From contig JBNGCW010000003.1 of the NCBI GenBank assembly GCA_049975525.1, positions 31,779 through 95,778 on the forward strand: a stretch of DNA of 64,000 nucleotides, in the 5' to 3' direction. Shown one piece after another: positions 1-64,000 of this stretch. The position numbers and the translations under genes are program-made. How positions within the stretch are numbered: the stretch's first letter is position 1; each line of letters starts with the position of its first letter. Under the pieces are notes generated by a model, which saw only the letters and a program-made list of their open reading frames with translations, searched no databases and was not told where the DNA came from. The stretch is from Anaerolineae bacterium. Lineage in GTDB: Bacteria; Chloroflexota; Anaerolineae; B4-G1; SLSP01.

Positions 1-13
1 ACCGTAATTTTAG
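1..13. mobile_element. End of a family-A MITE, truncated by the window edge
   Basis: ACCGTAATTTTAG matches the TIR (AT)ACCGTAATTTAAG of the copy ending at 2405. Confidence 0.5.
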
Positions 14-40
14 CTCTTACTTGTGATAACCAGTCACTCA

Positions 41-111
41 GGGGCCAAAACCACTAGAGAGAGGAGGACCGACTAGAGATCCGGTTTTTGCCACCTTTTT
101 TCAGGTGAGTC
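41..111. mobile_element. Partial family-B MITE overlapping the 3' end of the GT2 gene
   Basis: CAAAACCACTAGA...GACTAGAGATCCGGTTTTT...TTTTTCAGGTGAGTC aligns with the copy at 42551-42677 and with the TIR GACTCACCTGAAA. Confidence 0.7.
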
Positions 112-1098
112 ATCTTTTCCTCCCGGCTGTGGCCTCCCTGCTTCCGTCGGTAGCGGCCCGCGTTGTCGGAGGCCGCTGCGCAGCACCCGGCGGTACGCGT
201 GTAGGCGCTCTGCGCGCAGCGACCTCCGGTGTCCGACCAGCCATTTGCTCCCCTCCACCCCTATTTGCCAGACGTATTGTCCCAGCAGCCAGAGACGCAG
301 GATCTCGGCCAGCCGGGGACCGTGATATTTGCGCGTGTAGTGGATTTTGCTCGATTGGAAATAGATGTGGCGGGCGGGGACCACCTGTTCGCTGCTTTTG
401 CCCTCGTGGTGGATGATGCGGGCCTCAGGGGTGTAGTGAATCTCCCATCCGGCGGCGCGGATGCGTCGACACCAGTCCAGCTCCTCGGAGTACATGAAGA
501 ACGTCTCGTCCAGGCCGCCGACCTCGTCGACGACGGCGCGGCGGGTCAGCATGGCCGCACCGGTAATCCACTCGACAGGGTGCGCTGTTTGGGGCGACCG
601 ATCCTCAACGTAGTAGTGTGCCAGGAGGCGACGGGGAAGCAGGCCCTGGAGCCACGTACTTTCACAGAAAAGGACGGGCAGCGTGGGGAAGCGGCGGCGC
701 GACGACTGCACGCTGCCGTCGGGGTTGAGCAGTTGCGGTCCGAGCATACCCACGCTGGGGTGTCGATCCATGTAATGGACCAGACGCGGGAGTGCGTCGG
801 CGAGCACTTCGGTGTCGGGATTGAGCAGCAGCAGGTAGACGCCCTGGGCGCGTTCCAGGCCGTCGTTGTTGCCGCCGGTGAACCCCCGGTTCTCCTCGTT
901 GGCTACCAGGACGACCCAGGGGAAGGTCTCGCGCACCATGGTCACCGTGCCATCGGTGGAGCCGTTGTCCACGACGACGATCTCCAGCCCCGGGCGCTCG
1001 CCCCAGGAGGCACGGCACGAGGTCAGGGCGCGGCGCAACAGCTGGCGCACGTTCCAGCTGACGATGATCACGGAGAGGGTGGGGCGGTCGCCGGTCAT
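73..1098 (-). CDS. Family 2 glycosyltransferase (WbbL-like)
   Basis: SVIIVSWN, VVDNGSTDGT, LLLNPD, GGLDETFFMYSEELDWCRR motifs. Confidence 0.9.
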   Translation of the reverse strand: MTGDRPTLSVIIVSWNVRQLLRRALTSCRASWGERPGLEIVVVDNGSTDGTVTMVRETFPWVVLVANEENRGFTGGNNDGLERAQGVYLLLLNPDTEVLADALPRLVHYMDRHPSVGMLGPQLLNPDGSVQSSRRRFPTLPVLFCESTWLQGLLPRRLLAHYYVEDRSPQTAHPVEWITGAAMLTRRAVVDEVGGLDETFFMYSEELDWCRRIRAAGWEIHYTPEARIIHHEGKSSEQVVPARHIYFQSSKIHYTRKYHGPRLAEILRLWLLGQYVWQIGVEGSKWLVGHRRSLRAERLHAYRRVLRSGLRQRGPLPTEAGRPQPGGKDDSPEKRWQKPDL

Positions 1099-1106
1099 GG
1101 CCTCGC

Positions 1107-2090
1107 TCAGTAACGCCGCCGGACGGCGAAGTGGGCGATATCTTCCAGGGTCGCCCGATGAGGAGAGTCGGGATACGCCGCCAAAATATCGAGGGCGTCG
1201 TGAAGGTGGTCTTGGGCAATCTGTAGGGCGCGGTCGAGGGCCTCAGAACGGCGCACGTCGGCGACGAGCGCGTCGCAGTCGGCGCGGCTGCCGTCGTGGA
1301 GCACGTGTTGAAGGCGCGGGCGAGCGGCGGGATGCGCGTCCAGGTAGAGCAGCACCGGCAAGGTGACGATCCCCCGGCGCAGATCGTTGCCGCCTGGTTT
1401 GCCCAGCTGGGCTTCGTCGCCGGTGAAATCGAGGACGTCATCCACAATCTGAAAGGCCAGTCCCAGCGCCTTGCCGAAGCGCCACATGGCCGTGACTTCC
1501 TCGGCGGCGGCGTCGGCCAGGCGAGGACCGACCTCGGCTGCCAGGGCAAAGAGCGAGGCTGTTTTGGCGTAGATTCGCGCCTCGTAGGCTTGGGGGGTGG
1601 GCAGCGCGCCGCGTTCCTCGAAAGACTGATGGATTTCGCCGCTGCAAATGATTTCCAAGGTTTCGGTGAAGCGTCGCACGACCTGCAGGTTCTCGCTTGC
1701 GGTGACCAGGCGGGCGGCGCGGGCGAAGAGCAGATCGCCGACTAAGACGGCGACGGTGGGATTCCAGAGGGTGTTGAGGGTGGGGACGTTGCGCCGCAGG
1801 GGTGCGTCGTCGATGAGATCGTCGTGGATCAGCGTGGCGGTGTGGAGCAGCTCGACGGCGGCGGCTGTGGCGCGAGGCGCCTCGCCATCGACGTCGACGA
1901 GCCGGGCGCTTAACAAGACCAGGGCCGGACGCAAACGCTTGCCGCCGTTGAGAACCACTCTCTGGAGCGCGGCCCAGGCGGCAGGGGGCATCCGTTCCTT
2001 CCTCGGCAGGAGACGTTTTTCAACCTCAAGCAGTTCTTCTTCCAGCCACTTTGGATAACGGAGAGTCAACGTACGTTTTCTCATTCCCAT
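1107..2090 (-). CDS. Trans-polyprenyl diphosphate synthase
   Basis: GGKRLRP, first Asp-rich motif HDDLIDDAPLRR, KTA, FQIVDDVLD. Confidence 0.93.
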   Translation of the reverse strand: MGMRKRTLTLRYPKWLEEELLEVEKRLLPRKERMPPAAWAALQRVVLNGGKRLRPALVLLSARLVDVDGEAPRATAAAVELLHTATLIHDDLIDDAPLRRNVPTLNTLWNPTVAVLVGDLLFARAARLVTASENLQVVRRFTETLEIICSGEIHQSFEERGALPTPQAYEARIYAKTASLFALAAEVGPRLADAAAEEVTAMWRFGKALGLAFQIVDDVLDFTGDEAQLGKPGGNDLRRGIVTLPVLLYLDAHPAARPRLQHVLHDGSRADCDALVADVRRSEALDRALQIAQDHLHDALDILAAYPDSPHRATLEDIAHFAVRRRY

Positions 2091-2262
2091 GATACCTTGT
2101 GCTCAGGACGACCAACTTTATCTTATCGCAGATACCTTCAAGGTTTGGAGAGGCTAAGCTCTGGGGCCTTCTCTTGGCTTACAGAAGCGCCGACCGATTT
2201 TAGCCGCGTGTATTCAATAGTCTCTCTACCCTTGAAACGGGCGCGGACTTGCTCGCCCGATC

Positions 2263-2405
2263 CTGAAATTACGGTATAAGGTGCAGCGCACCTGCGATGA
2301 CCCGATCATGTTGGCTAAAAGCCCATCCTAGCGTGCACGAAATGGCTATTTTCAAACATTCGAAGGTGCGTCGCACCTGGCCACAGTTTAATACCGTAAT
2401 TTAAG
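2263..2405. mobile_element. Family-A MITE (143 bp) with TIRs and a 7-8 bp target-site duplication
   Basis: CTGAAATTACGGTAT...ATACCGTAATTTAAG; CCCGATC at 2256-2262 and 2406-2412; internal palindromes AGGTGCagcGCACCT and AGGTGCgtcGCACCT; reverse complement of 31718-31860. Confidence 0.88.
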
Positions 2406-2457
2406 CCCGATCAAATGCCCCCATTATACCATGCAGGCGTCTGGCTAAAATGCGCCC

Positions 2458-3267
2458 TCAGTGCGGGAGGTGGAAGAGCCTCCGGGCGTTGCGCGTTGTC
2501 TTTTCGGCGACGGCGTCGGATGAAGTTTCGCGGAGCGCTGCGATCCGCGCGGCGATGTGGGTCAGGTACGCGGGTTCGTTGCGTTTGCCGCGATGGGGCG
2601 CCGGCGTCAGATAAGGGCCGTCGGTCTCCAGCAGCAGCCGATCAAAGGGGACGGCGCGGGCGACGGCGTGCAGCCCCCGAGCTTTTTTGAAGGTCACCGG
2701 GCCGTCCATCCCAATGTAAAACCCCAGCTCCAGCACTTCATCGAGCAGCGCCGGCCCGCCGGCGTAGGCGTGCAGGGTGCCGGTACGGCCCGTCCCTTCG
2801 GTGACCCAGGCTTTCAACAGGGCCAGGGTGTCGTTGTGGGCGTCGCGATTGTGGATGCAGACGGGCAAGCCCACGTCGGCTGCCAGCGCCAGCTGGGCGC
2901 GCAGCGCTCGTTTCTGCTGCGGTGGATTGGCACAGGGCCAGTCGCGCTTCGGTTGGTCGGGCCAGTAGTAATCCAGGCCGATCTCGCCGATAGCAACGAC
3001 GCGAGGATGGCGTGCCAGATCAGCCAGCGCTTCCAACGTTTCCTCGTTCACCTCGTCGGCGTCGGTCGGATGGACGCCGACGGTGGCGTAGAGGGCGCAG
3101 GGCGTCTCTGCGTAGCGCTCTGCCAGCTCAACGGCGGCGCGGCTGCTCGCCAGATCCGTCCCCGGCACGATGCAAGCCCGCACGCCCGCAGCCGCCGCCC
3201 GTTCCAATACGGCATCCAGGTCCTGGCGATAGGCGCGGTGTTGCAGGTGGATATGGGTGTCGATCAT
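2458..3267 (-). CDS. tatD: TatD family DNase
   Basis: MIDTHIH, GVHP, IGEIGLDY, HNRDA, LLETDGPYL..RGKRNEP; start reassigned to ATG 3267 after an AGGAG/GAGG RBS. Confidence 0.93.
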   Translation of the reverse strand: MIDTHIHLQHRAYRQDLDAVLERAAAAGVRACIVPGTDLASSRAAVELAERYAETPCALYATVGVHPTDADEVNEETLEALADLARHPRVVAIGEIGLDYYWPDQPKRDWPCANPPQQKRALRAQLALAADVGLPVCIHNRDAHNDTLALLKAWVTEGTGRTGTLHAYAGGPALLDEVLELGFYIGMDGPVTFKKARGLHAVARAVPFDRLLLETDGPYLTPAPHRGKRNEPAYLTHIAARIAALRETSSDAVAEKTTRNARRLFHLPH

Positions 3268-3600
3268 GGCCTCTTTCTCCTTTTGGATGTGTGAGGGTGT
3301 CTGCTGGGGTAAGGGGGGACGCTTTCGGTTTCCCCTCGAGCTTGATCTTGACATTCTTCAGCGCCCTCCTCACCCGGTGTTTCCCATTATACTTCAAGCC
3401 TGCACCGCCGAACAGACGCCGCCACCCGGGGGGATGGGCGTGTTCGGATTGTCAGGATCTGTTAAGCCGATATAATTATCTGGTATCCTTGCATGAGTAC
3501 GGTTAGCGTTGGATTTGGTGGGGAGAAAAACATCCATTAAAGAGGATCGTGCTCTGGGTGCCGATCGGGGGTCTATCCGGGAAATCAGGATAATGTTGAG

Positions 3601-5100
3601 ATGCAAACGTCCAAAGCGAAGATTCTGGTCATCGATGACAGCGAGGAGATACGGGAGTTTCTGAAAGATTCCGTGCTCCTGCCTGCCGGTTACCGCACGC
3701 TGTTGGTGCCCACGGGCGAAAAAGGGCTTGTCCTGGCCCAGCGCGTGCAACCGGATCTGATCCTGCTCGACTACGAGCTGCCCGACCTCAACGGTATTGA
3801 GGTTCTGCGCGCCCTCCACAAGGCCGGTTTCCGGCTTCCGGTCATCCTCATTACCTCCTACGGCTCGGAGTCCGTGGCGGTCGAGGTCTTCCGGTTGGGG
3901 GTGCGTGATTACGTCCCCAAGCCTTTTACCGTGGAGGAGATCTCCGACGCTATTACCCGCGTTCTGAAGACCGTCAGGGTCGAGGAACAGCGAGATGCCT
4001 TGCTGGTCAGTCTAAAGAAGGCGAACCGCCAGCTTAATCGGCGACTGCAGGAGCTCAACACCCTCTACCGCGTCAGCAAGTCCGTGACGAGTTTGCGGGA
4101 AAGCGAGCGGCTGCTGGATCGGATCGTCTCCGCGGCGCTTTATTTGACAGGAGCTACGAAGGGCGCGCTGATTCTGCGCAATCCGAAGACAGGCAAGTCA
4201 GTGGTGCGGGCGGCGAAGCAACAAGGCGGCGACGCGCCGGCGGATCTGGAGTTTGCCAACACGGTCAAGATCCCCGTTCAGATAGGGGGGGAGCTGCTGG
4301 GGGCGCTGCTGGTGGAGCAGGAGGGGATGCCAGCGGCGCTGGGTAAGGATCACCAGCAGTTGCTGCGCATGTTGGCGGATTACGCTGCCATCGCCATCGA
4401 GAACAACCGGTTAGTGCAACAGCTCGAGAGGCAGCGAGAGCGTGAGAAGCGCCAGCTGCGTACGCTCTTTGAGCACTACGTCGCGCCGGCGGTGGTGGAG
4501 CAGATCCTTCGCCGACCGGAGAGCGTCAAGCCCGGAGGGCGGCGGCAGACGGTCTCGGTCCTCTTCGCCGATCTGCGGGGCTTTACGACCTTTAGCGCCC
4601 AAACGTCACCGGAGGCGTTGATGGCGGTGCTCAATCAGTATCTGGCCGCTGCCGCCGCGCAGGTGCTTGAAAAAGAAGGAACGTTAGATAAGTTCATGGG
4701 CGATGAGGTCATGGCCTTTTTCAACGCGCCGCTGCCCCAGGAGGATTACGCCTGGCGGGCGGTGCAGGCGGCCGTTCACATTTTGGAGGCGACCTGGAGT
4801 CTGCAGCGTAAACTTCCCTCTTCACAGCGCCTCGACTTTGGCATCGGGATCAGCACCGGAGAGGCGATTGTGGGAAACGTGGGGATGTCCAATCTCGTGA
4901 ATTTCACGGTCGTCGGTGCGACCATCAACAAAGCGCATGCGCTTCAGGAGATGGCGCCGGCCGGTGGCATTCTCATCTGCCGAGAGACCTATGAGCACGT
5001 GCGCAACCACGTTTTGGTTAAGGAGCTCCCGCCCGTGCGTCTCAAGGGGCAGCAGGAAGCGGAACCCATCTACGAAATCAGCGTGCCCGCTCGCCGTTGA
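3601..5100 (+). CDS. Receiver-GAF-class III adenylate cyclase
   Basis: REC domain (IDDS, LLDYELPDLNG, KP); coiled coil; GAF-like LADYAAIAIEN; cyclase motifs FADLRGFT and DKFMGDEVMA. Confidence 0.9.
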   Translation: MQTSKAKILVIDDSEEIREFLKDSVLLPAGYRTLLVPTGEKGLVLAQRVQPDLILLDYELPDLNGIEVLRALHKAGFRLPVILITSYGSESVAVEVFRLGVRDYVPKPFTVEEISDAITRVLKTVRVEEQRDALLVSLKKANRQLNRRLQELNTLYRVSKSVTSLRESERLLDRIVSAALYLTGATKGALILRNPKTGKSVVRAAKQQGGDAPADLEFANTVKIPVQIGGELLGALLVEQEGMPAALGKDHQQLLRMLADYAAIAIENNRLVQQLERQREREKRQLRTLFEHYVAPAVVEQILRRPESVKPGGRRQTVSVLFADLRGFTTFSAQTSPEALMAVLNQYLAAAAAQVLEKEGTLDKFMGDEVMAFFNAPLPQEDYAWRAVQAAVHILEATWSLQRKLPSSQRLDFGIGISTGEAIVGNVGMSNLVNFTVVGATINKAHALQEMAPAGGILICRETYEHVRNHVLVKELPPVRLKGQQEAEPIYEISVPARR

Positions 5101-5122
5101 GTTTCAGGAGGAGTGTAAGACC

Positions 5123-5650
5123 ATGCCTGTGTTTTTCGACATCGAGACCCAGAACACCTTCCAAGAGGTCGGCGGACACTACCCCGAACGCCTGCGGCTC
5201 TCCGTTGCCGTCAGCTACAACAGCGGGGATCAGGCTTTCCACCGGTACACGGAAGCCAACGTGGGGGACTTGATCCAGGAGCTGCTGGACGCGGATCTGG
5301 TGGTGGGATACAATCTCTACGGGTTCGACTATCCGGTCCTGCAACAGTATACCAGGGTTGTGGAGCTGAACACCCTGCCTACTGTGGATATGATGGTGGA
5401 GCTCCAAAAGCGCCTGGGCTTCCGGCTCAAGCTGGATTCTGTGGCGACGGCGACGTTGAAGGTGGGGAAGAGCGCCGACGGGCTTCAGGCCGTGCGCTGG
5501 TGGCGGCAAGGGAAGATCGAAGCGCTCTTCGAGTATTGTGAGCAGGATGTGGAGGTCACCCGCCGCGTCTACGAGTTCGGGAAGCAGCATCGCCACGTGC
5601 AATACTACGACCGCAGCTACCGGATCCGCAGGGTACCGGTGGCATGGTAG
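5123..5650 (+). CDS. RNase H-like (YprB/RNase_H_2) 3'-5' exonuclease domain protein
   Basis: FFDIET, GYNLYGFDYP, YCEQDV; AGGAGG RBS before ATG 5123. Confidence 0.85.
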   Translation: MPVFFDIETQNTFQEVGGHYPERLRLSVAVSYNSGDQAFHRYTEANVGDLIQELLDADLVVGYNLYGFDYPVLQQYTRVVELNTLPTVDMMVELQKRLGFRLKLDSVATATLKVGKSADGLQAVRWWRQGKIEALFEYCEQDVEVTRRVYEFGKQHRHVQYYDRSYRIRRVPVAW

Positions 5651-5667
5651 ACGACGTTGGCCGGCAC

Positions 5668-5695
5668 TTGACAAAAAAGCGAACCTTTGTATAAT
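5668..5695 (+). promoter_or_regulatory. Consensus sigma70 promoter of the tRNA pair
   Basis: TTGACA-N16-TATAAT, 10 bp upstream of the first tRNA. Confidence 0.9.
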
Positions 5696-5705
5696 AGCAT
5701 CGCGT

Positions 5706-5777
5706 TGCGGGGTGGAGCAGTGGCAGCTCGTCGGGCTCATAACCCGAAGGTCGGCGGTTCGAATCCGCCCCCCGCTA
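5706..5777 (+). tRNA. tRNA-fMet (CAU, initiator)
   Basis: Cloverleaf; anticodon arm TCGGG-CTCATAA-CCCGA with three G-C pairs; unpaired position 1:72; GGTTCGAATCC T-arm; CCA not encoded. Confidence 0.95.
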
Positions 5778-5792
5778 TTTTTCGTTTCGTGG

Positions 5793-5864
5793 GGCGAGGT
5801 AGCTCAATGGTAGAGCAGGGGACTCATAAGCCCTTGGTTAGCAGTTCGAGTCTGCTCCTCGCCA
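5793..5864 (+). tRNA. tRNA with CAU anticodon, probably tRNA-Ile2 (elongator Met not excluded)
   Basis: GGCGAGG/CCTCGCC acceptor stem; GGGGA-CTCATAA-GCCCT arm resembles Ile2-type tRNAs; TTCGAGT T-loop. Confidence 0.88.
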
Positions 5865-5870
5865 TTTTAG

Positions 5871-5900
5871 ACACCTGGCGTCCGGTCGGGTGTTTTTGTT
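5871..5900 (+). terminator. Intrinsic terminator after the tRNAs
   Basis: ACACCTGGC/GTCGGGTGT stem followed by a T-rich run. Confidence 0.7.
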
Positions 5901-6044
5901 TCTCCTCTTTCTTTTTATCGGACCCCAGATCCCGGTCAATGGGCGATCCGACACGATCTCTGTCTCCCTTACGCACTTTCCCAAAAGGGGGCCGCGTTTT
6001 GACCGCTCGGGACCGTCGGGTTAGCCTGGGGAGGCAGGCGCTGG

Positions 6045-6585
6045 ATGTGCAACGAAAAGGATCGCACGTCCGCCCAGTTGCTGCCGGGCATCGACGTGGG
6101 CACGTCTTCGGTCAAAGGGCTCGTCTGCGACGAAGAGGGGCAGGTGGTTGTCCTGGCCCTGCGGGAACACGCGCTCTATGCGCCGTGTCCGGGCTGGGCC
6201 GAGGAGTCGCCCGCTGAGTGGTGGGAGAATGTCGTCGCCGTGGTCCACGCCCGCCTTGCCCATCCTCAGGTGGTGCCTGATTGCATCGCAGCCGTCGGCG
6301 TCGCCAGCTTGGTGTCCACCGTGGGCGCCGAAACTGCTGGAAAGTGGCCGCGTGCCCGCCGGGCGGCTGCCGCCCATCCGTCAGCCCACTGACGTCATCG
6401 GCACCGTCACTCAACAGACCGCCGGGCAGACAGGGCTGGCGGCGGGTACGCCCCTCGTCGCCGGCACCGCCGATCACGTAGGGGCGGCGCTGGCGACCTG
6501 CCGGTCAAGTACGGCAGCGCGGGCGATGTGCTCTACAGCACGGAGACGCCGGTGTTCGATCCTCGCCTCTACATCTTTCAGGTGA
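6045..6585 (+). pseudogene. FGGY sugar kinase (xylulokinase-like) pseudogene
   Basis: GIDVGTSSVKG..PGWAEESPAEWW in one frame, IGTVT..TGLAAGTPLVAGTADH in a second, KYGSAGDV in a third; large internal deletions. Confidence 0.82.
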
Positions 6586-6608
6586 GCTACATATGAGGAG
6601 GAAAATTT

Positions 6609-7928
6609 ATGTGTACCACGTTACTGTTGGCTGACGCGGTCGTCACTCTGGATTCGGCGGATCGCATCCACCGGCCTGGCTACATTGCCGTTGAAGGCGA
6701 CCGGCTACGTGATCTGGGGCCTCAGGAAGCCGTGGATCCGCAGGACTTCGACGAGGTCATCGACCTGGGCGCGCGGTTGATGATGCCCGGTCTGATCAAC
6801 GCCCATACACACACGCCCATGACGCTCTTCCGAGGCCTGGCGGAAGGCCACTCGCTCTTCACCTTCGAGGGCTGGTACCACGGCATTCGCGTCTGGGAGG
6901 AGGTGATGGATGCGGCGATGGTGCCGCCAGCCGTCGCCGTCTCCTGCGCCGAGATGATCCGCACGGGCACAACGTGCTTCGCCGATCAGTACTTCTACAT
7001 GGATCAGGTGGTGCCGGTGGTGCGCCGCAGCGGACTGCGCGCCAGTCTGGCCTACGGGATCGTGGAGATGGGCGATGCCGAAGCGCGCGAGCGCGAGATC
7101 GCCGCGGCGACGGCCTTCCTGGAGAGCGTGCAGGACGACGAACGCCTGCTTGGGTGGATCGGGCCGCACGCTTTCTTCGTGGACAACAGCCCGAAGGCCA
7201 TGGAGCTGGAGCTGACGCTGGCTGACCGCTTTGACGCTGGCCTGCACATCCACCTGGGTACCAGCGGTGAGGAGGAGCGTTACTGTCGCGAGCACTACGG
7301 GCGCAGCGCCGTCCAGCAGATGAAGGCGCTGGGTGTGTTGGACCGTCCGTTGCTGGCCGCGCACAGCATCACCATTCCGGAAGAGGACTTCCCCACCCTG
7401 GCCGAACATCCCTTCACCGCCGTCATCGCCGGCTCCGCCTGCATGCGCAGCGGCGCCCAGATCGCCGCGCTCAAGGATCTGCGGGCGGTGGGTGTCAACA
7501 CCGCCCTGGGCACCGACAACGTTGCCAACAACAACAGCTATGATCTCTTCAACGAGATGCAGATCACGGCCAAGCTGATGTCGCTCCGCGAGCAGGAACC
7601 CGACGCCGTCCCCGCGCGCGATATTCTGGAGATGGCGACGCTGGGCGGCGCCCGCGCTCTGGGCCTGGCGGACGAGATCGGCTCGCTGGAGCCGGGCAAA
7701 CGCGCCGACCTCATCGCTTTAGACCTGGCCGAGGTCGGTTGGAGCCCCATGAGCGGGCAGGATCTGTACACTGCCCTGGTCTACGCTGTCAACGGCAACT
7801 ACGTGCGCGACGTGATGGTGGACGGGCGCTGGCTCTACCGCGACGGCGACTGGACCACGCTGGACTACGCCGCCGCCCGCCGCGAGCTGGATGCGGCCTG
7901 TGCAGAGCTCCAGTCACGCCGGAAATAG
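6609..7928 (+). CDS. Amidohydrolase, MtaD/SAH-deaminase-like
   Basis: PGLINAHTH, HIH, AH, LGTD, GSLEPGKRADL. Confidence 0.88.
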   Translation: MCTTLLLADAVVTLDSADRIHRPGYIAVEGDRLRDLGPQEAVDPQDFDEVIDLGARLMMPGLINAHTHTPMTLFRGLAEGHSLFTFEGWYHGIRVWEEVMDAAMVPPAVAVSCAEMIRTGTTCFADQYFYMDQVVPVVRRSGLRASLAYGIVEMGDAEAREREIAAATAFLESVQDDERLLGWIGPHAFFVDNSPKAMELELTLADRFDAGLHIHLGTSGEEERYCREHYGRSAVQQMKALGVLDRPLLAAHSITIPEEDFPTLAEHPFTAVIAGSACMRSGAQIAALKDLRAVGVNTALGTDNVANNNSYDLFNEMQITAKLMSLREQEPDAVPARDILEMATLGGARALGLADEIGSLEPGKRADLIALDLAEVGWSPMSGQDLYTALVYAVNGNYVRDVMVDGRWLYRDGDWTTLDYAAARRELDAACAELQSRRK

Positions 7929-8030
7929 GCTGCGTGCGGAGGCGGGGTACGGGTCCCATGGACCATGTCTGATTCGGCATTCGTAGTTTTCATTTTTAAT
8001 TGAACATTTCCACTTTTCTTTGGAGGTAAC

Positions 8031-8972
8031 ATGATTCGCCTCGTGATTGACACCGATCCCGGCGTCGACGATGCCCACGCCTTGATGGCCGCGCTGGGAC
8101 ATCCCAACGCGCAGGTTGACGCGCTGACCACCGTGGCGGGCAACGTGCCGCTGGCGCGCACCACGGCCAACGCCTGCGCCATCGCAGACGCCATGGGCGC
8201 CGAGGTGCCTGTCTACGCGGGCTGCGCGCGTCCCCTGATCTCGCCGCCACACCACGCCACCGACTTCCACGGCGAGGATGGCCTGGGCGATAGCGACCTG
8301 CCGCCTTCCGAGCGGCAGGTGGAAGCGGACCATGCTGTCAATGCGCTGATCCGCCTGGGCAACGAAGCGCCCGGTGAGCGCACGCTGGTCGCCATCGGAC
8401 CGCTGACCAACGTGGCGCTGGCGACGCGGCTCGATCCCCATTTACCTCAGAAATATGCGCACCTCGTGATCATGGGTGGCGCCATTCGCGGCATGGGCAA
8501 TGCCACGCCCGCCGCCGAGTTCAACATCTACGCTGACCCGGAGGCCGCCGCCATCGTCTTCAAGGCGTGGTCAGGGCTGACGCTGGTCTCGTGGGAGACG
8601 ACCATGGCGCACCCCTTCGCCCCACCGCAGGCCGAGGCGCTGCTCCAGATCGACTCGCCTCGCGCTGACTTCTTCCGTCGTGTCAGCCAGACGACGCTGG
8701 CCTTCGTAGAGCGCTTCCTGGGTCAGCGCATGATGCTGGAACCCGATCTGCTGGCCGTCGCCGTGGCCCTGGAACCCGACATTGTGCTCAAGAGAGAGAC
8801 GCACTACGTCGATGTGGAGCTGGCGGGCGCGAACACGCGCGGTCAGACCACCGTGGACTGGTTCGACAGGACCGGCGAGGCCCCCAACGTCGAACTGGTG
8901 CTGGAGCTGGACACACAGCGCGTCTGGGAGATGATGAAAGCCGCCCTGTCAACGGATGAAACGGATGTTTAG
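8031..8972 (+). CDS. Nucleoside hydrolase (IU-NH/Rih family)
   Basis: DTDPGVDD, TTVAGN, HGEDGLG, GPLTN, AEFNIYADPEAA. Confidence 0.93.
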   Translation: MIRLVIDTDPGVDDAHALMAALGHPNAQVDALTTVAGNVPLARTTANACAIADAMGAEVPVYAGCARPLISPPHHATDFHGEDGLGDSDLPPSERQVEADHAVNALIRLGNEAPGERTLVAIGPLTNVALATRLDPHLPQKYAHLVIMGGAIRGMGNATPAAEFNIYADPEAAAIVFKAWSGLTLVSWETTMAHPFAPPQAEALLQIDSPRADFFRRVSQTTLAFVERFLGQRMMLEPDLLAVAVALEPDIVLKRETHYVDVELAGANTRGQTTVDWFDRTGEAPNVELVLELDTQRVWEMMKAALSTDETDV

Positions 8973-9035
8973 ATTGCATGACCGGGCACGGTGAGGACAC
9001 CGGCTCGAAATTGAGAAGATAGGCCGGAGGAAAAA

Positions 9036-9070
9036 CCAATCGAAAATCCAAAATCGAAAATCCAAAATCG
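9036..9070 (+). repeat. Heptamer tandem array (AAAATCG/AAAATCC)n
   Basis: CCAATCG AAAATCC AAAATCG AAAATCC AAAATCG. Confidence 0.8.
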
Positions 9071-9092
9071 CCGGTCACCGAATCACCTGCTA

Positions 9093-10298
9093 TTGAAAGC
9101 GCAGGCCTATCGCGCCGACCTCCTCGACTTCCTGAGTGCGCTGGTACGCCTCCCATCGGTCAACGGGCGGGAGAACGAGGCCGCGGTGGCGCAGCGTGTC
9201 GTCGAGGAAGCGACCCGGCTGGGCTTCGACGCGCGGCTGGCCGCCGCTGACCCGGCGCGGCCCAACGCGCTGGTCGAATGGGGCCACGGCCCGGCGGGCT
9301 TCGCGCTCATCGGTCACCTGGATACCGTCGCCGAGGGCGATCCTGCTGCGTGGACGGCGCCGCCCTTCGCCGCCGAGATCCGCGAGAGGCGACTCTACGG
9401 GCGCGGCGCCGCCGACAACAAGGCCGGCATCGCCTGTGGCCTCTATACGCTGGCGCTGCTACGGGATCAAGAGCTACTGGATCCGGACGACGTGCACGTG
9501 ACCTTAGCCGGGGTAGTGGACGAGGAGTCGGGCGCCAGCAGCGCGCTGGGCGTCCGCCACCTGCTGGATCAGGGGCTGCTCCGTGCGGACGGCGCCATCT
9601 ACACGTACGCCAGCGACATCGTCTGCATCGGACACCGAGGCCTGCTCCGCCTGATCCTGCGGGCTGAGGGGCGCGCCTTGCACTCCGGCAGTCCCGCCTG
9701 GGCCCAGGGCCAGGGCGGCGTCAACGCCGTCACCGGGTTGGCGGAGATCCTGCTGGCGCTGGAGGCGCTGGAGCTCCCCGCGCCCGCGCATCCCGCCTTC
9801 GAGGGGCTGGGTTGTACGCTGACGCCGGGCACGCGCGTCGCGGGCGGCGAGTTCGAGAGCATGGTCCCCGCCCATGCTGAGGCGTTGGTGGACGTGCGGC
9901 TGATGCCGGGCCAGGATTCGGCGGACGTCATCGCCGCTGTCGAAGAGGTGATCGCGGAGGTGACGACGCGCCGTCCCGGCCTGAACGCGACCGTGGAGGT
10001 GAAGAACGATCTACCCGGCGCAGCCATCCCCGTCGATCACCCGTTGGCGACGACGGCGCAGCGCTACGCCGAGCGCATCACCGGCGTGACGTGGCCCATC
10101 GCCGGGGCGGGACCGGCCAACGAGGGCTACATGCTCATCGAGGCAGGGATCCCCACCCTCTGCGGCTTCGGTCCGACGGGCGGCAACGCCCACGCGCCCG
10201 ACGAGTGGGTGGCGGTGGAGAGCTTGCCGGCGACCGTCGCTATCTACGCGGGGACGCTGCAGACGTATCTCCGCTCGGTGTTACGGGAGCTGCGCTAG
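9093..10298 (+). CDS. M20 metallopeptidase/deacylase (ArgE/DapE/YgeY-like)
   Basis: GHLDTV, YGRGAADNKAG, DEE, AHAPDEW; start uncertain (see findings). Confidence 0.88.
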   Translation: MKAQAYRADLLDFLSALVRLPSVNGRENEAAVAQRVVEEATRLGFDARLAAADPARPNALVEWGHGPAGFALIGHLDTVAEGDPAAWTAPPFAAEIRERRLYGRGAADNKAGIACGLYTLALLRDQELLDPDDVHVTLAGVVDEESGASSALGVRHLLDQGLLRADGAIYTYASDIVCIGHRGLLRLILRAEGRALHSGSPAWAQGQGGVNAVTGLAEILLALEALELPAPAHPAFEGLGCTLTPGTRVAGGEFESMVPAHAEALVDVRLMPGQDSADVIAAVEEVIAEVTTRRPGLNATVEVKNDLPGAAIPVDHPLATTAQRYAERITGVTWPIAGAGPANEGYMLIEAGIPTLCGFGPTGGNAHAPDEWVAVESLPATVAIYAGTLQTYLRSVLRELR

Positions 10299-10416
10299 CG
10301 TCGTAACTTCGGCTGGCATCCGACGCCTCCCGCTTTGGAGGCTTCTGGGCTATGGGAAAATCAAACGCCGGGTGCACGAAGGCGCACCCGGCGTCCTTGC
10401 AGCTCCGCGTGTGATT

Positions 10417-11241
10417 CTAGTCTGATCTCCCTCTTCCCTTTCCCCTGCCGGCGGCGTGATCGGGTGGGCCGGGGTTTTCTGGGGATCCATCGTTCTCAGG
10501 TGGGCCAGCGTCGTCGGGTGGGCCTGGGTTCTCGGGGCGTTCGACATCCTCGGGAGGCCCGGCGTGATCCGCTGGCCCGGGGTTTTCGGGGCGTTGGGCG
10601 TGATCGGGCGGACCGACCTCTTCCCGCCGGCCGATGAGGTTCAGAGATTGCCAGATTTGTCCCCAACCTTCGCCTGCCAGTCGGCGTTCCAGGCTACTCT
10701 CCGGCGATTCACCGGTTATCTGGGCGGTGTGCAGGGCGAGCATGATCTGCCCAAAGCTCAGATTGTCCTCGCAGAACCAGCTCATCACCTGCTCGTAGGT
10801 GACTTCGTAGCGCTCCGCGAGAGCTACGCCGGCAGGATGGGAGAACTCGGAGTTAGCGCAGAAAAAGTTGACGCCGTCGTTTTCCTCTTCTCCTTCCTTT
10901 TCCTCCTCGGCGTCTGTCTCCTCTTGCACTGTGTCGGCTACGATGACGCCCTCGTCCTCACCCGGAACGCCCTCGACTTCAACGACGCTTCCTACCTCAA
11001 TCTCCTCGAAGTTGAAATCCTCCGGCGCCACCACGGTGTAAGTTTGGGTCTCGCCGTCCTCCGCCTCCACTTCGATGACCAGAATACCGTTCGTTTCGTC
11101 GATGGTGACCACCGTGCCGACAACTTCCACTTCCTCGTCTGACGACTCGTGCGCGGGGGCCGCGCCCACGGCGCTGACGCCCAACATAGCTCCCAACAGC
11201 ATTAACGTGACTAAAACGACTAACCATCGTCCGGGTTTCAT
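10417..11241 (-). CDS. Secreted acidic protein with OB-like domain, GWGQIW motif and C-terminal 18-aa Pro-rich repeats
   Basis: Signal peptide MKPGRWLVVLV..VGA; AGGAG RBS before ATG 11241. Confidence 0.75.
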   Translation of the reverse strand: MKPGRWLVVLVTLMLLGAMLGVSAVGAAPAHESSDEEVEVVGTVVTIDETNGILVIEVEAEDGETQTYTVVAPEDFNFEEIEVGSVVEVEGVPGEDEGVIVADTVQEETDAEEEKEGEEENDGVNFFCANSEFSHPAGVALAERYEVTYEQVMSWFCEDNLSFGQIMLALHTAQITGESPESSLERRLAGEGWGQIWQSLNLIGRREEVGPPDHAQRPENPGPADHAGPPEDVERPENPGPPDDAGPPENDGSPENPGPPDHAAGRGKGRGRSD

Positions 11242-11660
11242 CTTTTCTCTCCTTGTTCTATGTTCTACGGGTCTGCTTGGCAACCTTTCGCCACCGTCGC
11301 CAAGGGCATTTTCACCGTTCCATTCGCTTATCACATCGCTCGCTGTCTCTCTTTGGTCACGGGGCATGAGTAGGAAAATGGTACTAACTCAAATTTGACC
11401 TACCTGTATAGCGGCGAGTTTTGGGTAAATATGATTTTTATGACTTATTTAAGTGAACCCGCATTTTATCCTCGTGGAAGAGCCGAAAGCGGCGTGGGGG
11501 AGGGGGGATCTATGGACATGCTCTGCGATGGCCCGCACCTCGATACTTTTCATACGGTTTCTCCATATTTTCTTAACAACTGCCTGCTATAGTCATAAAT
11601 GAGGACGCAGAAACGCCCGGTGGTTGGGCGGATTCCTATCATACAAAAGGGAGGTTGCAG

Positions 11661-12314
11661 ATGTTGAAGAAAACTTGGATACGTGGGTTGGTCGTGGGGC
11701 TTGCCGTGGTGCTCCTTATCGGAGGGACGGCAGGGGTCGTCAGCGCTTACGGTGGGCCGGGCGATGGGTGGTTCGGCTTTGGACGTCGCGAGGACTATGA
11801 CGCGCTGCTGGCCGAAGAGCTGGATGTGACGGTGGAGGAGTTGCAAGCAGCTCGTGAGGCCGCCCATGAGCAGGTGCTGGAACAGGCGCTGGAAGATGGA
11901 GTCATCACGGAAGAGCAGTACGAGAACGCTCAAATGCGGATGGCTCTTCGGCCCTATCTCGATCCCCAAGCGCTGATGGCCGAGGCGCTGGGCGTGAGCG
12001 AAGACGAGTTGGCTGAAAAGACCCTCGCCGAATGGATGGAGGAGCTCGAATTGGATCGCGAGACGCTGATCGACCGTCTGGAAGACGCCTACGAGGCCGC
12101 CCTGGATCAGGCTGTGGCTGACGGGATCATCACCGAGGATGAGGTCGACGATCTTGAGGATCGCTTCTTCGGTCTGCGCCTGCGCGGTAGGGGGGTGCCG
12201 TTTCAGAGAGAGCCCGGCATGCATGGCTTTCCCCGCAGAGGACACGGGCTTGACGAAAACGCGCCTTTAGATGACAGTGGGTTCGCGCCGCGCGGCTTCA
12301 TGCCCGGTTTCTAG
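11661..12314 (+). CDS. Secreted acidic hypothetical protein with repeated LAEELxVxxEEL / AVADGIITE modules
   Basis: Signal peptide ending VSA; GGAGG RBS; internal duplication. Confidence 0.78.
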   Translation: MLKKTWIRGLVVGLAVVLLIGGTAGVVSAYGGPGDGWFGFGRREDYDALLAEELDVTVEELQAAREAAHEQVLEQALEDGVITEEQYENAQMRMALRPYLDPQALMAEALGVSEDELAEKTLAEWMEELELDRETLIDRLEDAYEAALDQAVADGIITEDEVDDLEDRFFGLRLRGRGVPFQREPGMHGFPRRGHGLDENAPLDDSGFAPRGFMPGF

Positions 12315-12332
12315 CGGCCTGTTTACCCTTTT

Positions 12333-12364
12333 AGCCCCCGAGAGAAGGTTCTCGGGGGTTTTTC
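12333..12364 (+). terminator. Intrinsic terminator
   Basis: AGCCCCCGAGA/TCTCGGGGGTT stem plus T run. Confidence 0.8.
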
Positions 12365-12511
12365 CATGGTGAGGTCATCCGCGCATTCCCATAGCCCCGC
12401 CTGGGCCGAGAGATTCGCCGGGATGTCATTTTGTTGGGTTTGCAGCAGCGCTCCCCGGAGCCTTGGAGGCTTGAATCGAGGGCTTTTGTGGTATAGTAGT
12501 GATGGAGGTGA

Positions 12512-13675
12512 ATGATGAGGAAAAACAGGCAGAAGATCACTGTAATGTTGGTGTCTCTCACGTTGTTGATTCTGTTGGCCTGCAGCCCTTTTGCGTTGAC
12601 GCCAGAGAGTATGACGTCTGAGGAGGGTATCAACCTCACCGAGGCCGAGTTGACGGAGCGGATCGAGGCGGAGGTGGCCCGGCAGCTGGGAACTCCTCAG
12701 CCCCAGCAGGTCAATGTCATTGAGACGGATCTGGAGAGGGTGCTTATGGACCTCTACCGCCGTGCCAATCCCGCTGTCGTCTATATCGTCGTCGGCGGTG
12801 GGAGCGGCAGTGGGTTTGTCTACGACGAGGAGGGATACATCGTCACCAACAACCACGTTGTCGCCAATGCCGACAGCTACGAGGTCGTCTTTTTCGACGG
12901 CACCCGCGCGCGCGCCACCCTGGTGGGCGCTGATGTGGACAGCGATCTGGCGGTGCTGCAGGTGGACACGCTGCTCGATGGCGTCGCGCCGCTTCCGCTG
13001 GCCGAAGCCGACAGCTTGCAGGTGGGGCAGTTTGTTGTCGCCATCGGCAACCCCTTCGGTGAGCAGGGCTCCATGTCTCTGGGCATCGTCAGCGGGCTGG
13101 GACGCAGTCTGCCCTCACAGCGCAGCACGCTGATGGGCAGCACCTACTCCCTGCCGCAGGTCATCCAGACTGACGCGCCTATCAATCCGGGTAACTCCGG
13201 CGGCCCGCTGCTTAACCTGGACGGCGAAGTCGTCGGGGTGAACGCAGCCATCGCCTCGCTCACCGGCGCCGGTTCCGGGGTAGGGTTCTCCATTCCGGTG
13301 GCGGCGGTGCGGCGCGTCGTGCCCAGTCTTATCGAAGAGGGCAGCTACACCTATCCCTACATGGGCCTGGTTTTCGATGGCGAGATCACGCTGGCCGACG
13401 CCGAGCAATATGGTCTCTCTCAGACCCAGGGGGCCTACGTCTTGGAGGTCGTGGCGGATGGACCGGCCGACGAGGCGGGTATCGTGGGCGCTGATCCCAC
13501 CACCGGGCGGGGTGGGGATCTGATCATCGCCTTGGACGGGCATCCCGTCAACAACTTCGATGATCTCAACGCTTACCTGAGCTTCCATACCGGTGTAGGG
13601 CAGACCATTGAGGTCACCTTACTGCGGGAGGGGGAGGAGATGACGTTGCCGCTGACGCTGGGCGCTCGCCCCTAG
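12512..13675 (+). CDS. HtrA/DegP-type serine protease lipoprotein with one PDZ domain
   Basis: LLAC lipobox, TNNHVV, DLAV, IQTDAPINPGNSGGPL, C-terminal PDZ. Confidence 0.93.
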   Translation: MMRKNRQKITVMLVSLTLLILLACSPFALTPESMTSEEGINLTEAELTERIEAEVARQLGTPQPQQVNVIETDLERVLMDLYRRANPAVVYIVVGGGSGSGFVYDEEGYIVTNNHVVANADSYEVVFFDGTRARATLVGADVDSDLAVLQVDTLLDGVAPLPLAEADSLQVGQFVVAIGNPFGEQGSMSLGIVSGLGRSLPSQRSTLMGSTYSLPQVIQTDAPINPGNSGGPLLNLDGEVVGVNAAIASLTGAGSGVGFSIPVAAVRRVVPSLIEEGSYTYPYMGLVFDGEITLADAEQYGLSQTQGAYVLEVVADGPADEAGIVGADPTTGRGGDLIIALDGHPVNNFDDLNAYLSFHTGVGQTIEVTLLREGEEMTLPLTLGARP

Positions 13676-13970
13676 CGCCCCTTGGTTCAGGGCTGTCACT
13701 CACCAGCTCGTTTTGTGTCCCTGATGGGGAGGCAAAGGCTCTTGGTCAGCCTCGGATTAGGTGGAGGAGGGGCGTCAAGAGGCGACTTCGTTGAAAAGGG
13801 GCTCGATTTTGTAGGGTCGAAGTGAGATATTGACTATAGACTGCAAAAATCCATAAAGACCTGCGCCATCTGTGGATAGAATTAAAGCCGCTTTTTAAGT
13901 CGCCCTGGAGCTACGGCATCAAGATTTGGCTCGGTCAGGTGCGGCAGGCGAGGTAGTCCGATGAAAAGCG

Positions 13971-14003
13971 AAAACCGCACAGCCAGCGGAGGGGCTGTGC
14001 GGT
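13971..14003 (-). terminator. Intrinsic terminator of the cold-shock gene
   Basis: ACCGCACAGCC/GGCTGTGCGGT stem with a T run on the minus strand. Confidence 0.75.
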
Positions 14004-14031
14004 AATTGTTGGTGTGATGAGGTTGTTGGGG

Positions 14032-14241
14032 TTAGAGGGGCTTAACGTTAACGGCCTTCAGGCCTTTGTCGCCCTGTTCTACGTTGAACTCGACGCGCTG
14101 GTTCTCGCGAAGCGTGTGAAAGCCCTCACCCTCAATGGCGGAATGGTGGACGAAAACGTCCTCTCCGGTCTCGCGGGAGATGAAGCCGTATCCCTTCGCA
14201 TCGTTGAACCATTTAACCGTCCCAATCTGTTTTTCTGACAT
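14032..14241 (-). CDS. cspA: Cold-shock protein
   Basis: [15 protein letters not shown] (RNP1) and DVFVHHSAI (RNP2). Confidence 0.96.
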
Positions 14242-14362
14242 CTACTTACTCCTTGATGGTTTGATTTAGCGAAGCGGCGTGGATGGGAAGAAAAAAGCCG
14301 CCCACCTCCGCAAGTCTGGGCAGCCTCTTCGCATCCATAACCTACTTCAATTCGACTTTGTT

Positions 14363-14390
14363 ATTCTACCACGTTTCCACAGAACGTCAA
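14363..14390 (-). promoter_or_regulatory. sigma70 promoter of csp, giving a long 5' UTR of about 115 nt
   Basis: TTGACG-N16-TAGAAT on the minus strand. Confidence 0.7.
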
Positions 14391-14479
14391 ATGCACTTTT
14401 CACACGTCCGCTGAGGTGATCAAGACTTTTTGGATCGCCGCTGCGAGGGGACATATCGGGCGCAGGGCGGGCGTGGCTG

Positions 14480-16210
14480 CTAGCGGCAGATCAACACGGG
14501 GCGACGGGTCTCATGTAACACCAGATCCACCGCGCTGCCCAGCACGATTTCAAGGAGCGGACCGGCGCCATAGCTGCCCATGAGAATCAGGTCGGCGTCA
14601 TAGGCTTCGGCGGTGAGCAGAATCCCGCTTCCCACCGACTCACAGTCTTCTTCCACCGGGGTGGATGCCACGCCGTGATGCTCCAGATAGGCTACCGCAT
14701 GCTCCAGTGCCCCACTGCTCTGCGCGCCGTTGGATTCTGAGATCGAGAACACGACGAGGGGGAGGTTCCAGTGGCGCGCCAGGTGAGCGGCGATGAAGAG
14801 CGCTTCGTCGGCCTTGGGACTGCCGTCGTAGGCCAGCAGCGCTCGCTGGATGGACCGGGCGCCAAGGCCGGGCACCGCCAGCACCGGTGAGGAGGCCTGG
14901 TAGAGCAGGGTGCGGAAGCCCGCTTTCCACTTCGAGAGCGGATGGGGTTCCGGCGGGTGCAGCAGCCCGGCGACCACCAGGTCCGCCCAACGCCCGTATT
15001 CCCAGATACGGGACACCACCTCGCCCGTCTCGACGATGCATTCGCCGGGCACGCCGGCATCACGACAGCGGCGACCGAACTCCTCGCGGATCGCCTGGGT
15101 CGCCTCGGTGGTGCGCGCTGCCTCGTCGGGGACGACGTAGAGCCCGTGTAGATAGCCCTCCTCTCGGCGGGCGACGTCTATCGCCTGGCTCAGCGCTGCC
15201 CATCCGCCCGGCTCGCCGCTGATGGCCACCAGAATGTCGATGAAGAGGCGATCTTCCGCGCGTCCTTCGCGTTCCTGACGCCAGACGCCCGCCGCCGGGC
15301 CGGTCTCCAGCTCCTGGGGCGTCACCGCCTGGAGAAGCCGACGCCCCCATCCCAGAACGCCGCGCTGCCGACGCCCGTGCCGTTCCGCCAGCGTGGAGGC
15401 CACCGTCTGCGCATCGACGGCCCAGCCCAGCCGTTCTGCCAGCTCGGCGCGATGCTCGGAGACCCAGAGATAGAGGTCGGCGACGGTGCGGTCGGGAAAT
15501 TCATCCAGGATACCGGTTTCCTGAATGATCTCCACCAGTGGCAGGTAGACGTTGTCAACCCAGGAGGCGACGGCCTCTTCGTAGGGAACTGCGGCGTTGC
15601 GTTCCTCGCCCAGGTACCAGCGGTGCACGGCGATGTGTTCCAGCAGCTTCTGATACTGGCCCGGCTCCGTCACCTCTACGTTCACCCCCGGGCGGATCTT
15701 GTGGATCTCGGTCTGATGGAGGAAGGCTGCGTACTCCTGTTTTCGCAACAGCGCGTCGATGTCTGTCTCCGGCGTGAGCTCCACCGGCACGGTGACCTCG
15801 GTGACGTAAGCGTCGATGGCAGGCCAATCGCGTGTGCGCGCTACAGAGACGCGGTGGTTCCCGTCTTTGACGAAGTAGACGTCGCCGATCTTATAGAGCT
15901 CCACCGGCGGCAGCGCCACGCCTGCCTCCACGGCCTTGTCGATGCTCTCCCAGCGGTACCGCGTGCTCTCGTTGCGCGGTAAGAAGGCGCGATCAAAGTC
16001 CTTGTAGCGCCCTACACTGCCGATGATCTTTTCCAGGGGCACGCTCTGCAACCCCACGTAGCGTTGACCTTCAAAAGGCAGGCGGCGGCGCACCTCGTCG
16101 AAGGGCAGCAAGGCGTTATCTTGCCCCGTGATCCAGCTGGCGACCCGCCGCCAGAAGGCGCGGTTCTTGGCGCGCTCGAAATCTTCGTGGGCCATATAGG
16201 AAGTGCTCAC
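14480..16210 (-). CDS. ParB/Srx-like N-terminal domain fused to tandem universal stress protein domains
   Basis: PPVELYK..YFVKDGNHRVSVAR; USP motifs ILVAISG, LLAYDGS, DLILMGSYG..LGSAVDLVL..PVLI. Confidence 0.82.
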   Translation of the reverse strand: MSTSYMAHEDFERAKNRAFWRRVASWITGQDNALLPFDEVRRRLPFEGQRYVGLQSVPLEKIIGSVGRYKDFDRAFLPRNESTRYRWESIDKAVEAGVALPPVELYKIGDVYFVKDGNHRVSVARTRDWPAIDAYVTEVTVPVELTPETDIDALLRKQEYAAFLHQTEIHKIRPGVNVEVTEPGQYQKLLEHIAVHRWYLGEERNAAVPYEEAVASWVDNVYLPLVEIIQETGILDEFPDRTVADLYLWVSEHRAELAERLGWAVDAQTVASTLAERHGRRQRGVLGWGRRLLQAVTPQELETGPAAGVWRQEREGRAEDRLFIDILVAISGEPGGWAALSQAIDVARREEGYLHGLYVVPDEAARTTEATQAIREEFGRRCRDAGVPGECIVETGEVVSRIWEYGRWADLVVAGLLHPPEPHPLSKWKAGFRTLLYQASSPVLAVPGLGARSIQRALLAYDGSPKADEALFIAAHLARHWNLPLVVFSISESNGAQSSGALEHAVAYLEHHGVASTPVEEDCESVGSGILLTAEAYDADLILMGSYGAGPLLEIVLGSAVDLVLHETRRPVLICR

Positions 16211-16220
16211 GGTGTCCCCC

Positions 16221-16541
16221 TCATGTCTCTGTCGAAGGTCTCGCTAACGCCTGATACTCGTCCTCGGTGATGAACGCCCCGCCTTCGATCTCGCGCTCCA
16301 CGATGTGATAGCCTTCGTCGAAGCGCACCTTGAAGTGAAAGAGCTGGAAACAGGTCCCGTCCATCACCTCTTTGTGCAGGATGTAACCGCCCTGCTCGAA
16401 GTCCCGTCGCAGATCGTAGTGCCGATCCACGCGAATCTTGACCGGCGTACCACACCGCGCGCACTGCACGTAGAAGTAAATCCCGGTCGCGTCGCCCCGA
16501 CCCGATCCTGTAAACAGATTGCGAATTTTGTCGAAGACCAT
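16221..16541 (-). CDS. Small conserved hypothetical protein with CxxC
   Basis: GGAGG RBS; VQCARCG; cotranscribed upstream of the USP gene. Confidence 0.75.
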   Translation of the reverse strand: MVFDKIRNLFTGSGRGDATGIYFYVQCARCGTPVKIRVDRHYDLRRDFEQGGYILHKEVMDGTCFQLFHFKVRFDEGYHIVEREIEGGAFITEDEYQALARPSTET

Positions 16542-16749
16542 TAGCTCCCTCCTTTACCGGCCTATTTCGTTTCCATTATACACAACGTGGACGTTTCACA
16601 ACTGGGCAGCAGCGGAATTCCAAAGTCTGGGTCGTCTCAGGAGGGGCTTGCTCTACGATTTGCGATCGCCGCGGGACCGGTGAGAGCCATGTTAGCGGAG
16701 TCGCGTTTGGTAAAGCGTAAACCTGAGATGAGATTCGCGACGGCCGGGG

Positions 16750-17934
16750 TTAGACGAGCAAGCGTATCAGTGTGGTGGGGCGCAGCAACCGCCGGGGCGA
16801 CGCTGCCCCGATGACAACCTTGCCGACGAGTAAAGCCAGCGTCGGTTCGGCGGCCAGCCGCCGAAAGGTCCGGTTGAGGAGCCAGGGTTGGTCCAGGGCC
16901 TGGCGCAACCACCGGGCATAGCGCCATTCGGCCGCGTAGCGCGTGTGCAGCGCCCGCGTGTAGGCTGCCAGCGCCGTGGCCGAGAGGTCTCCGGCGTTGA
17001 GCGCCCTCAATGCGTGCTGCGCGGCCAACTCACCGCTTTCCAGGGCCGGCGCGATTCCCTCGCCGGAAAGCGGGCTGACCAGGCCTGTCGCCTCACCCGC
17101 CACCAACAGCCGTTCCGCGTGGGTGCGTGTCTGTCCGAATGCTGTGCGGATGGGATGTCCCTGCGCCCGCCCCAGGGGCTCGGCTTCGGCGAGACGACCC
17201 TCCGCGTTCCGTTGTTGCTCCAGGAACGCCGCCAGGGTCGCTCTGAGATCGACATTGTCGTGGCGCACCCGCGCTAGGGATGTGCCCAGGCCCACATTGA
17301 CGCGACCTGGGCCCATGGGGAAGATCCAGAGATAGCCGGGTAAGAGGGTATCGAGGAAGTGGATTTCCAACCGTCCCATCGGTCCCCGGTCGCCGATCAG
17401 ATACTGCCGCACAGCCACGAACTGGGGCCGGCTGTCCAATAATCCCACGCGCCGGGTGATGGGAGCGTGGGCGCCGTCGGCCAGGATTACCAGGTCGGCG
17501 GAGAGGCGCAGATCTTTGGCCGTCACGACGGGATGCGGCCCGGCCCTGCGCACCACGTCGCGCACGCGCACGCCCTCGAAGAGACGGGCACCTGCGTTCA
17601 CCGCTGCCTCCACCAGCCGGGCGTCCAGCTTCCGGCGGGGGATGGTCCGTCCGTAGCAGGAGGCGTCGTCGGGCGGGGGGTGGGTCTCTACGATGTGTCG
17701 GTTGGATGTGAGGAGCAGCGTCTCCGGCGCCGGAAAGCGCGCGCTCCACGTCTCGAGCCCCAGCCGCGCCAGTGCTTGCAGACCCTGCGACGAGACACCG
17801 TCGCCGCAGACCTTCTCGCGGGGAAAAGTGGCCTGGTCGATGAGGGCGATGCGGACGCCGGCGGTTGCCAGATAGCAGGCAGCTGCAGCGCCGGCAGGCC
17901 CGGCGCCAACGACGGCAACGTCAACATTGAGCAT
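16750..17934 (-). CDS. Geranylgeranyl reductase family FAD oxidoreductase
   Basis: VVGAGPAG, FPREKVCGDG, ADGAH, GYLWIFP, SPLSGEGI. Confidence 0.9.
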   Translation of the reverse strand: MLNVDVAVVGAGPAGAAAACYLATAGVRIALIDQATFPREKVCGDGVSSQGLQALARLGLETWSARFPAPETLLLTSNRHIVETHPPPDDASCYGRTIPRRKLDARLVEAAVNAGARLFEGVRVRDVVRRAGPHPVVTAKDLRLSADLVILADGAHAPITRRVGLLDSRPQFVAVRQYLIGDRGPMGRLEIHFLDTLLPGYLWIFPMGPGRVNVGLGTSLARVRHDNVDLRATLAAFLEQQRNAEGRLAEAEPLGRAQGHPIRTAFGQTRTHAERLLVAGEATGLVSPLSGEGIAPALESGELAAQHALRALNAGDLSATALAAYTRALHTRYAAEWRYARWLRQALDQPWLLNRTFRRLAAEPTLALLVGKVVIGAASPRRLLRPTTLIRLLV

Positions 17935-18005
17935 CCGCCCTCCTCACATGTGCATCATGAAACCGGACGAGCCTACCGGCAGAGCACATAGTCATCTCAC
18001 GGTGA

Positions 18006-18145
18006 CTTAATACGGTATTAGAACTGGCCAGGTGCGTCGCACCTTCGAACGTTTGAAAATGTCCATTTCGTGCACGCTGGGATGGGTTCTTCGCCAGCAT
18101 GATCGGGAAACCGCAGGTGCGTTGTGCCTTATGCCATCATTTCAA
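18006..18145. mobile_element. Family-A MITE, degenerate copy
   Basis: Aligns with 31718-31860; flanked by the direct repeat TCACGGTGA (17997-18005 and 18146-18154). Confidence 0.82.
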
Positions 18146-18452
18146 TCACGGTGAGGATATAACGCTTGGACCATGGTGTCAAGTTTGATTAATCTCGGCA
18201 TGATACGCATGCGGCCCGCGGTGGCGCGGTGGGGAGACCTTCAGAAGCTCGGGCGCCGGGTCCCACCGCGCCCTTGTCGGGCGTGGATGGTTGATGAAGC
18301 CAACTCACCCCCTGTTCACGTCATTCCGAATGAGCGAGCGGCGTCGTTTGCCGAGCGCGAATCGAGGACTCTCCCCGCTGCGACGTAGGGTTGCCATCGG
18401 GGGGGGCGGTGGGGACACCGGCCACAGCATGCCAGGGGTGCGTCTGCTGTCG

Positions 18453-18533
18453 TTAAGTGAAAGTTTACTAATCCCGTTTTACTTCCTGTTTTGTAAAGTA
18501 TCACTTGACAACAGAGCCACATTCTTGTAGGAT
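18453..18533 (+). promoter_or_regulatory. Promoter with putative operator sites
   Basis: TTGACA(18505)-N17-TAGGAT; GTAAAGTATCACTTGAC motif plus an inverted copy at 18453-18471; shared with 23021-23041. Confidence 0.7.
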
Positions 18534-18581
18534 GAAGGCAGCGTCTTCAACCTCAACCCATCCATCAAAAGGAAGTGTGCC

Positions 18582-19382
18582 ATGGAGCTGACAGGCTATC
18601 TTGATTTCTGGTTCAAGGATGTCCCTCTTGTGCAGCGGGTGGAAAGGTTCGTCGATCTGGGCATCCGTCGCCTCGACGTCTGGTGCTGGCGCGCCGCCCC
18701 TATGGCCGAGCTGGCCAGCGAGTGTAAGCGTTACGGTGCAATCCTCAACTCCACGTTTGACGAGGAGATGGGCTCGTTGGCCGATCCCGCCGATAACGAG
18801 CAGACCCTCCGTTCCTGGGGCGAGAGTCTGGAGATGGCGGAACGCTACGGCGTCGAGCATCTTTTCATCTTCTCCAACCAGGTGAACATCGTCGGCGGGC
18901 GGGAGTGGACCAAGCGGCTGTCCGCCAACTACACCGAGGCCGAGCAGTACGCCAATCTACTGGCGCAGACGGAGAAGATTATGCGCCTGGTGGAACAGAC
19001 CGAGGTCGAAGTCTGGGTGGAAGGGCTCAACGAGTTCCATATCCAGGGCGGCGTGCTGGTCCACGACCAGGCGCTGGCTGCCGACTGGGTGCGCCGCATC
19101 GACCATCCGCAGTTCCGCCTGGCTTTCGACTGCTATCATCAGCAGCGTGGGGCCGGCAATCTGATCTGGGGGCTGGAAGCGTACAACGGTCTCTATCCCA
19201 CCTTTCACATCGGTGACGTGCCGACGCGCCAGGAGCCGGGCACCGGAGAGATCAACTTCCCCAACCTGGTCAGGAAACTGCGTGAGCTGGGTTTTGACGG
19301 CTACGTGGGTATGGAGTTCTCGCCTTCGGATACAGAAGCCAACGCCCTGCAGCGCGTCAAGGATTTGTTCGGCCTCGATTGA
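18582..19382 (+). CDS. Hydroxypyruvate isomerase-like TIM-barrel isomerase/epimerase
   Basis: VEGLN, FDCYHQQ, HIGDVPTRQEPGTGEINF, GYVGMEF. Confidence 0.85.
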   Translation: MELTGYLDFWFKDVPLVQRVERFVDLGIRRLDVWCWRAAPMAELASECKRYGAILNSTFDEEMGSLADPADNEQTLRSWGESLEMAERYGVEHLFIFSNQVNIVGGREWTKRLSANYTEAEQYANLLAQTEKIMRLVEQTEVEVWVEGLNEFHIQGGVLVHDQALAADWVRRIDHPQFRLAFDCYHQQRGAGNLIWGLEAYNGLYPTFHIGDVPTRQEPGTGEINFPNLVRKLRELGFDGYVGMEFSPSDTEANALQRVKDLFGLD

Positions 19383-19487
19383 TTTGATAGTCTTGATTTT
19401 GCTTCTGGTCAGACCCGGCGTCCTTGGACGGCGGAGCACTTGTGCTGTTGACCCTCACAGTATCAACATAACTCACGAGGTCATTCT

Positions 19488-20273
19488 ATGAACATGAAAC
19501 GTTTTGAAGACCACGTCGTCATCATCACTGGAGCCGCCAGCGGCATTGGCAAGGCGTGTGCCCTGCGGTTTGCCCGGGAGGGTGCGAACGTTGCCTGCCT
19601 GGACGTCAGCGATGCCGCCCGTGAAGCGGTCGCCTCCGACTGCCGCGACGAAGGCGTCGAGGCGTTCAGCGCGCACTGCGACGTGACGTGCCCTGACGAG
19701 ATGGAGGCCGCCGTGCAGCGCACGCTGGAACGCTGGCGACGCATCGACGTCCTGATCGCCTCGGCGGGCGTCTACAGCGGCGCGCCGCTGCCGGAGGTCT
19801 CCTTGCAGCAGTGGCAACGCCTCATCGAGATCAACCTGACGGGCGTCTTTCTCGCCAACCGCGCTGTCGCACCGGTGCTGATGCAGCAGAAATCGGGCAG
19901 TATCATCAACCTCTCGTCCATGGCGGGCAAGACCAGCTTTCCTGCCTCGGCCGCGTACTCGGCCTCAAAGAGTGGCGTCATCGGGCTGACGCGCGCCGTC
20001 GCCATGGATCTGGCGCCCTACGGCGTCACCGTCAACGCTATCTGCCCGGGCAACACGCGGACGGAGATGATCCGGCGCGTGGCCGAGCGGGCCGGTGCCC
20101 AGGACGGGTTGACCGCCGAAGCCTGGTTGGAGATGCGCGCCGCCGATTGTCCCCTGGGACGGCTGGCGGAACCGTGGGAGATCGCCGGCGTCGCGGCGTT
20201 CCTGGCCTCCGAGGACGCGCGATACATCACCGGGCAGGCCATCGAGGTGGACGGCGGCATGGTGCTCTGCTAA
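19488..20273 (+). CDS. Short-chain dehydrogenase/reductase (NAD, polyol-DH-like)
   Basis: TGAASGIG, YSASK, VNAICPG, GQAIEVDGG. Confidence 0.9.
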   Translation: MNMKRFEDHVVIITGAASGIGKACALRFAREGANVACLDVSDAAREAVASDCRDEGVEAFSAHCDVTCPDEMEAAVQRTLERWRRIDVLIASAGVYSGAPLPEVSLQQWQRLIEINLTGVFLANRAVAPVLMQQKSGSIINLSSMAGKTSFPASAAYSASKSGVIGLTRAVAMDLAPYGVTVNAICPGNTRTEMIRRVAERAGAQDGLTAEAWLEMRAADCPLGRLAEPWEIAGVAAFLASEDARYITGQAIEVDGGMVLC

Positions 20274-20326
20274 GGGGCAACCCGGTTCAGAGACTGCTTG
20301 ACAGCCGCCGGCCCCGGTCCTCGTTG

Positions 20327-21349
20327 CTAGCGCTCCCAATCGGCGAAGGCGTCCACCACCGGCTCGATCTCATCCATCAGCGGGTAGAGGATGGGACAGG
20401 TGACGCCGGCGTCGACGTACTCACCGACTTTGGCCCGGCACTCCTCGCTGGTGCCCACGGCCATGATGTTGCGCACGATCTCGTCGGGGATGACCTCGCC
20501 GGCGCGGGCGTAGTCTTCCTCCGTCGCGGGCCAGCTCATGACGGACTGGACGCGCGCCAACAGCTCCTCGCTGGCGCCGCTGGCTTTCATGATGTGCGGC
20601 TCCGTGGCGAAGTAGTAGGCGGCCAATTTCTTGGCCTCGGCCATGGCTGCGTCCGGGTCCTCGTCGGAGAGCGAGCAGACGATGAGCTCGGGCCGATCCA
20701 CGTCATCCAACGTCTTGCCCGCTTTCTTAGCGCCTTTCTCCACCAGGGCCACGGCCTCGCGGATATAATCGACAGAGACGACGTAGTTGAGCACCACGCC
20801 GTCGCAGATCTCGCCCGCCAGCTGCAACATCTTAGGGCCGGTGGCGCCGATGTAGATGGGGATGTCGCGCGGTGACGTGTCGCCGAAGGCCACGTCGAGT
20901 TTCACGCGATCCAGGTGGACGAAATCGCCCTCGTAGGTGACCTCCTCCATGGTGAAGAGCTGGCGGATAGCTTCCACGTACTCGCGTATGGCGGTGAGCG
21001 AGCGGTGACGGTGTACGCCGACGCGGCTGGCGATGGGTTCCCACCAGGCGCCGAGGCCCAGCATGACGCGCCCACGTCCGTTCACCTTGCCGCCCAGCTC
21101 CCACATGGTGCTCCAGGACGCGGCGATGACGGCCGCATTGCGCGTCCAGATGGGCAGCACACCCGATCCGATGCGCAGCCGCTCCGTTGCTGTAAGGAAA
21201 GCGCTCATCATCACGATGCAATCGCGGGCCAGGCGTGTGTCGGCCTGCCAGATTTCGCTGAAGCCGCGCGCCTCGGCGTACTGCGCCATCTCCAGTTCAT
21301 ACCGCATGTCGTGCTTGTCCTGCATGTACAGTGCCATTCGTTGGGTCAT
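20327..21349 (-). CDS. LLM-class oxidoreductase, Mer-like, probably F420-dependent
   Basis: [42 protein letters not shown]; AAGGAG RBS before ATG 21349. Confidence 0.85.
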
Positions 21350-21371
21350 GGTTTCTCCTTGCAAAATGGGT

Positions 21372-21460
21372 GACTCACCTGAAATAACTCATAAAAATCG
21401 GATTTCTCCAAAACTCACCATTACCTGTAGGGGATGGCTGGCTAGAAATCCGATTTTTCT
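21372..21460. mobile_element. Family-B MITE, partial, with one internal box unit deleted
   Basis: GACTCACCTGAAATAA..AAAAATCGGATTT..AAATCCGATTTTT. Confidence 0.75.
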
Positions 21461-21544
21461 CACCGTTGATCGGTAAGACGTGCTGGAGGCCGGGGATCGT
21501 GGGCCGGTCTTCTCTTCATCCGATGTGCGGGCGCGGTCTAATCG

Positions 21545-22888
21545 TTACACGTACGCGTTCAAGTCGACGTCGGGGTAGCGGATGCGCTCGCCGTACTCCC
21601 GCCGCTCCGGCTTGTACGTCGCGTCGATGCCCACCTTGGTGTGTACGCCGCGCGCGTCCGCCGTGGGGTCCATCTCGTGGCCCTGGGCGCCGGGCACGGT
21701 GAAGGTGTCCCGGCTCCAATCGACGCGGTTGGTCAGCGCCCAGAACACGTCGGCGGGATCGTAGATGTCCACGTCCGCGTCCACCACGATGACTTGCTTG
21801 ATGTTGACGTGGGCCGTCATGGCCGCCAGGGCGACGTTCTTCGGCTCGCCAGGATGAGTTTTCTCCAGCTGCACAAGGGCGGAGAAGCCATTGCCGTGGG
21901 GCGGGATGTGCAGGTCGAGGACGCCTTTGCTGACGTGGCGCACGAAGCGCAGCAACAACGGCTCGCGGGGCAGCACGTTGCCCAGATAGACGTGCTCGGC
22001 GGCGCCCGGCACGATGGTCTGGTAGATGGGATGGTCGCGGAAGCAGAGGGCGGTCACGTGGAAGACCGGGCTCTCCCAGAGCTCGCCGTAGTAGCCGTGG
22101 AACTCGGCCAGCGGCCCCTCGGCGTGGCGTTTCTGCGGCGGCAGATAGCCTTCGATGACGATCTCGGCCTCGGCGGGCACGTCGACGTCCACGGTGACGC
22201 CGCGCGCCACGGGTACCCCCTCACCCCGGATGGCGCCGGCGATGCGCAGCTCGTCGTCCTCGTAGCGGCAGCCGGCGGCGATCATGATGGCCGGATCCAA
22301 TCCGATGGCGACGGCGATCTCCAGCGGCTCACCCTCCTCCTCTCGCACCTTGTAGAACTGCATCACGTGACGCCACGCGTTGACGTTGAAACCCAGCGTC
22401 CGCGGCCCCAGCAATTGCATGCGGTTGTAGGAGAGATTGCCGCGCCCGCTGAGGGGGTCTTTCGCTACCGTCACCCCGCCGGTGATAAAGGGGCCGCCGT
22501 CGTGTTGGCCGTGGATGGGGATCGGAAGTCGGGAAAGATCGACGTCGTCGCCCGTCAGCACGTTGGCTTTCCAGGCTGCCTCGGCGTCACGCCGGGGGGG
22601 GATGCCGTGGGTGGGCTCCAGCGCGCGGCCCATCACGTCCGTCACCTCTTCGGGACGACAGCCTAAGGCCAGCGCCGCCAGTGTCTGATGGGCCACCGCG
22701 CCCGCGAAAACGGGCCAGTCGCTGCTGCCGGGACGCTCGAAAAGCACCGCGCCCAGGTTGTGCCGGGCCACCGTCACCGCGACATTGGCCAGTTCGTGCT
22801 CCAAACTGACCGGCGTGGGTACGCGCACCAGCCGATCCTGAGCCTCCAAACGGACGAGAAATGAACGCAAATCGTGGATTCTATCCAT
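21545..22888 (-). CDS. UbiD family prFMN-dependent (de)carboxylase
   Basis: DLSRLP, DGGPFIT, NLSYNR, AEIVIEG, EGPLAEFHGYY, VDADVDI, GIDAT. Confidence 0.92.
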   Translation of the reverse strand: MDRIHDLRSFLVRLEAQDRLVRVPTPVSLEHELANVAVTVARHNLGAVLFERPGSSDWPVFAGAVAHQTLAALALGCRPEEVTDVMGRALEPTHGIPPRRDAEAAWKANVLTGDDVDLSRLPIPIHGQHDGGPFITGGVTVAKDPLSGRGNLSYNRMQLLGPRTLGFNVNAWRHVMQFYKVREEEGEPLEIAVAIGLDPAIMIAAGCRYEDDELRIAGAIRGEGVPVARGVTVDVDVPAEAEIVIEGYLPPQKRHAEGPLAEFHGYYGELWESPVFHVTALCFRDHPIYQTIVPGAAEHVYLGNVLPREPLLLRFVRHVSKGVLDLHIPPHGNGFSALVQLEKTHPGEPKNVALAAMTAHVNIKQVIVVDADVDIYDPADVFWALTNRVDWSRDTFTVPGAQGHEMDPTADARGVHTKVGIDATYKPERREYGERIRYPDVDLNAYV

Positions 22889-22892
22889 CGTT

Positions 22893-22918
22893 GACTCACC
22901 TGAAATAACCCATAGAAA
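22893..22918. mobile_element. Isolated family-B TIR directly upstream of the UbiD gene
   Basis: GACTCACCTGAAATAAC, identical to the start of the 21372 copy. Confidence 0.65.
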
Positions 22919-22977
22919 GGAAGCTTAAACGGTTCGACGCGACTACGTGACTAAACGACGATTTAACTCCTATTTAC

Positions 22978-23063
22978 AGGATATAACGTTTAGGGACTGG
23001 TGTCAAGTTCTACTTCGCAGTTAGTAAAGTGTCACTTGACACCGGGCGAAAATTGAGTATCAT
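22978..23063. promoter_or_regulatory. Back-to-back divergent sigma70 promoters with an operator between the -35 boxes
   Basis: Minus strand TTGACA(23006-23001)-N17-TATCCT; plus strand TTGACA(23036)-N16-TATCAT; inverted repeat GGTGTCAAGT/ACTTGACACC. Confidence 0.75.
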
Positions 23064-23107
23064 GAAAAGTAGAGGCGCCCAAGAAATCACCTCTAAGGGG
23101 TACTCGC

Positions 23108-23734
23108 ATGAAGGAGAGAGCTATGGCCTCGGATACTTCCATCGGCGGACGGCTCAAGAGACGACGACATCGGATGGGACTCAGCCTGCGGGAGCTGGCG
23201 CGTCGCACAGATCTCACCGCTTCTTTTCTCAGCCAGGTCGAACGCGGGCAAGCAAACGCCTCTTTGGACTCGCTGCGCCGCATCGCCGAAGCGCTCGACG
23301 TCTCCATGCTCTACTTTCTTTCGGAACCACAGGCCGATCGCACTCCAACAGCGACGATCGAGGACGCGCCTAGCCGCGAGAGGGAGATGCCTGGTTACGA
23401 TCCAGTGGTGCGCGCCGACGCCCGTCCTCAGCTGACCTTCCCCGATTCCGGTGTCTCCTACGAGCTCCTGGTCCCCTCCTTGAGCCGCAAGATGGAAGTC
23501 ATCCGTGGCGAGATCCCCCCCGGTATGAACAACGTCGTCCGCCGACTGCGCGAGCCTACCGAGGAGTTCATCTACGTGCTCTCCGGCCTGCTGCGCGTCG
23601 AACTGAAAAGCGGCACGCACCTTCTCCAGCCAGGCGACACGATCTACTTTCAGGGCATGGACCTCCTGGATCTGACCGCCGCGTCCGATGAGAATGCGGT
23701 CTGGATTTCGGTCATCACGCCGCCCGTATTCTAG
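23108..23734 (+). CDS. XRE-family HTH + cupin transcriptional regulator
   Basis: GLSLRELARRTDLTASFLSQVERG; cupin EEFIYVLSG..LQPGDTIYF. Confidence 0.92.
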   Translation: MKERAMASDTSIGGRLKRRRHRMGLSLRELARRTDLTASFLSQVERGQANASLDSLRRIAEALDVSMLYFLSEPQADRTPTATIEDAPSREREMPGYDPVVRADARPQLTFPDSGVSYELLVPSLSRKMEVIRGEIPPGMNNVVRRLREPTEEFIYVLSGLLRVELKSGTHLLQPGDTIYFQGMDLLDLTAASDENAVWISVITPPVF

Positions 23735-23754
23735 CTTAGCACAAAGGATTTATT

Positions 23755-26055
23755 ATGCACACTCACATTGACTGGGATGCCATCACCGCGCCCTTCGACT
23801 ACAAAAAGATCGATGTCGCCTCACACTTCCTCCGCTGCTGGACCGGCTACGAGCGCACCGACCGGGGACTCGTCTTCGACTGCCGCCTGGCCGACCAGAC
23901 CCCGGTGCGATTCCGCGTCGACGTGGTCAAAGCCGCCGTGGTGCGTGTCCGCCTCTATCACCAGGAGCCGCAACCCACGCGCGCGGGCGAGATGCTGGTG
24001 CAAGCGGCGTGGGAGCCCCCCGCTTTCGAGATCGCAGCGCGTGAGGACGAAGTGACTTTGACCACCGACCGGCTGCGGCTGCGCTTCCGGCGGTTCCCGT
24101 GGCAGATGGAAGTTTTCGACCTCGAGGCTCACCCCGGCGCTCCACCCTTCTTCAGTCAGCGCATCGACGACCGCGCGTATGGACGCGCCTACGAAGTGCA
24201 TCCCACCGGCTTCGGCGCCACGGACGACGGACGCCAGGTCGTGCGCGAGACGGTGGCGGTCCAACCCGGCGAGGCCTTTTACGGCTTCGGTGAGAAGTTC
24301 ACGCCGTTGGAGAAGTGGGGGCAGCGCGTCATCTCCTGGGCCACCGACGTGGGGAACGTCAGCAGCCACCGCTCCTACAAGAATGTGCCCTTTTTCATGA
24401 GCACCGCCGGTTACGGCCTCTTTGTTCACACGTCCAACCCCGTGGTCTACGAGATGGGCACGGAATCCAGTATTTCCTACGCCTTTTACATCCTGGAGGG
24501 CCAGCTGGACTACTTTTTGATCCATGGACCTTCGTTCAAGCGCATCCTCAGCACCTACACCGAGCTGACAGGGCGTGCGCCGCTGCCGCCCAAGTGGTCC
24601 TTCGGCTTTTGGCTCTCGCGCTGCGGGTACAAGAGCCGCGCCGAGGTCGAGGGTGTCGTCAAAGAGATGCGCGAACGCGGCTTCCCCTGCGACGTCATCA
24701 GCCTGGATCCCTGGTGGATGGGTGACGCGCCCTGGTCGACCTACGAGTGGGATACCGACGCCTTCCCCAATCCGCCGGAGATGATGGCGGGATTGCGCGA
24801 CCAGCACGTGCGCACCTGCCTCTGGATCTCGCCCTACGTGACGGAAGGCTGCGATGCTTACGAGGAAGGCAAGGCGAAGGGCTACTTCGTCCAGGACGAA
24901 GCGGGCAACATCAGCCCCGTGCAGGAAGCTTTCGCGGGTGAGCATCTGGCGGCGGTGGACTTCACCAACCCCAAGGCCAGGGCCTGGTTCCAGAGTAAAC
25001 TGAAGCGGCTGCTGGAGATGGGTGCCGCCGTCTTCAAGTCCGACTTTGGCGAGCAAGCGCCGCGCGAGGCTCGCTACCACGACGGGCGCGACGGCATTGA
25101 GATGCACAACCTCTATCCGCTGCTCTATAACCAGGCCGTCTTCGAGACCACGGAGCGTCACTTCGGGCGTGGGCTGACCTGGGGACGCTCGGGCTACGCG
25201 GGCTCACAGCGTTATCCCGTCCAATGGGGCGGCGACAGCTACAGCAGCCTCGACCAGATGGCGTGTCAGGTGCGCGCCCTGCTCAGCTACGGCATCTCCG
25301 GCGTGCCCTTCTGCAGCCACGACGTTGGCGGCTTTGACTACGCTCCGGCGGCCTTTGACGCCGAGACTCAAGAGGACTTCCCCAAGGCCCCGGTCGTCTA
25401 CGCCCGTTGGTTGCAGTTCGGCGTCTTCTCCTCGCACCTGCGCGCTCACGGCAAGCAGCCCCGCGAGCCGTGGAGCTACGGCCCGGAGATCGCGGCCATC
25501 GCCCGCCGCTACCTGGCGCTGCGTTACCGGCTGCTGCCCTACATCTACACGCAGGCCGTCATATCGACGCGGACGGGCCTGCCCATGGTGCGCCCGCTGG
25601 TTATGGAGTATCAGGAGGATCCCAACGTCGAGCACGTCGATCTGGAGTATCTCTTCGGCGACGACTTTCTCGTGGCGCCCGTGGTCACCCGCGACGGGCG
25701 ACGGCGCGTTTATCTGCCGCAGGGCACCTGGTTCGACTACTGGACCAAGGAGTCGGTCGGCGGCGGGCGCTGGATTGAGGTCGAAGCGCCGCTGGAGACG
25801 CTGCCGCTCTGGGTGCGCGCCGGCGCCGTCATCCCCCTGGGGCCGGTGATGCAGTACGTCGATGAGAAGCCGCTCGATCCGCTGACGTTGGAGTTCTACG
25901 CGCCGGAAGACGCGGGCGAGCTGCTCATCTACGACGAGGATCGCCCGGAGATCACGGTGCGGTACCGACGCGACGGCGATGCGCTGCGCGTGGAGGTGGA
26001 GGACGCGCCGGGTGATGTGCAGGTCAGGGAGTATGGAGTAAGGATTAAGAAGTAG
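23755..26055 (+). CDS. GH31 alpha-glycosidase (YicI/alpha-xylosidase-like)
   Basis: YGFGEKF, YKNVPF, PPKWSFGFW, nucleophile motif FKSDFGE, WGGD, HDVGGF. Confidence 0.9.
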   Translation: MHTHIDWDAITAPFDYKKIDVASHFLRCWTGYERTDRGLVFDCRLADQTPVRFRVDVVKAAVVRVRLYHQEPQPTRAGEMLVQAAWEPPAFEIAAREDEVTLTTDRLRLRFRRFPWQMEVFDLEAHPGAPPFFSQRIDDRAYGRAYEVHPTGFGATDDGRQVVRETVAVQPGEAFYGFGEKFTPLEKWGQRVISWATDVGNVSSHRSYKNVPFFMSTAGYGLFVHTSNPVVYEMGTESSISYAFYILEGQLDYFLIHGPSFKRILSTYTELTGRAPLPPKWSFGFWLSRCGYKSRAEVEGVVKEMRERGFPCDVISLDPWWMGDAPWSTYEWDTDAFPNPPEMMAGLRDQHVRTCLWISPYVTEGCDAYEEGKAKGYFVQDEAGNISPVQEAFAGEHLAAVDFTNPKARAWFQSKLKRLLEMGAAVFKSDFGEQAPREARYHDGRDGIEMHNLYPLLYNQAVFETTERHFGRGLTWGRSGYAGSQRYPVQWGGDSYSSLDQMACQVRALLSYGISGVPFCSHDVGGFDYAPAAFDAETQEDFPKAPVVYARWLQFGVFSSHLRAHGKQPREPWSYGPEIAAIARRYLALRYRLLPYIYTQAVISTRTGLPMVRPLVMEYQEDPNVEHVDLEYLFGDDFLVAPVVTRDGRRRVYLPQGTWFDYWTKESVGGGRWIEVEAPLETLPLWVRAGAVIPLGPVMQYVDEKPLDPLTLEFYAPEDAGELLIYDEDRPEITVRYRRDGDALRVEVEDAPGDVQVREYGVRIKK

Positions 26056-26066
26056 GGGGAACAGAC

Positions 26067-27449
26067 GTGGTCTTTGATCTGGTGATTCGCGGCGGGACGT
26101 TGGTGACCGCGCGCGAGACCGTGCGCGCCGACGTGGGCGTGCGCGATGGCACCATCGTCGCCATCGGTGAAGGCCTGGAGGGCCGCGAGATGGTGGACGC
26201 CGATGGGCTCTGGGTGTTGCCCGGCGCCGTCGATCCCCACGTGCACCTGCAGATGCCAACGGGCGCCACGACGTCCAGCGACGACTGGCGCACGGGCACC
26301 GTCGCCGCCGCCTGCGGCGGCACAACCACGGTGATCGACTTCGTGGAGCCGGAGGGCGACGAAACGCTGCTGGAGGCCTTCGAGAAGCGTCGCGCCGAGG
26401 CCGAGGGCCGCGCCGTCATCGACTACAGCCTGCACATGACGTTGATGGACGCCGATGACGCCACGCTGGCCCAGATCCCGGACGTGGTGGACGCGGGCAT
26501 GCCCTCGTTCAAGACCTACACCACCTACGAGGGCTTCAAACTGAGCGACCGCGAGTTTCTGCGGGTGATGGACGCGGTGCGCGAGGCCGGAGGCCTGCTC
26601 ATGGTGCACGCCGAGGACGACGCTATCGTCAGGCAGGCCACGGCGGCGCTGCTGGACGCCGGGGAGACCGGTCCGGCAGCCCACCCCAGGAGCCGTCCGG
26701 CGGCCGCCGAAGTGGCAGCCATCCACCGGATGCTGGCGCTGGCCGAGGTCACGGGCGTGCATCTCTACATCGTCCACATTTCGACGGCGCGCGGCGCGCA
26801 GCTGCTGGCCGAGGCGCGGGGCTGCGGCGCCCGGCACGTCGACGGCGAGACCTGCCCGCAGTATCTGTTGCTCACCCAAGCAGCGTACGAGCGGCCCGGC
26901 TTCGAGGGCGCGAAATTCGTCTGTGCGCCGCCACTGCGCACGGCAGCCGACAACGCCGCGCTGTGGGATGCGCTCGCCGACGGCACACTGCAGACCGTGG
27001 GCACGGATCACTGTCCCTTCTTTTACGAGGGCCAGAAAACCCTGGGGCGCGGCGATTTCACCAAGATCCCCAGCGGCCTGCCCGGCGTCGAGGCGCGGCT
27101 GGCGCTGTTGCACACCTTCGGCGTGCGCTCCGGTCGCATCTCGGCCAACCGCTGGATCGAGCTCTGCTGCATGGCCCCGGCGCAGCTCTTCGGGCTCGCC
27201 CCGCGCAAGGGCACGCTGGCACCCGGCGCCGACGCCGACCTCGTCCTCTTCGATCCCCACAAGCGCGTGACCCTCTCCACCGACATGCTGCACGAACACG
27301 TTGATTACACGCCCTACGCCAGCCTCGACCTGAGCGGCTATCCTGTCGCCACCTTCGTCCACGGCAAGAAAGTCGTCCAGAACGGCACCTGGCTCGATCA
27401 AGCCTCAACGGGCCACTACCTGCCAGCCCAGATCACTTGTGATCTTTGA
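26067..27449 (+). CDS. hydA: Dihydropyrimidinase / D-hydantoinase
   Basis: PGAVDPHVH, GGTTTVIDF, SFKTY, VHAED, ETCPQYL, GTDHCPF, IPSGLPGVE. Confidence 0.92.
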   Translation: MVFDLVIRGGTLVTARETVRADVGVRDGTIVAIGEGLEGREMVDADGLWVLPGAVDPHVHLQMPTGATTSSDDWRTGTVAAACGGTTTVIDFVEPEGDETLLEAFEKRRAEAEGRAVIDYSLHMTLMDADDATLAQIPDVVDAGMPSFKTYTTYEGFKLSDREFLRVMDAVREAGGLLMVHAEDDAIVRQATAALLDAGETGPAAHPRSRPAAAEVAAIHRMLALAEVTGVHLYIVHISTARGAQLLAEARGCGARHVDGETCPQYLLLTQAAYERPGFEGAKFVCAPPLRTAADNAALWDALADGTLQTVGTDHCPFFYEGQKTLGRGDFTKIPSGLPGVEARLALLHTFGVRSGRISANRWIELCCMAPAQLFGLAPRKGTLAPGADADLVLFDPHKRVTLSTDMLHEHVDYTPYASLDLSGYPVATFVHGKKVVQNGTWLDQASTGHYLPAQITCDL

Positions 27450-27452
27450 CCC

Positions 27453-27508
27453 TTGACTTATGATAACTCGACTATCCGACCACCAGACTCATCGACTAAA
27501 GGACTAAT
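27453..27508 (+). repeat. Degenerate 8-bp GACT(A)nnn array
   Basis: gacttat gataactc gactatcc gaccacca gactcatc gactaaag gactaa, before the GH38 start. Confidence 0.6.
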
Positions 27509-27509
27509 C

Positions 27510-30230
27510 ATGACCAAGACTGCCATTCTCGTCTCGGAAACTCACTGGGACCGCGCCTGGTACGCGCCCTTCCAGGTCTTCCGCATCCGCCTGGTGCGCC
27601 TCGTCGACCGGCTGATTGAGATCCTGGATAGCGATCCGACTTTTCATAGCTTCACGCTGGACGGGCAGATGATCCCCATTGAGGACTACCTGGAGATCCG
27701 CCCGGAGCGTCGCGCCGACCTGCAACGCCTCGTCGAAGCGGGACAGCTGCACGTCGGGCCGTGGTACGTGCTGGCGGACGAGTACCTGGTCAGCCCGGAG
27801 GCGCTGATCCGCAACCTGCTTATCGGCATGGAGATGGCGGAGTCGCTGGGTGGTGTCTCCCGTGAGGGCTACGTGCCCGACAGCTTCGGGCACATCAGCC
27901 AGCTGCCGCAGATCCTCAAGGGTTTCGGGATCGACTCGGCGCTCTTCTGGCGCGGCGTCGGCGACGAAGGCGAGCGGCTGGGCAACGAATTCTGGTGGGA
28001 CGCGCCCGACGGCTCCCGCGTGCTGGCAAGTCATCTGCGCGACGGTTACCATAACGCGGCGAACCTCGGCTATCCCGTGCGCGGCGGTGACATGAGCGCC
28101 GTGGAGTTCGAGATGGAGACGGCGCTGGCGCAACTACGCGAGGCCATCGACGTGCTGGCGCCCCACGCGCAGGCCGACGTGGTGCTGCTGCTCAACGGCG
28201 TCGACCATGTGGAGGCCGATCCCCACGTGCCGGCGGTCATCGCCGAGGCCAACGCCACTTTCGACGATATGGAGATCGTCCACGGCACGCTGACGGACTA
28301 CGTGGAGCGGGTGCGGGCAGCGGTGGACGATGAACTGCCCGTCTTCCAGGGCGAATTCAACCGCAGCCGCTACGCTTATGCGCTCCAGGGTGTCTATTCC
28401 TCGCGGATGTACCTGCAGCAGGCCAACGCGCGCGCGCAGACGTTGCTGGAGCGCTACGTTGAGCCGTTGAACGCCTGGGCCTGGCTGCTGGGCGAGCGCT
28501 ACCCCACGCCTTTCCTGGCTCTGGCGTGGCGCACGCTGCTCAAGAACCACCCTCACGACGACATCTGCGGTTGCAGCGTGGACAGCGTCCACCGCGAGAA
28601 CGAGGCTCGCTTCGACGAGGTGCAGCAGATCGGCGCGACACTGGCCCGCGACGGCTACCGCGCGCTGATGCGGCACATCGATCGGACCGCACAGCCCGGC
28701 GTGCCCTTCGTGCTTTTCAATCCGACGGCGCGGACGCGCTCCGAGACGACGGTGCTGAATCTGCAGTTCGAGGTCGATGACGAGACCGCCGAGGCCTTTC
28801 ACCTGGTGACCGCTGACGGGAAGGGGGTCCCCCTGCAGGTGCTGGATCGCAAGGTGTTGTTGGAGATGGAGGTCAACAGCACGAAGAGGCATCGGCAGAT
28901 TCGCGCCGCGGTACAGGTTGACGTGCCCGGCTGCGGCTACCGCGTGCTCTACGCCCTTCCCGGTCCGCCGGATGTGTCGCCGGCTGTTGAAACCCCCGTG
29001 CGTGCGTTGGATCGGGGTATGGAAAACGCCCGGCTGCGCGTTGAGATTCAGGACGACGGCACGCTGGATCTCTTGGACAAGCGCAGCGGGCGTCGCTTCC
29101 ACGGGCTGGGCTATCTCCAGGACGACGAGGACGCCGGGGACGAGTACGACTACTCGCCCGCGCCGCAGTCCGAACGCATCACCACCGTAGGACGAGAGGC
29201 GGAGATCCGCCGGCTGCACCTCGGGCCGCTGCAGGTGACCTACGAGATCCGCCGCACCCTGGCGCTGCCTGTATCTCTGACCCCGGACCGGCAGCGACGC
29301 AGTGAGAGGCTCGTCCGCTGTCCCGTCGTCAGCACGGTGACGCTGCGGGCGGACAGTGCGCGGGTGGAGGTGCGCACGACCGTTGAGAACCGCGTTCGTG
29401 ACCACCGACTGCGCGTCTGCTTCCCCAGCGATCTGGAGACCGATGTCGCCTGTGCCGACGGGCACTTCGACGTGCTGACCCGCCCTATCGACCTGCCGGA
29501 GGCCGAGGGATGGACGCAGCCGCCCTCGCCCACCAGGCACCAACGCGCCTTTGTCGATCTCTCCGACGGTGAGACCGGGCTGGCGATCTTCAACCGGGGG
29601 TTACCGGAGTACGAGGTGCTGCGCGACGGTGGGCGCAACACCGTCGCCGTGACACTGTTGCGCTGCGTGGGCTGGCTCTCGCGCGACGATCTGCTGACCC
29701 GCGAAGACCACGCCGGGCCGGCGCTGCCGACGCCGGAGGCGCAGTGCCTGGGATCGCACACCTTTGAATACGCTATCGCACCGCACGCGGGCGACTGGCG
29801 CGCCATCTACTACGACGCCCTCTCCTATCGCGCGCCGCTGGCGGTGCGACGCGGCACGGAACAAGAAGGTGTGGTGCCGACCAAGGACCAACTGGCGATG
29901 CTGCCGCGCCCCGTCCGCCGTACGCCGGTGGATCTGAGCGGCGATTTACCGGACGCGCACTCGCTGTTGACGATCGAACCGACGACGCCGGTGCTCGGCG
30001 CGGTCAAGCAAAGTGAAGATGGCGAGCGGCTCATCGTCCGGCTTTTCAATCCGCTGGACGAACCCCTCGATGTCATGGTGCGGTTCGCTTTCCCCATCCA
30101 GGCGGCACATAAAGCCAATCTGCGTGAAGAACCCGAGGAGGCGCTATCGATTGAGCACGGAGACACCCTACACTTGACCCTAAACGCCAAGCAGGTGCAA
30201 ACCCTCTCTTTACAACCCAAGGGGAGGTGA
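27510..30230 (+). CDS. GH38 alpha-mannosidase (MngB-like)
   Basis: THWDRAWY, FTLDGQ, GPWYVLADE, PDSFGH, NGVDH, HDDICGCS. Confidence 0.92.
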   Translation: MTKTAILVSETHWDRAWYAPFQVFRIRLVRLVDRLIEILDSDPTFHSFTLDGQMIPIEDYLEIRPERRADLQRLVEAGQLHVGPWYVLADEYLVSPEALIRNLLIGMEMAESLGGVSREGYVPDSFGHISQLPQILKGFGIDSALFWRGVGDEGERLGNEFWWDAPDGSRVLASHLRDGYHNAANLGYPVRGGDMSAVEFEMETALAQLREAIDVLAPHAQADVVLLLNGVDHVEADPHVPAVIAEANATFDDMEIVHGTLTDYVERVRAAVDDELPVFQGEFNRSRYAYALQGVYSSRMYLQQANARAQTLLERYVEPLNAWAWLLGERYPTPFLALAWRTLLKNHPHDDICGCSVDSVHRENEARFDEVQQIGATLARDGYRALMRHIDRTAQPGVPFVLFNPTARTRSETTVLNLQFEVDDETAEAFHLVTADGKGVPLQVLDRKVLLEMEVNSTKRHRQIRAAVQVDVPGCGYRVLYALPGPPDVSPAVETPVRALDRGMENARLRVEIQDDGTLDLLDKRSGRRFHGLGYLQDDEDAGDEYDYSPAPQSERITTVGREAEIRRLHLGPLQVTYEIRRTLALPVSLTPDRQRRSERLVRCPVVSTVTLRADSARVEVRTTVENRVRDHRLRVCFPSDLETDVACADGHFDVLTRPIDLPEAEGWTQPPSPTRHQRAFVDLSDGETGLAIFNRGLPEYEVLRDGGRNTVAVTLLRCVGWLSRDDLLTREDHAGPALPTPEAQCLGSHTFEYAIAPHAGDWRAIYYDALSYRAPLAVRRGTEQEGVVPTKDQLAMLPRPVRRTPVDLSGDLPDAHSLLTIEPTTPVLGAVKQSEDGERLIVRLFNPLDEPLDVMVRFAFPIQAAHKANLREEPEEALSIEHGDTLHLTLNAKQVQTLSLQPKGR

Positions 30231-30309
30231 TCGAAACAACTTAGCGTTCAACTTGCAACTTAAAACTTTAAATTTGCAAATCACAACTCTTATCAAGGAG
30301 GAATGAAAA

Positions 30310-31656
30310 ATGCGCAAACTATGGTTAACCGTAAGTATGCTTGTCATCGCGAGCATGGTGCTGGCGTCTTGTGCCACACCCACGCCGGAAGTTGTCACCG
30401 TCACCAAAGAGGTCGAGGTCGTCAAGACCGTAGAGGTAGAAAAGACCGTAGAAGTCGAAGTCCCTGTCGAAGTTGAGAAGGAAGTGGGTCCCATCACCAT
30501 GTGGGCGTCCTACGACCTGACCGATGAGGAAAACCCGCCATCCGTTACCTTGAAACAGGCCATTGAGACCTTCGAAGCCACCACCGGCATCAAGGTCAAC
30601 TACGAACAGGTGGCCTGGGATCAGCTGGCGACCAAGCTGGCCGTGCAGGCGCAATCGGGCGGTGATATGCCTGACGTCGTGGAGACCAGCAGTCAGCACG
30701 TGCTGGCCCTGATCAACGCCGGCGCGCTGATGGACATCGCGGAGATGGCTGCCGATGCTCCCTGGGCCGACGAGATCAACCCCAGCGAGGCGCAGGCCTG
30801 CGTCATCGCCGGCGCGCGCTACTGTGTCGCCGCTGACATCCGCGGCGGTGCCTGGTACTACAACACCGCCGACTTCCCTGACGGTTGGCCCACTACACCA
30901 GAGGGGTGGCTGGAAGAGGGCGAGCGTCTGGCAGCCGAAGACATGTACGTCTCTACCTTTTTTGCCGGACGCCATTATGGCGCAGTCGAGCTGACCTGGG
31001 CCCCCTGGTTCTACTCCAACGGCGGCAGCGTCTTTGACGCAGAGGGCAAACCCGACTGGGCCTCTGAGGAGAACGTCGAGGTCGTTGAGTGGGCGCGCGA
31101 ACTGTTGGCCAACGGGTACATCCCGGAGACCTGCTTCACGGGTGATTTCACCGCCGGCGAGACGCCCTGGGTCGACGGCACCGCAGCGTCGGTGCGCGGC
31201 GGCTCCTGGTCCTACCTCTTCATCCCCGGCCTGCAGGATAAGATCGAGAACAACGAAGCCGAGCTCGGCCTGGCGCCGAACTTCGGCGAGGGCAACTTCG
31301 TCTTCCTGGTCGGCGAGGGTTGGGCCATCGCCGAAGGCGCTGAGAATCCCGAAGGGGCTATGGCCTGGATCAACTTCTTCATGAACCCCCAGATCCTGGC
31401 GCAGTGGGCCAGTCAGCACTACGGCATTCCCACCATCGATGCGGCCTTCCAGAGCGGCGAGTTCAGCGGCGAGTTCTACCAGGCGACAGCCCAGAACCTG
31501 GCCGAGAACGGCGTCTTCATCGAATCCAGCGAGTTCTACGTCGAGAGCCTCACCAAGCTGGCCGAGACCTTGCAGGAAGTCATGTTAGATCCGGAGATGG
31601 ACGTCATGACCGCGCTGCAAGGCGCGCAGGATGAGATTCTGAACCGGTACTGGTAA
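30310..31656 (+). CDS. CUT1 sugar ABC transporter substrate-binding lipoprotein
   Basis: LASC lipobox, EV(E/V)KTV linker, SBP_bac_1 features. Confidence 0.9.
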   Translation: MRKLWLTVSMLVIASMVLASCATPTPEVVTVTKEVEVVKTVEVEKTVEVEVPVEVEKEVGPITMWASYDLTDEENPPSVTLKQAIETFEATTGIKVNYEQVAWDQLATKLAVQAQSGGDMPDVVETSSQHVLALINAGALMDIAEMAADAPWADEINPSEAQACVIAGARYCVAADIRGGAWYYNTADFPDGWPTTPEGWLEEGERLAAEDMYVSTFFAGRHYGAVELTWAPWFYSNGGSVFDAEGKPDWASEENVEVVEWARELLANGYIPETCFTGDFTAGETPWVDGTAASVRGGSWSYLFIPGLQDKIENNEAELGLAPNFGEGNFVFLVGEGWAIAEGAENPEGAMAWINFFMNPQILAQWASQHYGIPTIDAAFQSGEFSGEFYQATAQNLAENGVFIESSEFYVESLTKLAETLQEVMLDPEMDVMTALQGAQDEILNRYW

Positions 31657-31717
31657 AGCCATTGGGGTGCTCTCCACGAAGTTGAAAACTTGTGGGGAGC
31701 GCCATCTTTCACTCGCA

Positions 31718-31860
31718 CTTAAATTACGGTATTAGAGCGTAGCCAGGTGCGACGCACCTTCGAATGCTTGCACATAGCCATTTCATGCACGCTGGGATGG
31801 GGTTTTAGCCAGCATGATCGGGCCATCGCAGGTGCGTTGCACATTATACCGTAATTTCAA
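31718..31860. mobile_element. Family-A MITE (143 bp) with a perfect 7-bp TSD
   Basis: CTTAAATTACGGTAT...ATACCGTAATTTCAA flanked by ACTCGCA (31711-31717 and 31861-31867). Confidence 0.9.
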
Positions 31861-31941
31861 ACTCGCAGAACGTGGACATGTTTTCTTATCTGAAGATGGC
31901 GTCGTTATGGCATGTTTGCGTCACGTAAGGAGAGTTGAATC

Positions 31942-32805
31942 ATGCGCCAACGCAAGATCACGCCTTATCTACTCGTCGCTCCTGCCTTCATCATGCTCTT
32001 TCTGGTCACGCTCTATCCCACGTTGTACAGTTTCTACCTCAGTCTCAACCGTGTCCGTCGCGGCAAGCTGGAATTTGTAGGCCTGGACAATTTTCGGATC
32101 ATTTTTCAAAGCAATGATTTCTGGGAGAGTCTTAAACTCACACTGATCTTCGGCTTCTTCTATGTCCTCATCACCCTGGCCTTCGCCTTCATCCTGGCGA
32201 TGCTCTTCAACCGTGGCCTCAAATTCGGCGGCGTCTACATGACGCTGGTCTTCATCCCCTGGGTGCTCTCAGAGATCGTCTCCGGCGTTGTCTGGCGCTG
32301 GATGTTTTACCGTGATTACGGCGTACTGCAAAATCTGGTCGGCCCGCTCTTCGGCGGCGAGACGCTGATGGCGACCCCGGCCGGCGCGATGGGCATCGTC
32401 ATCGCCGCCTCGGTCTGGCGCGCCACGGCCTACGTCATGCTGTTGATCCTGGCCGGGTTGCAGACTATCCCCGACGAGGTCTACGAGGCCGCTGCCATCG
32501 ACGGCTCCAACCGCTGGCAATCCTTCTGGCAGATCACCTGGCCCCTGATCCGACCGACGACGCTGGTCACCATCGTCTTGCTCACGATTGAGAGCATCAA
32601 TGCGGTGGGGATGTTCCTGGCCATCACGGAAGGCGGGCCGGGACGGGCCACCGAGGTGCTCAGCCTGCACATGTACCGCGAAGCGCTGCAGTTCTTCCAC
32701 TTCGGCTACGGTTCAGCACTGGCTGTCGTCATGTTCTTCATCAATGTGATCCTGGGCGCTGTCTACCTGAAGTTCCTGCAGACCGAGAACGCCTTAGCTG
32801 GCTAA
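31942..32805 (+). CDS. Sugar ABC permease
   Basis: FVGLDNF, LAGLQTIPDEVYEAAAIDG EAA motif. Confidence 0.93.
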   Translation: MRQRKITPYLLVAPAFIMLFLVTLYPTLYSFYLSLNRVRRGKLEFVGLDNFRIIFQSNDFWESLKLTLIFGFFYVLITLAFAFILAMLFNRGLKFGGVYMTLVFIPWVLSEIVSGVVWRWMFYRDYGVLQNLVGPLFGGETLMATPAGAMGIVIAASVWRATAYVMLLILAGLQTIPDEVYEAAAIDGSNRWQSFWQITWPLIRPTTLVTIVLLTIESINAVGMFLAITEGGPGRATEVLSLHMYREALQFFHFGYGSALAVVMFFINVILGAVYLKFLQTENALAG

Positions 32806-32815
32806 GGAGGCGATT

Positions 32816-33652
32816 ATGACATTCCGTCGTTCCAATCAAGCCGGCAAACTGCTGATCAACGCTTTTCTCATCATCATTGGGTTGCTTTTTATTTTCCCTG
32901 TCTTTTACGCCATCATGACATCCTTCCGCGCCCCCGGCTATGGCTTGACCAGCCAGATTATCCCCCGCGACTGGTACTTCGGCAATTACGAGCGGCTTTT
33001 CAACTATGGACGCTTTCCCCGCTACGTGCTCAACAGTATCATCGACGCTCTGGGGGGTGCGCTGCTGACCAGTGTGGTAGCAGCGTTGGCCGGCTACGGC
33101 TTCGCCCGCTTTGAGTTCAAGGGTAAGAATGCGCTGCTTTTCTTCGTGCTGGCGGTGATGATGTTGCCGCAGATCACCAACCTGATCCCGCTTTACAAAA
33201 TGGCCAGTGACCTGAATCTGCTCAACACTTACACGGTGATGATCGTGATCCTGGGCGGCTACGGCGTGCCGCTGGGCATCTGGACGATGAAGGGCTTCTT
33301 CGAAAGTATCCCGGTGGCGCTGGAAGAAGCCGCCGCTATCGATGGCGCGTCGTCTTTCCAGACCTTCTGGCGGGTTGTGATCCCCATCTCCGCGCCGGGA
33401 CTGCTGGCGACCTTCTTGATCAACTTTGTCTACAACTGGAACAACTTTATCACGCCGCTTTTTATGTTGACCAAGAGCGAGATGAAGACCGCGACCGTGG
33501 GTCTCTTCGACTTCCAGCACGCGCTCCAGGGCGATCAGGATGAGTTGCTGGCGGCGGCCTGCGTCATCATCATGGTGCCTGCGATCCTGCTCTTCATCGC
33601 GCTGCGGAAGTATTTCCTCGAAGGTATGGTCGAAGGCGCGGTGAAAGGATAA
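32816..33652 (+). CDS. Sugar ABC permease
   Basis: [30 protein letters not shown]. Confidence 0.93.
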
Positions 33653-33653
33653 G

Positions 33654-34535
33654 ATGAGCGAGAAGATTCTGCTCGATACCGATATCGGCTCCGACATCGA
33701 CGACGCCGTCTGCCTGGCCTACCTGTTGGCGCAGCCCGACTGCGAGCTGCTGGGGGTGACCACTGTCACCGGCGAAGGCGCGCGGCGGGCGGCCCTGGTC
33801 AGCGCGCTTTGCAAGATCGCGCAGCAAGACGTGCCCATTCACGTGGGCGCGGAGACGCCGCTGCTCGTCGATCAGCGTCAGCCCCATGTGCCGCAGGCCG
33901 CCGCGCTGGAGCGCTGGCCCCACGAGACCGACTTCCCGCGCGGCGAGGCCATTGAGTTCATGCGGCAGACCATCCGCGCGCACCCCGGTGAGGTGACGCT
34001 GTTGACCATCGGCCCGCTGACCAACGCGGCGCTGCTCTTCTCCGTCGATCCGGAGATCCCGCAGCTGCTCAAGGGCCTGGTGATGATGGGCGGCGTCTTC
34101 GGCGACGGCGATCCACGGCATCCAGAGCGTGGCGCCGAGTGGAACGCCATGCTCGATCCGCACGCCACGGCCATTGTTTTCCGCGCGCCTGTCGCCGTGC
34201 ACCGCGCCGTCGGCCTGAACGTGACGTTGCAGGTGAAGATGGACGCCGATGAGGTGCGACGGCGCTTCGACGCGCCGCTGCTGCGCCCTGTGCGCGACTT
34301 CGCCGAGGTCTGGTTCGAGGAACGCGATGAGATCGTCTTTCACGATCCCCTGGCGGCGGTGACCATCTTTGACGAGGAGGTCTGTGGCTTCACACGCGGT
34401 CGCGTCGCCGTGGATCTGGAGGCGCAGCCGGGTCGTACCGGGTTCACGCCTGAAAAGGATGGTCCGCATGAGGTAGCGACCACGGTCGACGCCGCACGTT
34501 TCTTCCAGGACTACTTCGAGGTCGTTGAGGGATAA
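33654..34535 (+). CDS. Nucleoside hydrolase (IU-NH family, divergent group)
   Basis: [26 protein letters not shown]. Confidence 0.92.
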
Positions 34536-34584
34536 ATCTGCTCAATCCGCTTAATCTGCTAACATAAACTGGAGACGGTAAACC

Positions 34585-35913
34585 ATGCTGATTCTGCCCG
34601 ATTGGCTCATCACAACGCCGCAGGAAGCGCCCAAACGCAACTGGGGCGTGCGCGTCGTGGGCGACATCATCGACGACGTGGCGTCCAACGCCGACTTACG
34701 CGCGCGCTATCCCAACGACAAGGTGCAGGACGCGGCGGGCACGGTGCTGGCGCCGGGCTTCGTCAACGCGCACATGCATCTCTACGGCGTGTTGGCCCAC
34801 GGCATCCCGTTGGCGAAGGCACCTTCCGGCTTCTGGCCCTTTCTGGAGGAGTTCTGGTGGCCCCTGGTCGAGGACGCGCTGGATCACGAGATGATCCAGG
34901 CGGCCACGGATCTCCAGTGTGCGCGGATGCTGCGGAGCGGCGTGACCGCGTTCTACGATTGCTTAGAAGCGCCCCACGCCCTGCCCGGCTGCCTCGAGGC
35001 CGAGGCCGAGGTGGTGCGGCGGCACGGTCTGCGCGCCATCCTCTCTTTTGAGGCCACGGAACGGGTCTCGCCCGAGAACGGAGAGCTGGGGTTGCAGGAG
35101 AATGCGCGGTTCATCGAGGCGTGTGCAGAATCACAACCTGTAACCCGTACCTTGATTTCAGGGGCGATGTGCTTCCACACGACCTTCACCTGTTCGGAGG
35201 ACTTTATTCAACGGGCCTTTGCGCTGGCGCGCGAGCGGGATGCCTTTGTGCACGCGCACGTCTCCGAGGGGACATACGAGCCGGAGCACAACCTGGAGCG
35301 TCACAGCGTCCGCACGCTGCAGCGGTACGCGCAGCTGGGCGTGCTCGGCCCGGACTTTCTGGCGTCGCAGTGCGTGCAGATCGACGCGGCGGAGATCGCG
35401 CTGATGGCGGAGCACGGTGTCCGTATGGCGCACATGCCGCTCTCCAACTGCGAGGTCGGCGGGGGGATCGCGCCGCTGCCCGCGTTGGTGGACGCGGGCG
35501 TTACCGCCGGGCTGGGGACCGACGGCTACATCGACGACTTCTTCGAGGTGATGCGCGGCGCGTTCCTGATTCACAAAGCGAACCACCTCGACCCGCAGGT
35601 GATGCCCGCCCAGGAGGTCTGGTATCTGGCGACGGAGGGCGGCGCCCGCGCCCTGGGCCTGAAGCAGGTGGGACGGATCGCCAAGGGCTGGCAGGCGGAT
35701 CTGCAGCTCATCGACGCACGACTCCCCACGCCGTTGACGGAACACAATCTCTACGAACAGCTGCTGCTCTACCGCAATTTCCGCGACGTGCGCGACGTCT
35801 GGGTGGCGGGGCAACAACGAGTACAAGACGGCGCCCTGATCGACGCCGATATGGACGCGCTGACCCATCACGCGCACCAGGCCGCCGAAGGCCTGTGGCG
35901 CAAAGCTCGCTAG
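34585..35913 (+). CDS. SsnA-like metal-dependent amidohydrolase
   Basis: PGFVNAHMHLYG..A.GI, WWPL..ALD, HAHVSEG, GLGTDGY. Confidence 0.85.
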   Translation: MLILPDWLITTPQEAPKRNWGVRVVGDIIDDVASNADLRARYPNDKVQDAAGTVLAPGFVNAHMHLYGVLAHGIPLAKAPSGFWPFLEEFWWPLVEDALDHEMIQAATDLQCARMLRSGVTAFYDCLEAPHALPGCLEAEAEVVRRHGLRAILSFEATERVSPENGELGLQENARFIEACAESQPVTRTLISGAMCFHTTFTCSEDFIQRAFALARERDAFVHAHVSEGTYEPEHNLERHSVRTLQRYAQLGVLGPDFLASQCVQIDAAEIALMAEHGVRMAHMPLSNCEVGGGIAPLPALVDAGVTAGLGTDGYIDDFFEVMRGAFLIHKANHLDPQVMPAQEVWYLATEGGARALGLKQVGRIAKGWQADLQLIDARLPTPLTEHNLYEQLLLYRNFRDVRDVWVAGQQRVQDGALIDADMDALTHHAHQAAEGLWRKAR

Positions 35914-35921
35914 AGGAGACC

Positions 35922-36644
35922 ATGATTTCCCAACAATTGAAGGTGGACCAGGATCACCTTCGCACGGCGCGAGCCTGGCTTGTGCATGCCTACACCGCCA
36001 CGGGCCTTATCGCCACCTTCTTCGCCGTGCGCGCGCTGCTCGACGGACGACCGCAGGCGGTCTTCGTCTTTTTGGGTGCGGCGCTCTTCATCGACGCCAC
36101 CGACGGCCCCTTCGCCCGGCGCTGGGACGTCAAGCGGTGGACGCCGGATTTCAGCGGGCGCAAGCTGGACGATATCGTCGACTACATCAACTACACGCTG
36201 ATCCCCGTGATCTTCGCCTATCACTTCGGCCTGGTGGAAGGCGCCTGGGTCGCGGCGCTGCCGCTGGTGCTTATCGCCTCGGCCTACGGCTTTTGCCGGG
36301 AGACCGCCAAGACCGATGACGGCTACTTCACCGGCTTTCCGTCTTACTGGAACCTGCTCGTCTTCTACCTCTATCTGTGGGGCGGGCCATCGTGGCTTAA
36401 CGCGGGCGTGCTGACGCTCTTCGCCGTCCTGGTCTGGATCCCCATCAAGTATGTGACGTGGAAAACCGAGGTGCTGCAAAAGACCACGTTGATTACCAGC
36501 CTGGCATGGGGCGTAGCGCTTCTGATGCTGCTGGTGCGGTTTAAAGAAGCGTCGTCCCTGCTGATCTGGACGTCACTGCTTTATCCGCTCTATCACTTTG
36601 GACTTTCGTTTTATCTCCATTTCTCTGGACGTAGTTCGTCGTAA
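35922..36644 (+). CDS. pcs: CDP-alcohol phosphatidyltransferase, phosphatidylcholine synthase-like
   Basis: VHAYTATG, DATDGPFARR, PDFSGRKLDDIVDY, YFTGFPSYWN; GAGGAG RBS before ATG 35922. Confidence 0.78.
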   Translation: MISQQLKVDQDHLRTARAWLVHAYTATGLIATFFAVRALLDGRPQAVFVFLGAALFIDATDGPFARRWDVKRWTPDFSGRKLDDIVDYINYTLIPVIFAYHFGLVEGAWVAALPLVLIASAYGFCRETAKTDDGYFTGFPSYWNLLVFYLYLWGGPSWLNAGVLTLFAVLVWIPIKYVTWKTEVLQKTTLITSLAWGVALLMLLVRFKEASSLLIWTSLLYPLYHFGLSFYLHFSGRSSS

Positions 36645-36657
36645 GGAATGTAATACT

Positions 36658-36796
36658 GACTCTGCTGAAAAAGGTCCTAAAAATCGGATTTTTAACAAGA
36701 CATCCCCTATATCTAGTGGTTTTGACCGCGAATTTTCCCAAACGTAGTGGCAAGTTCCGGAAAAATCCGATTTCTGCCGGTTATTTCAGTGGAGTC
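36658..36796. mobile_element. Family-B MITE (139 bp) with a perfect 6-bp TSD and tandem NrdR-like boxes
   Basis: GACTCTGCTGAAA...TTTCAGTGGAGTC; AATACT at 36652-36657 and 36797-36802; inner IR AAAAATCGGATTT/AAATCCGATTT; boxes at 36704 and 36735. Confidence 0.88.
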
Positions 36797-36819
36797 AATA
36801 CTGAAAAGGTGAAACCGTT

Positions 36820-37821
36820 ATGAATAAAAAACCGTTAGCAGCGTATGCCAACGACTTGCTGAAGCAACTCTACCGCCGGATGGTGCTGGTGCGCGAATTT
36901 GAGTTGCGCGCTATCGAGGAGCGGCGCGGGGGCTTGATCCCTGGCTTCATCCACTCCTGCGTGGGCCAAGAGGCCTCGGCCGTGGGCGCGACGGCGGCGC
37001 TGGAAGCAGATGACGTCATCACCAGCACCCACCGGGGCCACGGCCACCTGCTGGGCAAGGGCGGCGATCCCAAGTATATGATGGCCGAGCTGGCCGGGCG
37101 TTCGTCGGGCTACTGCCTGGGGCGCGGCGGCTCGCTGCACATCGCCGATTTCGACCTGGGCATTCTGGGCGCCAACGGCATCGTCGCCGGCGGCATCCCC
37201 ATCGCTGTGGGTGCGGCGCTGGGCTTCCAGATGCGGGGGGAACGCCGCGTGGCGCTCTCTTTCTTCGGCGACGGCGCCGTCAACGAGGGCGCCTTCCACG
37301 AGGCGGCCAATCTGGCCGGGCTCTGGATGCTGCCGGTGATTCTCTTCTGCGAAAACAACCTCTACGGCGAAGGGACGCCGCAGGACGAGCAGGCGCCCAT
37401 CACCGATCTGGCGAAGCGCGCCGAGAGCTACGGCTTCCCCGGTGTCATCGTCGACGGCCAGGACGTGCTTGCCGTCTACGAGGCGGTGAAGGCGGCGGCC
37501 GAGCGCGCCCGCGCCGGTGACGGCCCCACGATGATCGAGGCTAAGACCTACCGCTACCGGGGCCACTACGAGGGCGATCCGCAGATCTACCGCAAGCCCG
37601 GCGAAAAGGAAGCCTGGCAACAACGCGATCCCATCGCCACGTTCCGACAGCGGCTGCTGGACGGAAGCGAGATCAACGAAGAGGAGCTGGCCGAGATCGA
37701 AGCCGCCGTGCAGGCGCAACTGGACGAAGCGGTTGCGTTTGCGGAGGCAGCGCCGGAACCGGCTACTGAAGAAGCACTGGCGGGCGTCTATGCGGACACG
37801 CATGACGGGTTAGTCTTTTAG
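36820..37821 (+). CDS. acoA: TPP-dependent dehydrogenase E1 alpha (acetoin/pyruvate DH type)
   Basis: GFIH..GQEA, HRGHGH, GRGGSLH, GDGA..ENN, TYRYRGH. Confidence 0.85.
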   Translation: MNKKPLAAYANDLLKQLYRRMVLVREFELRAIEERRGGLIPGFIHSCVGQEASAVGATAALEADDVITSTHRGHGHLLGKGGDPKYMMAELAGRSSGYCLGRGGSLHIADFDLGILGANGIVAGGIPIAVGAALGFQMRGERRVALSFFGDGAVNEGAFHEAANLAGLWMLPVILFCENNLYGEGTPQDEQAPITDLAKRAESYGFPGVIVDGQDVLAVYEAVKAAAERARAGDGPTMIEAKTYRYRGHYEGDPQIYRKPGEKEAWQQRDPIATFRQRLLDGSEINEEELAEIEAAVQAQLDEAVAFAEAAPEPATEEALAGVYADTHDGLVF

Positions 37822-37863
37822 TCGGGTCGTCGGATAGTCATTAGTCGGGTCGTCGGATAGTCA
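37811..37863 (+). repeat. 8-bp TAGTCnnn array with a 22-bp direct duplication
   Basis: TAGTCGGGTCGTCGGATAGTCA at 37819 and 37842; overlaps the E1 alpha stop codon. Confidence 0.75.
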
Positions 37864-37908
37864 AGAGACGGAACACACAATGCGATACAACATACAACAA
37901 GGATAACC

Positions 37909-38889
37909 ATGCGAGAAATCAGCTATTCAGAAGCCATCCGCGAGGCCATGAGCCAGGCCATGCGCCGCGATCCCAGCGTCTTTCTCATGGGCGAGGACGT
38001 CGCCACCTTCGGCGGCGTCTGGGGCGTCTCCGCCGGGATGTTGGACGAGTTCGGCCCGGAGCGCGTGCGCGACACGCCCATCAGCGAGATCGCTATCATC
38101 GGATCGGGTCTGGGTGCGGCGCTGGTCGGCATGCGGCCCATCGTCGAGATTATGTTCGGGGATTTTCTGATGTGCGCGGGTGACCAGATCGTCAACCAGG
38201 TCGCCAAGGCACGCTTTATGAGCGGCGGCAAGGCCGACGTGCCCTTAACCATCCGCGTGACCAGCGGCGCGCCCGGCTCGGCGGCGGCGCAGCACTCCCA
38301 AAGCCCCGAATCGTGGTTTATGAACGTGCCCGGACTCAAGATCGTCACCCCGGCCACGCCCGCCGACGCCAAGGGCCTGCTCAACACGGCGCTTCGCGGC
38401 GAGGATCCGGTGATCTTCTTCGAGCACAAGATGCTCTACGACGTCAAGGGGCCTGTGCCCGAAGACGCGGACTTCGCCGTGCCCTTCGGGCAGGCCAACG
38501 TGCTGCGCGAGGGCGCCGACGTGACCATCATCGGCGTCGGCATCATGGTGCAGAAAGCGCTGGCGGCCGCCGAGCTACTGGCAAAAGAGGATATCAGCGT
38601 CGAGGTGGTCGACCCGCGCACGTTGGTGCCGCTGGACAAGGAGACGCTCATCGCCTCGGTTGCTAAGACGAGCCGCGTGGTCATCGCCCACGAAGCGCAT
38701 CTGCGCTCAGGCCCGGGCGCGGAAATCGCCGCCATGTTGGCCGAGGAAGCCATCGAGTATCTTGACGGTCCGATCCGGCGCGTCGGTGCGAAGAACGTGC
38801 CGCTGCCCTACAATCCGCAGCTGGAGCGCTACGTCTTGCCGGACGTCGACGAGATGGTCGAGGCTGTACAGTCGTTCTGGACGGCGTAG
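37909..38889 (+). CDS. acoB: TPP-dependent dehydrogenase E1 beta
   Basis: GEDV, RDTPISE, AAQHSQS, PGLKIV, FFEHK. Confidence 0.87.
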   Translation: MREISYSEAIREAMSQAMRRDPSVFLMGEDVATFGGVWGVSAGMLDEFGPERVRDTPISEIAIIGSGLGAALVGMRPIVEIMFGDFLMCAGDQIVNQVAKARFMSGGKADVPLTIRVTSGAPGSAAAQHSQSPESWFMNVPGLKIVTPATPADAKGLLNTALRGEDPVIFFEHKMLYDVKGPVPEDADFAVPFGQANVLREGADVTIIGVGIMVQKALAAAELLAKEDISVEVVDPRTLVPLDKETLIASVAKTSRVVIAHEAHLRSGPGAEIAAMLAEEAIEYLDGPIRRVGAKNVPLPYNPQLERYVLPDVDEMVEAVQSFWTA

Positions 38890-39013
38890 CCACAGTTCAC
38901 CCACAGGGGGAAAGGGGGTGACGAAAAGGCCCTTTGAGAAAAGTCAGAACAAATCATAGTATTCAGTCCAAGGTCTTCATGATTGACACATTCAGATTTT
39001 AAGGAGACATAAG

Positions 39014-39796
39014 ATGTCACAAGTTCCTGCTGGTCAAGAACGAGAGGTTGAATTCCTGGGTGGCGCTTCCATCGATGGCGCTCCGGTAGCGTACATCGTC
39101 GTCCTGGCGGCAGTCTGCACCGCGCTGGCCTTCATCCCCTTCTCCGTTGTCCTCGCTTCCGGCGGTAGTTTCCCCATGAGCCAGGGCGTCTTTCCCCTGG
39201 TCGGTTGGGTGCTCGGCCCCATTGCCGGCGGCGTCGCCAGCGGCATCGGTGCGCTGATCGGCGTCTTCGTCGCTCCGCACACTGCCGGCGTCGCCGTGGT
39301 CACGGTGATTGGCGCCATGGTCGCCAGTTTCGTTGCCGGGCTGATGCGGCCTGATGACCGCCGCAGCGCCTGGGCCCTGCCCACCGTCATCGTCGGCGTC
39401 ATCTGCCTGCTGCTTTTCGCCGGACGCGCCGTCGTCCAGAACGGTGTCGGTGTCGGTAACGCCATCCTGGGCTCCTTCATCGATTGGTCCGGTCTACTGC
39501 TCTTCGCCTTGCCTACCCGCAAACTCTTCGGCAAGTGGATTAAAGGTGAGAACCTGGGGCTCCTCGCCTTGGGCCTCTTCCTGGGCACCTGGATGGCAGG
39601 CGGCGTCTCTCACCTGGTACAGACCACCATCACCTATTTCATGTTCAACTGGCCCGAGGACATCTGGATCATGCTGATCACCATCATTCCCCTGGAACAC
39701 TTCTTCCGCAGTCTGATCGGCACCGTGATTGGCACCGGCGTCATTGCCGGTCTGCGCGCCATTGGCGTGGTCAAACCCGCCGAGGCCGTTTACTAA
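39014..39796 (+). CDS. ECF transporter S component, specificity unknown
   Basis: Multi-TM protein with LGPIAGGVA motif, directly upstream of ECF A-A' and T genes. Confidence 0.75.
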   Translation: MSQVPAGQEREVEFLGGASIDGAPVAYIVVLAAVCTALAFIPFSVVLASGGSFPMSQGVFPLVGWVLGPIAGGVASGIGALIGVFVAPHTAGVAVVTVIGAMVASFVAGLMRPDDRRSAWALPTVIVGVICLLLFAGRAVVQNGVGVGNAILGSFIDWSGLLLFALPTRKLFGKWIKGENLGLLALGLFLGTWMAGGVSHLVQTTITYFMFNWPEDIWIMLITIIPLEHFFRSLIGTVIGTGVIAGLRAIGVVKPAEAVY

Positions 39797-39812
39797 AGTC
39801 AGGATGTGTCCG

Positions 39813-39852
39813 TGATGCGTGAGAGCCCTGATACACAACTCGCGCATCACGG
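39813..39852 (+). other. Intercistronic stem-loop
   Basis: CCGTGATGCGTGAG/CTCGCGCATCACGG. Confidence 0.55.
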
Positions 39853-39917
39853 CGCTTCTGTGCAGCCATGTCTGATCAAATGTACATGGTAAATAGAGCG
39901 GTATATGGAAAGTATTT

Positions 39918-41663
39918 ATGACTGAAATTATCGCGCACTTGGATAACGTCTCGTATATGTACCCGCGTTCCGAGGCGCTGGTGCTCAGAGACATCAACCT
40001 GAAGATCCACAAGGGTGAGTTCCTGGGGCTCATCGGGCCGACGGGCGCGGGCAAGACGACGCTCTGTCTGACGTTGAACGGCATCGTGCCGCAGTTTTAC
40101 GGCGGACGTTTCTTCGGAGCGGTAACGGTCGCCGGATTGGATACGCTGGAGCACCCCATCAGCACGCTGGCGCAGCACGTAGGCGCCGTTTTTGAAGATC
40201 CGGAGACGCAGCTGACGGCGACGTCGGTGGAGAACGAGATCGCTTTTGCGCTGGAAAACCTGAAGGTCCCCCGCGAGGAGATCCGCAGGCGCATCCCGCT
40301 GGTGCTGGAAGCTGTCCGTCTGGAAGGCACCGAGGAGAAGCATCCCCACGAGCTCTCCGGCGGACAGAAGCAACGTCTCGCCATCGCCGCTGCGCTGGCG
40401 CTACAACCCGACGTCTTGATCCTGGACGAGCCGACGTCGCAACTGGACCCCGTTGGGGGACAGGAGGTCTTCGCTACCGTGCGCGATCTAAACAAGGAGC
40501 TGGGCGTGACCATCGTCATGGCCAGCCACGCCGCCGAGGAGATGGCCGAGCACACCGACCGTATGGCGCTGCTCTCCCAAGGTGAGCTGCTCAAAGTCGC
40601 CACGCCTAACGAGATTTACAGTGACGTAATCCTTCTTCAGGAGCATGCTTTGCGCCCTCCGCAGGTCGCTGAGACCTTCTACATCATCAACAACTTCGGT
40701 CTTGACGTGCCCACCATTCCGGTGCGATTGCAGGTCGGCATCGCAGCGCTGAAAACCGTACGAGAAGCCCACGATCACTGTATCAAGCCTCCCGGTGACC
40801 TGGAAACCTCCCCCTCTCCCCAAGGACGTCCGCTGCTCGTCGTCGAAGACCTCCATCACACGTACGGCGATGGCACCCACGCTCTCAAGGGCATCTCGTT
40901 GGACATCCGCGAGGGTGAGTATGTGCTCATCATCGGACAGAACGGCGCAGGGAAAAGCACGCTGGTCAAGCACTTCCTCAAGCTGCTGGAGCCGACGGGC
41001 GGCGTCGTGCGCGTCGACGGCGCCGATACCCGCGAGCTGAGCGTCAGCGATCTGGCGCGCCGCATCGGCTACGTAGCCCAAAACCCGGACAATCAGATCT
41101 TCAACACCACCGTCTGGGACGAAGTCGCCTTTGCTCTCAAGAACCTGGGACACGCTAAGGAGGAGGTCGAGGCGCGCGTCAGCGAGAGCCTGGCGTCCAT
41201 GGGCCTGCTGGAGGAACGCGACCGCCACCCCTTGTCGCTGCCTAAAGGCGACCGGGCTCGCGTCGTCATCGCCGCCATCCTGGCGATGAAGCCGGAGATC
41301 ATTATCTTTGACGAGCCGACGACGGGACAGGACTACAAGGGCGCCAAATACATCCTGGAGATCAGCCGTCGGTTGCACGAGCAGGGCAAGACGGTGATCG
41401 TGATCACCCACCACCTCTACCTGATGCCAGAGTATGCCGAGCGCGTCATCGTCATGGGCAAGGGGACGAAACTGCTCGATGCGCCCATTCGACAGGCCTA
41501 CCACGAGCTCGACGTCCTGGCCTCGACCTACCTCACGCCGCCGCAGGCGGTGCTGCTGGCCCGCTCGCTGAGCGATGATGAAGACGCCACTTATCCGCTG
41601 CTCACGCCCAGGGAAGTCGCCGCGTGTGTGACTGGACAACCCTTTGCAGGAGGTGAAGTGTGA
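39918..41663 (+). CDS. ECF transporter fused duplicated ATPase
   Basis: Two Walker A motifs (GPTGAGKT, GQNGAGKS), LSGGQKQR, two DEPT motifs. Confidence 0.92.
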   Translation: MTEIIAHLDNVSYMYPRSEALVLRDINLKIHKGEFLGLIGPTGAGKTTLCLTLNGIVPQFYGGRFFGAVTVAGLDTLEHPISTLAQHVGAVFEDPETQLTATSVENEIAFALENLKVPREEIRRRIPLVLEAVRLEGTEEKHPHELSGGQKQRLAIAAALALQPDVLILDEPTSQLDPVGGQEVFATVRDLNKELGVTIVMASHAAEEMAEHTDRMALLSQGELLKVATPNEIYSDVILLQEHALRPPQVAETFYIINNFGLDVPTIPVRLQVGIAALKTVREAHDHCIKPPGDLETSPSPQGRPLLVVEDLHHTYGDGTHALKGISLDIREGEYVLIIGQNGAGKSTLVKHFLKLLEPTGGVVRVDGADTRELSVSDLARRIGYVAQNPDNQIFNTTVWDEVAFALKNLGHAKEEVEARVSESLASMGLLEERDRHPLSLPKGDRARVVIAAILAMKPEIIIFDEPTTGQDYKGAKYILEISRRLHEQGKTVIVITHHLYLMPEYAERVIVMGKGTKLLDAPIRQAYHELDVLASTYLTPPQAVLLARSLSDDEDATYPLLTPREVAACVTGQPFAGGEV

Positions 41664-42517
41664 GCAGCCTGACGTTCCAGACCGTAGAGCGTGACTCTTT
41701 CTTTACCCGGCTTGATTTCCGGCCCAAACTGCTGCTGATGATGGTCATCACCATCATCGCCTTTGTCTGGGAAAGTCCCACGCTGGGCGGGATCCTGGCC
41801 CTGTTCATCATCCTGGCCTGCCTGGCGGTGGGCGTGAAATTCAGCTACATCCGCACCCTGGTCACCATCATGATCCCCTTCTACATCATTCTGATCCTCA
41901 CCCAGGGCTTTTTCGCTGGTCCGCTCATTACTTCGCTGACGGGCAAGACGGAGGATCAGTTTACCATGCTCTTCGTCTTCCCGGAGAACTGGTTTTGGGT
42001 CGGTGGCGCCGGCATGTCCCGGGAGGGCGTGATGTACGCACTCAACGTCGTCGCCAAGACGCTGACCATGACACTGGTAATCCCGCTGGGCATCTTCACC
42101 ACCGACGTCAACACCATGATCGTCGGCATGGTCAAGGCACGGATCCCCTACAAGCTGGCCTTTATCTTCTCCTCGACCTTGCGCTTCTTCCCGCTGCTCT
42201 TCGAGGAGATTCAGACCATCATCGAGGCGCAGCGGCTGCGTGGGTTGGCCTTTGAGAAGATGGGGCCGATCAAGCGCGTGCGCGTCTACGCCAAGGTCGC
42301 CGTGCCGTTGATCCTGGGCGCCATGGTCAAGTCGCAGATGCTGGAGGTCGTGCTGCAGTCCAAAGCCTTCTCCGGCAGCCCGGATCGCACCTATCTGCAC
42401 GAATCGAAACTGGGGCGCGCCGACTACATCGTCTTCGCGCTTTCGGCGCTTTTCTTCATCGCCGCTTTGATTGCCTACGTCGGCTGGGGCATCGGTCGCT
42501 TCGGCGGTCCGATCTAG
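41660..42517 (+). CDS. ECF transporter T component (CbiQ/EcfT)
   Basis: LDFRPKL, LRFFP, EAQRLRG. Confidence 0.9.
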   Translation: MSSLTFQTVERDSFFTRLDFRPKLLLMMVITIIAFVWESPTLGGILALFIILACLAVGVKFSYIRTLVTIMIPFYIILILTQGFFAGPLITSLTGKTEDQFTMLFVFPENWFWVGGAGMSREGVMYALNVVAKTLTMTLVIPLGIFTTDVNTMIVGMVKARIPYKLAFIFSSTLRFFPLLFEEIQTIIEAQRLRGLAFEKMGPIKRVRVYAKVAVPLILGAMVKSQMLEVVLQSKAFSGSPDRTYLHESKLGRADYIVFALSALFFIAALIAYVGWGIGRFGGPI

Positions 42518-42550
42518 ATCAACGGATGAAGCGGATTTAACAGATGAGAC

Positions 42551-42677
42551 AACTCATAAAAATCGGATTTCTCTAAAACTCGCCCCTGCATGGAGGAGAA
42601 TTTGCGGTCAAAACCACCAGATATGGAGGATGATCGACTAGAAATCAGATTCTTTCATTACCTTTTTTAGATAAGTC
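42551..42677. mobile_element. Family-B MITE, reverse orientation, degenerate
   Basis: AAAAATCGGATTT..GCGGTCAAAACCACCAGATATGG..TTTTTAGATAAGTC is the reverse complement of the 36658 copy. Confidence 0.78.
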
Positions 42678-42754
42678 AACAGATTTTGTTCCTTAAACCG
42701 TCGTTTATGGACTATGAGACTGCCAGACAATCTGACTGATTCCAGGAGGACCTT

Positions 42755-43606
42755 TTGACAACACTTACTTCACGCAACGGAGAGTTGGAGTTTGGTCCCG
42801 AATTGCCGACCATGCTCATCAACGATCAACTCCGGGTCATGGATCAGAGCCCGGAGGTTCTGGAGGAGCTGAAGGCAGGTAAGATCGACAAGCTGTTGGA
42901 ACTGGCGCGCATGGGTGCGGAGAGCGGCACGGACATGGTCGATATTCTCATCAACCATCCCGATCTGGACGAGGCGGCGCTGCTGCCCAAGATCGCCGTC
43001 GCCGTGCACGAAGAGATCGGTTGCCCTATCTCATTGGACTCCCGGGATCCGGAGGCGCTTCGCGCGGCGCTGGCAGCGCTTCGGCCCTACAAGGTGTTGA
43101 TTAACTCCATCACGGCGGAGGCCGAGGCCATGGACATGCTGCTGCCCATCGCCGCCGAGTTTGGGGCTGCCATCGTCGGCATGCCTATTGGCGATACCCA
43201 CGGGATGCCCAAGGACGTGGAGGGACGGTTAGCGGAGGCCCGCGTGCTCATCGAGGCGGCGGCCGAGCATGGTATTCCCCGTGAAGACATCGTGATGGAC
43301 GCTATCTGTCTGGCGTCATCGGCGGAGCCGGGCACCATGCAGGTGACGCTGGAGACGCTGCAAGCCTTCCACGAGGAACTGGACGTCGCTACCACGCTGG
43401 GCATCGGCAACGCGGGCCACGGCATGCCCACCCCGACCTTCATCGATCTGGCGTTTCTGGTCGCCGCCGTGCCCTGGGGCCTGGATTCGGCCCTGGTCGA
43501 TCCCAAGACGCCCCACCTGATCGAAGAGGTGCGCGCCATCGACTTCCTCACCGCGCGCGATCCGTATGGACTGCGCTACATCAAGCACTACAGGAGTAAG
43601 GGGTGA
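42755..43606 (+). CDS. Pterin-binding (DHPS-fold) protein, AcsE/MetH-like methyltetrahydrofolate:corrinoid methyltransferase
   Basis: GTDMVDI, PISLDS, LINSIT, GIPREDIVMD, GIGN, GLDSA. Confidence 0.8.
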   Translation: MTTLTSRNGELEFGPELPTMLINDQLRVMDQSPEVLEELKAGKIDKLLELARMGAESGTDMVDILINHPDLDEAALLPKIAVAVHEEIGCPISLDSRDPEALRAALAALRPYKVLINSITAEAEAMDMLLPIAAEFGAAIVGMPIGDTHGMPKDVEGRLAEARVLIEAAAEHGIPREDIVMDAICLASSAEPGTMQVTLETLQAFHEELDVATTLGIGNAGHGMPTPTFIDLAFLVAAVPWGLDSALVDPKTPHLIEEVRAIDFLTARDPYGLRYIKHYRSKG

Positions 43607-43683
43607 GGGTGGTGACGGCATCACGTAACACGAAACACGAGAACTGTCATGCGAAACATATCCGTTAACGCAGAAGGACACTT

Positions 43684-44988
43684 ATGATTGAAACTGATAA
43701 GACTCACACCGTCGTCATGCCCAAACTGGGGCTGACCATGACAGAAGCCACGCTGGTCGAATGGCACAAGGACGACGGCGAGGCCGTTGAGAAGGGCGAG
43801 GTGCTCTTCACGCTGGAGACGGCGAAATCAACCCTGGACATCGAAGCGCCGGCGAGCGGCGTGCTGCACATCCTGGTGCCGGCCGGGGAGACCGTCCCGG
43901 TCAAGACGCCGGTGGCGCAGATCGACGGAGACGCCAAAGCGCCGCAGCCGCAAGCCGACACGATGGTCAAACCAAAAATGGAAAGCGCGGCGGAGCCGCT
44001 AAAGGGCATAGACGCGAAACTCGCGCCCGCGTCGCCCAAGGCGCGGGCGCTGGCGCGAGCGCGCGGCGTTTCACTGGAAGCCATCGATGGGACCGGGCCG
44101 CGCGGCATGATCGTCGTCGCCGACGTAGAGCGAGCCGCTGTCGAGCCACAGGTCAAGGCGTCGCCCGTGGCGCGCAACGTCGCCGCACAGCTGGGCGTCG
44201 ATCTGCGCACCCTCCAGGGCAGCGGGCCGCGCGGTCGCATTATGCGCGCCGACGTGGAACGCGCTGCCAGGGTGCCCTCGCCTCCGCCGTCAGAAGCAAC
44301 CCCCGTTTCCGCCGACAGTGTCGTCGCGCTGAGCGGACTGCGTGGCATTATCGCCGAGCGTCTGACGCGCAGCTGGCGGGAGCGTCCGCAGGTCACGCTG
44401 ATCACCGAACTGGACGCCACCAACCTGGTCAACGCGCGCGCCCAGCTCAACGCTGAGCCCGATGTGAAGGTCTCGTACAACGCCTTCCTGGTCAAGGCCG
44501 TGGCGTTGGCCCTGCGCGATCACCCCGAGGCCAACGTGGCGCTCACCGAGGCGGGGTTACAGCAACGGCAGCAGATCAACGTCGGCCTGGCCGTCGACAC
44601 CGAGCGCGGCCTCATGGTTCCCGTGCTACACGACGCTGATGCCAAGGGCCTGTTGGAGATCGACCGGGCGCTGAAAGAGCTGGCCCAACGCGCTCTGGAC
44701 GGCGTCAGTTTGCCCGACGAGCTCGTCGGCGGCTCCATCACCGTCACCAACTTGGGCATGTATGAGATCGACGCTTTCACACCCATCATCAATCCATCGG
44801 AGAGCGTGATCCTGGGCGTCGGGCAGATTGCAGCCAAGCCTGTGGTCGCCGACGGCGAGATCGCTATTCGCCAGATGATGACGCTGAGTCTGGGCTTTGA
44901 CCATCGAGTCATCGACGGCGCGCCGGCCGCGCGGTTCCTGCAACGCATCAAGCGACTGCTGGAGCGGCCCGCTGCGTTGCTTATCTGA
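43684..44988 (+). CDS. acoC: Dihydrolipoamide acyltransferase E2
   Basis: Lipoyl domain MPKLG..ETAKS, two PSBDs (GTGPRG, GSGPRG), DHRVIDG. Confidence 0.88.
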   Translation: MIETDKTHTVVMPKLGLTMTEATLVEWHKDDGEAVEKGEVLFTLETAKSTLDIEAPASGVLHILVPAGETVPVKTPVAQIDGDAKAPQPQADTMVKPKMESAAEPLKGIDAKLAPASPKARALARARGVSLEAIDGTGPRGMIVVADVERAAVEPQVKASPVARNVAAQLGVDLRTLQGSGPRGRIMRADVERAARVPSPPPSEATPVSADSVVALSGLRGIIAERLTRSWRERPQVTLITELDATNLVNARAQLNAEPDVKVSYNAFLVKAVALALRDHPEANVALTEAGLQQRQQINVGLAVDTERGLMVPVLHDADAKGLLEIDRALKELAQRALDGVSLPDELVGGSITVTNLGMYEIDAFTPIINPSESVILGVGQIAAKPVVADGEIAIRQMMTLSLGFDHRVIDGAPAARFLQRIKRLLERPAALLI

Positions 44989-45002
44989 ATGAGGAGGAGC
45001 AT

Positions 45003-45440
45003 ATGCTCAGTCAAGATGAACTCCGGCAGATCCTGCAACACTCCCGCACCATCGCTGTGTACGGTATGTCAAGAGATGTTCACAAAGCAGCGCACCGCGT
45101 ACCCGCTGTCCTTGCCGATCTGGGATACAACATCATCCCTATCAATCCCTACGCGGACGAAATCATGGGCAACGTTGCGTATCCTACCCTCCTCGACGTG
45201 CCGGAGCCTATCGATATCGTGGACGTCTTTCGACCGTCGGAGGACGCCCTGCGCGTTGTGCAGGAGGCACTGACGCGGCGCGAGGCGCGCGGTGACGTGC
45301 AGCTTATCTGGCTCCAATTGGGTATCGTTAACGAGCGTGCCTGTCAGCTGGCTGAGAGGGCGGGGGTCTCCTTTGTCCAAAACCGCTGCATGGCCATCGA
45401 GGTGCCCAGGCTGCTGCCCGGCGGCCTGAACACAACTTGA
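45003..45440 (+). CDS. CoA-binding protein (YccU-like)
   Basis: IAVYGMS, IPINP, IDIVDVFR, WLQLGI, NRC. Confidence 0.9.
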   Translation: MLSQDELRQILQHSRTIAVYGMSRDVHKAAHRVPAVLADLGYNIIPINPYADEIMGNVAYPTLLDVPEPIDIVDVFRPSEDALRVVQEALTRREARGDVQLIWLQLGIVNERACQLAERAGVSFVQNRCMAIEVPRLLPGGLNTT

Positions 45441-45495
45441 GTCATATTGTATAGACCAACCTACAGTATCTTTTCCCATTCGGAGGTATCAACAG

Positions 45496-46554
45496 ATGAA
45501 AACCAAGAGCTTACGTGGACGTGATTTTCTGGCCGAGACCGATTTCTCTCAGGAAGAGATCAAGACGGTGCTGGCTGTCGCGGAGCGGCTGAAGGCCGAC
45601 CGCGCCATGGGCGTCTACCATGACGACGTGTTGCGCGCCAAGACGCTCTTCATGCTCTTCTACAACCAGTCGCTGCGCACGCGCAACTCCTTCGAGGCCG
45701 GCATGACGCAGTTGGGCGGCCACGCGCACTTCCTCGACCCGAACAAGATCTACACTCCGGCCCTGGAAGGCCAGGAGGTCGCCTACAGCACCGAGCGCGT
45801 CTCCGACGTGGCCCGTGTCCTCTCCCGCATGGGCGACGCCATCGCCATCCGCTGCTACGGCGACCCCGTCGAGTGGGAGTACGGGGCAGCCCATGCGCTG
45901 CTGCGGGAGTTCGCCAAGTGGTCCGATATCCCTGTGCTCAACATGGAGGACGACATTTATCACCCCTTCCAGGGCTTGGCGGACATGCTGACCGTCAAGG
46001 AAAACTTCGGTGGCTTTGAAGGTATCAACTTCACCATGTCCTGGGCCTACTCGCCCAGCGTCCACAAACCGCGTGCCGTGCCGCAGTCGGCCATCCTCTA
46101 CGCCACCATGCTCGGTATGAACGTCACCCTGGCCCATCCGCCGGAAATGGCGCTGGACCCCGAGATCATCGCGCAGTGCGAGGCCTACGCCGAGGCGACC
46201 GGCGGCTCTTTCCGCATCACGCACGACTTCGCCGAGGGCGTCAAGGGCGCGCACGCCGTCTATCCCAAGGCCTGGTGCCCCACGACTATCTTCCAGCCGC
46301 CTATCGGCGAGTACGACATGGACAAGTCCCAGGAGATCTTCGACCGCTACAAGGATTGGAAGATGACCAAGGAGCTGATGGAAACCGCGGCCAGGGATGC
46401 TATCTACATGCACTGCCTGCCCGCCGACCGCGCGCACGAGGTCAGCAACTACGTCATGGACAAGACCGAAGGCCCCGGTTGGCGCTCCGCCATCTTCGAT
46501 CAGGCCGAAAATCGGCTCCATGTGCAGAAGGCCGTTATGAGCTTAGTCATGTAG
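45496..46554 (+). CDS. Carbamoyltransferase, YgeW-like (knotted) subfamily
   Basis: SLRTRNSF, HPFQGLAD, SWAYSPSVHKPRAVPQS (resembles the YgeW TWAYSPSYGKP loop), HCLPAD, QAENRLH. Confidence 0.82.
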   Translation: MKTKSLRGRDFLAETDFSQEEIKTVLAVAERLKADRAMGVYHDDVLRAKTLFMLFYNQSLRTRNSFEAGMTQLGGHAHFLDPNKIYTPALEGQEVAYSTERVSDVARVLSRMGDAIAIRCYGDPVEWEYGAAHALLREFAKWSDIPVLNMEDDIYHPFQGLADMLTVKENFGGFEGINFTMSWAYSPSVHKPRAVPQSAILYATMLGMNVTLAHPPEMALDPEIIAQCEAYAEATGGSFRITHDFAEGVKGAHAVYPKAWCPTTIFQPPIGEYDMDKSQEIFDRYKDWKMTKELMETAARDAIYMHCLPADRAHEVSNYVMDKTEGPGWRSAIFDQAENRLHVQKAVMSLVM

Positions 46555-46731
46555 TCGGTTAGTCACTTAGTCAGGTAGTCAAGTAGTCGTTTAGTCGGAT
46601 GGTCGCTACTACCAGACTATCAGACTACCTGACTATTGGACTATCAGACTACCGGACTACCAGACTACACGACTACCGGACTACACGACTACCAGACCAC
46701 AGGACTACTAGACTATGAGACTAAAAGACTC
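46544..46731. repeat. Foldback array of 8-bp units: 8 x TAGTCnnn then 16 x GACTAnnn
   Basis: Strict 8-bp period; overlaps the stop of the upstream gene and the first codons of the downstream gene. Confidence 0.92.
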
Positions 46732-47446
46732 TGTCGTGCTTATCACTGGCGGCGCGGTGCGCGTAGGACGGGCGGTGGGCCTCTACCTGGCCGAACGCGG
46801 CGCGCACATCGCCTTCAGCTACTATCTGGAGGACGAACCCTGGCAAGCGACGCTGGACGAGATCAAGGCCCACGGCGTGGACGCCATCGCCGTCCAGGCC
46901 GCCGTCGAAGACGCTGATTCTGTCCGGCATCTAGTGGACGTCACCCTGGAGCACTTTGGGCGCATCGACGTACTGCTCAACAACGCCTCGGTCTGGCTGA
47001 AATCGCCCCTGCTGGAACTGAGCGAGGAAGAGTGGGACCGCGCGTTGAACGTCAACCTCAAAGGGCCGTTCCTCTGCAGCAAAGTCGTCGCGCCCATCAT
47101 GTTGGCGCAGGAACGCGGCCTGATCCTCAATATCACCGACATCTCCGCCTTCCAGGTGTGGGAGGGCTACGCCCATCACGCCGCCAGCAAAGCGGGCCTG
47201 GTCTCACTGACCAAATCGCTGGCCGTGGAACTGGCGCCGTACGTGCGCGTCAACGCCATCGCGCCGGGCACCGTGCTCCTGCCGGAGGATTGTCCTCCCG
47301 AAAAGGAGGTCTGGGCCAAAGAAAAGTCGCTGCTGGGGCGCATTGGCTGCCCGGAGGACGTGGCGCGCACCGTCGCTTTCCTCATGGAATCGGATTTCAC
47401 CACCGGCAGCGTCTATTTTGTGGATGGGGGACGCGCGCTGGTATGA
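46715..47446 (+). CDS. SDR, pteridine reductase (FolM/PTR1)-like
   Basis: TGGAVRVG, NNAS, ILNITD, RVNAIAPG; HAASK in place of YxxxK. Confidence 0.8.
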   Translation: MRLKDSVVLITGGAVRVGRAVGLYLAERGAHIAFSYYLEDEPWQATLDEIKAHGVDAIAVQAAVEDADSVRHLVDVTLEHFGRIDVLLNNASVWLKSPLLELSEEEWDRALNVNLKGPFLCSKVVAPIMLAQERGLILNITDISAFQVWEGYAHHAASKAGLVSLTKSLAVELAPYVRVNAIAPGTVLLPEDCPPEKEVWAKEKSLLGRIGCPEDVARTVAFLMESDFTTGSVYFVDGGRALV

Positions 47447-48723
47447 GCAGCATCCTCATCCGCGACGGCGCGGTGCTGACCGAGGCGGGCTGGATCCAGC
47501 CGGGCTACGTGGAGATCGCCGGAGCGACCATCGCAGCGCTGGGTGAAGGCTCGCCGCCGGACGCGGTCGTCGCGCGGGCGGAGACGGTTATCAACGCGCG
47601 GCATCGCGCCGTGCTGCCCGGGTTGATCAACGCGCACACGCACCTCAGCCAGACCTTGATGCGCGGTCTGGCCGGCGGTCGCCCGCTGCTGCCCTGGCTC
47701 CGCGAACTGATCTGGCCGCTACAGCGCGCTCTCACGCCTGAGGACCTGCGTCTCGCGGCGTTGCTGGGTCTGGTGGAGAATCTGCGCTGTGGCGCGACCC
47801 ACGTCATCGACCACCACAAGGTCGCCACGTCGCCCGCGCATACCGACGCCGTCTGCGAGGCAGCGGAAGAAGTTGGCCTGCGCCTGACGCTGGCGCGCGC
47901 CTGGTCCGATCAGGGCAAGAACGCCGAAGCGCCCGACGTCCTCCTGGCGGATCTGGAGCGGCTCTTCGAACAGTGGGCCGGACACGACCGCCTGCGCGCC
48001 GCCAACGGTCCCCTGGCGCTCTGGCGCTGCTCTGCACAGACGCTGCAGCGTGCCCACAGGCTGGCCCGTCGTTACGGCAGCGTCACCCACGCCCATGTGG
48101 CCGAGACCGAGGACGAGGTGCGCATGTCGCTGGACGAACACGATCTGCGTCCCGTCGCCTGGCTGAACGAGATCGGCGTGCTGGATGAAGCAACGCAGAT
48201 CGTCCACGCCGTCTGGGTGGACGCGGACGAGATCGCACTGCTGGCAGAAAGCGGCGCGACGGTCGTGCACTGTCCCGTGAGCAACGCCGTGCTGGGATCG
48301 GGGATTGCGCCGGTCGCGGCGCTACAGGCGCACGGCGTGCGACTCCGCCTGGGCACCGATGGACCCGCCAGCAACGACACGCAAGACCTCTTCGAGACGC
48401 TGAAGGCCGCCCTCGGCTTTGCGCGCGCGACGACGCGCGACGCGACGGTGCTCCCCCCACAAGCGGCGCTCCGGCTCGCCACCGGCGGACGGACGCTGGC
48501 GCCGGGCGTCGTCGCCGACGTCATCGTCGTCAACCTCGATCACGCCCGCGCCATGCCCGTGCACGACGTGGACTCGGCGTTGGCGCTGAGCACCCACGGC
48601 AGCGACGTGGAGACCGTCATCGTCGGCGGAGACCTGCTGATGCACGAGGGGCACGTCCTCGTGGTGGATGAAGTCGCCCTGCTGGCGGAGTGCCGGCAAG
48701 CGATCAGGCGACTGCAAACCTAA
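47443..48723 (+). CDS. Amidohydrolase, MtaD/deaminase-like
   Basis: PGLINAHTH, HAHVAET, HCPVSN..LGSG, LGTDGPASN; ATGA overlap with the SDR gene. Confidence 0.88.
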   Translation: MSSILIRDGAVLTEAGWIQPGYVEIAGATIAALGEGSPPDAVVARAETVINARHRAVLPGLINAHTHLSQTLMRGLAGGRPLLPWLRELIWPLQRALTPEDLRLAALLGLVENLRCGATHVIDHHKVATSPAHTDAVCEAAEEVGLRLTLARAWSDQGKNAEAPDVLLADLERLFEQWAGHDRLRAANGPLALWRCSAQTLQRAHRLARRYGSVTHAHVAETEDEVRMSLDEHDLRPVAWLNEIGVLDEATQIVHAVWVDADEIALLAESGATVVHCPVSNAVLGSGIAPVAALQAHGVRLRLGTDGPASNDTQDLFETLKAALGFARATTRDATVLPPQAALRLATGGRTLAPGVVADVIVVNLDHARAMPVHDVDSALALSTHGSDVETVIVGGDLLMHEGHVLVVDEVALLAECRQAIRRLQT

Positions 48724-48781
48724 CTGCAGAAACACTGAATGTATTCCATACAGTAAGTTACGCCAAATAGGACAAAATTGA

Positions 48782-48845
48782 GTCAACGGATTAAGCGGAT
48801 TCAACAGATTCTCCCTAATCCGTCTCATCCGTTCAATCCGTTGAC
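48782..48845. repeat. Foldback array of 9-bp units (AACGGATT / AATCCGTT)
   Basis: GTCAACGGATTAAGCGGATTCAACAGATT..AATCCGTCTCATCCGTTCAATCCGTTGAC. Confidence 0.8.
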
Positions 48846-48899
48846 AGTTTGGCGACCTGACCAAAAGACTACGACGCTATTTTCAGAGGATTAGATCAA

Positions 48900-49970
48900 A
48901 TGAATTCACGCGAGCGCGTACGGCGCTTAATCAACCGCGAGCCGGCGGATCGGATCGCCATCTTCGACTCATTCTGGACTCAGACCCTGGTGGATTTCCG
49001 CGCGCAGGGTATGCCGGCGGACGTCTGGCCCGAGGATTACTTCGACTTTGACATCGGCATGGTCTGGTTCGAGCAGTCCTTTCTGCTGCCTCAAGAGGTC
49101 GTCGAAGCAAACGAAGACTACCGTATCGTCCGCGACGACTGGGGCACGCTCAACAAGGAGTTCCGCGAGGCGCAGACGACGCCGGGCCTGCTGGGCTTCG
49201 CCATCGAGACGCGGGCGCAGTGGGAGGAGTACCAGCCGCTGCTGGCCTACGATCCGGCGATGCGCATCGAGTGGGAGCCTTTTGAGGCGCGCTACCGGCA
49301 CTTCCGCGAGCGGGACCGCTACGTCGTGCTCTCCATGCTCGATCCCTTCGAATGCACGTGGCATAAGGTCGGCCCGGAAAAGCAGCTGATGCTGACGATC
49401 CAGGACCCGGCGTGGCTGCAGGAGATGTACGCCGCCGACGTGCAGCTGATCAGCGACGCCTGGCGCGACCTGCAGAGGCGCGGTATCCAGCCGGACGCAC
49501 TCTGGCTCTATGGCGACATCGCCTACAACAAGGGCATGCTCTTCTCGCCCCGCCATTACCGTGAGCTTCTGCTGCCCTTCCACCGCCGGCTTTGCGAACT
49601 GGCCCACGCCGACGGCGCCCAGGTGATCTACCATAGCGACGGCGATCTCACCAGGGCCGTGCCGCTGCTCATCGAGGCGGGCGTGGATTGCATCCAGCCC
49701 ATGGAGGTCAAGGCGGGCATGGACGTCTTGGCCCTCAAGGAAGCCTACGGCGATCAGCTGGCCTTCATGGGCAACATCGACGCGCGGCTCTTCCAAGATA
49801 ACGACCGCGAGGGGTTGAAGGCTGAGATCCAGCGGAAGGTTCCGGCGGCTATGGCGGGCGGGGGCTACATCTACCACAGCGACCACTCCATCCCGCCGGG
49901 CGCCACGCTGGAGATCTACGAATACGCGCTCTCGTTGGTGCGGGACATCGGACGGTACACAAAGCTATAG
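48900..49970 (+). CDS. Uroporphyrinogen decarboxylase-fold protein (MtaA/CmuA superfamily)
   Basis: MNSRERV..EPADR, GDIAYNKGMLFSP, HSDG, GNID, GGGYI..DHSIP. Confidence 0.82.
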   Translation: MNSRERVRRLINREPADRIAIFDSFWTQTLVDFRAQGMPADVWPEDYFDFDIGMVWFEQSFLLPQEVVEANEDYRIVRDDWGTLNKEFREAQTTPGLLGFAIETRAQWEEYQPLLAYDPAMRIEWEPFEARYRHFRERDRYVVLSMLDPFECTWHKVGPEKQLMLTIQDPAWLQEMYAADVQLISDAWRDLQRRGIQPDALWLYGDIAYNKGMLFSPRHYRELLLPFHRRLCELAHADGAQVIYHSDGDLTRAVPLLIEAGVDCIQPMEVKAGMDVLALKEAYGDQLAFMGNIDARLFQDNDREGLKAEIQRKVPAAMAGGGYIYHSDHSIPPGATLEIYEYALSLVRDIGRYTKL

Positions 49971-49979
49971 GAGAGAGTC

Positions 49980-51446
49980 ATGCGCGTTTTGTACATCGAT
50001 ATCGACACGCTGCGTCCCGACCACCTCGGCTGTTACGGCTATCACCGTGAGACCAGCCCCAACATCGACGCTTTGGCTGATGCAGGCGTGCGGTTCGACA
50101 ACTGCTACAACACCGACGCGCCCTGTCTGCCCTCGCGCACAGCGCTGTGGAGTGGGCGCTTTGGCTTTCACACCGGCGTCGTCAACCACGGCGGCACAGC
50201 AGCCGAGCCGTTTATCGAAGGCCCGGACCGTGGTTTCCGTGACACCTTCGACGCGAGCAGCTGGATGCGCGCGCTGCGCGACGTCGGCCTGCGCACCGTC
50301 ACCGTCAGCCCCTTTGGCGAGCGCCACGCGGCCTGGCACTGGTACGCGGGCTATTCGGAGGTCTACAACCCCGGCAAAGGCGGCATGGAACTGGCCGACG
50401 ACGTGACGCCGCTGGCGTTGGATTGGATCGAGCGGAACGCCGCCAGCGACGACTGGTTTCTGCACGTGAACTACTGGGACCCGCACACACCCTATCGCAC
50501 ACTGGCGGACTTCGGCGATCCCTTTGCTGAGGAGCCGCTGCCCGCCTGGCTGACTGAGGAAGTGCGTCAGCGCAGCTGGGAGGGGTACGGACCGCACAGC
50601 CCACAGGAGCCGCATGGCTGGGGCCGCGAGACGTTCTATCAGGACTATCCGCGCATACCAGCCCAACTGGATTCCATGGCGGCGGTGAAGCAGTGGATCG
50701 ACGGCTACGACACCGGCATCCGCTACGCCGACGCGCACGTGGGACGGTTGCTCAATGCGCTGGCTGATGTGGGCGTCCTTGATGAGACCATCGTCATGCT
50801 CAGCGCCGACCACGGTGAGAACCAGGGCGAGCTTAACATCTGGGGTGACCATCAGACCGCCGACGTGCTCACCTGCCGCGTGCCGCTCATCGTGCGCTGG
50901 CCCGGGCTGACGGACGCACCCCGCGTGGATCGCGCGCTGCACTACCACTTCGACTGGGCCGCGACGCTCGTCGAGCTGCTCGGCGGTGAGATCCCCGGCA
51001 ACTGGGACGCGGCACCGTTCACGGAGACCTTTCGGCGCGGCGAGGTGGCCTCAGGCCGCCCCTACCTGGTCATCAGCCAGAACGCCTGGTCCTGCCAGCG
51101 CGGCGTGCGCTTCGACGACTATCTCTGCATCCGCACCTACCACGACGGTTACAAGCAACTGGCGCCGGTGATGCTCTTCGATCTGACGGAAGATCCCCAC
51201 GAGCAGCACAACCTCGCCGCCGAGCGCCCGGACGTGGTCAACCGCGCCATGGGCATGCTGGCGGACTGGCATCACGAGATGGTGACGACGGCGGGCCACG
51301 GCGTCGATCCCATGCAGACGGTGCTGCACGAGGGCGGCCCGTATCACGTCCGAGGCGAGTTATCCGCTTACCTGAGGCGCCTGCGTGCCACCGGTCGTGC
51401 CCACCACGCCAAGATGCTCGCTCACCTTCATCCGCACGAACCCTAA
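49980..51446 (+). CDS. Cys-type (FGly) sulfatase
   Basis: [31 protein letters not shown]. Confidence 0.92.
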
Positions 51447-51515
51447 CTCATGGCTCCCACAATCATCCCGCACCACGCACTTGACTCATGAAGCGCAGTG
51501 GGCACTAGACCGACC

Positions 51516-52688
51516 ATGAATGCTCCGACCGCCTTCCACATCATGACCAAGCCTATCGGACCGACGTGCAACCTCGACTGCGCGTACTGTTACTATCTTT
51601 CTAAGACCCGGCTCTACCCGGATACGACGGACTTTCGCATGTCCGACGCCGTGCTCGAATCCTTTACGCGCCAGTATATCCAGGCGCAGCGTGTCCCGGC
51701 GGTGACCTTTGGCTGGCAGGGCGGCGAGCCGACGCTGCTGGAGCTCGATTTTTTCGAGCGCGCCCTGGCGTATCAGGCCAACTATCGGCGCCCCGGCATG
51801 CGCGTCATCAACACCCTGCAGACCAACGGGACGTTACTTGATGATGTGTGGGGTTGCTTCTTCAAGCGGCACACCTTTCTGGTCGGCCTGAGCCTCGACG
51901 GGCCCCGCGATCTCCACAACGCCTACCGGCGCACCAGGAACGGCGCGCCGACCTTCGCGCAGGTTATGGACGGCTTGGACGTGCTCAAGCGGTACGACGT
52001 GGCGTTCAACGTACTGGCGACCGTCCATGCAGCCAATGCGCCGCACCCTCTGGAGACGTACCGCTTTCTGCGCGACGAGGTCGGCGCCAAATACATGCAG
52101 TTCATCCCCATTGTGCAGCAACGAGCGGACGGCGGCCTCACGGAGCGCTCGGTCACGGCGCAGCAGTACGGCGCGTTTCTAACCGCGATCTTCGACGAGT
52201 GGGCACAACGGGATCTGGGCACCGTCTCCGTCCAGATCTTCGACGTGGCGATCTCCGTAGCATTGGGGCGCCCGCCGGGCCTCTGCGTCTTCTCGGAGAC
52301 CTGTGGCACGGCCCTCGCGCTGGAGCACAACGGCGATCTCTATGCCTGCGATCACGTCGTCGACGCCCGGCACCGCCTGGGCAACATCACCAGGACGTCA
52401 CTGGTGGAGCTGGTCGGTTCGGCGAAGCAGCGCGCCTTCGGAAAGGCGAAAGCCGATCTGCCGGACATCTGCCAGACCTGCGACGTGCGCTATCTCTGTC
52501 ACGGCGGCTGTCCGAAAAACCGGTTGCCCGCCTCACCTGGCGAACCGCCGCTTAACGTGCTCTGTGCGGGCTACAAAGCGTTTTTCCGGCACATCGAACG
52601 GCCCGTCAACATCATCGCGCGGCAGATGCGCCAACGGCGGTCGCTCCCTGCGATGCGTCGGCGGATGCAACGCTATTTCACGTCATAA
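51516..52688 (+). CDS. Anaerobic sulfatase-maturating radical SAM/SPASM enzyme
   Basis: KP..CNLDCAYCYY, WQGGEP, CVFSETC, YACDH, CxxCxxxxxCHGGCPKN. Confidence 0.92.
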   Translation: MNAPTAFHIMTKPIGPTCNLDCAYCYYLSKTRLYPDTTDFRMSDAVLESFTRQYIQAQRVPAVTFGWQGGEPTLLELDFFERALAYQANYRRPGMRVINTLQTNGTLLDDVWGCFFKRHTFLVGLSLDGPRDLHNAYRRTRNGAPTFAQVMDGLDVLKRYDVAFNVLATVHAANAPHPLETYRFLRDEVGAKYMQFIPIVQQRADGGLTERSVTAQQYGAFLTAIFDEWAQRDLGTVSVQIFDVAISVALGRPPGLCVFSETCGTALALEHNGDLYACDHVVDARHRLGNITRTSLVELVGSAKQRAFGKAKADLPDICQTCDVRYLCHGGCPKNRLPASPGEPPLNVLCAGYKAFFRHIERPVNIIARQMRQRRSLPAMRRRMQRYFTS

Positions 52689-52715
52689 GCCTGGAAGACT
52701 CTGCTGAAAAAAACT

Positions 52716-53405
52716 TCATCGCCGACGGCCTACGGGCATGAGATAGAGCGGTCGCTCATCGTCGGATAGGCCCACAACGCGCTGCACCTCGTTGTCGTCG
52801 AAGGCGCCCACGGCGACGGTACCCAACTCCAGGGCCGTGGCCTGCAGGTAGACGTTTTGTGAGGCATGTCCCGCTTCCATGTGGACGTACTGTCGTCCCC
52901 GAGTACCGTATTTCCCTGTCGTACGCTCGTAGACCGCCGCGAAGACCAGCACCACGGCACCCTCCTCTACCCAGGCCTGACCCAGGGCGGCGCGGCTCAG
53001 TGCGGCCCGCACGTCGGATCTCTTGACTTGTGTCAGCGCGTGCGCGGCGGGATCGTAGTGATAAACGCCGGCATCCAGTTCTTCCACGTCGCCGACCACC
53101 GCGTAAAGCTCCAGCGGATAGAGGGCGCCGGCGGAAGGCGCCGTGCGGTAACGCCGGTTCGCGCCGCTGATCCCTTGGGCAGCCCAAAGCAGCTGGCCGA
53201 GATCCGCCAGTGAGAGCGGTTGCCGGGCGTAAGATCGAACGGAGCGACGTGCTGCCAGCGCGGCTTCCACGGAGAGATCGCCCTCCAGACGGGGGTCCGG
53301 TAGGGGGAAGGATGTCGTCGAGGAGAGAGTTGCACGAGAACTGTCCCCGCTTGAGGTGCACGCAGAAGCCGAAAGGAGCAAAAAGATGGATACCCCAACG
53401 TTCAT
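52716..53405 (-). CDS. SagB/ThcOx-type nitroreductase family protein, possible lipoprotein
   Basis: RRSVR, QLLWAAQG, RTAPSAGALYPLE, EAGHASQN; start uncertain (53405-53447). Confidence 0.88.
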   Translation of the reverse strand: MNVGVSIFLLLSASACTSSGDSSRATLSSTTSFPLPDPRLEGDLSVEAALAARRSVRSYARQPLSLADLGQLLWAAQGISGANRRYRTAPSAGALYPLELYAVVGDVEELDAGVYHYDPAAHALTQVKRSDVRAALSRAALGQAWVEEGAVVLVFAAVYERTTGKYGTRGRQYVHMEAGHASQNVYLQATALELGTVAVGAFDDNEVQRVVGLSDDERPLYLMPVGRRR

Positions 53406-53514
53406 GAGTCTGTTCCCATCTCTAGGGTTCGTTCCAAACATGTTCACCAGCTTTCCTTATGGTGGGGTGGTTTTGAGGCATGTGGAACGTCTGACTGCCC
53501 ATAAACTTGAACCC

Positions 53515-54120
53515 CTACGTCAGTTTTTGCTCCTCGATGAGCGCCAGATCCTCCGGGAGATCGGCGTCGAAAGCCAGGGTGGGGATGCGGCAGATGGTGG
53601 GATGGACCCCGCGCGCTTCGGCCAACGCCAGATGGCGATGGAAGGAATCGGGTCCATAGCAAAAGGGCATAAAGCGCGGGGGGCTGAGCAGCAGGACATT
53701 GGTGCCGCGCTCGCGGTGGTCGGGGACGAGGACGACACTCGGCGGGGGCAGTGCAGCGTCCAGGACGGCCTCGACGTTGGACGCCTCCAGCAACGGAAGA
53801 TCTCCGGGCACGATGAGCACGCCAGTCGCGCCCTGGGCCTGGGCCTCGGTCGCAGCGCGGGTCAAAGAGACGTTCAGTCCCGGCGCTCGTGGCTCGGGCA
53901 GGAGGTGCGCGTCGTGTTCGCGGGCTACGGTCGCCACCTCAGCGTCGGCGCTGACGACCAGGACGCGCGCCAGGCCTTCGACGTCACGAAGCACGGTGAG
54001 GGTGTGACGCAGCAGCGTCAACACCAGGTGGCGGCGCGCTGTGGGATCGAGCGCGGGCGCCAGGCGCGATTTGGCCTGGGCGAGGGGTTTGATGGGGACG
54101 ATAGCCCAGACGCGCTGCAT
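53515..54120 (-). CDS. cofC: 2-phospho-L-lactate/PEP guanylyltransferase
   Basis: IVPIK..AKSRL, GLN, GDLP, GTN, YGPDSFHRH, DADLPEDL. Confidence 0.9.
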   Translation of the reverse strand: MQRVWAIVPIKPLAQAKSRLAPALDPTARRHLVLTLLRHTLTVLRDVEGLARVLVVSADAEVATVAREHDAHLLPEPRAPGLNVSLTRAATEAQAQGATGVLIVPGDLPLLEASNVEAVLDAALPPPSVVLVPDHRERGTNVLLLSPPRFMPFCYGPDSFHRHLALAEARGVHPTICRIPTLAFDADLPEDLALIEEQKLT

Positions 54121-54129
54121 CGCCGGGCC

Positions 54130-55080
54130 CTACAGCAGGGAGAGCGCAAAAGCCAGCACGTCGCGCGCCACCGGGAGACGTCTCTCCGGGTCTACCATCA
54201 GCGTGGGCATGGCCCGCGCTGCCATGCCCAGCGCCTCGACCTGAGGCACCAGCTCGGCGTCCACGGTGTCCAGCACAAAGCCGCTCAGGAGATCCTGATA
54301 GTGTTGCGCCACGGCGACCGCCGAAGGCGCCGAGCCCAGTTCGCGGAACATCTTGGCGGCCGGGCCTTTGACGACCTCCCCGCCCAAGATTGGGCTGACG
54401 GCAACGGTGGGATGGGCGGCCATCCGCGCGCGCACTCCCGGCAGCGAGAGAATGGGATCGATACTGACAAAGGGATTTGAGGGGCAAAGCACGATGAGAT
54501 CCGCTTGGTCTAGGGCCGCTTCTACGGCGGGCGTGGGGTGTGCGTCCTCGGGGTTTTCCCAGCGGAAGCCGTAGACGAGAGGCTCGCAGCGGCGTTTGAC
54601 AAAATACTCCTGAAAGGCCAGATCGCCCTCGTCGGAGAGAACGCGGGTGCGGTAGGGCGCATCGGTCATCGGCAGCAGGGTGGGCCCCACCCCCAGGGCT
54701 TCGGCGAGGAGGCGCGTCACCTCGGTGAGAGAGAGGCCCTCTCGGAGTCCCTGCGTGCGCCGCAGGTGCGTCGCCAGATCGCGGTCGCCCAGGCGAAACC
54801 ACGTCGGGCCGCCGAGCGCCTCCATGGCCTCCAGACAGTGAAAGGTTTCGTCGATGCGCCCCCAGCCCGTTTCGGGGTTCGCTACGCCGCCGAGGGTGTA
54901 CATGACCGTGTCCAGGTCGGGGCAGATGGTCAACCCCCAGTGTTCAAAGTCGTCGCCGGTATTGACGACGACGCTGAGTCGTTCCGGCGGTAGTATCTGC
55001 GCCAGGCCGTGCGCCAGCCGGGCGCCGCCGACGCCGCCCGCCAGGGCGACGACGTTGAGATCTTCGGGTATCTGTGTCAC
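54130..55080 (-). CDS. cofD: 2-phospho-L-lactate transferase (CofD/FbiA)
   Basis: LAGGVGGA, NTGDD, CPDLDT, WFRLGDRD, FQEYFV, PSNPFVSI, KGPA; start set at GTG 55080. Confidence 0.93.
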   Translation of the reverse strand: MTQIPEDLNVVALAGGVGGARLAHGLAQILPPERLSVVVNTGDDFEHWGLTICPDLDTVMYTLGGVANPETGWGRIDETFHCLEAMEALGGPTWFRLGDRDLATHLRRTQGLREGLSLTEVTRLLAEALGVGPTLLPMTDAPYRTRVLSDEGDLAFQEYFVKRRCEPLVYGFRWENPEDAHPTPAVEAALDQADLIVLCPSNPFVSIDPILSLPGVRARMAAHPTVAVSPILGGEVVKGPAAKMFRELGSAPSAVAVAQHYQDLLSGFVLDTVDAELVPQVEALGMAARAMPTLMVDPERRLPVARDVLAFALSLL

Positions 55081-55090
55081 GTTCACCTCA

Positions 55091-55723
55091 CTATGTGTTG
55101 TCATACCAGCGGACGACGTCCGACAGCGGCCTGCGGGCTTTCTCGGCCGGGGGCGGCTCATCGGGATGACCCAGGAGGATCAACCCCTGCGGCTCCCACG
55201 TTTTCGGCAGGGTCAGCGTCTGCCGCACCGTCTCCGGGCAGAAGCGTGGTGCGCAGAGCCAGACGCCGCCCAATCCTGCCGCGTGGGCTGCCAGCAGCAG
55301 CTGCCCGCCCGCCAGCGCAACACTCTGCACCGCCATGTCGCGCTCGGCGGCCTGCCGGCGGGTGTCGGGGTAGCGGTCCATGTTCGCCATGCTCAGGGAG
55401 AGTACGATGACCACGGGGGCGTCGCCGATCGTCTGTATCGAGGCGCTGACCAGGGCGTCCACACGGGCCGGCGGCACACCGTCGGCCTCCAGGTCTCGCC
55501 GGAAGTCGGCGGCCATGGCCTGGGCGAGGCGCCGGCGCACGGCCGGCGTCGTTAACACGGCGAAGCGCCAGGGTTGGGCGTTGTGCGCCGAAGGGGCCAG
55601 CGTCGCCAGCTCCAGGAGTTGGCGTACCAACGATCGGAGGACGGGATCGGGGCGGAAACGGCGGACCGAGTGGCGTGTACGCAGCAGCTGTTCAAACGTT
55701 GTCATATCCATCATGGGTGTCAT
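55091..55723 (-). CDS. Nitroreductase, FbiB C-terminal-like (dehydro-F420-0 reductase candidate)
   Basis: RHSVRRF, APSAHNAQPWRF, DLEADG, YPDTRRQAAE; first gene of the cofDC operon. Confidence 0.85.
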   Translation of the reverse strand: MTPMMDMTTFEQLLRTRHSVRRFRPDPVLRSLVRQLLELATLAPSAHNAQPWRFAVLTTPAVRRRLAQAMAADFRRDLEADGVPPARVDALVSASIQTIGDAPVVIVLSLSMANMDRYPDTRRQAAERDMAVQSVALAGGQLLLAAHAAGLGGVWLCAPRFCPETVRQTLTLPKTWEPQGLILLGHPDEPPPAEKARRPLSDVVRWYDNT

Positions 55724-55757
55724 CCTACCATAAAACGACGTTCAGAAAAGCGATGTT

Positions 55758-55876
55758 GACTCTACTGAAAAACCTTTTTCAGTAGAGAAAGGGATACTAT
55801 ATCTCGTGGTTGGGTGCAGTCCAACCACAACATATACCCCATATTTTCTTTGGCTGACCCTTTTTTCAGGGCAGCC
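55758..55876. mobile_element. Family-B MITE variant with tandem NrdR-like boxes
   Basis: GACTCTACTGAAA...TTTCAGGGCAGCC; ATACTATATCTCGTGG (55794) and CCACAACATATACCCC (55825). Confidence 0.7.
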
Positions 55877-55919
55877 AAGATTTGTTAGCAAGGCTTTGCC
55901 ATGGTATATCTTCTCCCAT

Positions 55920-55948
55920 TTGACATTCCAAGTCAGCAAAAGTATTAT
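55920..55948 (+). promoter_or_regulatory. sigma70 promoter of phnDCE
   Basis: TTGACA-N17-TATTAT. Confidence 0.75.
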
Positions 55949-55998
55949 ATAAGTGTCCGTATTAAGTCTGAAGTTCTATATCTAAGGAGGAAAATCCG

Positions 55999-56895
55999 AT
56001 GAAGAAACTTTTGACGACTGTTGGTCTGATGGTGACAGCTGCGCTGGTGCTGTCGGCCTGCGGTTCTGCGGAGCTCGGGACGGAGGAAAACCCCATTGTA
56101 TGGGCCTTTGTCCCCTCGGGTGAAACGCAGACGGTAGTCGCCGGAGCCGAGGAGTTGAGCAGCTTGCTGACCGAAGAGACGGGCCTGTATTTTGACGTGC
56201 TGGTGACCACCGAGTACGCCGGCGCCGTCGAGGCGATGTGCGCGGATCCTCCCGAGGCTCACATGGGCTCGCTGAACACCTTCTCCTACATCCTGGCCAA
56301 CGAGCGCTGCGGTGTGGAGGCCGAACTGGTCGCCGTGCGCTACGGCAGCCCCACCTACAACGGACAGATCGTTGCTAACGTTGAAAGCGGTATTCAGTCT
56401 ATTGAGGACCTCAAAGGCGCGACGTTCTGCCGCCCTGACCCTCTTTCCACCAGCGGCTGGATCATCCCCATGCTGACGATGCGCGCCAACGGCATTGATC
56501 CGGACACGGACCTGGCCGAAGTCGTCGACGCGGGCAGCCATGACGCGGTGGTGGCGGCCGTGTACAGCGGCGACTGTGATGCCGGTGCGACGTACGTTGA
56601 CGCCCGGGGCACTATCGAAGAGGATCACCCTGACGTCATGGAGAAGGTCCAGGTGATTGCCACCACGGAGGACATCCCCAACGACGGCGTGCAGTTCATC
56701 CCCGGCATGGATGAGGAGCTCAAGAGCACTATCGTGAACGCGCTGCTGGCCCTCTCCGAGACCGAAGAGGGCAAAGACGCGCTGGACACGGCCTACAGCT
56801 GGGCCGCGCTGGAACAACACGGCGACGACTTTTACGATCCCTTCCGCCAGGTGCTGGAGGCCTCGGGCATGAGCATCGAGGATCTTCAAGAGTAG
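55999..56895 (+). CDS. phnD: Phosphonate/phosphate ABC substrate-binding lipoprotein
   Basis: LSAC lipobox, YAGAVEAM, DPLSTSGWIIP, GSHD, IPND. Confidence 0.88.
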   Translation: MKKLLTTVGLMVTAALVLSACGSAELGTEENPIVWAFVPSGETQTVVAGAEELSSLLTEETGLYFDVLVTTEYAGAVEAMCADPPEAHMGSLNTFSYILANERCGVEAELVAVRYGSPTYNGQIVANVESGIQSIEDLKGATFCRPDPLSTSGWIIPMLTMRANGIDPDTDLAEVVDAGSHDAVVAAVYSGDCDAGATYVDARGTIEEDHPDVMEKVQVIATTEDIPNDGVQFIPGMDEELKSTIVNALLALSETEEGKDALDTAYSWAALEQHGDDFYDPFRQVLEASGMSIEDLQE

Positions 56896-56912
56896 TTTGG
56901 AGATTGATCATG

Positions 56913-56942
56913 CGAAGGGGGGACGATCTCGTCCCCCCTTCG
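56913..56942 (+). other. Perfect intercistronic hairpin, probably an mRNA stabiliser
   Basis: CGAAGGGGGGACGA-TC-TCGTCCCCCCTTCG. Confidence 0.7.
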
Positions 56943-56960
56943 TTTCACGTAGGAGGATAC

Positions 56961-57758
56961 ATGCTTGAGGTCAAAAATCTCACGAAAGTGTACGACGACG
57001 GCACCGTCGCCTTGCGAAACGTCAGTTTTACCGTGGAGGATGGCGATTTCTTGATCATCATCGGCCTGAGCGGTTCTGGAAAGTCCACGCTGCTGCGCTG
57101 TATCAACCGGCTTGTGGAGCTTACAGAGGGCCAAATCCTGTGGAACGGGCGAGATATCGCCCAGGCAAACCCGACGGAGCTGCGCCATTTCCGCCGCAAA
57201 GTCGGTATGATTTTCCAGCATTTCAATCTGGTGCGGCGGTCCAAGGTGATTACCAACGTCTTAAGCGGTCGATTGGGTTATGTTAACGAATGGCAGAGTC
57301 TCCTGCATCGCTTTCCCCGAGAGGATTATCAGCGCGCTCAGGTGGTGTTGGAGCGCATCGGCATCGCCGATCAGGCGCACAAACGCGCCGATGAGCTCAG
57401 TGGGGGACAACAACAGCGTGTGGGCATCGCGCGGGCGCTTATGCAAGATCCGGAGATGATCCTTGCCGATGAACCGGTAGCCAGTCTCGACCCCGTTCTC
57501 TCGCATTCCATTTTGCAACATCTGGAAAGTCTGAATAAGGAGGATGGCATCACTGTTATCTGCAGCTTGCACTATCTGGATCTCGTGCAGCGTTACGCCA
57601 CTCGCGTGATCGGTCTGCGAGCCGGCGAAATCGTCTATCGGGGAACTCGTGAGCAGATTCGATCCATGACCGATGAAGAGTTTAAGGAGATCTACGGTCA
57701 GGAAGCCGAGCGCGTTGGCGGTAGCCTCGAGGGCACGATAGGAGGTTCACATGGCTGA
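56961..57758 (+). CDS. phnC: Phosphonate ABC ATPase
   Basis: GLSGSGKSTLLRCIN, NVLSGRLG, LSGGQQQRV, ADEPVASLDP. Confidence 0.92.
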   Translation: MLEVKNLTKVYDDGTVALRNVSFTVEDGDFLIIIGLSGSGKSTLLRCINRLVELTEGQILWNGRDIAQANPTELRHFRRKVGMIFQHFNLVRRSKVITNVLSGRLGYVNEWQSLLHRFPREDYQRAQVVLERIGIADQAHKRADELSGGQQQRVGIARALMQDPEMILADEPVASLDPVLSHSILQHLESLNKEDGITVICSLHYLDLVQRYATRVIGLRAGEIVYRGTREQIRSMTDEEFKEIYGQEAERVGGSLEGTIGGSHG

Positions 57759-59298
57759 TAACACGTACAACAACCACAAAGAGCCCCGTCCCAGTCTGGT
57801 CTCCGCGCCGGTTGCCGGCGTCGCGTCTCTGATCATTCCCGGGCTGGGGCAATTGTTAGCCCGCCAGCTGCGTCGGGGTTTGGTGATGCTGGGGGCCGTC
57901 ATCAGCATCATCGGTCTGTTCATGTGGCGTGTCTCCATTCTGGCCCGTCGGATCACCGGAGGTCCCTGGGATGAGTTTGCCAAAGCTTTTGAACGGCGCC
58001 CTTTTTTCGTCGGACTTATAGTCGGCGGCACGATCCTTTTGTGGGTATGGAATGCGCTGGATGCCTATCGGCTGGCCGAGGCGAGCAGAAAAAAGGAAGA
58101 GGTGCGGGGCAACCTATCCATTTTCTTCTTGATTCTGCTCCTTTTCTTTGCCCTGGGCTGGCAAATCGGGCAGATCGATCTTTACAAAGCGGCCACGGAA
58201 CTTTCGGATACGCTTCCTATTCTCTCTAAGGTGCTCTGGCCCTGGGAAGCCGCTTTTACCCACGATGAGGAGGTCATCCAGGCGAGTGCGCCCATTATGG
58301 TTCCCTGTGAGGAAGGCACCGAGCTGCCGAAGGTGCCCGAAGAGGTACCCGGTGAACCTTACGTTATGGTGGAGCCGCGGTGTGGTGAGATGACCCGACA
58401 GGATGAAAACTATCAGAAGATTCCAGGTTCGAAGATCACGATTACCGCCAGAGGCTTTGAGCCCAACAAGCAGGCGGAGATCTGGTGGGAGAATCCCATC
58501 GGCGATGTGTACCGCCTGCTGGAAGACGGTGACCCCGTGGTGACGACCACCGACGCGCAGGGCCGTTTTGAGATTCAGGTGACGTTACCTTATCGGGCTA
58601 TACCGAAAAGCGCCGTGGGGCCTCAGATTTTCGAGATCCAGGTACGTCAGAGCTTCGTCGTCGGCGGCCCCAGGCCCAGTGAGCCACTTCTGCAGACGAT
58701 TGAGCGGATGATCGAGACCATCTTCCTGGGCATGATGGCCACGGCCTTCGGCATCGTCTTCGCGGTGCCGGTCAGCTTCCTGGCCGCCAAGAACCTGATG
58801 TCCGGATCCTGGTTCTCGTTGGGCGTTTACTACGTTGTGCGCACGATTTTGAACATCGTGCGTTCTATCGAGCCGCTGATCTGGGCCATTATCGCCACGC
58901 AATGGGTTGGGTTGGGACCTTTCGCCGGGATCATCGCGCTGACGGTGCACACCATCGCTGCGCTGGGCAAGCTCTACTCCGAGGCCATTGAGAACATCGA
59001 TCCGGGTCCCATCGAGGCCATCCAGGCCACCGGGGCGACCCGCCTGCAGACGATCATGTTCGCCGTCGTTCCGCAGATGATTCCGCCTTTTGTCTCTTTC
59101 TCCATCTACCGCTGGGACATCAACGTGCGCATGTCCACGGTGATCGGTCTGGTGGGCGGTGGCGGCATCGGCTTTATCCTTGTCCAGTACATTCGTCTCT
59201 TCCAATTCCGCTCTGCCGGTATCGCGGTCTGGTTCATCGCGATGACCGTGGCCCTCCTGGACTACGTGAGCGCGGAGATCCGCGAACGCTACGTGTAA
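57751..59298 (+). CDS. phnE: Phosphonate ABC permease with N-terminal extension and a large soluble insert
   Basis: GLGPFAG, GKLYSEAIE, YRWDINVR..GLVGGGGIG. Confidence 0.88.
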   Translation: MADNTYNNHKEPRPSLVSAPVAGVASLIIPGLGQLLARQLRRGLVMLGAVISIIGLFMWRVSILARRITGGPWDEFAKAFERRPFFVGLIVGGTILLWVWNALDAYRLAEASRKKEEVRGNLSIFFLILLLFFALGWQIGQIDLYKAATELSDTLPILSKVLWPWEAAFTHDEEVIQASAPIMVPCEEGTELPKVPEEVPGEPYVMVEPRCGEMTRQDENYQKIPGSKITITARGFEPNKQAEIWWENPIGDVYRLLEDGDPVVTTTDAQGRFEIQVTLPYRAIPKSAVGPQIFEIQVRQSFVVGGPRPSEPLLQTIERMIETIFLGMMATAFGIVFAVPVSFLAAKNLMSGSWFSLGVYYVVRTILNIVRSIEPLIWAIIATQWVGLGPFAGIIALTVHTIAALGKLYSEAIENIDPGPIEAIQATGATRLQTIMFAVVPQMIPPFVSFSIYRWDINVRMSTVIGLVGGGGIGFILVQYIRLFQFRSAGIAVWFIAMTVALLDYVSAEIRERYV

Positions 59299-59313
59299 AA
59301 ACGCTGTCACTGT

Positions 59314-59353
59314 AAGGCCCCTGGAGGGACGGTGGCCCTTTTCAGGGGCCTTT
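59314..59353 (+). terminator. Intrinsic terminator after phnE
   Basis: AAGGCCCCTGGAGGG/CCCTTTTCAGGGGCCTTT stem. Confidence 0.7.
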
Positions 59354-59385
59354 CTGTATCATAATCGTTTTGGAGCATCAAGTTT

Positions 59386-59524
59386 GACTCACCTGAAAAA
59401 AAGTTCAAGAAATCGGATTTTTAGGTGGCCATGCACTACATCTAGTGATTTTGCTCATGAGAAACCCACATATAGTATCAAGTCGTAGAAAAATCCGATT
59501 TCTGCCGGTTATTTCAGTGGATCC
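59386..59524. mobile_element. Family-B MITE (139 bp) with tandem NrdR-like boxes; a second TIR and a hairpin follow at 59531-59593
   Basis: GACTCACCTGAAA...TTTCAGTGGATCC; flanks AAGTTT/AGGTTT; boxes GCACTACATCTAGTGA (59433) and AACCCACATATAGTAT (59463). Confidence 0.85.
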
Positions 59525-59681
59525 AGGTTTGACTCATCTGAAGAAAGGTCCTAGAAAACCCTGGTTGTGTCATATGGCACAACCAGGGTTTCTTACCTCT
59601 TGAAAAGTAGCCGATGTTGATGGTCAAAAACGATTATGTGTTGGATGCCCGGTCCCGAATGCAGGCTTGAGGAGGGGGACG

Positions 59682-61460
59682 ATGACGTTTGAGATCGCTT
59701 TCTTGCTGTTTGTCGTCGCGGTAGCTCTGGTGCTCTTCTCTCTGGAGCTCCTCCCTGAAGACCTTATTGCGATGAGCATTCTTATCGCGTTGCCGTTAGC
59801 CGGTCTGTTGCCGCCGGAAAAGGCGTTCGCAGGTTTCGGAAGCGAGACGGTGGTGATGATCTTCGGTCTGTTGATTATGACCGCCGCCCTGGTGCGCACC
59901 GGCGTCGCCGACGACATCGGAAAGATGATTGTCAAGGTGGTGGGGGAGCATCATGGTCGGCTGCAAGTGGTCATCATGGTGACAGCGGCGCTGTTGAGCA
60001 CCTTTATGAGCAACACGGCTTCGACGGCGCTCTTCGTTCCGGTGACGCTGGAGTTGGCCCGACGCTTGAAAGTTCGCGTCTCCAAACTGTTGATGCCGCT
60101 GGCCTTCGCAGCCATTTTGGCCAGCTCCATCACGCTTATCGGTACCTCGACCAATCTGGTCATCAGTGGCCTGATGACCGGCTACCATATGGAGCCGCTG
60201 GGTATGTTTGAGTTGGCCCCCGTTGGGATCCCTGTTCTCGGCGCCGGTCTGCTTTACATGATCTTCCTGGGGCCGCACTTGATCCCCAGCCGCGAGCCTC
60301 CGGAGGCGCTGGAGGAGCGTGATTTCGGCATCTATCCTTATCTCGCCGAGATCGTGATTTTACCCACTTCTCCGCTGGTGGGGAAAACGTTGGACGAAGC
60401 CGGGTTGGGTAAGAATTTGGATTTGACGGTGTTGAGGGTGGTGCGGAATAAGCGACATTATCTCGTCCCCCGTCCGAATCTTGAGCTGCAAGCGAGTGAC
60501 GAGCTGCTCGTGGAGGGGCTGCGCCATCAGATCCTGCGGATCAAGGACATCGCCGGCATTGGCATCAAAGCCGACGTCAAGCTCTCCGATCCGCGTTTTC
60601 AGACCGAGAACTTGCATCTGGCCGAGGCTATCGTGTTGCCCGGCTCACCTCTCATCGGACGCACGCTGAAGTCGCTCCGTTTCCGCCAGCGCTACGGCTT
60701 GCAGGTGCTGGGTATCAACCGGCGCGGAGAGACGGTCTTTCGCAAGCTGAGCCAGACGCCCCTGCAGATCGGCGATCAGCTGCTGGTGCAGGGGCGGCGT
60801 AGCCAGATCCAGGCGTTGGATGCCGACAACACACTGCACGTCATCGGCAGCGTCCGCCACGAGTATCCCGACCGCAAGCTGGCCCCTGTCGCCCTGGGTG
60901 CTTTCGGCATGATGTTGGTGCTGTCGGTCGTCAACGTGCTCTCCCTGCCGATGGCCGTGTTGGTGGGCACCTTGATCACCTTTCTCACAGGCTGTATCAC
61001 TCCGGAGGAGGCCTACCGCGAGATCACCTGGAGGGTCTTGATCGTCATCGGCAGTATGTTAGCGCTGGGTGCGGCTATGGAGAGCACAGGCGCCGCTGAG
61101 TATCTCGCCTCATACATGGTGGGGCTCATCGGTGACAGCGGCCCGTTGGTTCTGCTTTCGACGTTCTTCTTTCTTTCCCTTTTGCTCACGCAGCCTATGT
61201 CCAACCAGGCCGCGGCGGTGCTCGTCGTGCCTATCGCCATTCAGACGGCGCAGCAGCTGGGCTTGAACCCGCGCACCTTCGCCGTGATGATCGCCGTGGG
61301 GGCCAGCTGTTCTTTTATCACTCCGCTGGAGCCGGCCTGCCTGATGGTCTACGGCCCGGGGCACTATCGTTTCACCGACTTTACGAGAGTCGGCTTGCCG
61401 TTGACGCTGATCGTTTACCTCATTTCCATTATCATGGTGCCGTGGATCTGGCCGTTGTGA
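59682..61460 (+). CDS. SLC13/CitMHS-type anion permease with TrkA-C domains
   Basis: FMSNTA, TLIGTSTNL, two TrkA-C domains (SPLVGKTL, SPLIGRTL), MSNQA, GPGHYRFTDF. Confidence 0.9.
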   Translation: MTFEIAFLLFVVAVALVLFSLELLPEDLIAMSILIALPLAGLLPPEKAFAGFGSETVVMIFGLLIMTAALVRTGVADDIGKMIVKVVGEHHGRLQVVIMVTAALLSTFMSNTASTALFVPVTLELARRLKVRVSKLLMPLAFAAILASSITLIGTSTNLVISGLMTGYHMEPLGMFELAPVGIPVLGAGLLYMIFLGPHLIPSREPPEALEERDFGIYPYLAEIVILPTSPLVGKTLDEAGLGKNLDLTVLRVVRNKRHYLVPRPNLELQASDELLVEGLRHQILRIKDIAGIGIKADVKLSDPRFQTENLHLAEAIVLPGSPLIGRTLKSLRFRQRYGLQVLGINRRGETVFRKLSQTPLQIGDQLLVQGRRSQIQALDADNTLHVIGSVRHEYPDRKLAPVALGAFGMMLVLSVVNVLSLPMAVLVGTLITFLTGCITPEEAYREITWRVLIVIGSMLALGAAMESTGAAEYLASYMVGLIGDSGPLVLLSTFFFLSLLLTQPMSNQAAAVLVVPIAIQTAQQLGLNPRTFAVMIAVGASCSFITPLEPACLMVYGPGHYRFTDFTRVGLPLTLIVYLISIIMVPWIWPL

Positions 61461-61531
61461 CGGGTTTGGGGTCGGTCAGATGCGTTGCATGTGACCGACC
61501 CCTCAGGCCGTGTAGTTTCTCAGGGGCAGGT

Positions 61532-62089
61532 TTACAGATCGGCGCCTTTACCTTTGCCTATCTCGATCTGTCGCCAGGCCGCGACGACGACCAGCGTGAT
61601 AATCGCCGAGGCGGCGGCTTCCGGCAGGCCGTTGGCCAAGATGATGGGCGGCAGTGCGGCCCAGGGTGCTGCCCCGGTGAGCCCGATCATACCCAGGACG
61701 AGGAGGGTATTGGTCAGGCTGCCGGTGATGCCGGCGGCGATGAGTCCCACGGTGGGCCTTGTCTCCAGGGCGCGCCAGGTCAGCCAGGCGATGACGCCGA
61801 TGAAGAGGCGGGGGAGTACGGCGATCAGAGGGTTGGTGAAGAGCACGTCGCTGGGGCCGGAGGGCGCGATGGCGGCTTGCAGCATGCTGAACGCGCCGAA
61901 GATGAGGCCGATGGCCGTGCCCACCAGCGGGCCTTCTAAGACTGCCCCGATGATGACGGGGACGTGCATAATGGTGAGAGAGGCGCCGGTGAGCCAGGGA
62001 ATAAAGCCCCAATGCGTCCAACCTAATAACACGGAGATGGCCCCCAGCACGCCGGCGATGACGATCTTACGCGTGCGGTCTTGCACCAT
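61532..62089 (-). CDS. panT: ECF S component, pantothenate (PanT)-like
   Basis: GFIP, TIMHVPVIIG..LEGP, PRLFIG, GSLTNT, NGLPE. Confidence 0.78.
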   Translation of the reverse strand: MVQDRTRKIVIAGVLGAISVLLGWTHWGFIPWLTGASLTIMHVPVIIGAVLEGPLVGTAIGLIFGAFSMLQAAIAPSGPSDVLFTNPLIAVLPRLFIGVIAWLTWRALETRPTVGLIAAGITGSLTNTLLVLGMIGLTGAAPWAALPPIILANGLPEAAASAIITLVVVAAWRQIEIGKGKGADL

Positions 62090-62221
62090 GGTATGACTCC
62101 TTCTGCTACATGTGACGGATAAACCGTACCCATTATACTCTTCTGGTTGCGCTTTGTCCAGGTAGAGGAGCGTGTGAGGGACAGCGATTCCAGTTGTCTG
62201 CAGGCGCTTCCAGGCCCGGTT

Positions 62222-62249
62222 TTGACTTTTTCCGGTGGAGTACTATGAT
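62222..62249 (+). promoter_or_regulatory. sigma70 promoter of the V-ATPase operon
   Basis: TTGACT-N16-TATGAT. Confidence 0.55.
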
Positions 62250-62301
62250 AAGCGTATTCGACTTTTTTATGTTTAGGTCTGGGTTGAGCAGGAGAGATGG
62301 C

Positions 62302-62616
62302 ATGCCACTGGATAGTGTGGTTCAGATATTGGATATTGAAAAACAAGCCGAAGCTAAGTTGCAGGAAGCTCGGCGACAGGCCGACGAGATGGTGAGGGCG
62401 GCGAAGGAGGACGCAGAGACCGCGCGTCAGAACGCCCTTGCGGAGGCGCGCCGACAGGTTGAAGAGATCATCGCCGAAGGCAAACGGGAAGCCAATGCAC
62501 GGCAGCGTGAGATTATGGAGGAAGCTCGGGCTGAGGCTGACCGCTGGGCAGAGGAGGCTGAAGCGCACTTTGAGGCGGCGGTGCAGAGGGTGCTGGATTC
62601 GCTGATGGGAGCGTAG
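62302..62616 (+). CDS. A/V-type ATPase peripheral stalk subunit G/H
   Basis: Charged coiled coil (IEKQAEAKLQEARRQA); first gene before subunits C and I. Confidence 0.8.
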   Translation: MPLDSVVQILDIEKQAEAKLQEARRQADEMVRAAKEDAETARQNALAEARRQVEEIIAEGKREANARQREIMEEARAEADRWAEEAEAHFEAAVQRVLDSLMGA

Positions 62617-62621
62617 GCGCG

Positions 62622-63710
62622 ATGGCCTTGGGAAGCGTTACCACCTACGCCATGGTTCAAGCCACCGTCCGCGCCTTATACGGGGAGCTGCTTTCGGAAG
62701 CCACGCTGCAGGAGATGGTCGCGGCGACCGATTACGGGGCGCTGTTGACGCTGCTTTCGGACACCGTCTACGGCCCCTATCTGGAGCTGGAGCGTCAACT
62801 GCTGACGCCGCGACGCGCTGCCTACCAGCTTCGCAAGCGCCTGGCGGCGGTTTACAAAAAACTCATCGACATCACACCGGAACCCGGACGGCGGTTGATC
62901 CTGGGCCTCTGGCGTCTGTTTGAGGTGGATAACCTCAAGGCTACGCTGCGCGGCATTGAGCATGACGCCTCTTGGGATCACGTGCGGTATCTTCTTTTTC
63001 CCATGCATGCCTACACCTCTATTACCCCGCAGCTCATGCGGCAGATGGTGGAGGCAGACGATATCCCTGCTGCGCTTTCGTATCTTGAAAGGACGCCCTA
63101 TTACGATCTTCTCTCACACGCCGTGGACCGTTATCGCCAGGAGGCGAATCTCTTTCCTCTGGAAGTCACGCTTGATCTGGATTACCGCCGTAATCTCTGG
63201 AAGCAAATCTTCGCGCTACGGGGAAAAGATCGGGAGGAGAGCCGGCGCATTTTGGGCACGGTGTTGGATCTGGATAACCTGCTTTGGGCGATCCGGTATC
63301 GTGTCTATCACCATCTCTCGCCACAGGAGATCGTCAACTACACGCTTTCCGAGGGTTACCGTCTGCGCAACGAGCACATTTTGTCCATCGCCAACGGAGA
63401 GGATATCTCTGCAGTGGTCGCCGAGGTCTACCCGGAGATTGAAGTCCCGGATGATCTTTCTAAGTCGACGGGGGCGGCGCTCGAAACACTCGAATACAAT
63501 TTTCAGCGCTATATTGTGCGCCTTTGTCGACGCACGTTTCTTGGTGATCCCTTTCACCTGGGCCTACCCCTGGCATACTTACTGCTAAGCGAACACGAAA
63601 TCAAGAATTTGACGGCGATAATTGAGGCCAAGGCTGCTCATCTGCCCCCGGCGCTGCTGGGACGTGTATTGGATATCATCGCTATCTCCCCGGAAGGAGA
63701 GCAGATCTAG
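62622..63710 (+). CDS. ntpC: A/V-type ATPase subunit C
   Basis: VRALYGELL, FEVDNLK..LRG, DLDNL..R, EHEIKNL. Confidence 0.87.
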   Translation: MALGSVTTYAMVQATVRALYGELLSEATLQEMVAATDYGALLTLLSDTVYGPYLELERQLLTPRRAAYQLRKRLAAVYKKLIDITPEPGRRLILGLWRLFEVDNLKATLRGIEHDASWDHVRYLLFPMHAYTSITPQLMRQMVEADDIPAALSYLERTPYYDLLSHAVDRYRQEANLFPLEVTLDLDYRRNLWKQIFALRGKDREESRRILGTVLDLDNLLWAIRYRVYHHLSPQEIVNYTLSEGYRLRNEHILSIANGEDISAVVAEVYPEIEVPDDLSKSTGAALETLEYNFQRYIVRLCRRTFLGDPFHLGLPLAYLLLSEHEIKNLTAIIEAKAAHLPPALLGRVLDIIAISPEGEQI

Positions 63711-63712
63711 AA

Positions 63713-64000
63713 ATGTTTCAGTCCGTAAATATGCGCAAGATCGAGATCGTCGTGTCGAAACAGGACGTCGTGCCGGTCACCGAAGCGCTGGCCGCCTCCG
63801 GGGTCTTCCAACCGATCTCCCCGGAGTGGGGGAGTGAAAAAGGGGAGGATGAGGAGTGGACGGCGTGGAAGAATCAGTTCACCGATCTCGAACGCCGGGT
63901 GCTCAAGGTGTTGAAAGATTTGGGGGGGGAGGCGGGTGAACCGCCGGAAAAACCTCCTCATCTTATCGATCCTCACGTGGCGCAGCGAGCAGTCGCGCAC
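63713..64000 (+). CDS. ntpI: A/V-type ATPase subunit I, 5' part running off the window
   Basis: MFQSVNMRKIEIVVSKQDVVPVTEALAASGVFQ, typical subunit I N-terminus directly after subunit C; not in the ORF track. Confidence 0.75.
   Translation, partial: MFQSVNMRKIEIVVSKQDVVPVTEALAASGVFQPISPEWGSEKGEDEEWTAWKNQFTDLERRVLKVLKDLGGEAGEPPEKPPHLIDPHVAQRAVAH

Follow-up and report, generated by a model that had tools for sequence, protein, structure and literature searches.

The gene cluster at positions 18582–52688 of the window (the whole 64,000-nucleotide stretch that was analysed) is, in our judgement, probably a single regulon, controlled by an HTH-cupin protein, that breaks down a purine-like or pteridine-like bicyclic oxo-N-heterocycle reductively and without oxygen. 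We regard it as paralogous to, and not identical with, the reductive uric-acid (2,8-dioxopurine) pathway. The genome belongs to an Anaerolineales bacterium from an oil field (4.1 Mb, 94.4% complete). Every gene class that an earlier note had listed for the region was found there with Pfam and NCBIfam models, and its proposal of a catabolic N-heterocycle cluster centred on one regulator is backed by synteny and by an operator at three or more promoters. Twenty-five genes, from the regulator to an anaerobic sulfatase maturase, share one strand, the distances between neighbours measuring −4 to 285 bp, and promoter-like and terminator-like sites are not commoner between 23.1 and 52.7 kb than in shuffled sequence.

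The core is a real gene cluster and not a chance row of operons: most of it is syntenic across other Anaerolineae, and one palindromic operator marks three of its promoters. About 20 genes keep their order in five or more further Anaerolineae genomes, with 50–85% protein identity, and this order sets the genes for E1 alpha and beta apart from E2 by the ECF, TIM-barrel and Pterin_bind genes. In five relatives of the same family, an LLM-UbiD pair is divergent from a row of HTH-cupin, GH31, dihydropyrimidinase (DHPase), in some cases UroD-like, solute-binding protein, permease, SsnA-like and E1 alpha/beta genes. Presence was counted at ≥45% identity in 48 related loci anchored on the DHPase, with the caveat that related genomes are not independent samples: SsnA-like genes occur in 32 of these loci, HTH-cupin in 18, UbiD in 17, LLM in 15, GH31 in 14, E1 alpha in 10 and TIM in 9. 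When five compact clusters were extended beyond 10 kb for a check of their neighbours, E2 and then carbamoyltransferase and SDR2 genes were present in four of five, as was a 2Fe-2S and Mo hydroxylase pair after SDR2; the UroD-like gene g25, an aldehyde:ferredoxin oxidoreductase and a UbiX-like gene follow, each in three of five, and the latter two families were confirmed by Pfam in two extended clusters. Conservation is patchy, the extended E1/TIM set being found in only 7 of 23 loci with full flanks. Failure of the sub-modules to be conserved together had been set beforehand as a refuting test; they are conserved together in other genomes, and the refutation fails.

The regulator gene g05 (23108–23734, +; PF01381, PF07883) is single-copy in the genome, and its orthologues at ≥45% identity are those counted in 18 of the 48 loci. 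Its putative target is the operator GT[AC]AAGT-N3-ACTT[GT]AC, which has only three sites at ≤1 mismatch in 4.1 Mb and is found at three places: upstream of g01, in the interval between UbiD and the regulator, and upstream of an XdhC′-XdhA′-SDR2′ operon on contig C33. The first is an operator pair (18452 and 18493; 18452–18533, +) that overlaps the g01-g02 promoter, in which GTAAAGTATCACTTGAC at 18493 is a perfect match and the site at 18452 has two mismatches; the promoter-like site before g01 (18505–18533) scores 10/12. The second is a tandem pair (23002 and 23024) within divergent promoters between g04 and g05 (22978–23063), whose promoter-like sites score 11/12 on the plus and 10/12 on the minus strand. 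The operon behind the third site shows 64% and 56% identity to the Mo hydroxylase that relatives carry within the cluster; it is the relocated Mo-hydroxylase operon of the cluster, and all three operator-marked promoters belong to the cluster. The four best promoter-like sites of 18–37 kb are exactly the operator-marked promoters, and the motif is kept in 13 orthologous intergenic (promoter) regions; no fewer than 18 related loci have it upstream of g05. Within the window the operator stands at two places only, plus a weak site with three mismatches at 46578, before g23; no operator was found before the gaps inside the cluster that lie at the genes for the binding protein, E1, ECF, Pterin_bind and the UroD-like protein. 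Since the raw count of six is not by itself above shuffled controls (0, 0, 2, 4 and 6), the regulon argument rests on operator positions, by which the common operator appears to tie together at least three promoters.

The proposed ring-dearomatising enzyme, g03 (20327–21364, −; PF00296, 220.5 bits), is an F420-type luciferase-like (Mer-like LLM) reductase whose best NCBIfam and PDB matches are F420-dependent methylene-H4MPT reductases, below cut-off. Orthologues 75–85% identical occur in 15 of the 48 loci, and a UacX/PydA-like reductase, also in 15, never shares a locus with them. In both cluster types, A and B, the reductase gene is adjoined by that of a UbiD-family (prFMN) decarboxylase, here g04 (21545–22888, −; TIGR00148, 320.7 bits against a cut-off of 244.85), the nearest structures to which are HmfF (6H6V, 273.9 bits) and indole-3-carboxylate decarboxylase (7P9Q). 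A UbiX (PF02441) gene was looked for in this 94.4%-complete genome and not found, so that UbiD may be without a cofactor supply here.

Two cyclic amidohydrolases accompany this pair. The HyuA-type D-hydantoinase/dihydropyrimidinase g07 (26067–27449, +; TIGR02033, 502.6 bits against a cut-off of 393.25) shares 40% identity with E. coli HyuA and is the top match to it in the genome, which encodes a second, ordinary dihydropyrimidinase paralogue on contig C22. The proposed opener of the six-membered ring, g13 (34585–35913, +), has SsnA as its best family, yet falls below both cut-offs (NF005540, 263.9 against 444; TIGR03314, 247 against 455.5); identity to E. coli SsnA is 27.7%, and a quick tree places the clade of g13 as sister group of true SsnA. 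A gene of this type occurs together with the DHPase in the 32 loci counted above. The carbamoyltransferase g22 (45496–46554, +; PF02729, PF00185), which the earlier note had called YgeW-like, is nearer N-acetylornithine carbamoyltransferase (NF003384, 274.9 bits, cut-off 288) than YgeW (159–167 bits, 33% identity to the E. coli protein); its orthologues in related loci are 75–84% identical. A probable deaminase, the amino/chlorohydrolase-type amidohydrolase g24 (about 47443–48723, +; PF01979), forms a clade separate from g13 in the quick tree. Its best NCBIfam match is 5′-deoxyadenosine deaminase (300 bits against a cut-off of 522), and orthologues 58–61% identical are present in all five extended clusters; because the family match begins near 47443, the 47032–48723 reading frame most likely starts there.

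Among the remaining conserved genes, the xylose-isomerase-like TIM barrel g01 (18582–19382, +; PF01261, 81.8 bits), resembling hydroxypyruvate or 2-oxo-tetronate isomerases, has NCBIfam matches far below cut-offs and orthologues 52–77% identical in 9 of 48 loci, inside compact clusters; those of the adjoining SDR oxidoreductase g02 (19488–20273, +; PF13561/PF00106) are 48–69% identical and also adjoin the TIM gene. The YicI-like GH31 alpha-glycosidase g06 (23755–26055, +; PF01055, 330.6 bits; PDB matches 5F7C and YicI) scores 595 with the alpha-xylosidase model NF007940, just under the 606 cut-off, and in the 14 loci with GH31 this gene stands second in the regulator operon. The TPP-dependent E1 alpha and beta subunits g14 and g15 (36820–38889, +; PF00676; PF02779 with PF02780; NF006667, 378.4 against a cut-off of 321) are the third such set of the genome, the others lying on contigs C25 and C2, and have orthologues 70–83% identical in 9–10 of 48 loci. 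The lipoyl E2 acyltransferase g20 (43684–44988, +; PF00364, PF02817, PF00198) occurs in 5 of 48 loci and also in extended clusters. E1 and E2 had been described as acetoin-dehydrogenase-like; by NCBIfam the pyruvate-dehydrogenase type scores best. Genes g16–g18 (39014–42517, +) encode the S, fused AA′ and T components of an ECF importer (weak PF07155/PF12822; TIGR04520, TIGR04521; PF02361), with orthologues in 5–6 of 48 loci between the E1 beta and TIM genes; an atlas places the S protein among ECF-ribofla_trS-like clusters. An apparent 900-bp gap (35914–36819) holds an overlooked gene, g13b (35946–36644, +), for a membrane protein without a Pfam match of its own; it is 55% identical to a protein that adjoins the ECF S gene in genome G015 and has a weak CDP-OH_P_transf match. 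The Pterin_bind (MeTr-like) protein g19 (42755–43606, +; PF00809, 63.7 bits; NF005719, 170.3, below the 259 cut-off) has orthologues 58–66% identical in 4 of 48 loci, preceding E2, and the pteridine-reductase-like SDR g23 (46715–47446, +; best match NF006598, 205.7 bits, below the 288 cut-off) has orthologues 62–70% identical after the relatives' carbamoyltransferase. The divergent UroD-fold protein g25 (48900–49970, +; PF01208, 52.5 bits) has no PDB sequence match, and orthologues 58–63% identical follow g24 in three of five extended clusters. At the place of the H-x-C of MtaA-like paralogues it reads H-S-D, and the missing Cys residues make a role in methyl transfer doubtful.

Several genes of the region are accessory or lie outside the conserved cluster. 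The GH38 alpha-mannosidase-like gene g08 (27453–30230, +; four GH38 Pfam domains) is a lineage-specific insertion, absent from all 48 related loci; in the nearest relative, G002, the DHPase is followed directly by the binding protein, and a homologue 45–50% identical lies 10–13 kb away on the other strand in two of five extended clusters. The sugar-type ABC solute-binding protein and two permeases, g09–g11 (30310–33652, +; PF13416/PF01547, PF00528), and the IU-type nucleoside hydrolase g12 (33654–34535, +; PF01156, 191.3 bits) are present as described, but their wider membership does not hold: the former have orthologues (≥45%) in 5–6 of 48 loci, all inside the operon and in close relatives only, and the latter in two, both of the same genus. 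No ABC ATPase gene was found in the cluster. The CoA_binding_2 gene g21 (45003–45440, +; PF13380) is not conserved; relatives have the carbamoyltransferase directly after E2, and elsewhere only a single weak match turned up. The sulfatase g26 (49980–51446, +; PF00884), 9 bp after g25, and the anaerobic sulfatase maturase (anSME) g27 (51498–52688, +; TIGR03942, 448.9 bits against a cut-off of 349.45) are missing from all five extended clusters, and the orthologous pair of G002, like that of G008, has no g25 before it. They are neighbours, an independent pair, and not members of the conserved cluster.

The order of catalytic steps that we propose is drawn from gene context and from the families of the proteins; what the analysis itself established is gene content, conserved order, the common operator and paralogy to SsnA. 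The substrate would be taken up by the ECF importer, in this lineage also with the sugar-type ABC system, and GH31 would remove an alpha-linked sugar, GH38 and the nucleoside hydrolase being local additions. The SDRs, the TIM isomerase and the TPP-dependent E1/E2 could then trim and oxidise a carbon substituent, to which relatives would add an aldehyde:ferredoxin oxidoreductase and the two-subunit Mo hydroxylase, whose operon here lies on another contig under the same operator. UbiD would decarboxylate the resulting heteroaryl carboxylate, g24 would deaminate, and g03 would dearomatise the ring. The six-membered ring would be opened by g13 and the second ring by g07, after which g22 would phosphorolyse the ureido group, with the carbamoyl phosphate passing to a carbamate kinase encoded elsewhere. 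Neither YgeX, YgfK nor carbamate kinase was found in the 48 loci or nine extensions, and what we propose for the carbon skeleton is a guess. The compound is probably purine- or pterin-like, and we agree with the earlier note that the substrate cannot be read from the sequence.

The next most probable reading, which we consider unlikely, is that the cluster represents no more than a Chloroflexota version of the reductive uric-acid pathway, with a true-SsnA locus giving upstream steps on the same substrate. Under this scheme g24 deaminates purines, the F420 LLM enzyme reduces, g13 and g07 open the rings, g22 decarbamoylates, and a C3 product passes via pyruvate to acetyl-CoA, an end that the PDH-like E1/E2 would suit. 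According to the available text of Li et al. 2025, SsnA neighbourhoods of Chloroflexota carry an F420 'luciferase-family' reductase instead of YgfK or UacX, the latter being the reductase of the C. difficile cluster, and type-B clusters hold a full set: a Mo hydroxylase with FAD subunit, UacX-like, SsnA-like and HyuA-like proteins, a carbamoyltransferase and two YgeY-family hydrolases above cut-off. Paralogy, on the other hand, is supported by a protein on contig C16 that passes both SsnA cut-offs, which g13 and its orthologues fail. True SsnA lies elsewhere in four of five type-A genomes (three proteins above cut-off, one at 440 bits), in XDH/SsnA/CofD/LLM′/YgfM/XdhD clusters, and in three of five type-B genomes. 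Because HyuA and carbamoyltransferase genes were not found in the true-SsnA clusters, the two loci could act jointly on a single purine compound instead of each having a substrate of its own. Against identity with the uric-acid pathway, however, stand a UbiD gene adjoining the reductase in both cluster types, a g13 that falls short of the SsnA cut-offs in a genome with a bona fide SsnA elsewhere, and the lack of a role for GH31, ECF, TIM, SDR, Pterin_bind, UroD-like and aldehyde oxidoreductase proteins. Nor was YgeX found in this genome, where the best match is 27% over part of a threonine synthase.

A patchwork of unrelated head-to-tail operons, for sugar use, pyrimidine or hydantoin hydrolysis, a 2-oxoacid dehydrogenase, a vitamin ECF importer and a sulfatase, is very improbable. 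It would account for the non-conserved GH38, nucleoside hydrolase, CoA_binding and sulfatase/anSME genes and for the few operators in the window, and gaps of 121–285 bp could house internal promoters, a weak promoter-like site preceding the ECF S gene; it does not fit the shared order of some 20 genes, the separation of E1 from E2, or an operator that joins g01-g02, the main operon and the relocated operon. Least probable of all is a monocyclic ureide or amidine as substrate, either orotate or uracil by a reductive pyrimidine route, with UbiD making uracil from carboxy-uracil and LLM replacing dihydropyrimidine dehydrogenase, or a compound of the hydantoin or creatinine type. In its favour, g07 exceeds the dihydropyrimidinase equivalog cut-off, the alternative reductase of type-B loci is PreA/PydA-like and the G015 cluster includes sarcosine-oxidase-like flavoproteins; against it, the frequent pairing of g07 with g13 fits two rings, the nearest family of g13 opens a purine ring, the Mo hydroxylase is a conserved member, and the ordinary dihydropyrimidinase already exists on C22. 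Purines and pterins stay as candidates, and pyrimidines, also named earlier, are the least likely class.

The combination had been thought foreign to any described pathway, but its nucleus, comprising the F420-type LLM reductase, the SsnA-like amidohydrolase, the HyuA-type hydantoinase and the carbamoyltransferase, matches that of a pathway reported in 2025, the reductive breakdown of uric acid (2,8-dioxopurine), of which we regard it as a paralogue. That pathway needs no decarboxylase, and 'UbiD' is not mentioned in the available text of the papers describing it, whereas here UbiD adjoins the reductase. In the literature searched we found no description in which this nucleus is joined by the additions seen here, namely the UbiD decarboxylase, GH31, the ECF importer, PDH-like E1/E2, the TIM isomerase, SDRs, Pterin_bind and the UroD-like protein, to which the clusters of relatives further add UbiX, an aldehyde:ferredoxin oxidoreductase and a Mo hydroxylase.

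The stretch from 18582 to 52688 is a real, conserved, regulator-centred gene cluster. All of the gene classes that an earlier note had reported there were recovered in Pfam and NCBIfam scans, and its sub-modules proved to be co-conserved in other genomes. Twenty-five genes, from the regulator (23108) to the anaerobic sulfatase-maturating enzyme (anSME; 52688), share one strand, with intergenic distances of -4 to 285 bp, and promoter-like and terminator-like sites over 23.1-52.7 kb were no more frequent than in shuffled sequence. Five relatives of the same family share the arrangement LLM-UbiD and, divergently, HTH-cupin-GH31-DHPase-(UroD-like)-SBP-permeases-(nucleoside hydrolase)-SsnA-like-E1ab. 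Scanning an alignment of orthologues of the dihydropyrimidinase (DHPase) against one genome per prokaryote species gave 48 loci, nearly all from Anaerolineae/Anaerolineales MAGs, in which neighbouring genes were counted at 45% identity or more; because contig ends clip 25 of the loci, these counts are lower bounds. The SsnA-like amidohydrolase was found in 32 loci (20 of the 23 with full 10-kb flanks), the HTH-cupin regulator in 18, UbiD in 17, the LLM reductase in 15, GH31 in 14, E1 alpha in 10, the TIM isomerase in nine, the carbamoyltransferase in eight (17 at any identity), the ECF importer in five or six, E2 in five and the Pterin_bind protein in four; the ABC transporter genes were present in five or six and the nucleoside hydrolase in two. 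Compact clusters with the LLM reductase (type A) run in the order LLM, UbiD, then divergently regulator, GH31, DHPase, SsnA-like, E1a, E1b, ECF S/AA'/T, TIM, Pterin_bind, E2, carbamoyltransferase and a second short-chain dehydrogenase (SDR2). When five type A clusters were extended beyond these flanks, a 2Fe-2S and Mo-hydroxylase pair followed SDR2 in four, the probable deaminase g24 was present in all five, and the UroD-like g25 lay downstream in three (58-63% identity), as did, in three, an aldehyde:ferredoxin oxidoreductase with a UbiX-like flavoprotein, both families being confirmed by Pfam in G044 and G041.

The window carries the type A cluster in rearranged form. Relative to the type A order, the TIM isomerase and SDR1 genes have been relocated upstream of the LLM gene, and genes for GH38, an ABC system, a nucleoside hydrolase, a membrane protein and a CoA-binding protein have been inserted; the Mo hydroxylase has been lost here. 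An apparent gap at 35914-36819 contains an extra gene (35946-36644) whose product is 55% identical to the membrane protein adjoining the ECF S component in the relative G015. In both read runs, depth rises roughly five-fold over the spacer at 36657-36760, between this gene and E1 alpha, where contigs also break and a one-base insertion variant occurs, pointing to a short element, repeated or strain-variable, at a rearrangement junction. The amidohydrolase ORF annotated from 47032 most likely starts near 47443. Two components claimed in the earlier note do not belong to the cluster. The sulfatase (PF00884, 123 bits) and anSME (TIGR03942, 448.9 bits against a cut-off of 349.45) have the scores of an anaerobic sulfatase system, and just 9 bp separate g25 from the sulfatase gene in the window; the pair is absent from all five extended clusters and is retained in three other genomes (G002, G007 and G008) without an adjoining g25, and is thus a conserved unit independent of the cluster. 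GH38, likewise, occurs in none of the 48 DHPase-anchored loci, and in two of the five extended clusters a homologue (45-50%) is encoded on the opposite strand at a distance of 10-13 kb.

Alignment of 13 orthologous UbiD/regulator intergenic regions revealed a common conserved block that ends in GTAAAGTnnnACTTGACA and precedes a -10 box. The palindrome, reading GT[AC]AAGT-N3-ACTT[GT]AC, occurs at only three sites in the genome at one mismatch or fewer: at window position 18493, upstream of the TIM isomerase gene; at 23024, in the divergent promoter; and at C33:29724 on another contig, upstream of XdhC'-XdhA'-SDR2'. Each site is flanked by a weaker partner, and XdhC' and XdhA' are orthologues (56% and 64%) of the in-cluster Mo hydroxylase of the relatives. 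Because the raw number of operators in the genome does not exceed that in shuffled genomes, the argument for a regulon rests on the location of the sites and on the motif recurring ahead of the regulator gene in at least 18 related loci. In the 18-37 kb interval, the four top-scoring promoter-like sites coincide with operator-bearing promoters, and we infer that the HTH-cupin protein binds the motif. The operator was recovered only through alignment of the 13 promoters; a repeat-tool search of the regulator promoter for a simple palindrome found none, and a first 14-mer pattern did not exceed chance (4 matches against 2.24 expected). Two leftward promoters, at 18154-18182 and 22978-23006 (-), are nearly identical (AACTTGACACCA, spacer, CGTTATATCCT), the latter driving UbiD-LLM and the former facing a gene for a FAD-binding oxidoreductase (16750-17934). 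Despite this look-alike promoter, the oxidoreductase was rejected as a member, as it is not kept near the cluster in relatives.

With respect to its chemistry, the cluster is a variant of the reductive ureide-ring pathway. According to the available text of two studies of uric-acid breakdown (Li et al. 2025 Life Metab, PMC12507026; Liu et al. 2025, 10.1101/2025.04.24.650524), XdhD yields 2,8-dioxopurine, which is then reduced by YgfK or UacX; HyuA opens the hydantoin; ureido groups are removed by YgeW (with YqeA) or UacY, plus YgeY; and YgeX gives pyruvate at the end. The clusters named there include the E. coli ygeW-xdhD region and those of C. difficile and C. sporogenes. The logic that the window shares with the pathway so described is reduction, opening of a six-membered ring by an SsnA-type enzyme, hydantoin opening by a HyuA-type enzyme and ureido removal by a carbamoyltransferase, with an associated Mo hydroxylase. 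The DHPase (g07) is a HyuA-type D-hydantoinase (TIGR02033, IPR011778; 502.6 against a cut-off of 393.25) and the best match in the genome to E. coli HyuA (40.3% over 454 residues). The amidohydrolase g13 has SsnA as its best family and scores below both SsnA cut-offs (TIGR03314, 247 against 455.5; NF005540, 263.9 against 444), as do its orthologues in two relatives' loci (L041 and L058), while the carbamoyltransferase g22 falls well short of YgeW (TIGR03316, 159.1 against 500) and is nearer to N-acetylornithine carbamoyltransferase. In place of YgfK or UacX (PF01180), neither of which was found in the window, there is the F420-type LLM reductase (PF00296). Of the 48 loci, 15 have LLM and 15 a UacX/PydA-like reductase, with no locus having both, and this mutual exclusion argues for functional replacement and supports LLM as the ring reductase. 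Type B loci resemble the uric-acid pathway in having UacX-like and YgeY-family genes, two of the latter encoding hydrolases that score above cut-off; they also add a Mo hydroxylase that has an FAD subunit. The window cluster itself yielded no YgeX, YgfK or carbamate kinase, nor, in Pfam scans of 18582-52688, an XdhD/YgfM Mo enzyme; the best XdhD match in the genome (41% identity) is on contig C2, the best YgeX match is only 27% over part of a threonine synthase, and an upstream M20 gene (9093-10298) scores 143.4 against the YgeY cut-off of 321. It differs further in its additional UbiD, GH31, ECF, E1/E2, TIM, SDR, Pterin_bind and UroD-like proteins, to which the relatives add UbiX and an aldehyde oxidoreductase. 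The possibility that the canonical pathway resides elsewhere in the genome was also considered, and a true SsnA is indeed encoded on contig C16 (484.6 and 504.2, above both cut-offs), as are an XdhD-like protein on C2 and a carbamate kinase (397.8 bits against 358.25) adjoining another carbamoyltransferase on C37; these genes are scattered, and there is no purine context around that on C16, so we rejected this explanation.

Chloroflexota do possess true SsnA loci, which bear on how the window cluster should be classified. A quick tree with long branches places the g13 clade (20 rows) as sister to a group formed by E. coli SsnA and the true SsnA of the window's genome. True SsnA was found in 34 of 251 sampled Chloroflexota genomes, where the flanks examined read XDH / SsnA / CofD / LLM' / YgfM / XdhD, LLM' being 44-49% identical to g03, the LLM reductase of the window. 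These are evidently the Chloroflexota SsnA-CofD-LLM-XdhD variant to which one sentence in the available text of Li et al. 2025 (PMC12507026) refers. They resemble the window in pairing an F420-type LLM with an SsnA-type amidohydrolase, with cofD close by, but lack DHPase, carbamoyltransferase, UbiD, GH31, E1/E2 and ECF genes and instead have XDH and XdhD/YgfM. Both kinds of locus coexist in four of the five type A genomes (one true SsnA being just below the cut-off), and true SsnA is present in three of five type B genomes. The window cluster is therefore a separate, larger, paralogous locus and not the same pathway, although the absence of HyuA and carbamoyltransferase from the true-SsnA clusters means that both loci might cooperate on one substrate. 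Downstream of the window cluster are a nitroreductase-family gene (52716-53447, -) and cofD (54130-55161, -); the position of cofD between true SsnA and the LLM paralogue in other Anaerolineae indicates that F420 biosynthesis genes travel with these reductases.

The product of g04 belongs to the UbiD family (TIGR00148, 320.7 bits against 244.85; PF20695, PF01977 and PF20696 all present), and the UbiD gene adjoins that of the reductase in both cluster types. In the HmfF/HmfG pathway for 2,5-furandicarboxylate, a heteroaryl aldehyde is oxidised to the acid and then decarboxylated. The nearest characterised relatives of g04 act on heteroaromatic acids, HmfF (PDB 6H6V, 273.9 bits) and then indole-3-carboxylate decarboxylase, and g04 is 39-41% identical to UbiD genes of hmf-type clusters on Cupriavidus and Dinoroseobacter plasmids. 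The context differs entirely, with furoyl-CoA genes in the hmf system and ureide-ring hydrolases in the window. Taken with the aldehyde oxidoreductase, UbiX and Mo hydroxylase of the relatives, UbiD points to a module in which a heterocyclic aldehyde would be oxidised to the acid and then decarboxylated. No PF02441 protein (UbiX or CoaC type) was found in the 4.1-Mb, 94.4% (94.42%) complete genome that carries the window at C3:31779-95778, the family being present in 14 of 14 control genomes; a UbiX-like gene occurs in the cluster extensions of three of five relatives. Plasmid searches with UbiD yielded furan clusters of the hmf type and a UbiD/UbiX set for ubiquinone, and not the xanthine-8-carboxylate decarboxylase.

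What heterocycle the cluster handles can be considered from its accessory genes. We entertain, tentatively and as the less probable case, an undescribed anaerobic pathway for pteridines, whether pterin glycosides, biopterin/neopterin-type pterins or folate/methanopterin breakdown products from necromass. In such a pathway, GH31 would remove the sugar; C6 side-chain cleavage would fall to the SDRs, TIM isomerase and TPP-dependent E1/E2; the pterin aldehyde so formed would be oxidised to the 6-carboxylate by an aldehyde oxidoreductase or Mo hydroxylase and then decarboxylated by UbiD; g24 would deaminate pterin to lumazine; the Mer-like F420 reductase and the SsnA-like/HyuA-like pair would dismantle the rings; and carbamoyl phosphate would be conserved as ATP. 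This scheme, inferential throughout, would accommodate GH31, the SDRs (one of them pteridine-reductase-like), TIM, E1/E2, the deaminase, the Mer-like reductase and Pterin_bind, and if true it would be the first prFMN- plus F420-dependent route of pteridine catabolism. The ECF S component has only a generic ECF-ribofla_trS-like placement in the atlas. A different role for two of these proteins, corrinoid methyl transfer by Pterin_bind and the UroD-like protein, was examined and rejected. MtaA-type UroD-fold subunits carry a Zn-binding H-x-C...C motif, and the alignment columns that hold H-x-C and C in the MtaA-like paralogues on contig C13 hold H-S-D and H in g25 and its orthologues; this lack of Cys, and the lack of a corrinoid protein in cis at the window cluster, weaken that role. 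The only close corrinoid protein is on C13 with two MtaA-like genes, while G015 has one inside its cluster.

Several modules elsewhere in the genome recall parts of the cluster. At C13:17000-20500, the two MtaA/UroD-like genes and the B12-binding protein, which is 66% identical to the in-cluster corrinoid protein of G015, adjoin a TauE-like exporter. An ECF-S paralogue (48%) lies beside a second XdhA/XdhC/XdhB-like set and a nitroreductase at C11:67852-73373, and C1:170680-175671 encodes a binding protein, two permeases, a g24 paralogue (46%), an FGGY kinase and a TIM-barrel protein, a type of module found again in four type A genomes. A 359-aa protein without Pfam family (L014:817-1896; homologues in L080, L082 and L083, 45-51% identity) occurs in or near relatives' clusters, adjoins the corrinoid protein in G015 and has no homologue in the window's genome. 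Upstream in the window, a TRZ/ATZ-type amidohydrolase (6609-7928), an IU-nucleoside hydrolase (8031-8972) and the M20 hydrolase, just 26% identical to E. coli YgeY, form what looks like a separate nucleoside deaminase/hydrolase set (6609-10298). A response-regulator/GAF/adenylate-cyclase protein is encoded at 3601-5100, and a phosphonate-type ABC transporter, a CitMHS/TrkA-C transporter and V-type ATPase subunits at 55999-63710. Leaving aside runs with small word shares, near-identical DNA was present in oil-field and crude-oil metagenomes (six runs from two studies, each with at least 94% of sampled words), some of which may be the source. One metatranscriptome run labelled as RNA, available as contigs, covers the whole stretch at nearly flat depth, as does the DNA run; DNA may be present in it, and we draw no inference about transcription.

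Digesters, sediments and oil reservoirs harbour abundant Anaerolineae, whose substrate range is scarcely known from experiment. The cluster couples two uncommon cofactor chemistries, decarboxylation with prFMN and ring reduction with F420, to ring-opening enzymes of the uric-acid pathway, which was solved in 2025; establishing its substrate would reveal oxygen-free recycling of purine- or pterin-type nitrogen. Functions would also be assigned to a large family, the relatives of g13, which bear only the public names "amidohydrolase", "cytosine/adenosine deaminase-related" or "MTA/SAH deaminase". The cluster is widespread, with at least 120 protein clusters sharing 64% identity or more with g13. 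Its predicted operator and ligand-sensing regulator provide a direct experimental handle on the substrate. The literature searched contained nothing linking Anaerolinea purine degradation with dihydropyrimidinase, UbiD and F420, and no gene assignments for the classical clostridial purine intermediates.

Two further systems offer precedents for a UbiD enzyme in this setting. The clostridial 'xanthinase' fermentation of purines reportedly proceeds by hydrolytic ring opening and includes a prFMN-dependent decarboxylase, which would set a precedent for UbiD where purines are degraded without oxygen. As cited in the available text of PMC12507026, it is without a reductive step and belongs to Clostridia and Bacilli. 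Comparable gene maps may already be contained in Supplementary Fig. S1 of Li et al. and Supplementary Figs 18 and 20 of Doi et al. The second precedent is the xanthine-8-carboxylate decarboxylase of pterin/lumazine degradation, a UbiD acting on a heterocycle (Doi et al. 2025 Commun Biol, PMC12391406). As described in the available text of that paper, cluster I of Cupriavidus sp. LA-1 differs from the window in being aerobic, in using an amidohydrolase-2 isomerase (DHLI), a family that had no match in Pfam scans of the window, in feeding xanthine to oxidative catabolism, and in being without LLM, SsnA-like and HyuA-like genes. What LA-1 cluster I, so described, has in common with the cluster is the association of a Mo hydroxylase with UbiD/UbiX, which there acts on a heterocyclic carboxylate (xanthine-8-carboxylate), and with an amidohydrolase-type deaminase, there a pterin deaminase.

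Follow-up and report, generated by a model that had tools for sequence, protein, structure and literature searches.

Correia elements of Neisseria carry a site for IHF, and REP/BIME and ERIC sequences carry sites for IHF or gyrase. The insertion sequences IS10 and IS50 couple their transposition to replication through Dam sites, and eukaryotic transposable elements spread transcription-factor sites. The protein NrdR is usually described as a repressor specific to the RNR genes, having one to few operators per genome; the NrdRs of S. coelicolor and E. coli bind heterologous sites as well. On searching the full-text literature for NrdR together with MITE or repetitive-element terms, no paper was found.

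The features of an NrdR operator are laid down in those sections of PMC13584703 that deal with the boxes and the bound structures. Each box has six conserved positions and at least 63% A/T between C4 and G13; two boxes are required, and they are separated by a linker of 15-16 bp (or 26-27 bp), a 14-bp linker being tabulated for one Thermotoga promoter (PMC13584703). In S. coelicolor NrdR, the residues Asp15 and Arg17 contact C4 and G13, and the NrdR-DNA structures show a sharp bend at each box (PMC13584703). The survey of NrdR boxes presented in the same sections covered only 500 nt upstream of RNR operons (PMC13584703), and sites on dispersed repeats therefore could not be seen in it.

Copies of the repeat in the window

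We analysed a stretch of 64,000 nucleotides (the window) from an Anaerolineae draft genome of 4.11 Mb, which has 61.7% G+C, comprises 80 contigs and is 94% complete. A preliminary description, made from the sequence alone, had proposed that a mobile 139-bp MITE carries tandem NrdR-like boxes into promoter regions here. The copies of this repeat (family 1) and of a related one (family 2), along with the parts of the copy at 36658-36796, are as follows:

36658-36796, + strand: complete family-1 MITE, 139 bp (nhmmer model positions 1-139, 130 bits)
36652-36657 (left) and 36797-36802 (right): target-site duplication (TSD) AATACT, flanking the copy at 36658-36796
36658-36671 (left, + strand) and 36783-36796 (right): terminal inverted repeats (TIRs), imperfect
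36681-36691: inner repeat AAATCGGATTT, with its partner AAATCCGATTT at 36763-36773
36704-36719: NrdR-like box 1, 6/6 critical positions, 20.2 bits
36735-36750: NrdR-like box 2, after a 15-bp linker, 5/6 critical positions (position 9 changed), 5.9 bits
59386-59524, + strand: complete family-1 copy of the second young subfamily
59531-59560, + strand: solo left end of a further copy
42-111, - strand: right-hand part of a family-1 copy at the start edge of the window (model positions 1-71)
21372-21467, + strand: truncated family-1 copy of 96 bp, with the left TIR, both inner repeats and one decayed box
22893-22920, + strand: solo TIR, flanked by genes for a UbiD-family protein and an HTH-cupin regulator
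42545-42677, - strand: old, diverged, full-length family-1 copy with one good box (17.4 bits) and a decayed partner
52697-52715, + strand: solo TIR, flanked by genes for a radical-SAM protein and a nitroreductase
55758-55876, + strand: family-2 MITE copy, with palindromic boxes at 55794-55809 and 55825-55840 and a 15-bp linker

In sum, three copies of family 1 in the window are complete, two of them young and one old; a fourth is truncated and a fifth cut off at the window edge. There are also three solo ends and a single copy of family 2. The 139-bp element with its TIRs, inner repeats and AATACT on both sides is present as first described; its ends read GACTCTGCTGAAA on the left and TTTCAGTGGAGTC on the right, and an E1 dehydrogenase alpha gene, named by its Pfam match, follows it 23 bp downstream. 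The second 139-bp copy at 59386-59524, also reported earlier, has the flanks AAGTTT and AGGTTT, alike at five of six positions; its boxes at 59433-59448 and 59463-59478 are separated by a 14-bp linker and score 26.3 bits as a pair, and a CitMHS/Na-sulfate symporter gene follows the copy 142 bp downstream. A luciferase-like monooxygenase gene starts 7 bp from the truncated copy; the old full-length copy is located 77 bp upstream of a pterin-binding gene, and the family-2 copy between divergent CofD and phosphonate-binding genes. All the further copies listed in the preliminary description hold, the one it placed at 42551 corresponding to 42545-42677 in the opposite orientation. The three box pairs that it quoted were recovered with start-to-start distances of 31, 30 and 31 bp, and the neighbouring genes had been correctly named.

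Other repeated sequences were observed in the window. Positions 46600-46735 consist of a tandem array of about 17 units of 8 bp, of the type GACTAYCA. A small perfect hairpin at 59556-59592 follows the solo MITE end, and near-identical copies of it are found at C10:95480-95526 (98%) and in the congener G004; it looks like another short repeat family. The G+C-rich repeat at 10454-10615, with an 18-bp period and five copies of a 54-nt register, probably codes for a repetitive peptide. Two adjacent tRNA genes at 5706-5864 (Rfam 65.5 and 67.7 bits) are the only matches in the window to reach the Rfam gathering score.

Family size, mobility and distribution

When the window's genome was searched iteratively with nhmmer, 377 matches to family 1 were obtained, corresponding to 227 non-overlapping loci, far beyond what is expected by chance, and 96 of these loci are near full length. 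The elements are non-coding and 119-186 bp in size, and the repeat makes up 0.63% of the genome. Matches on both strands, seen at 150 loci, show the element to be imperfectly palindromic from end to end. Amongst the 48 complete copies, defined as those extending from model position 1 to 139, 23 are flanked by perfect duplications of 6-8 bp (13 of 6 bp, six of 7 bp and four of 8 bp), while shuffled pairings of the flanks lead one to expect 0.5, 0.18 and 0.07, respectively, or less than one in total. The flanks of family-1 insertions tend to read A(A)...TT. At the orthologous site of a congener (G002:C388), between the same two genes, the element is absent and the flanks are 89-93% identical; the copy at 36658-36796 is therefore recent.

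The element is mobile, and it is a MITE: short and non-coding, with TIRs, TSDs and presence/absence polymorphism between genomes. The earlier suggestion of a non-autonomous mobile element is thus borne out by the TSDs and by the empty orthologous site. A REP/BIME-like or IS200/IS605-type palindromic element, which would be mobilised by a Y1 (HUH) transposase and insert without duplicating its target, was considered and does not fit, as target duplications are present.

A search of 40 relatives, which are draft MAGs, detected family 1 in four of the seven congeners and, as a weak match, in one further genus. Among the matches listed, public records that contain these subfamilies carry the label of Anaerolineae or Anaerolineales MAGs. 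Public runs labelled crude-oil or oil-field metagenome have contigs with the filled site, at 0 differences; the empty allele was not seen in the four public runs, where contigs break inside the repeat and none spans across it. The contigs of the RNA library do not amount to evidence of transcription. When the collection was scanned with the inner-repeat pair, the matches from other phyla (Thiotrichaceae and relatives, cyanobacteria and others) shared only the 11-mer, among the matches listed.

The 11-mer pair AAATCCGATTT / AAATCGGATTT also occurs, among the matches listed, as hairpin units in tandem arrays of giant sulfur bacteria and other phyla. Such arrays, at loci L039-L117, come from Thiotrichaceae, Parabeggiatoa-type MAGs, other Gammaproteobacteria and others, and they are without TIRs and boxes. 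The 11-mer common to the arrays and the MITE may be a shared protein-binding motif or may be due to chance.

The preliminary description had suggested a search for an autonomous insertion sequence with the same TIR and a 6-bp TSD, and none was found in this 80-contig, 94%-complete draft, which does not speak against its existence, as contigs often end in the repeat and the genome is incomplete. The scan recovered 58 pairs of TIRs lying 250-4000 bp apart. Long ORFs were read inside 18 of these 58 pairs, and no transposase was found among them, or enclosed by TIRs spaced at 0.6-4 kb, in the draft, whose contigs often end in the repeat; they were ordinary genes, such as an epimerase, an asparaginase-like gene, MetK, response regulators and others. 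A self-BLAST of the draft genome revealed no multi-copy insertion sequence. A stretch of 1 kb, 98% identical between G000:C3:175389-176395 and C30:47999-48994, encodes a DDE transposase. These DDE transposase fragments at contig ends were considered as a parent and rejected, their terminus being unlike the MITE TIR.

A second, related family

Family 2 is 119-123 bp long and comprises 108 loci, 72 of them near full length. Its termini are of the family-1 kind and duplications of 6-8 bp were seen by eye, but the inner 11-mers are missing and each end is folded back on itself, giving three hairpins in a row. The centre is again occupied by a palindromic box pair with a 15-bp linker. On comparing box 1 of family 2 with the reverse complement of box 2 from the second young subfamily of family 1, 13 of 16 positions match. 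The consensus has 11 of the 12 critical positions, lacking G13 of box 2; 37 of the 72 near-full copies likewise have 11/12, and four have 12/12. Measured to the nearer terminus, the boxes of either family lie at only two distances, 36-37 or 46-47 bp (for family 2 partly counted by hand), which are about one helical turn apart.

NrdR and its operators in the lineage

The proposal that NrdR binds the repeat presupposes the repressor itself, and nrdR is present in the genome (TIGR00244, 164 bits). Because the N-terminus aligns without a gap to NrdRs of solved structure, Asp15 and Arg17 are seen to be kept. The RNR genes lie about 10 kb beyond the window, with nrdD followed by a class II-like gene. 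Upstream of nrdD is an operator of tandem boxes with a 15-bp linker, located just after a TTGACA-17-TATAGT promoter and found at the same place in a congener. A clear box pair was also found upstream of nrdR in 16 of 29 relatives of the order.

In the window's genome, the region upstream of nrdR (G000:C46:1-750) shows no canonical operator; it contains a family-2 copy at 228-348 and a decayed family-1 copy ending 27 bp before the start codon. In G005 and G006, congeners without detected copies, no box pair lies upstream of nrdR (best scores 1.5 and -1.9), and none was found at nrdD of G005. The idea that the core of the MITE was captured from the nrdR operator was examined on this basis and set aside: the core is not visibly copied from it, G005 and G006 being without a box pair at nrdR.

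The nrdD gene has a peculiarity of its own. Its frame (G000:C3:108124-111141) encodes 1006-1036 residues, against about 700 in most relatives, and the Pfam match is split by about 325 residues, which suggests a putative intein. Three relatives have nrdD frames of 1146-1152 residues that are split at another position.

Comparison of the boxes with NrdR operators

A symmetric weight matrix was derived from 16 box pairs of nrdR promoters in relatives without a detected copy of the repeat. For this, the 300 bp upstream of nrdR were searched in 29 relatives, and pairs with at least 11 of the 12 critical positions (C4, A6, A8, T9, T11 and G13 in each box) were kept. The consensus sequences of the two young subfamilies of family 1 score 33.6 bits (first) and 29.0 bits (second) as pairs, as compared with 26.5 bits for the genome's own nrdD operator and a range of 18-42 in the training set; the few family-2 copies with 12/12 critical positions score 25.0 bits. 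By score, then, the centre of the element is as good a match to the predicted NrdR operators of the lineage as is the nrdD operator of the genome itself.

Pairs were called operator-grade at 24 bits or more, provided that each box reached 7 bits or more and that the linker measured 14-16 bp. Such pairs number 67 genome-wide, 60 in family 1, four in family 2 and three elsewhere, and 50 shuffles of all 227 loci produced none. The boxes are thus operator-grade by the lineage's own matrix, in line with the preliminary description, for which a score no better than that of shuffled DNA had been the first objection. The three pairs elsewhere are the nrdD operator, one assigned to a CRISPR leader and one orphan. 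Judged by the matrix, operator-grade copies of the repeat outnumber the operator at the RNR locus by about 60 to 1; the pairs on the repeat are scattered intergenically and not at the RNR promoter, the genuine operator being at nrdD.

The pair assigned to a CRISPR leader (G000:C15:93391-93437; 29.7 bits, 15-bp linker) lies just downstream of cas1-cas2 and about 350 bp from the contig end, and its position is probably within the leader. The orphan pair (G000:C65:7754-7800; 27.8 bits) is intergenic and follows a hairpin; it belongs to neither repeat family, and no nucleotide-metabolism gene adjoins it.

The count of critical positions agrees with the scores. Pairs with 12/12 critical positions number 37 in the genome, 31 of them in the 0.63% made of repeat, and amongst the 96 near-full family-1 copies 23 have 12/12 and 38 have 11/12. 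Both young consensus sequences have 12/12, where the two boxes are not independent evidence because in a palindrome a box near the centre gives the second by symmetry. As to the linker, 29 of 30 copies in the first young subfamily have 15 bp, as does family 2, and 21 of 23 copies in the second young subfamily have 14 bp. A hand count of A/T between C4 and G13 in the first-subfamily consensus gave 7/8 for box 1 and 5/8 (62.5%) for box 2, the latter at the edge of the published 63% limit. In their non-critical flanks, too, the boxes resemble the lineage's operators: positions 1-3 form a C-run and positions 14-16 a G-run. At the level of sequence, the element would largely answer to the description of an NrdR operator, apart from its location and, in one subfamily, the length of its linker, and with the A/T content of box 2 at the limit.

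Conservation of the boxes

Clustering of the 96 near-full copies separated two young subfamilies (n = 30 and n = 23, with 91-92% internal identity) from 43 older, diverse copies. Identity between the two young consensus sequences is 70.5%. They agree at every one of the 12 critical positions and differ at 16 of the remaining 35 columns of the operator (hypergeometric P = 0.0027). A different picture emerges when copies are compared with the consensus of their own group.

Operator-grade copies and substitutions relative to the group consensus (cells are not independent, because copies share ancestry)
First young subfamily: operator-grade 26/30; critical positions 6.9%; linker 4.2%; other classes 3.3-8.2%
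Second young subfamily: operator-grade 14/23; critical positions 2.9%; linker 3.7%; other classes 3.7-9.2%
Old copies: operator-grade 6/43; critical positions 19.3%; linker 12.2%; non-critical box positions 19.8%; other classes 12.2-21.1%

The best conserved module of family 1 is the pair of inner 11-mers, with substitution rates of 1.4-7.6%, and the termini (GACTC / GAGTC) are also among the best conserved alignment columns. The preliminary description had judged the boxes to be better conserved than the DNA between them. This stands for the comparison between the two subfamily consensus sequences (0/12 against 16/35) and does not stand among individual copies; preferential conservation copy by copy, whose lack that description had named as speaking against its proposal, fails in two of the three copy groups. 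A sub-lineage with box 1 changed at position 6 has also spread, so that transposition does not strictly require an intact pair. Read together, these patterns would place the signal of constraint in the lineages still making copies rather than in copies that have landed.

Proposed explanation

The explanation we favour, at a probability of roughly 0.6, is that the MITE is bound by NrdR in its young copies, that the operator is kept by the element lineage, and that effects on neighbouring genes and on the NrdR pool are by-products. A transposase acting in trans and making target duplications of 6-8 bp would move the MITE, the centre of which would be a tandem NrdR operator of two 16-bp boxes 14-15 bp apart. 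From the match to the lineage's operators, a NrdR tetramer loaded with ATP and dATP is predicted to bind the young copies. The operator would be kept in the transposing lineages and not by host selection at single insertion sites, because old copies lose their boxes at the same rate as other positions. It may be a feature at the level of the element, that is, a host-factor site in mobilisation, or else a passenger or relic of the control region of a parent; family 2, which is without the inner repeat, still keeps the box pair with its 15-bp linker. Repression or roadblocking of adjacent genes and the soaking-up of NrdR would be side effects. The preliminary description had also suggested that the element could titrate NrdR or couple a parent insertion sequence to dNTP pools, either of which may apply.

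A more specific reading, which we regard as rather doubtful, takes NrdR for an architectural host factor of the transposon, with the centre of the element built for bending by it. With a length below the persistence length of DNA, the element cannot easily bring its ends together unaided; the boxes sit at its centre of symmetry, NrdR in its solved complexes bends DNA sharply at each box, and the two values of the box-to-terminus distance recur in both young subfamilies and in family 2, whose other inner parts differ. Excision or integration would then occur only with NrdR in its ATP + dATP DNA-binding form, transposition would be tied to the dNTP state of the cell, and dozens of decoy operators might buffer NrdR and alter RNR control in the genus.

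Alternative explanations

In the preliminary description the repeat was thought to sit on the promoter side of genes and to wire the region to dNTP status, the host having adopted the spread NrdR operators to control acoAB-like, monooxygenase, pterin-binding, F420/phosphonate and SLC13-type genes. These neighbours were correctly named, operator-grade pairs do lie within 200 bp upstream of 39 genes, and the 38 of these downstream genes that were examined include one deoxynucleoside kinase and two adenine deaminases. However, the 38 genes are functionally unrelated (regulators, transporters, peptidases, a tRNA synthetase and Hsp70 are among them) and no shared theme was found, which leaves the adaptive wiring unsupported. 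Nor is there a bias in placement. With genes called by a crude custom caller (2839 genes, 82.6% coding), 137 of the 227 loci lie between co-directional genes, 37 between divergent and 20 between convergent ones, 13 inside genes and 20 at contig edges, a mix close to that of intergenic regions by count (73%, 14% and 13%, respectively); the median gap is similar whether taken to gene starts (149 bp) or to gene ends (126 bp). Only six of the 43 old copies are operator-grade, and old copies keep their critical positions no better than others. A promoter scan found no sigma-70-like promoter in the two full window copies, and the window copy at 36658-36796 is recent, being absent at the congener site. 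Adoption by the host therefore appears very improbable, and the preference remains for an operator maintained by the element itself.

That the boxes are not NrdR sites at all is less remote, if still unlikely: they might bind the cognate transposase or another regulator, or be a by-product of the palindrome with a coincidental likeness. Subterminal and internal repeats of transposons often bind their own transposase, any AT-rich palindromic 16-mer placed symmetrically yields a 'pair' (150 loci match on both strands), and conservation per copy carries no NrdR-specific signal. Against this, the two young subfamilies retain every one of the 12 critical positions although they differ at 16 of 35 neighbouring columns, the C-run at 1-3 and the G-run at 14-16 agree with the operators of the lineage, the boxes are spaced by 15 or 14 bp, and only three such pairs, that of nrdD among them, occur outside both repeat families in 4.1 Mb. 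The palindrome could also be functional as a hairpin, in the manner of a REP- or ERIC-like repeat acting on transcripts as a stabiliser, terminator or processing site, or as a cruciform. As single-stranded DNA, the copy at 36658 folds at -22 kcal/mol, compared to a mean of -12.1 for shuffled sequences (z = -3.6, with 0 of 200 as good), its stems being formed by the TIRs and inner repeats, and family 2 amounts to three consecutive hairpins. Yet the box region pairs poorly in the predicted fold, and a terminator scan detected no terminator-like site inside either full window copy. The target duplications are those of a DNA transposon, and because of this the palindrome is expected from the TIR architecture alone; we give the hairpin little chance of being the functional part. 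NrdR binding to an operator carried by the element lineage hence remains the preferred explanation.

If NrdR does bind, the pool of free repressor, and hence the dNTP supply, would depend on the copy load of the repeat, each new insertion would put a nucleotide-sensing roadblock beside arbitrary genes, and the repeat may exploit NrdR in its own transposition. Bacteria would then offer a clear case of a transposable element that bears the binding site of one particular metabolic sensor. Genome-wide scans for NrdR boxes in such lineages will mostly match repeats.

Relation to known systems

The operators at RNR promoters, of which nrdRJ and nrdAB of S. coelicolor and nrdAB, nrdHIEF and nrdDG of E. 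coli are treated in the relevant sections of PMC13584703, have the same two partly palindromic 16-bp boxes, and they have C4, A6, A8, T9, T11, G13 and, with box 2 at the limit, the A/T-rich core in common with the boxes of the MITE. The 15-bp linker is likewise present in one MITE subfamily and in family 2, the other subfamily having 14 bp. Unlike the RNR operators, the MITE pairs reside on a mobile intergenic repeat, with about 60 operator-grade pairs against one at nrdD. Similar to eukaryotic transposable elements, the repeat brings a ready-made site to many loci, although here with no sign of adoption by the host. With Correia, REP/BIME and ERIC sequences it shares the form of a short, non-coding, intergenic repeat with inverted ends and, presumably, a central site for a DNA-bending host protein. 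However, the presumed host protein of the MITE is a nucleotide-sensing, gene-specific repressor and not a general nucleoid protein, and REP/BIME make no target duplications, whereas the present MITE does. There may also be a likeness, in terms of signal, with IS10 and IS50: in those elements a host signal is tied to replication status, and in the MITE the corresponding signal would be the ATP/dATP state, conveyed through NrdR.
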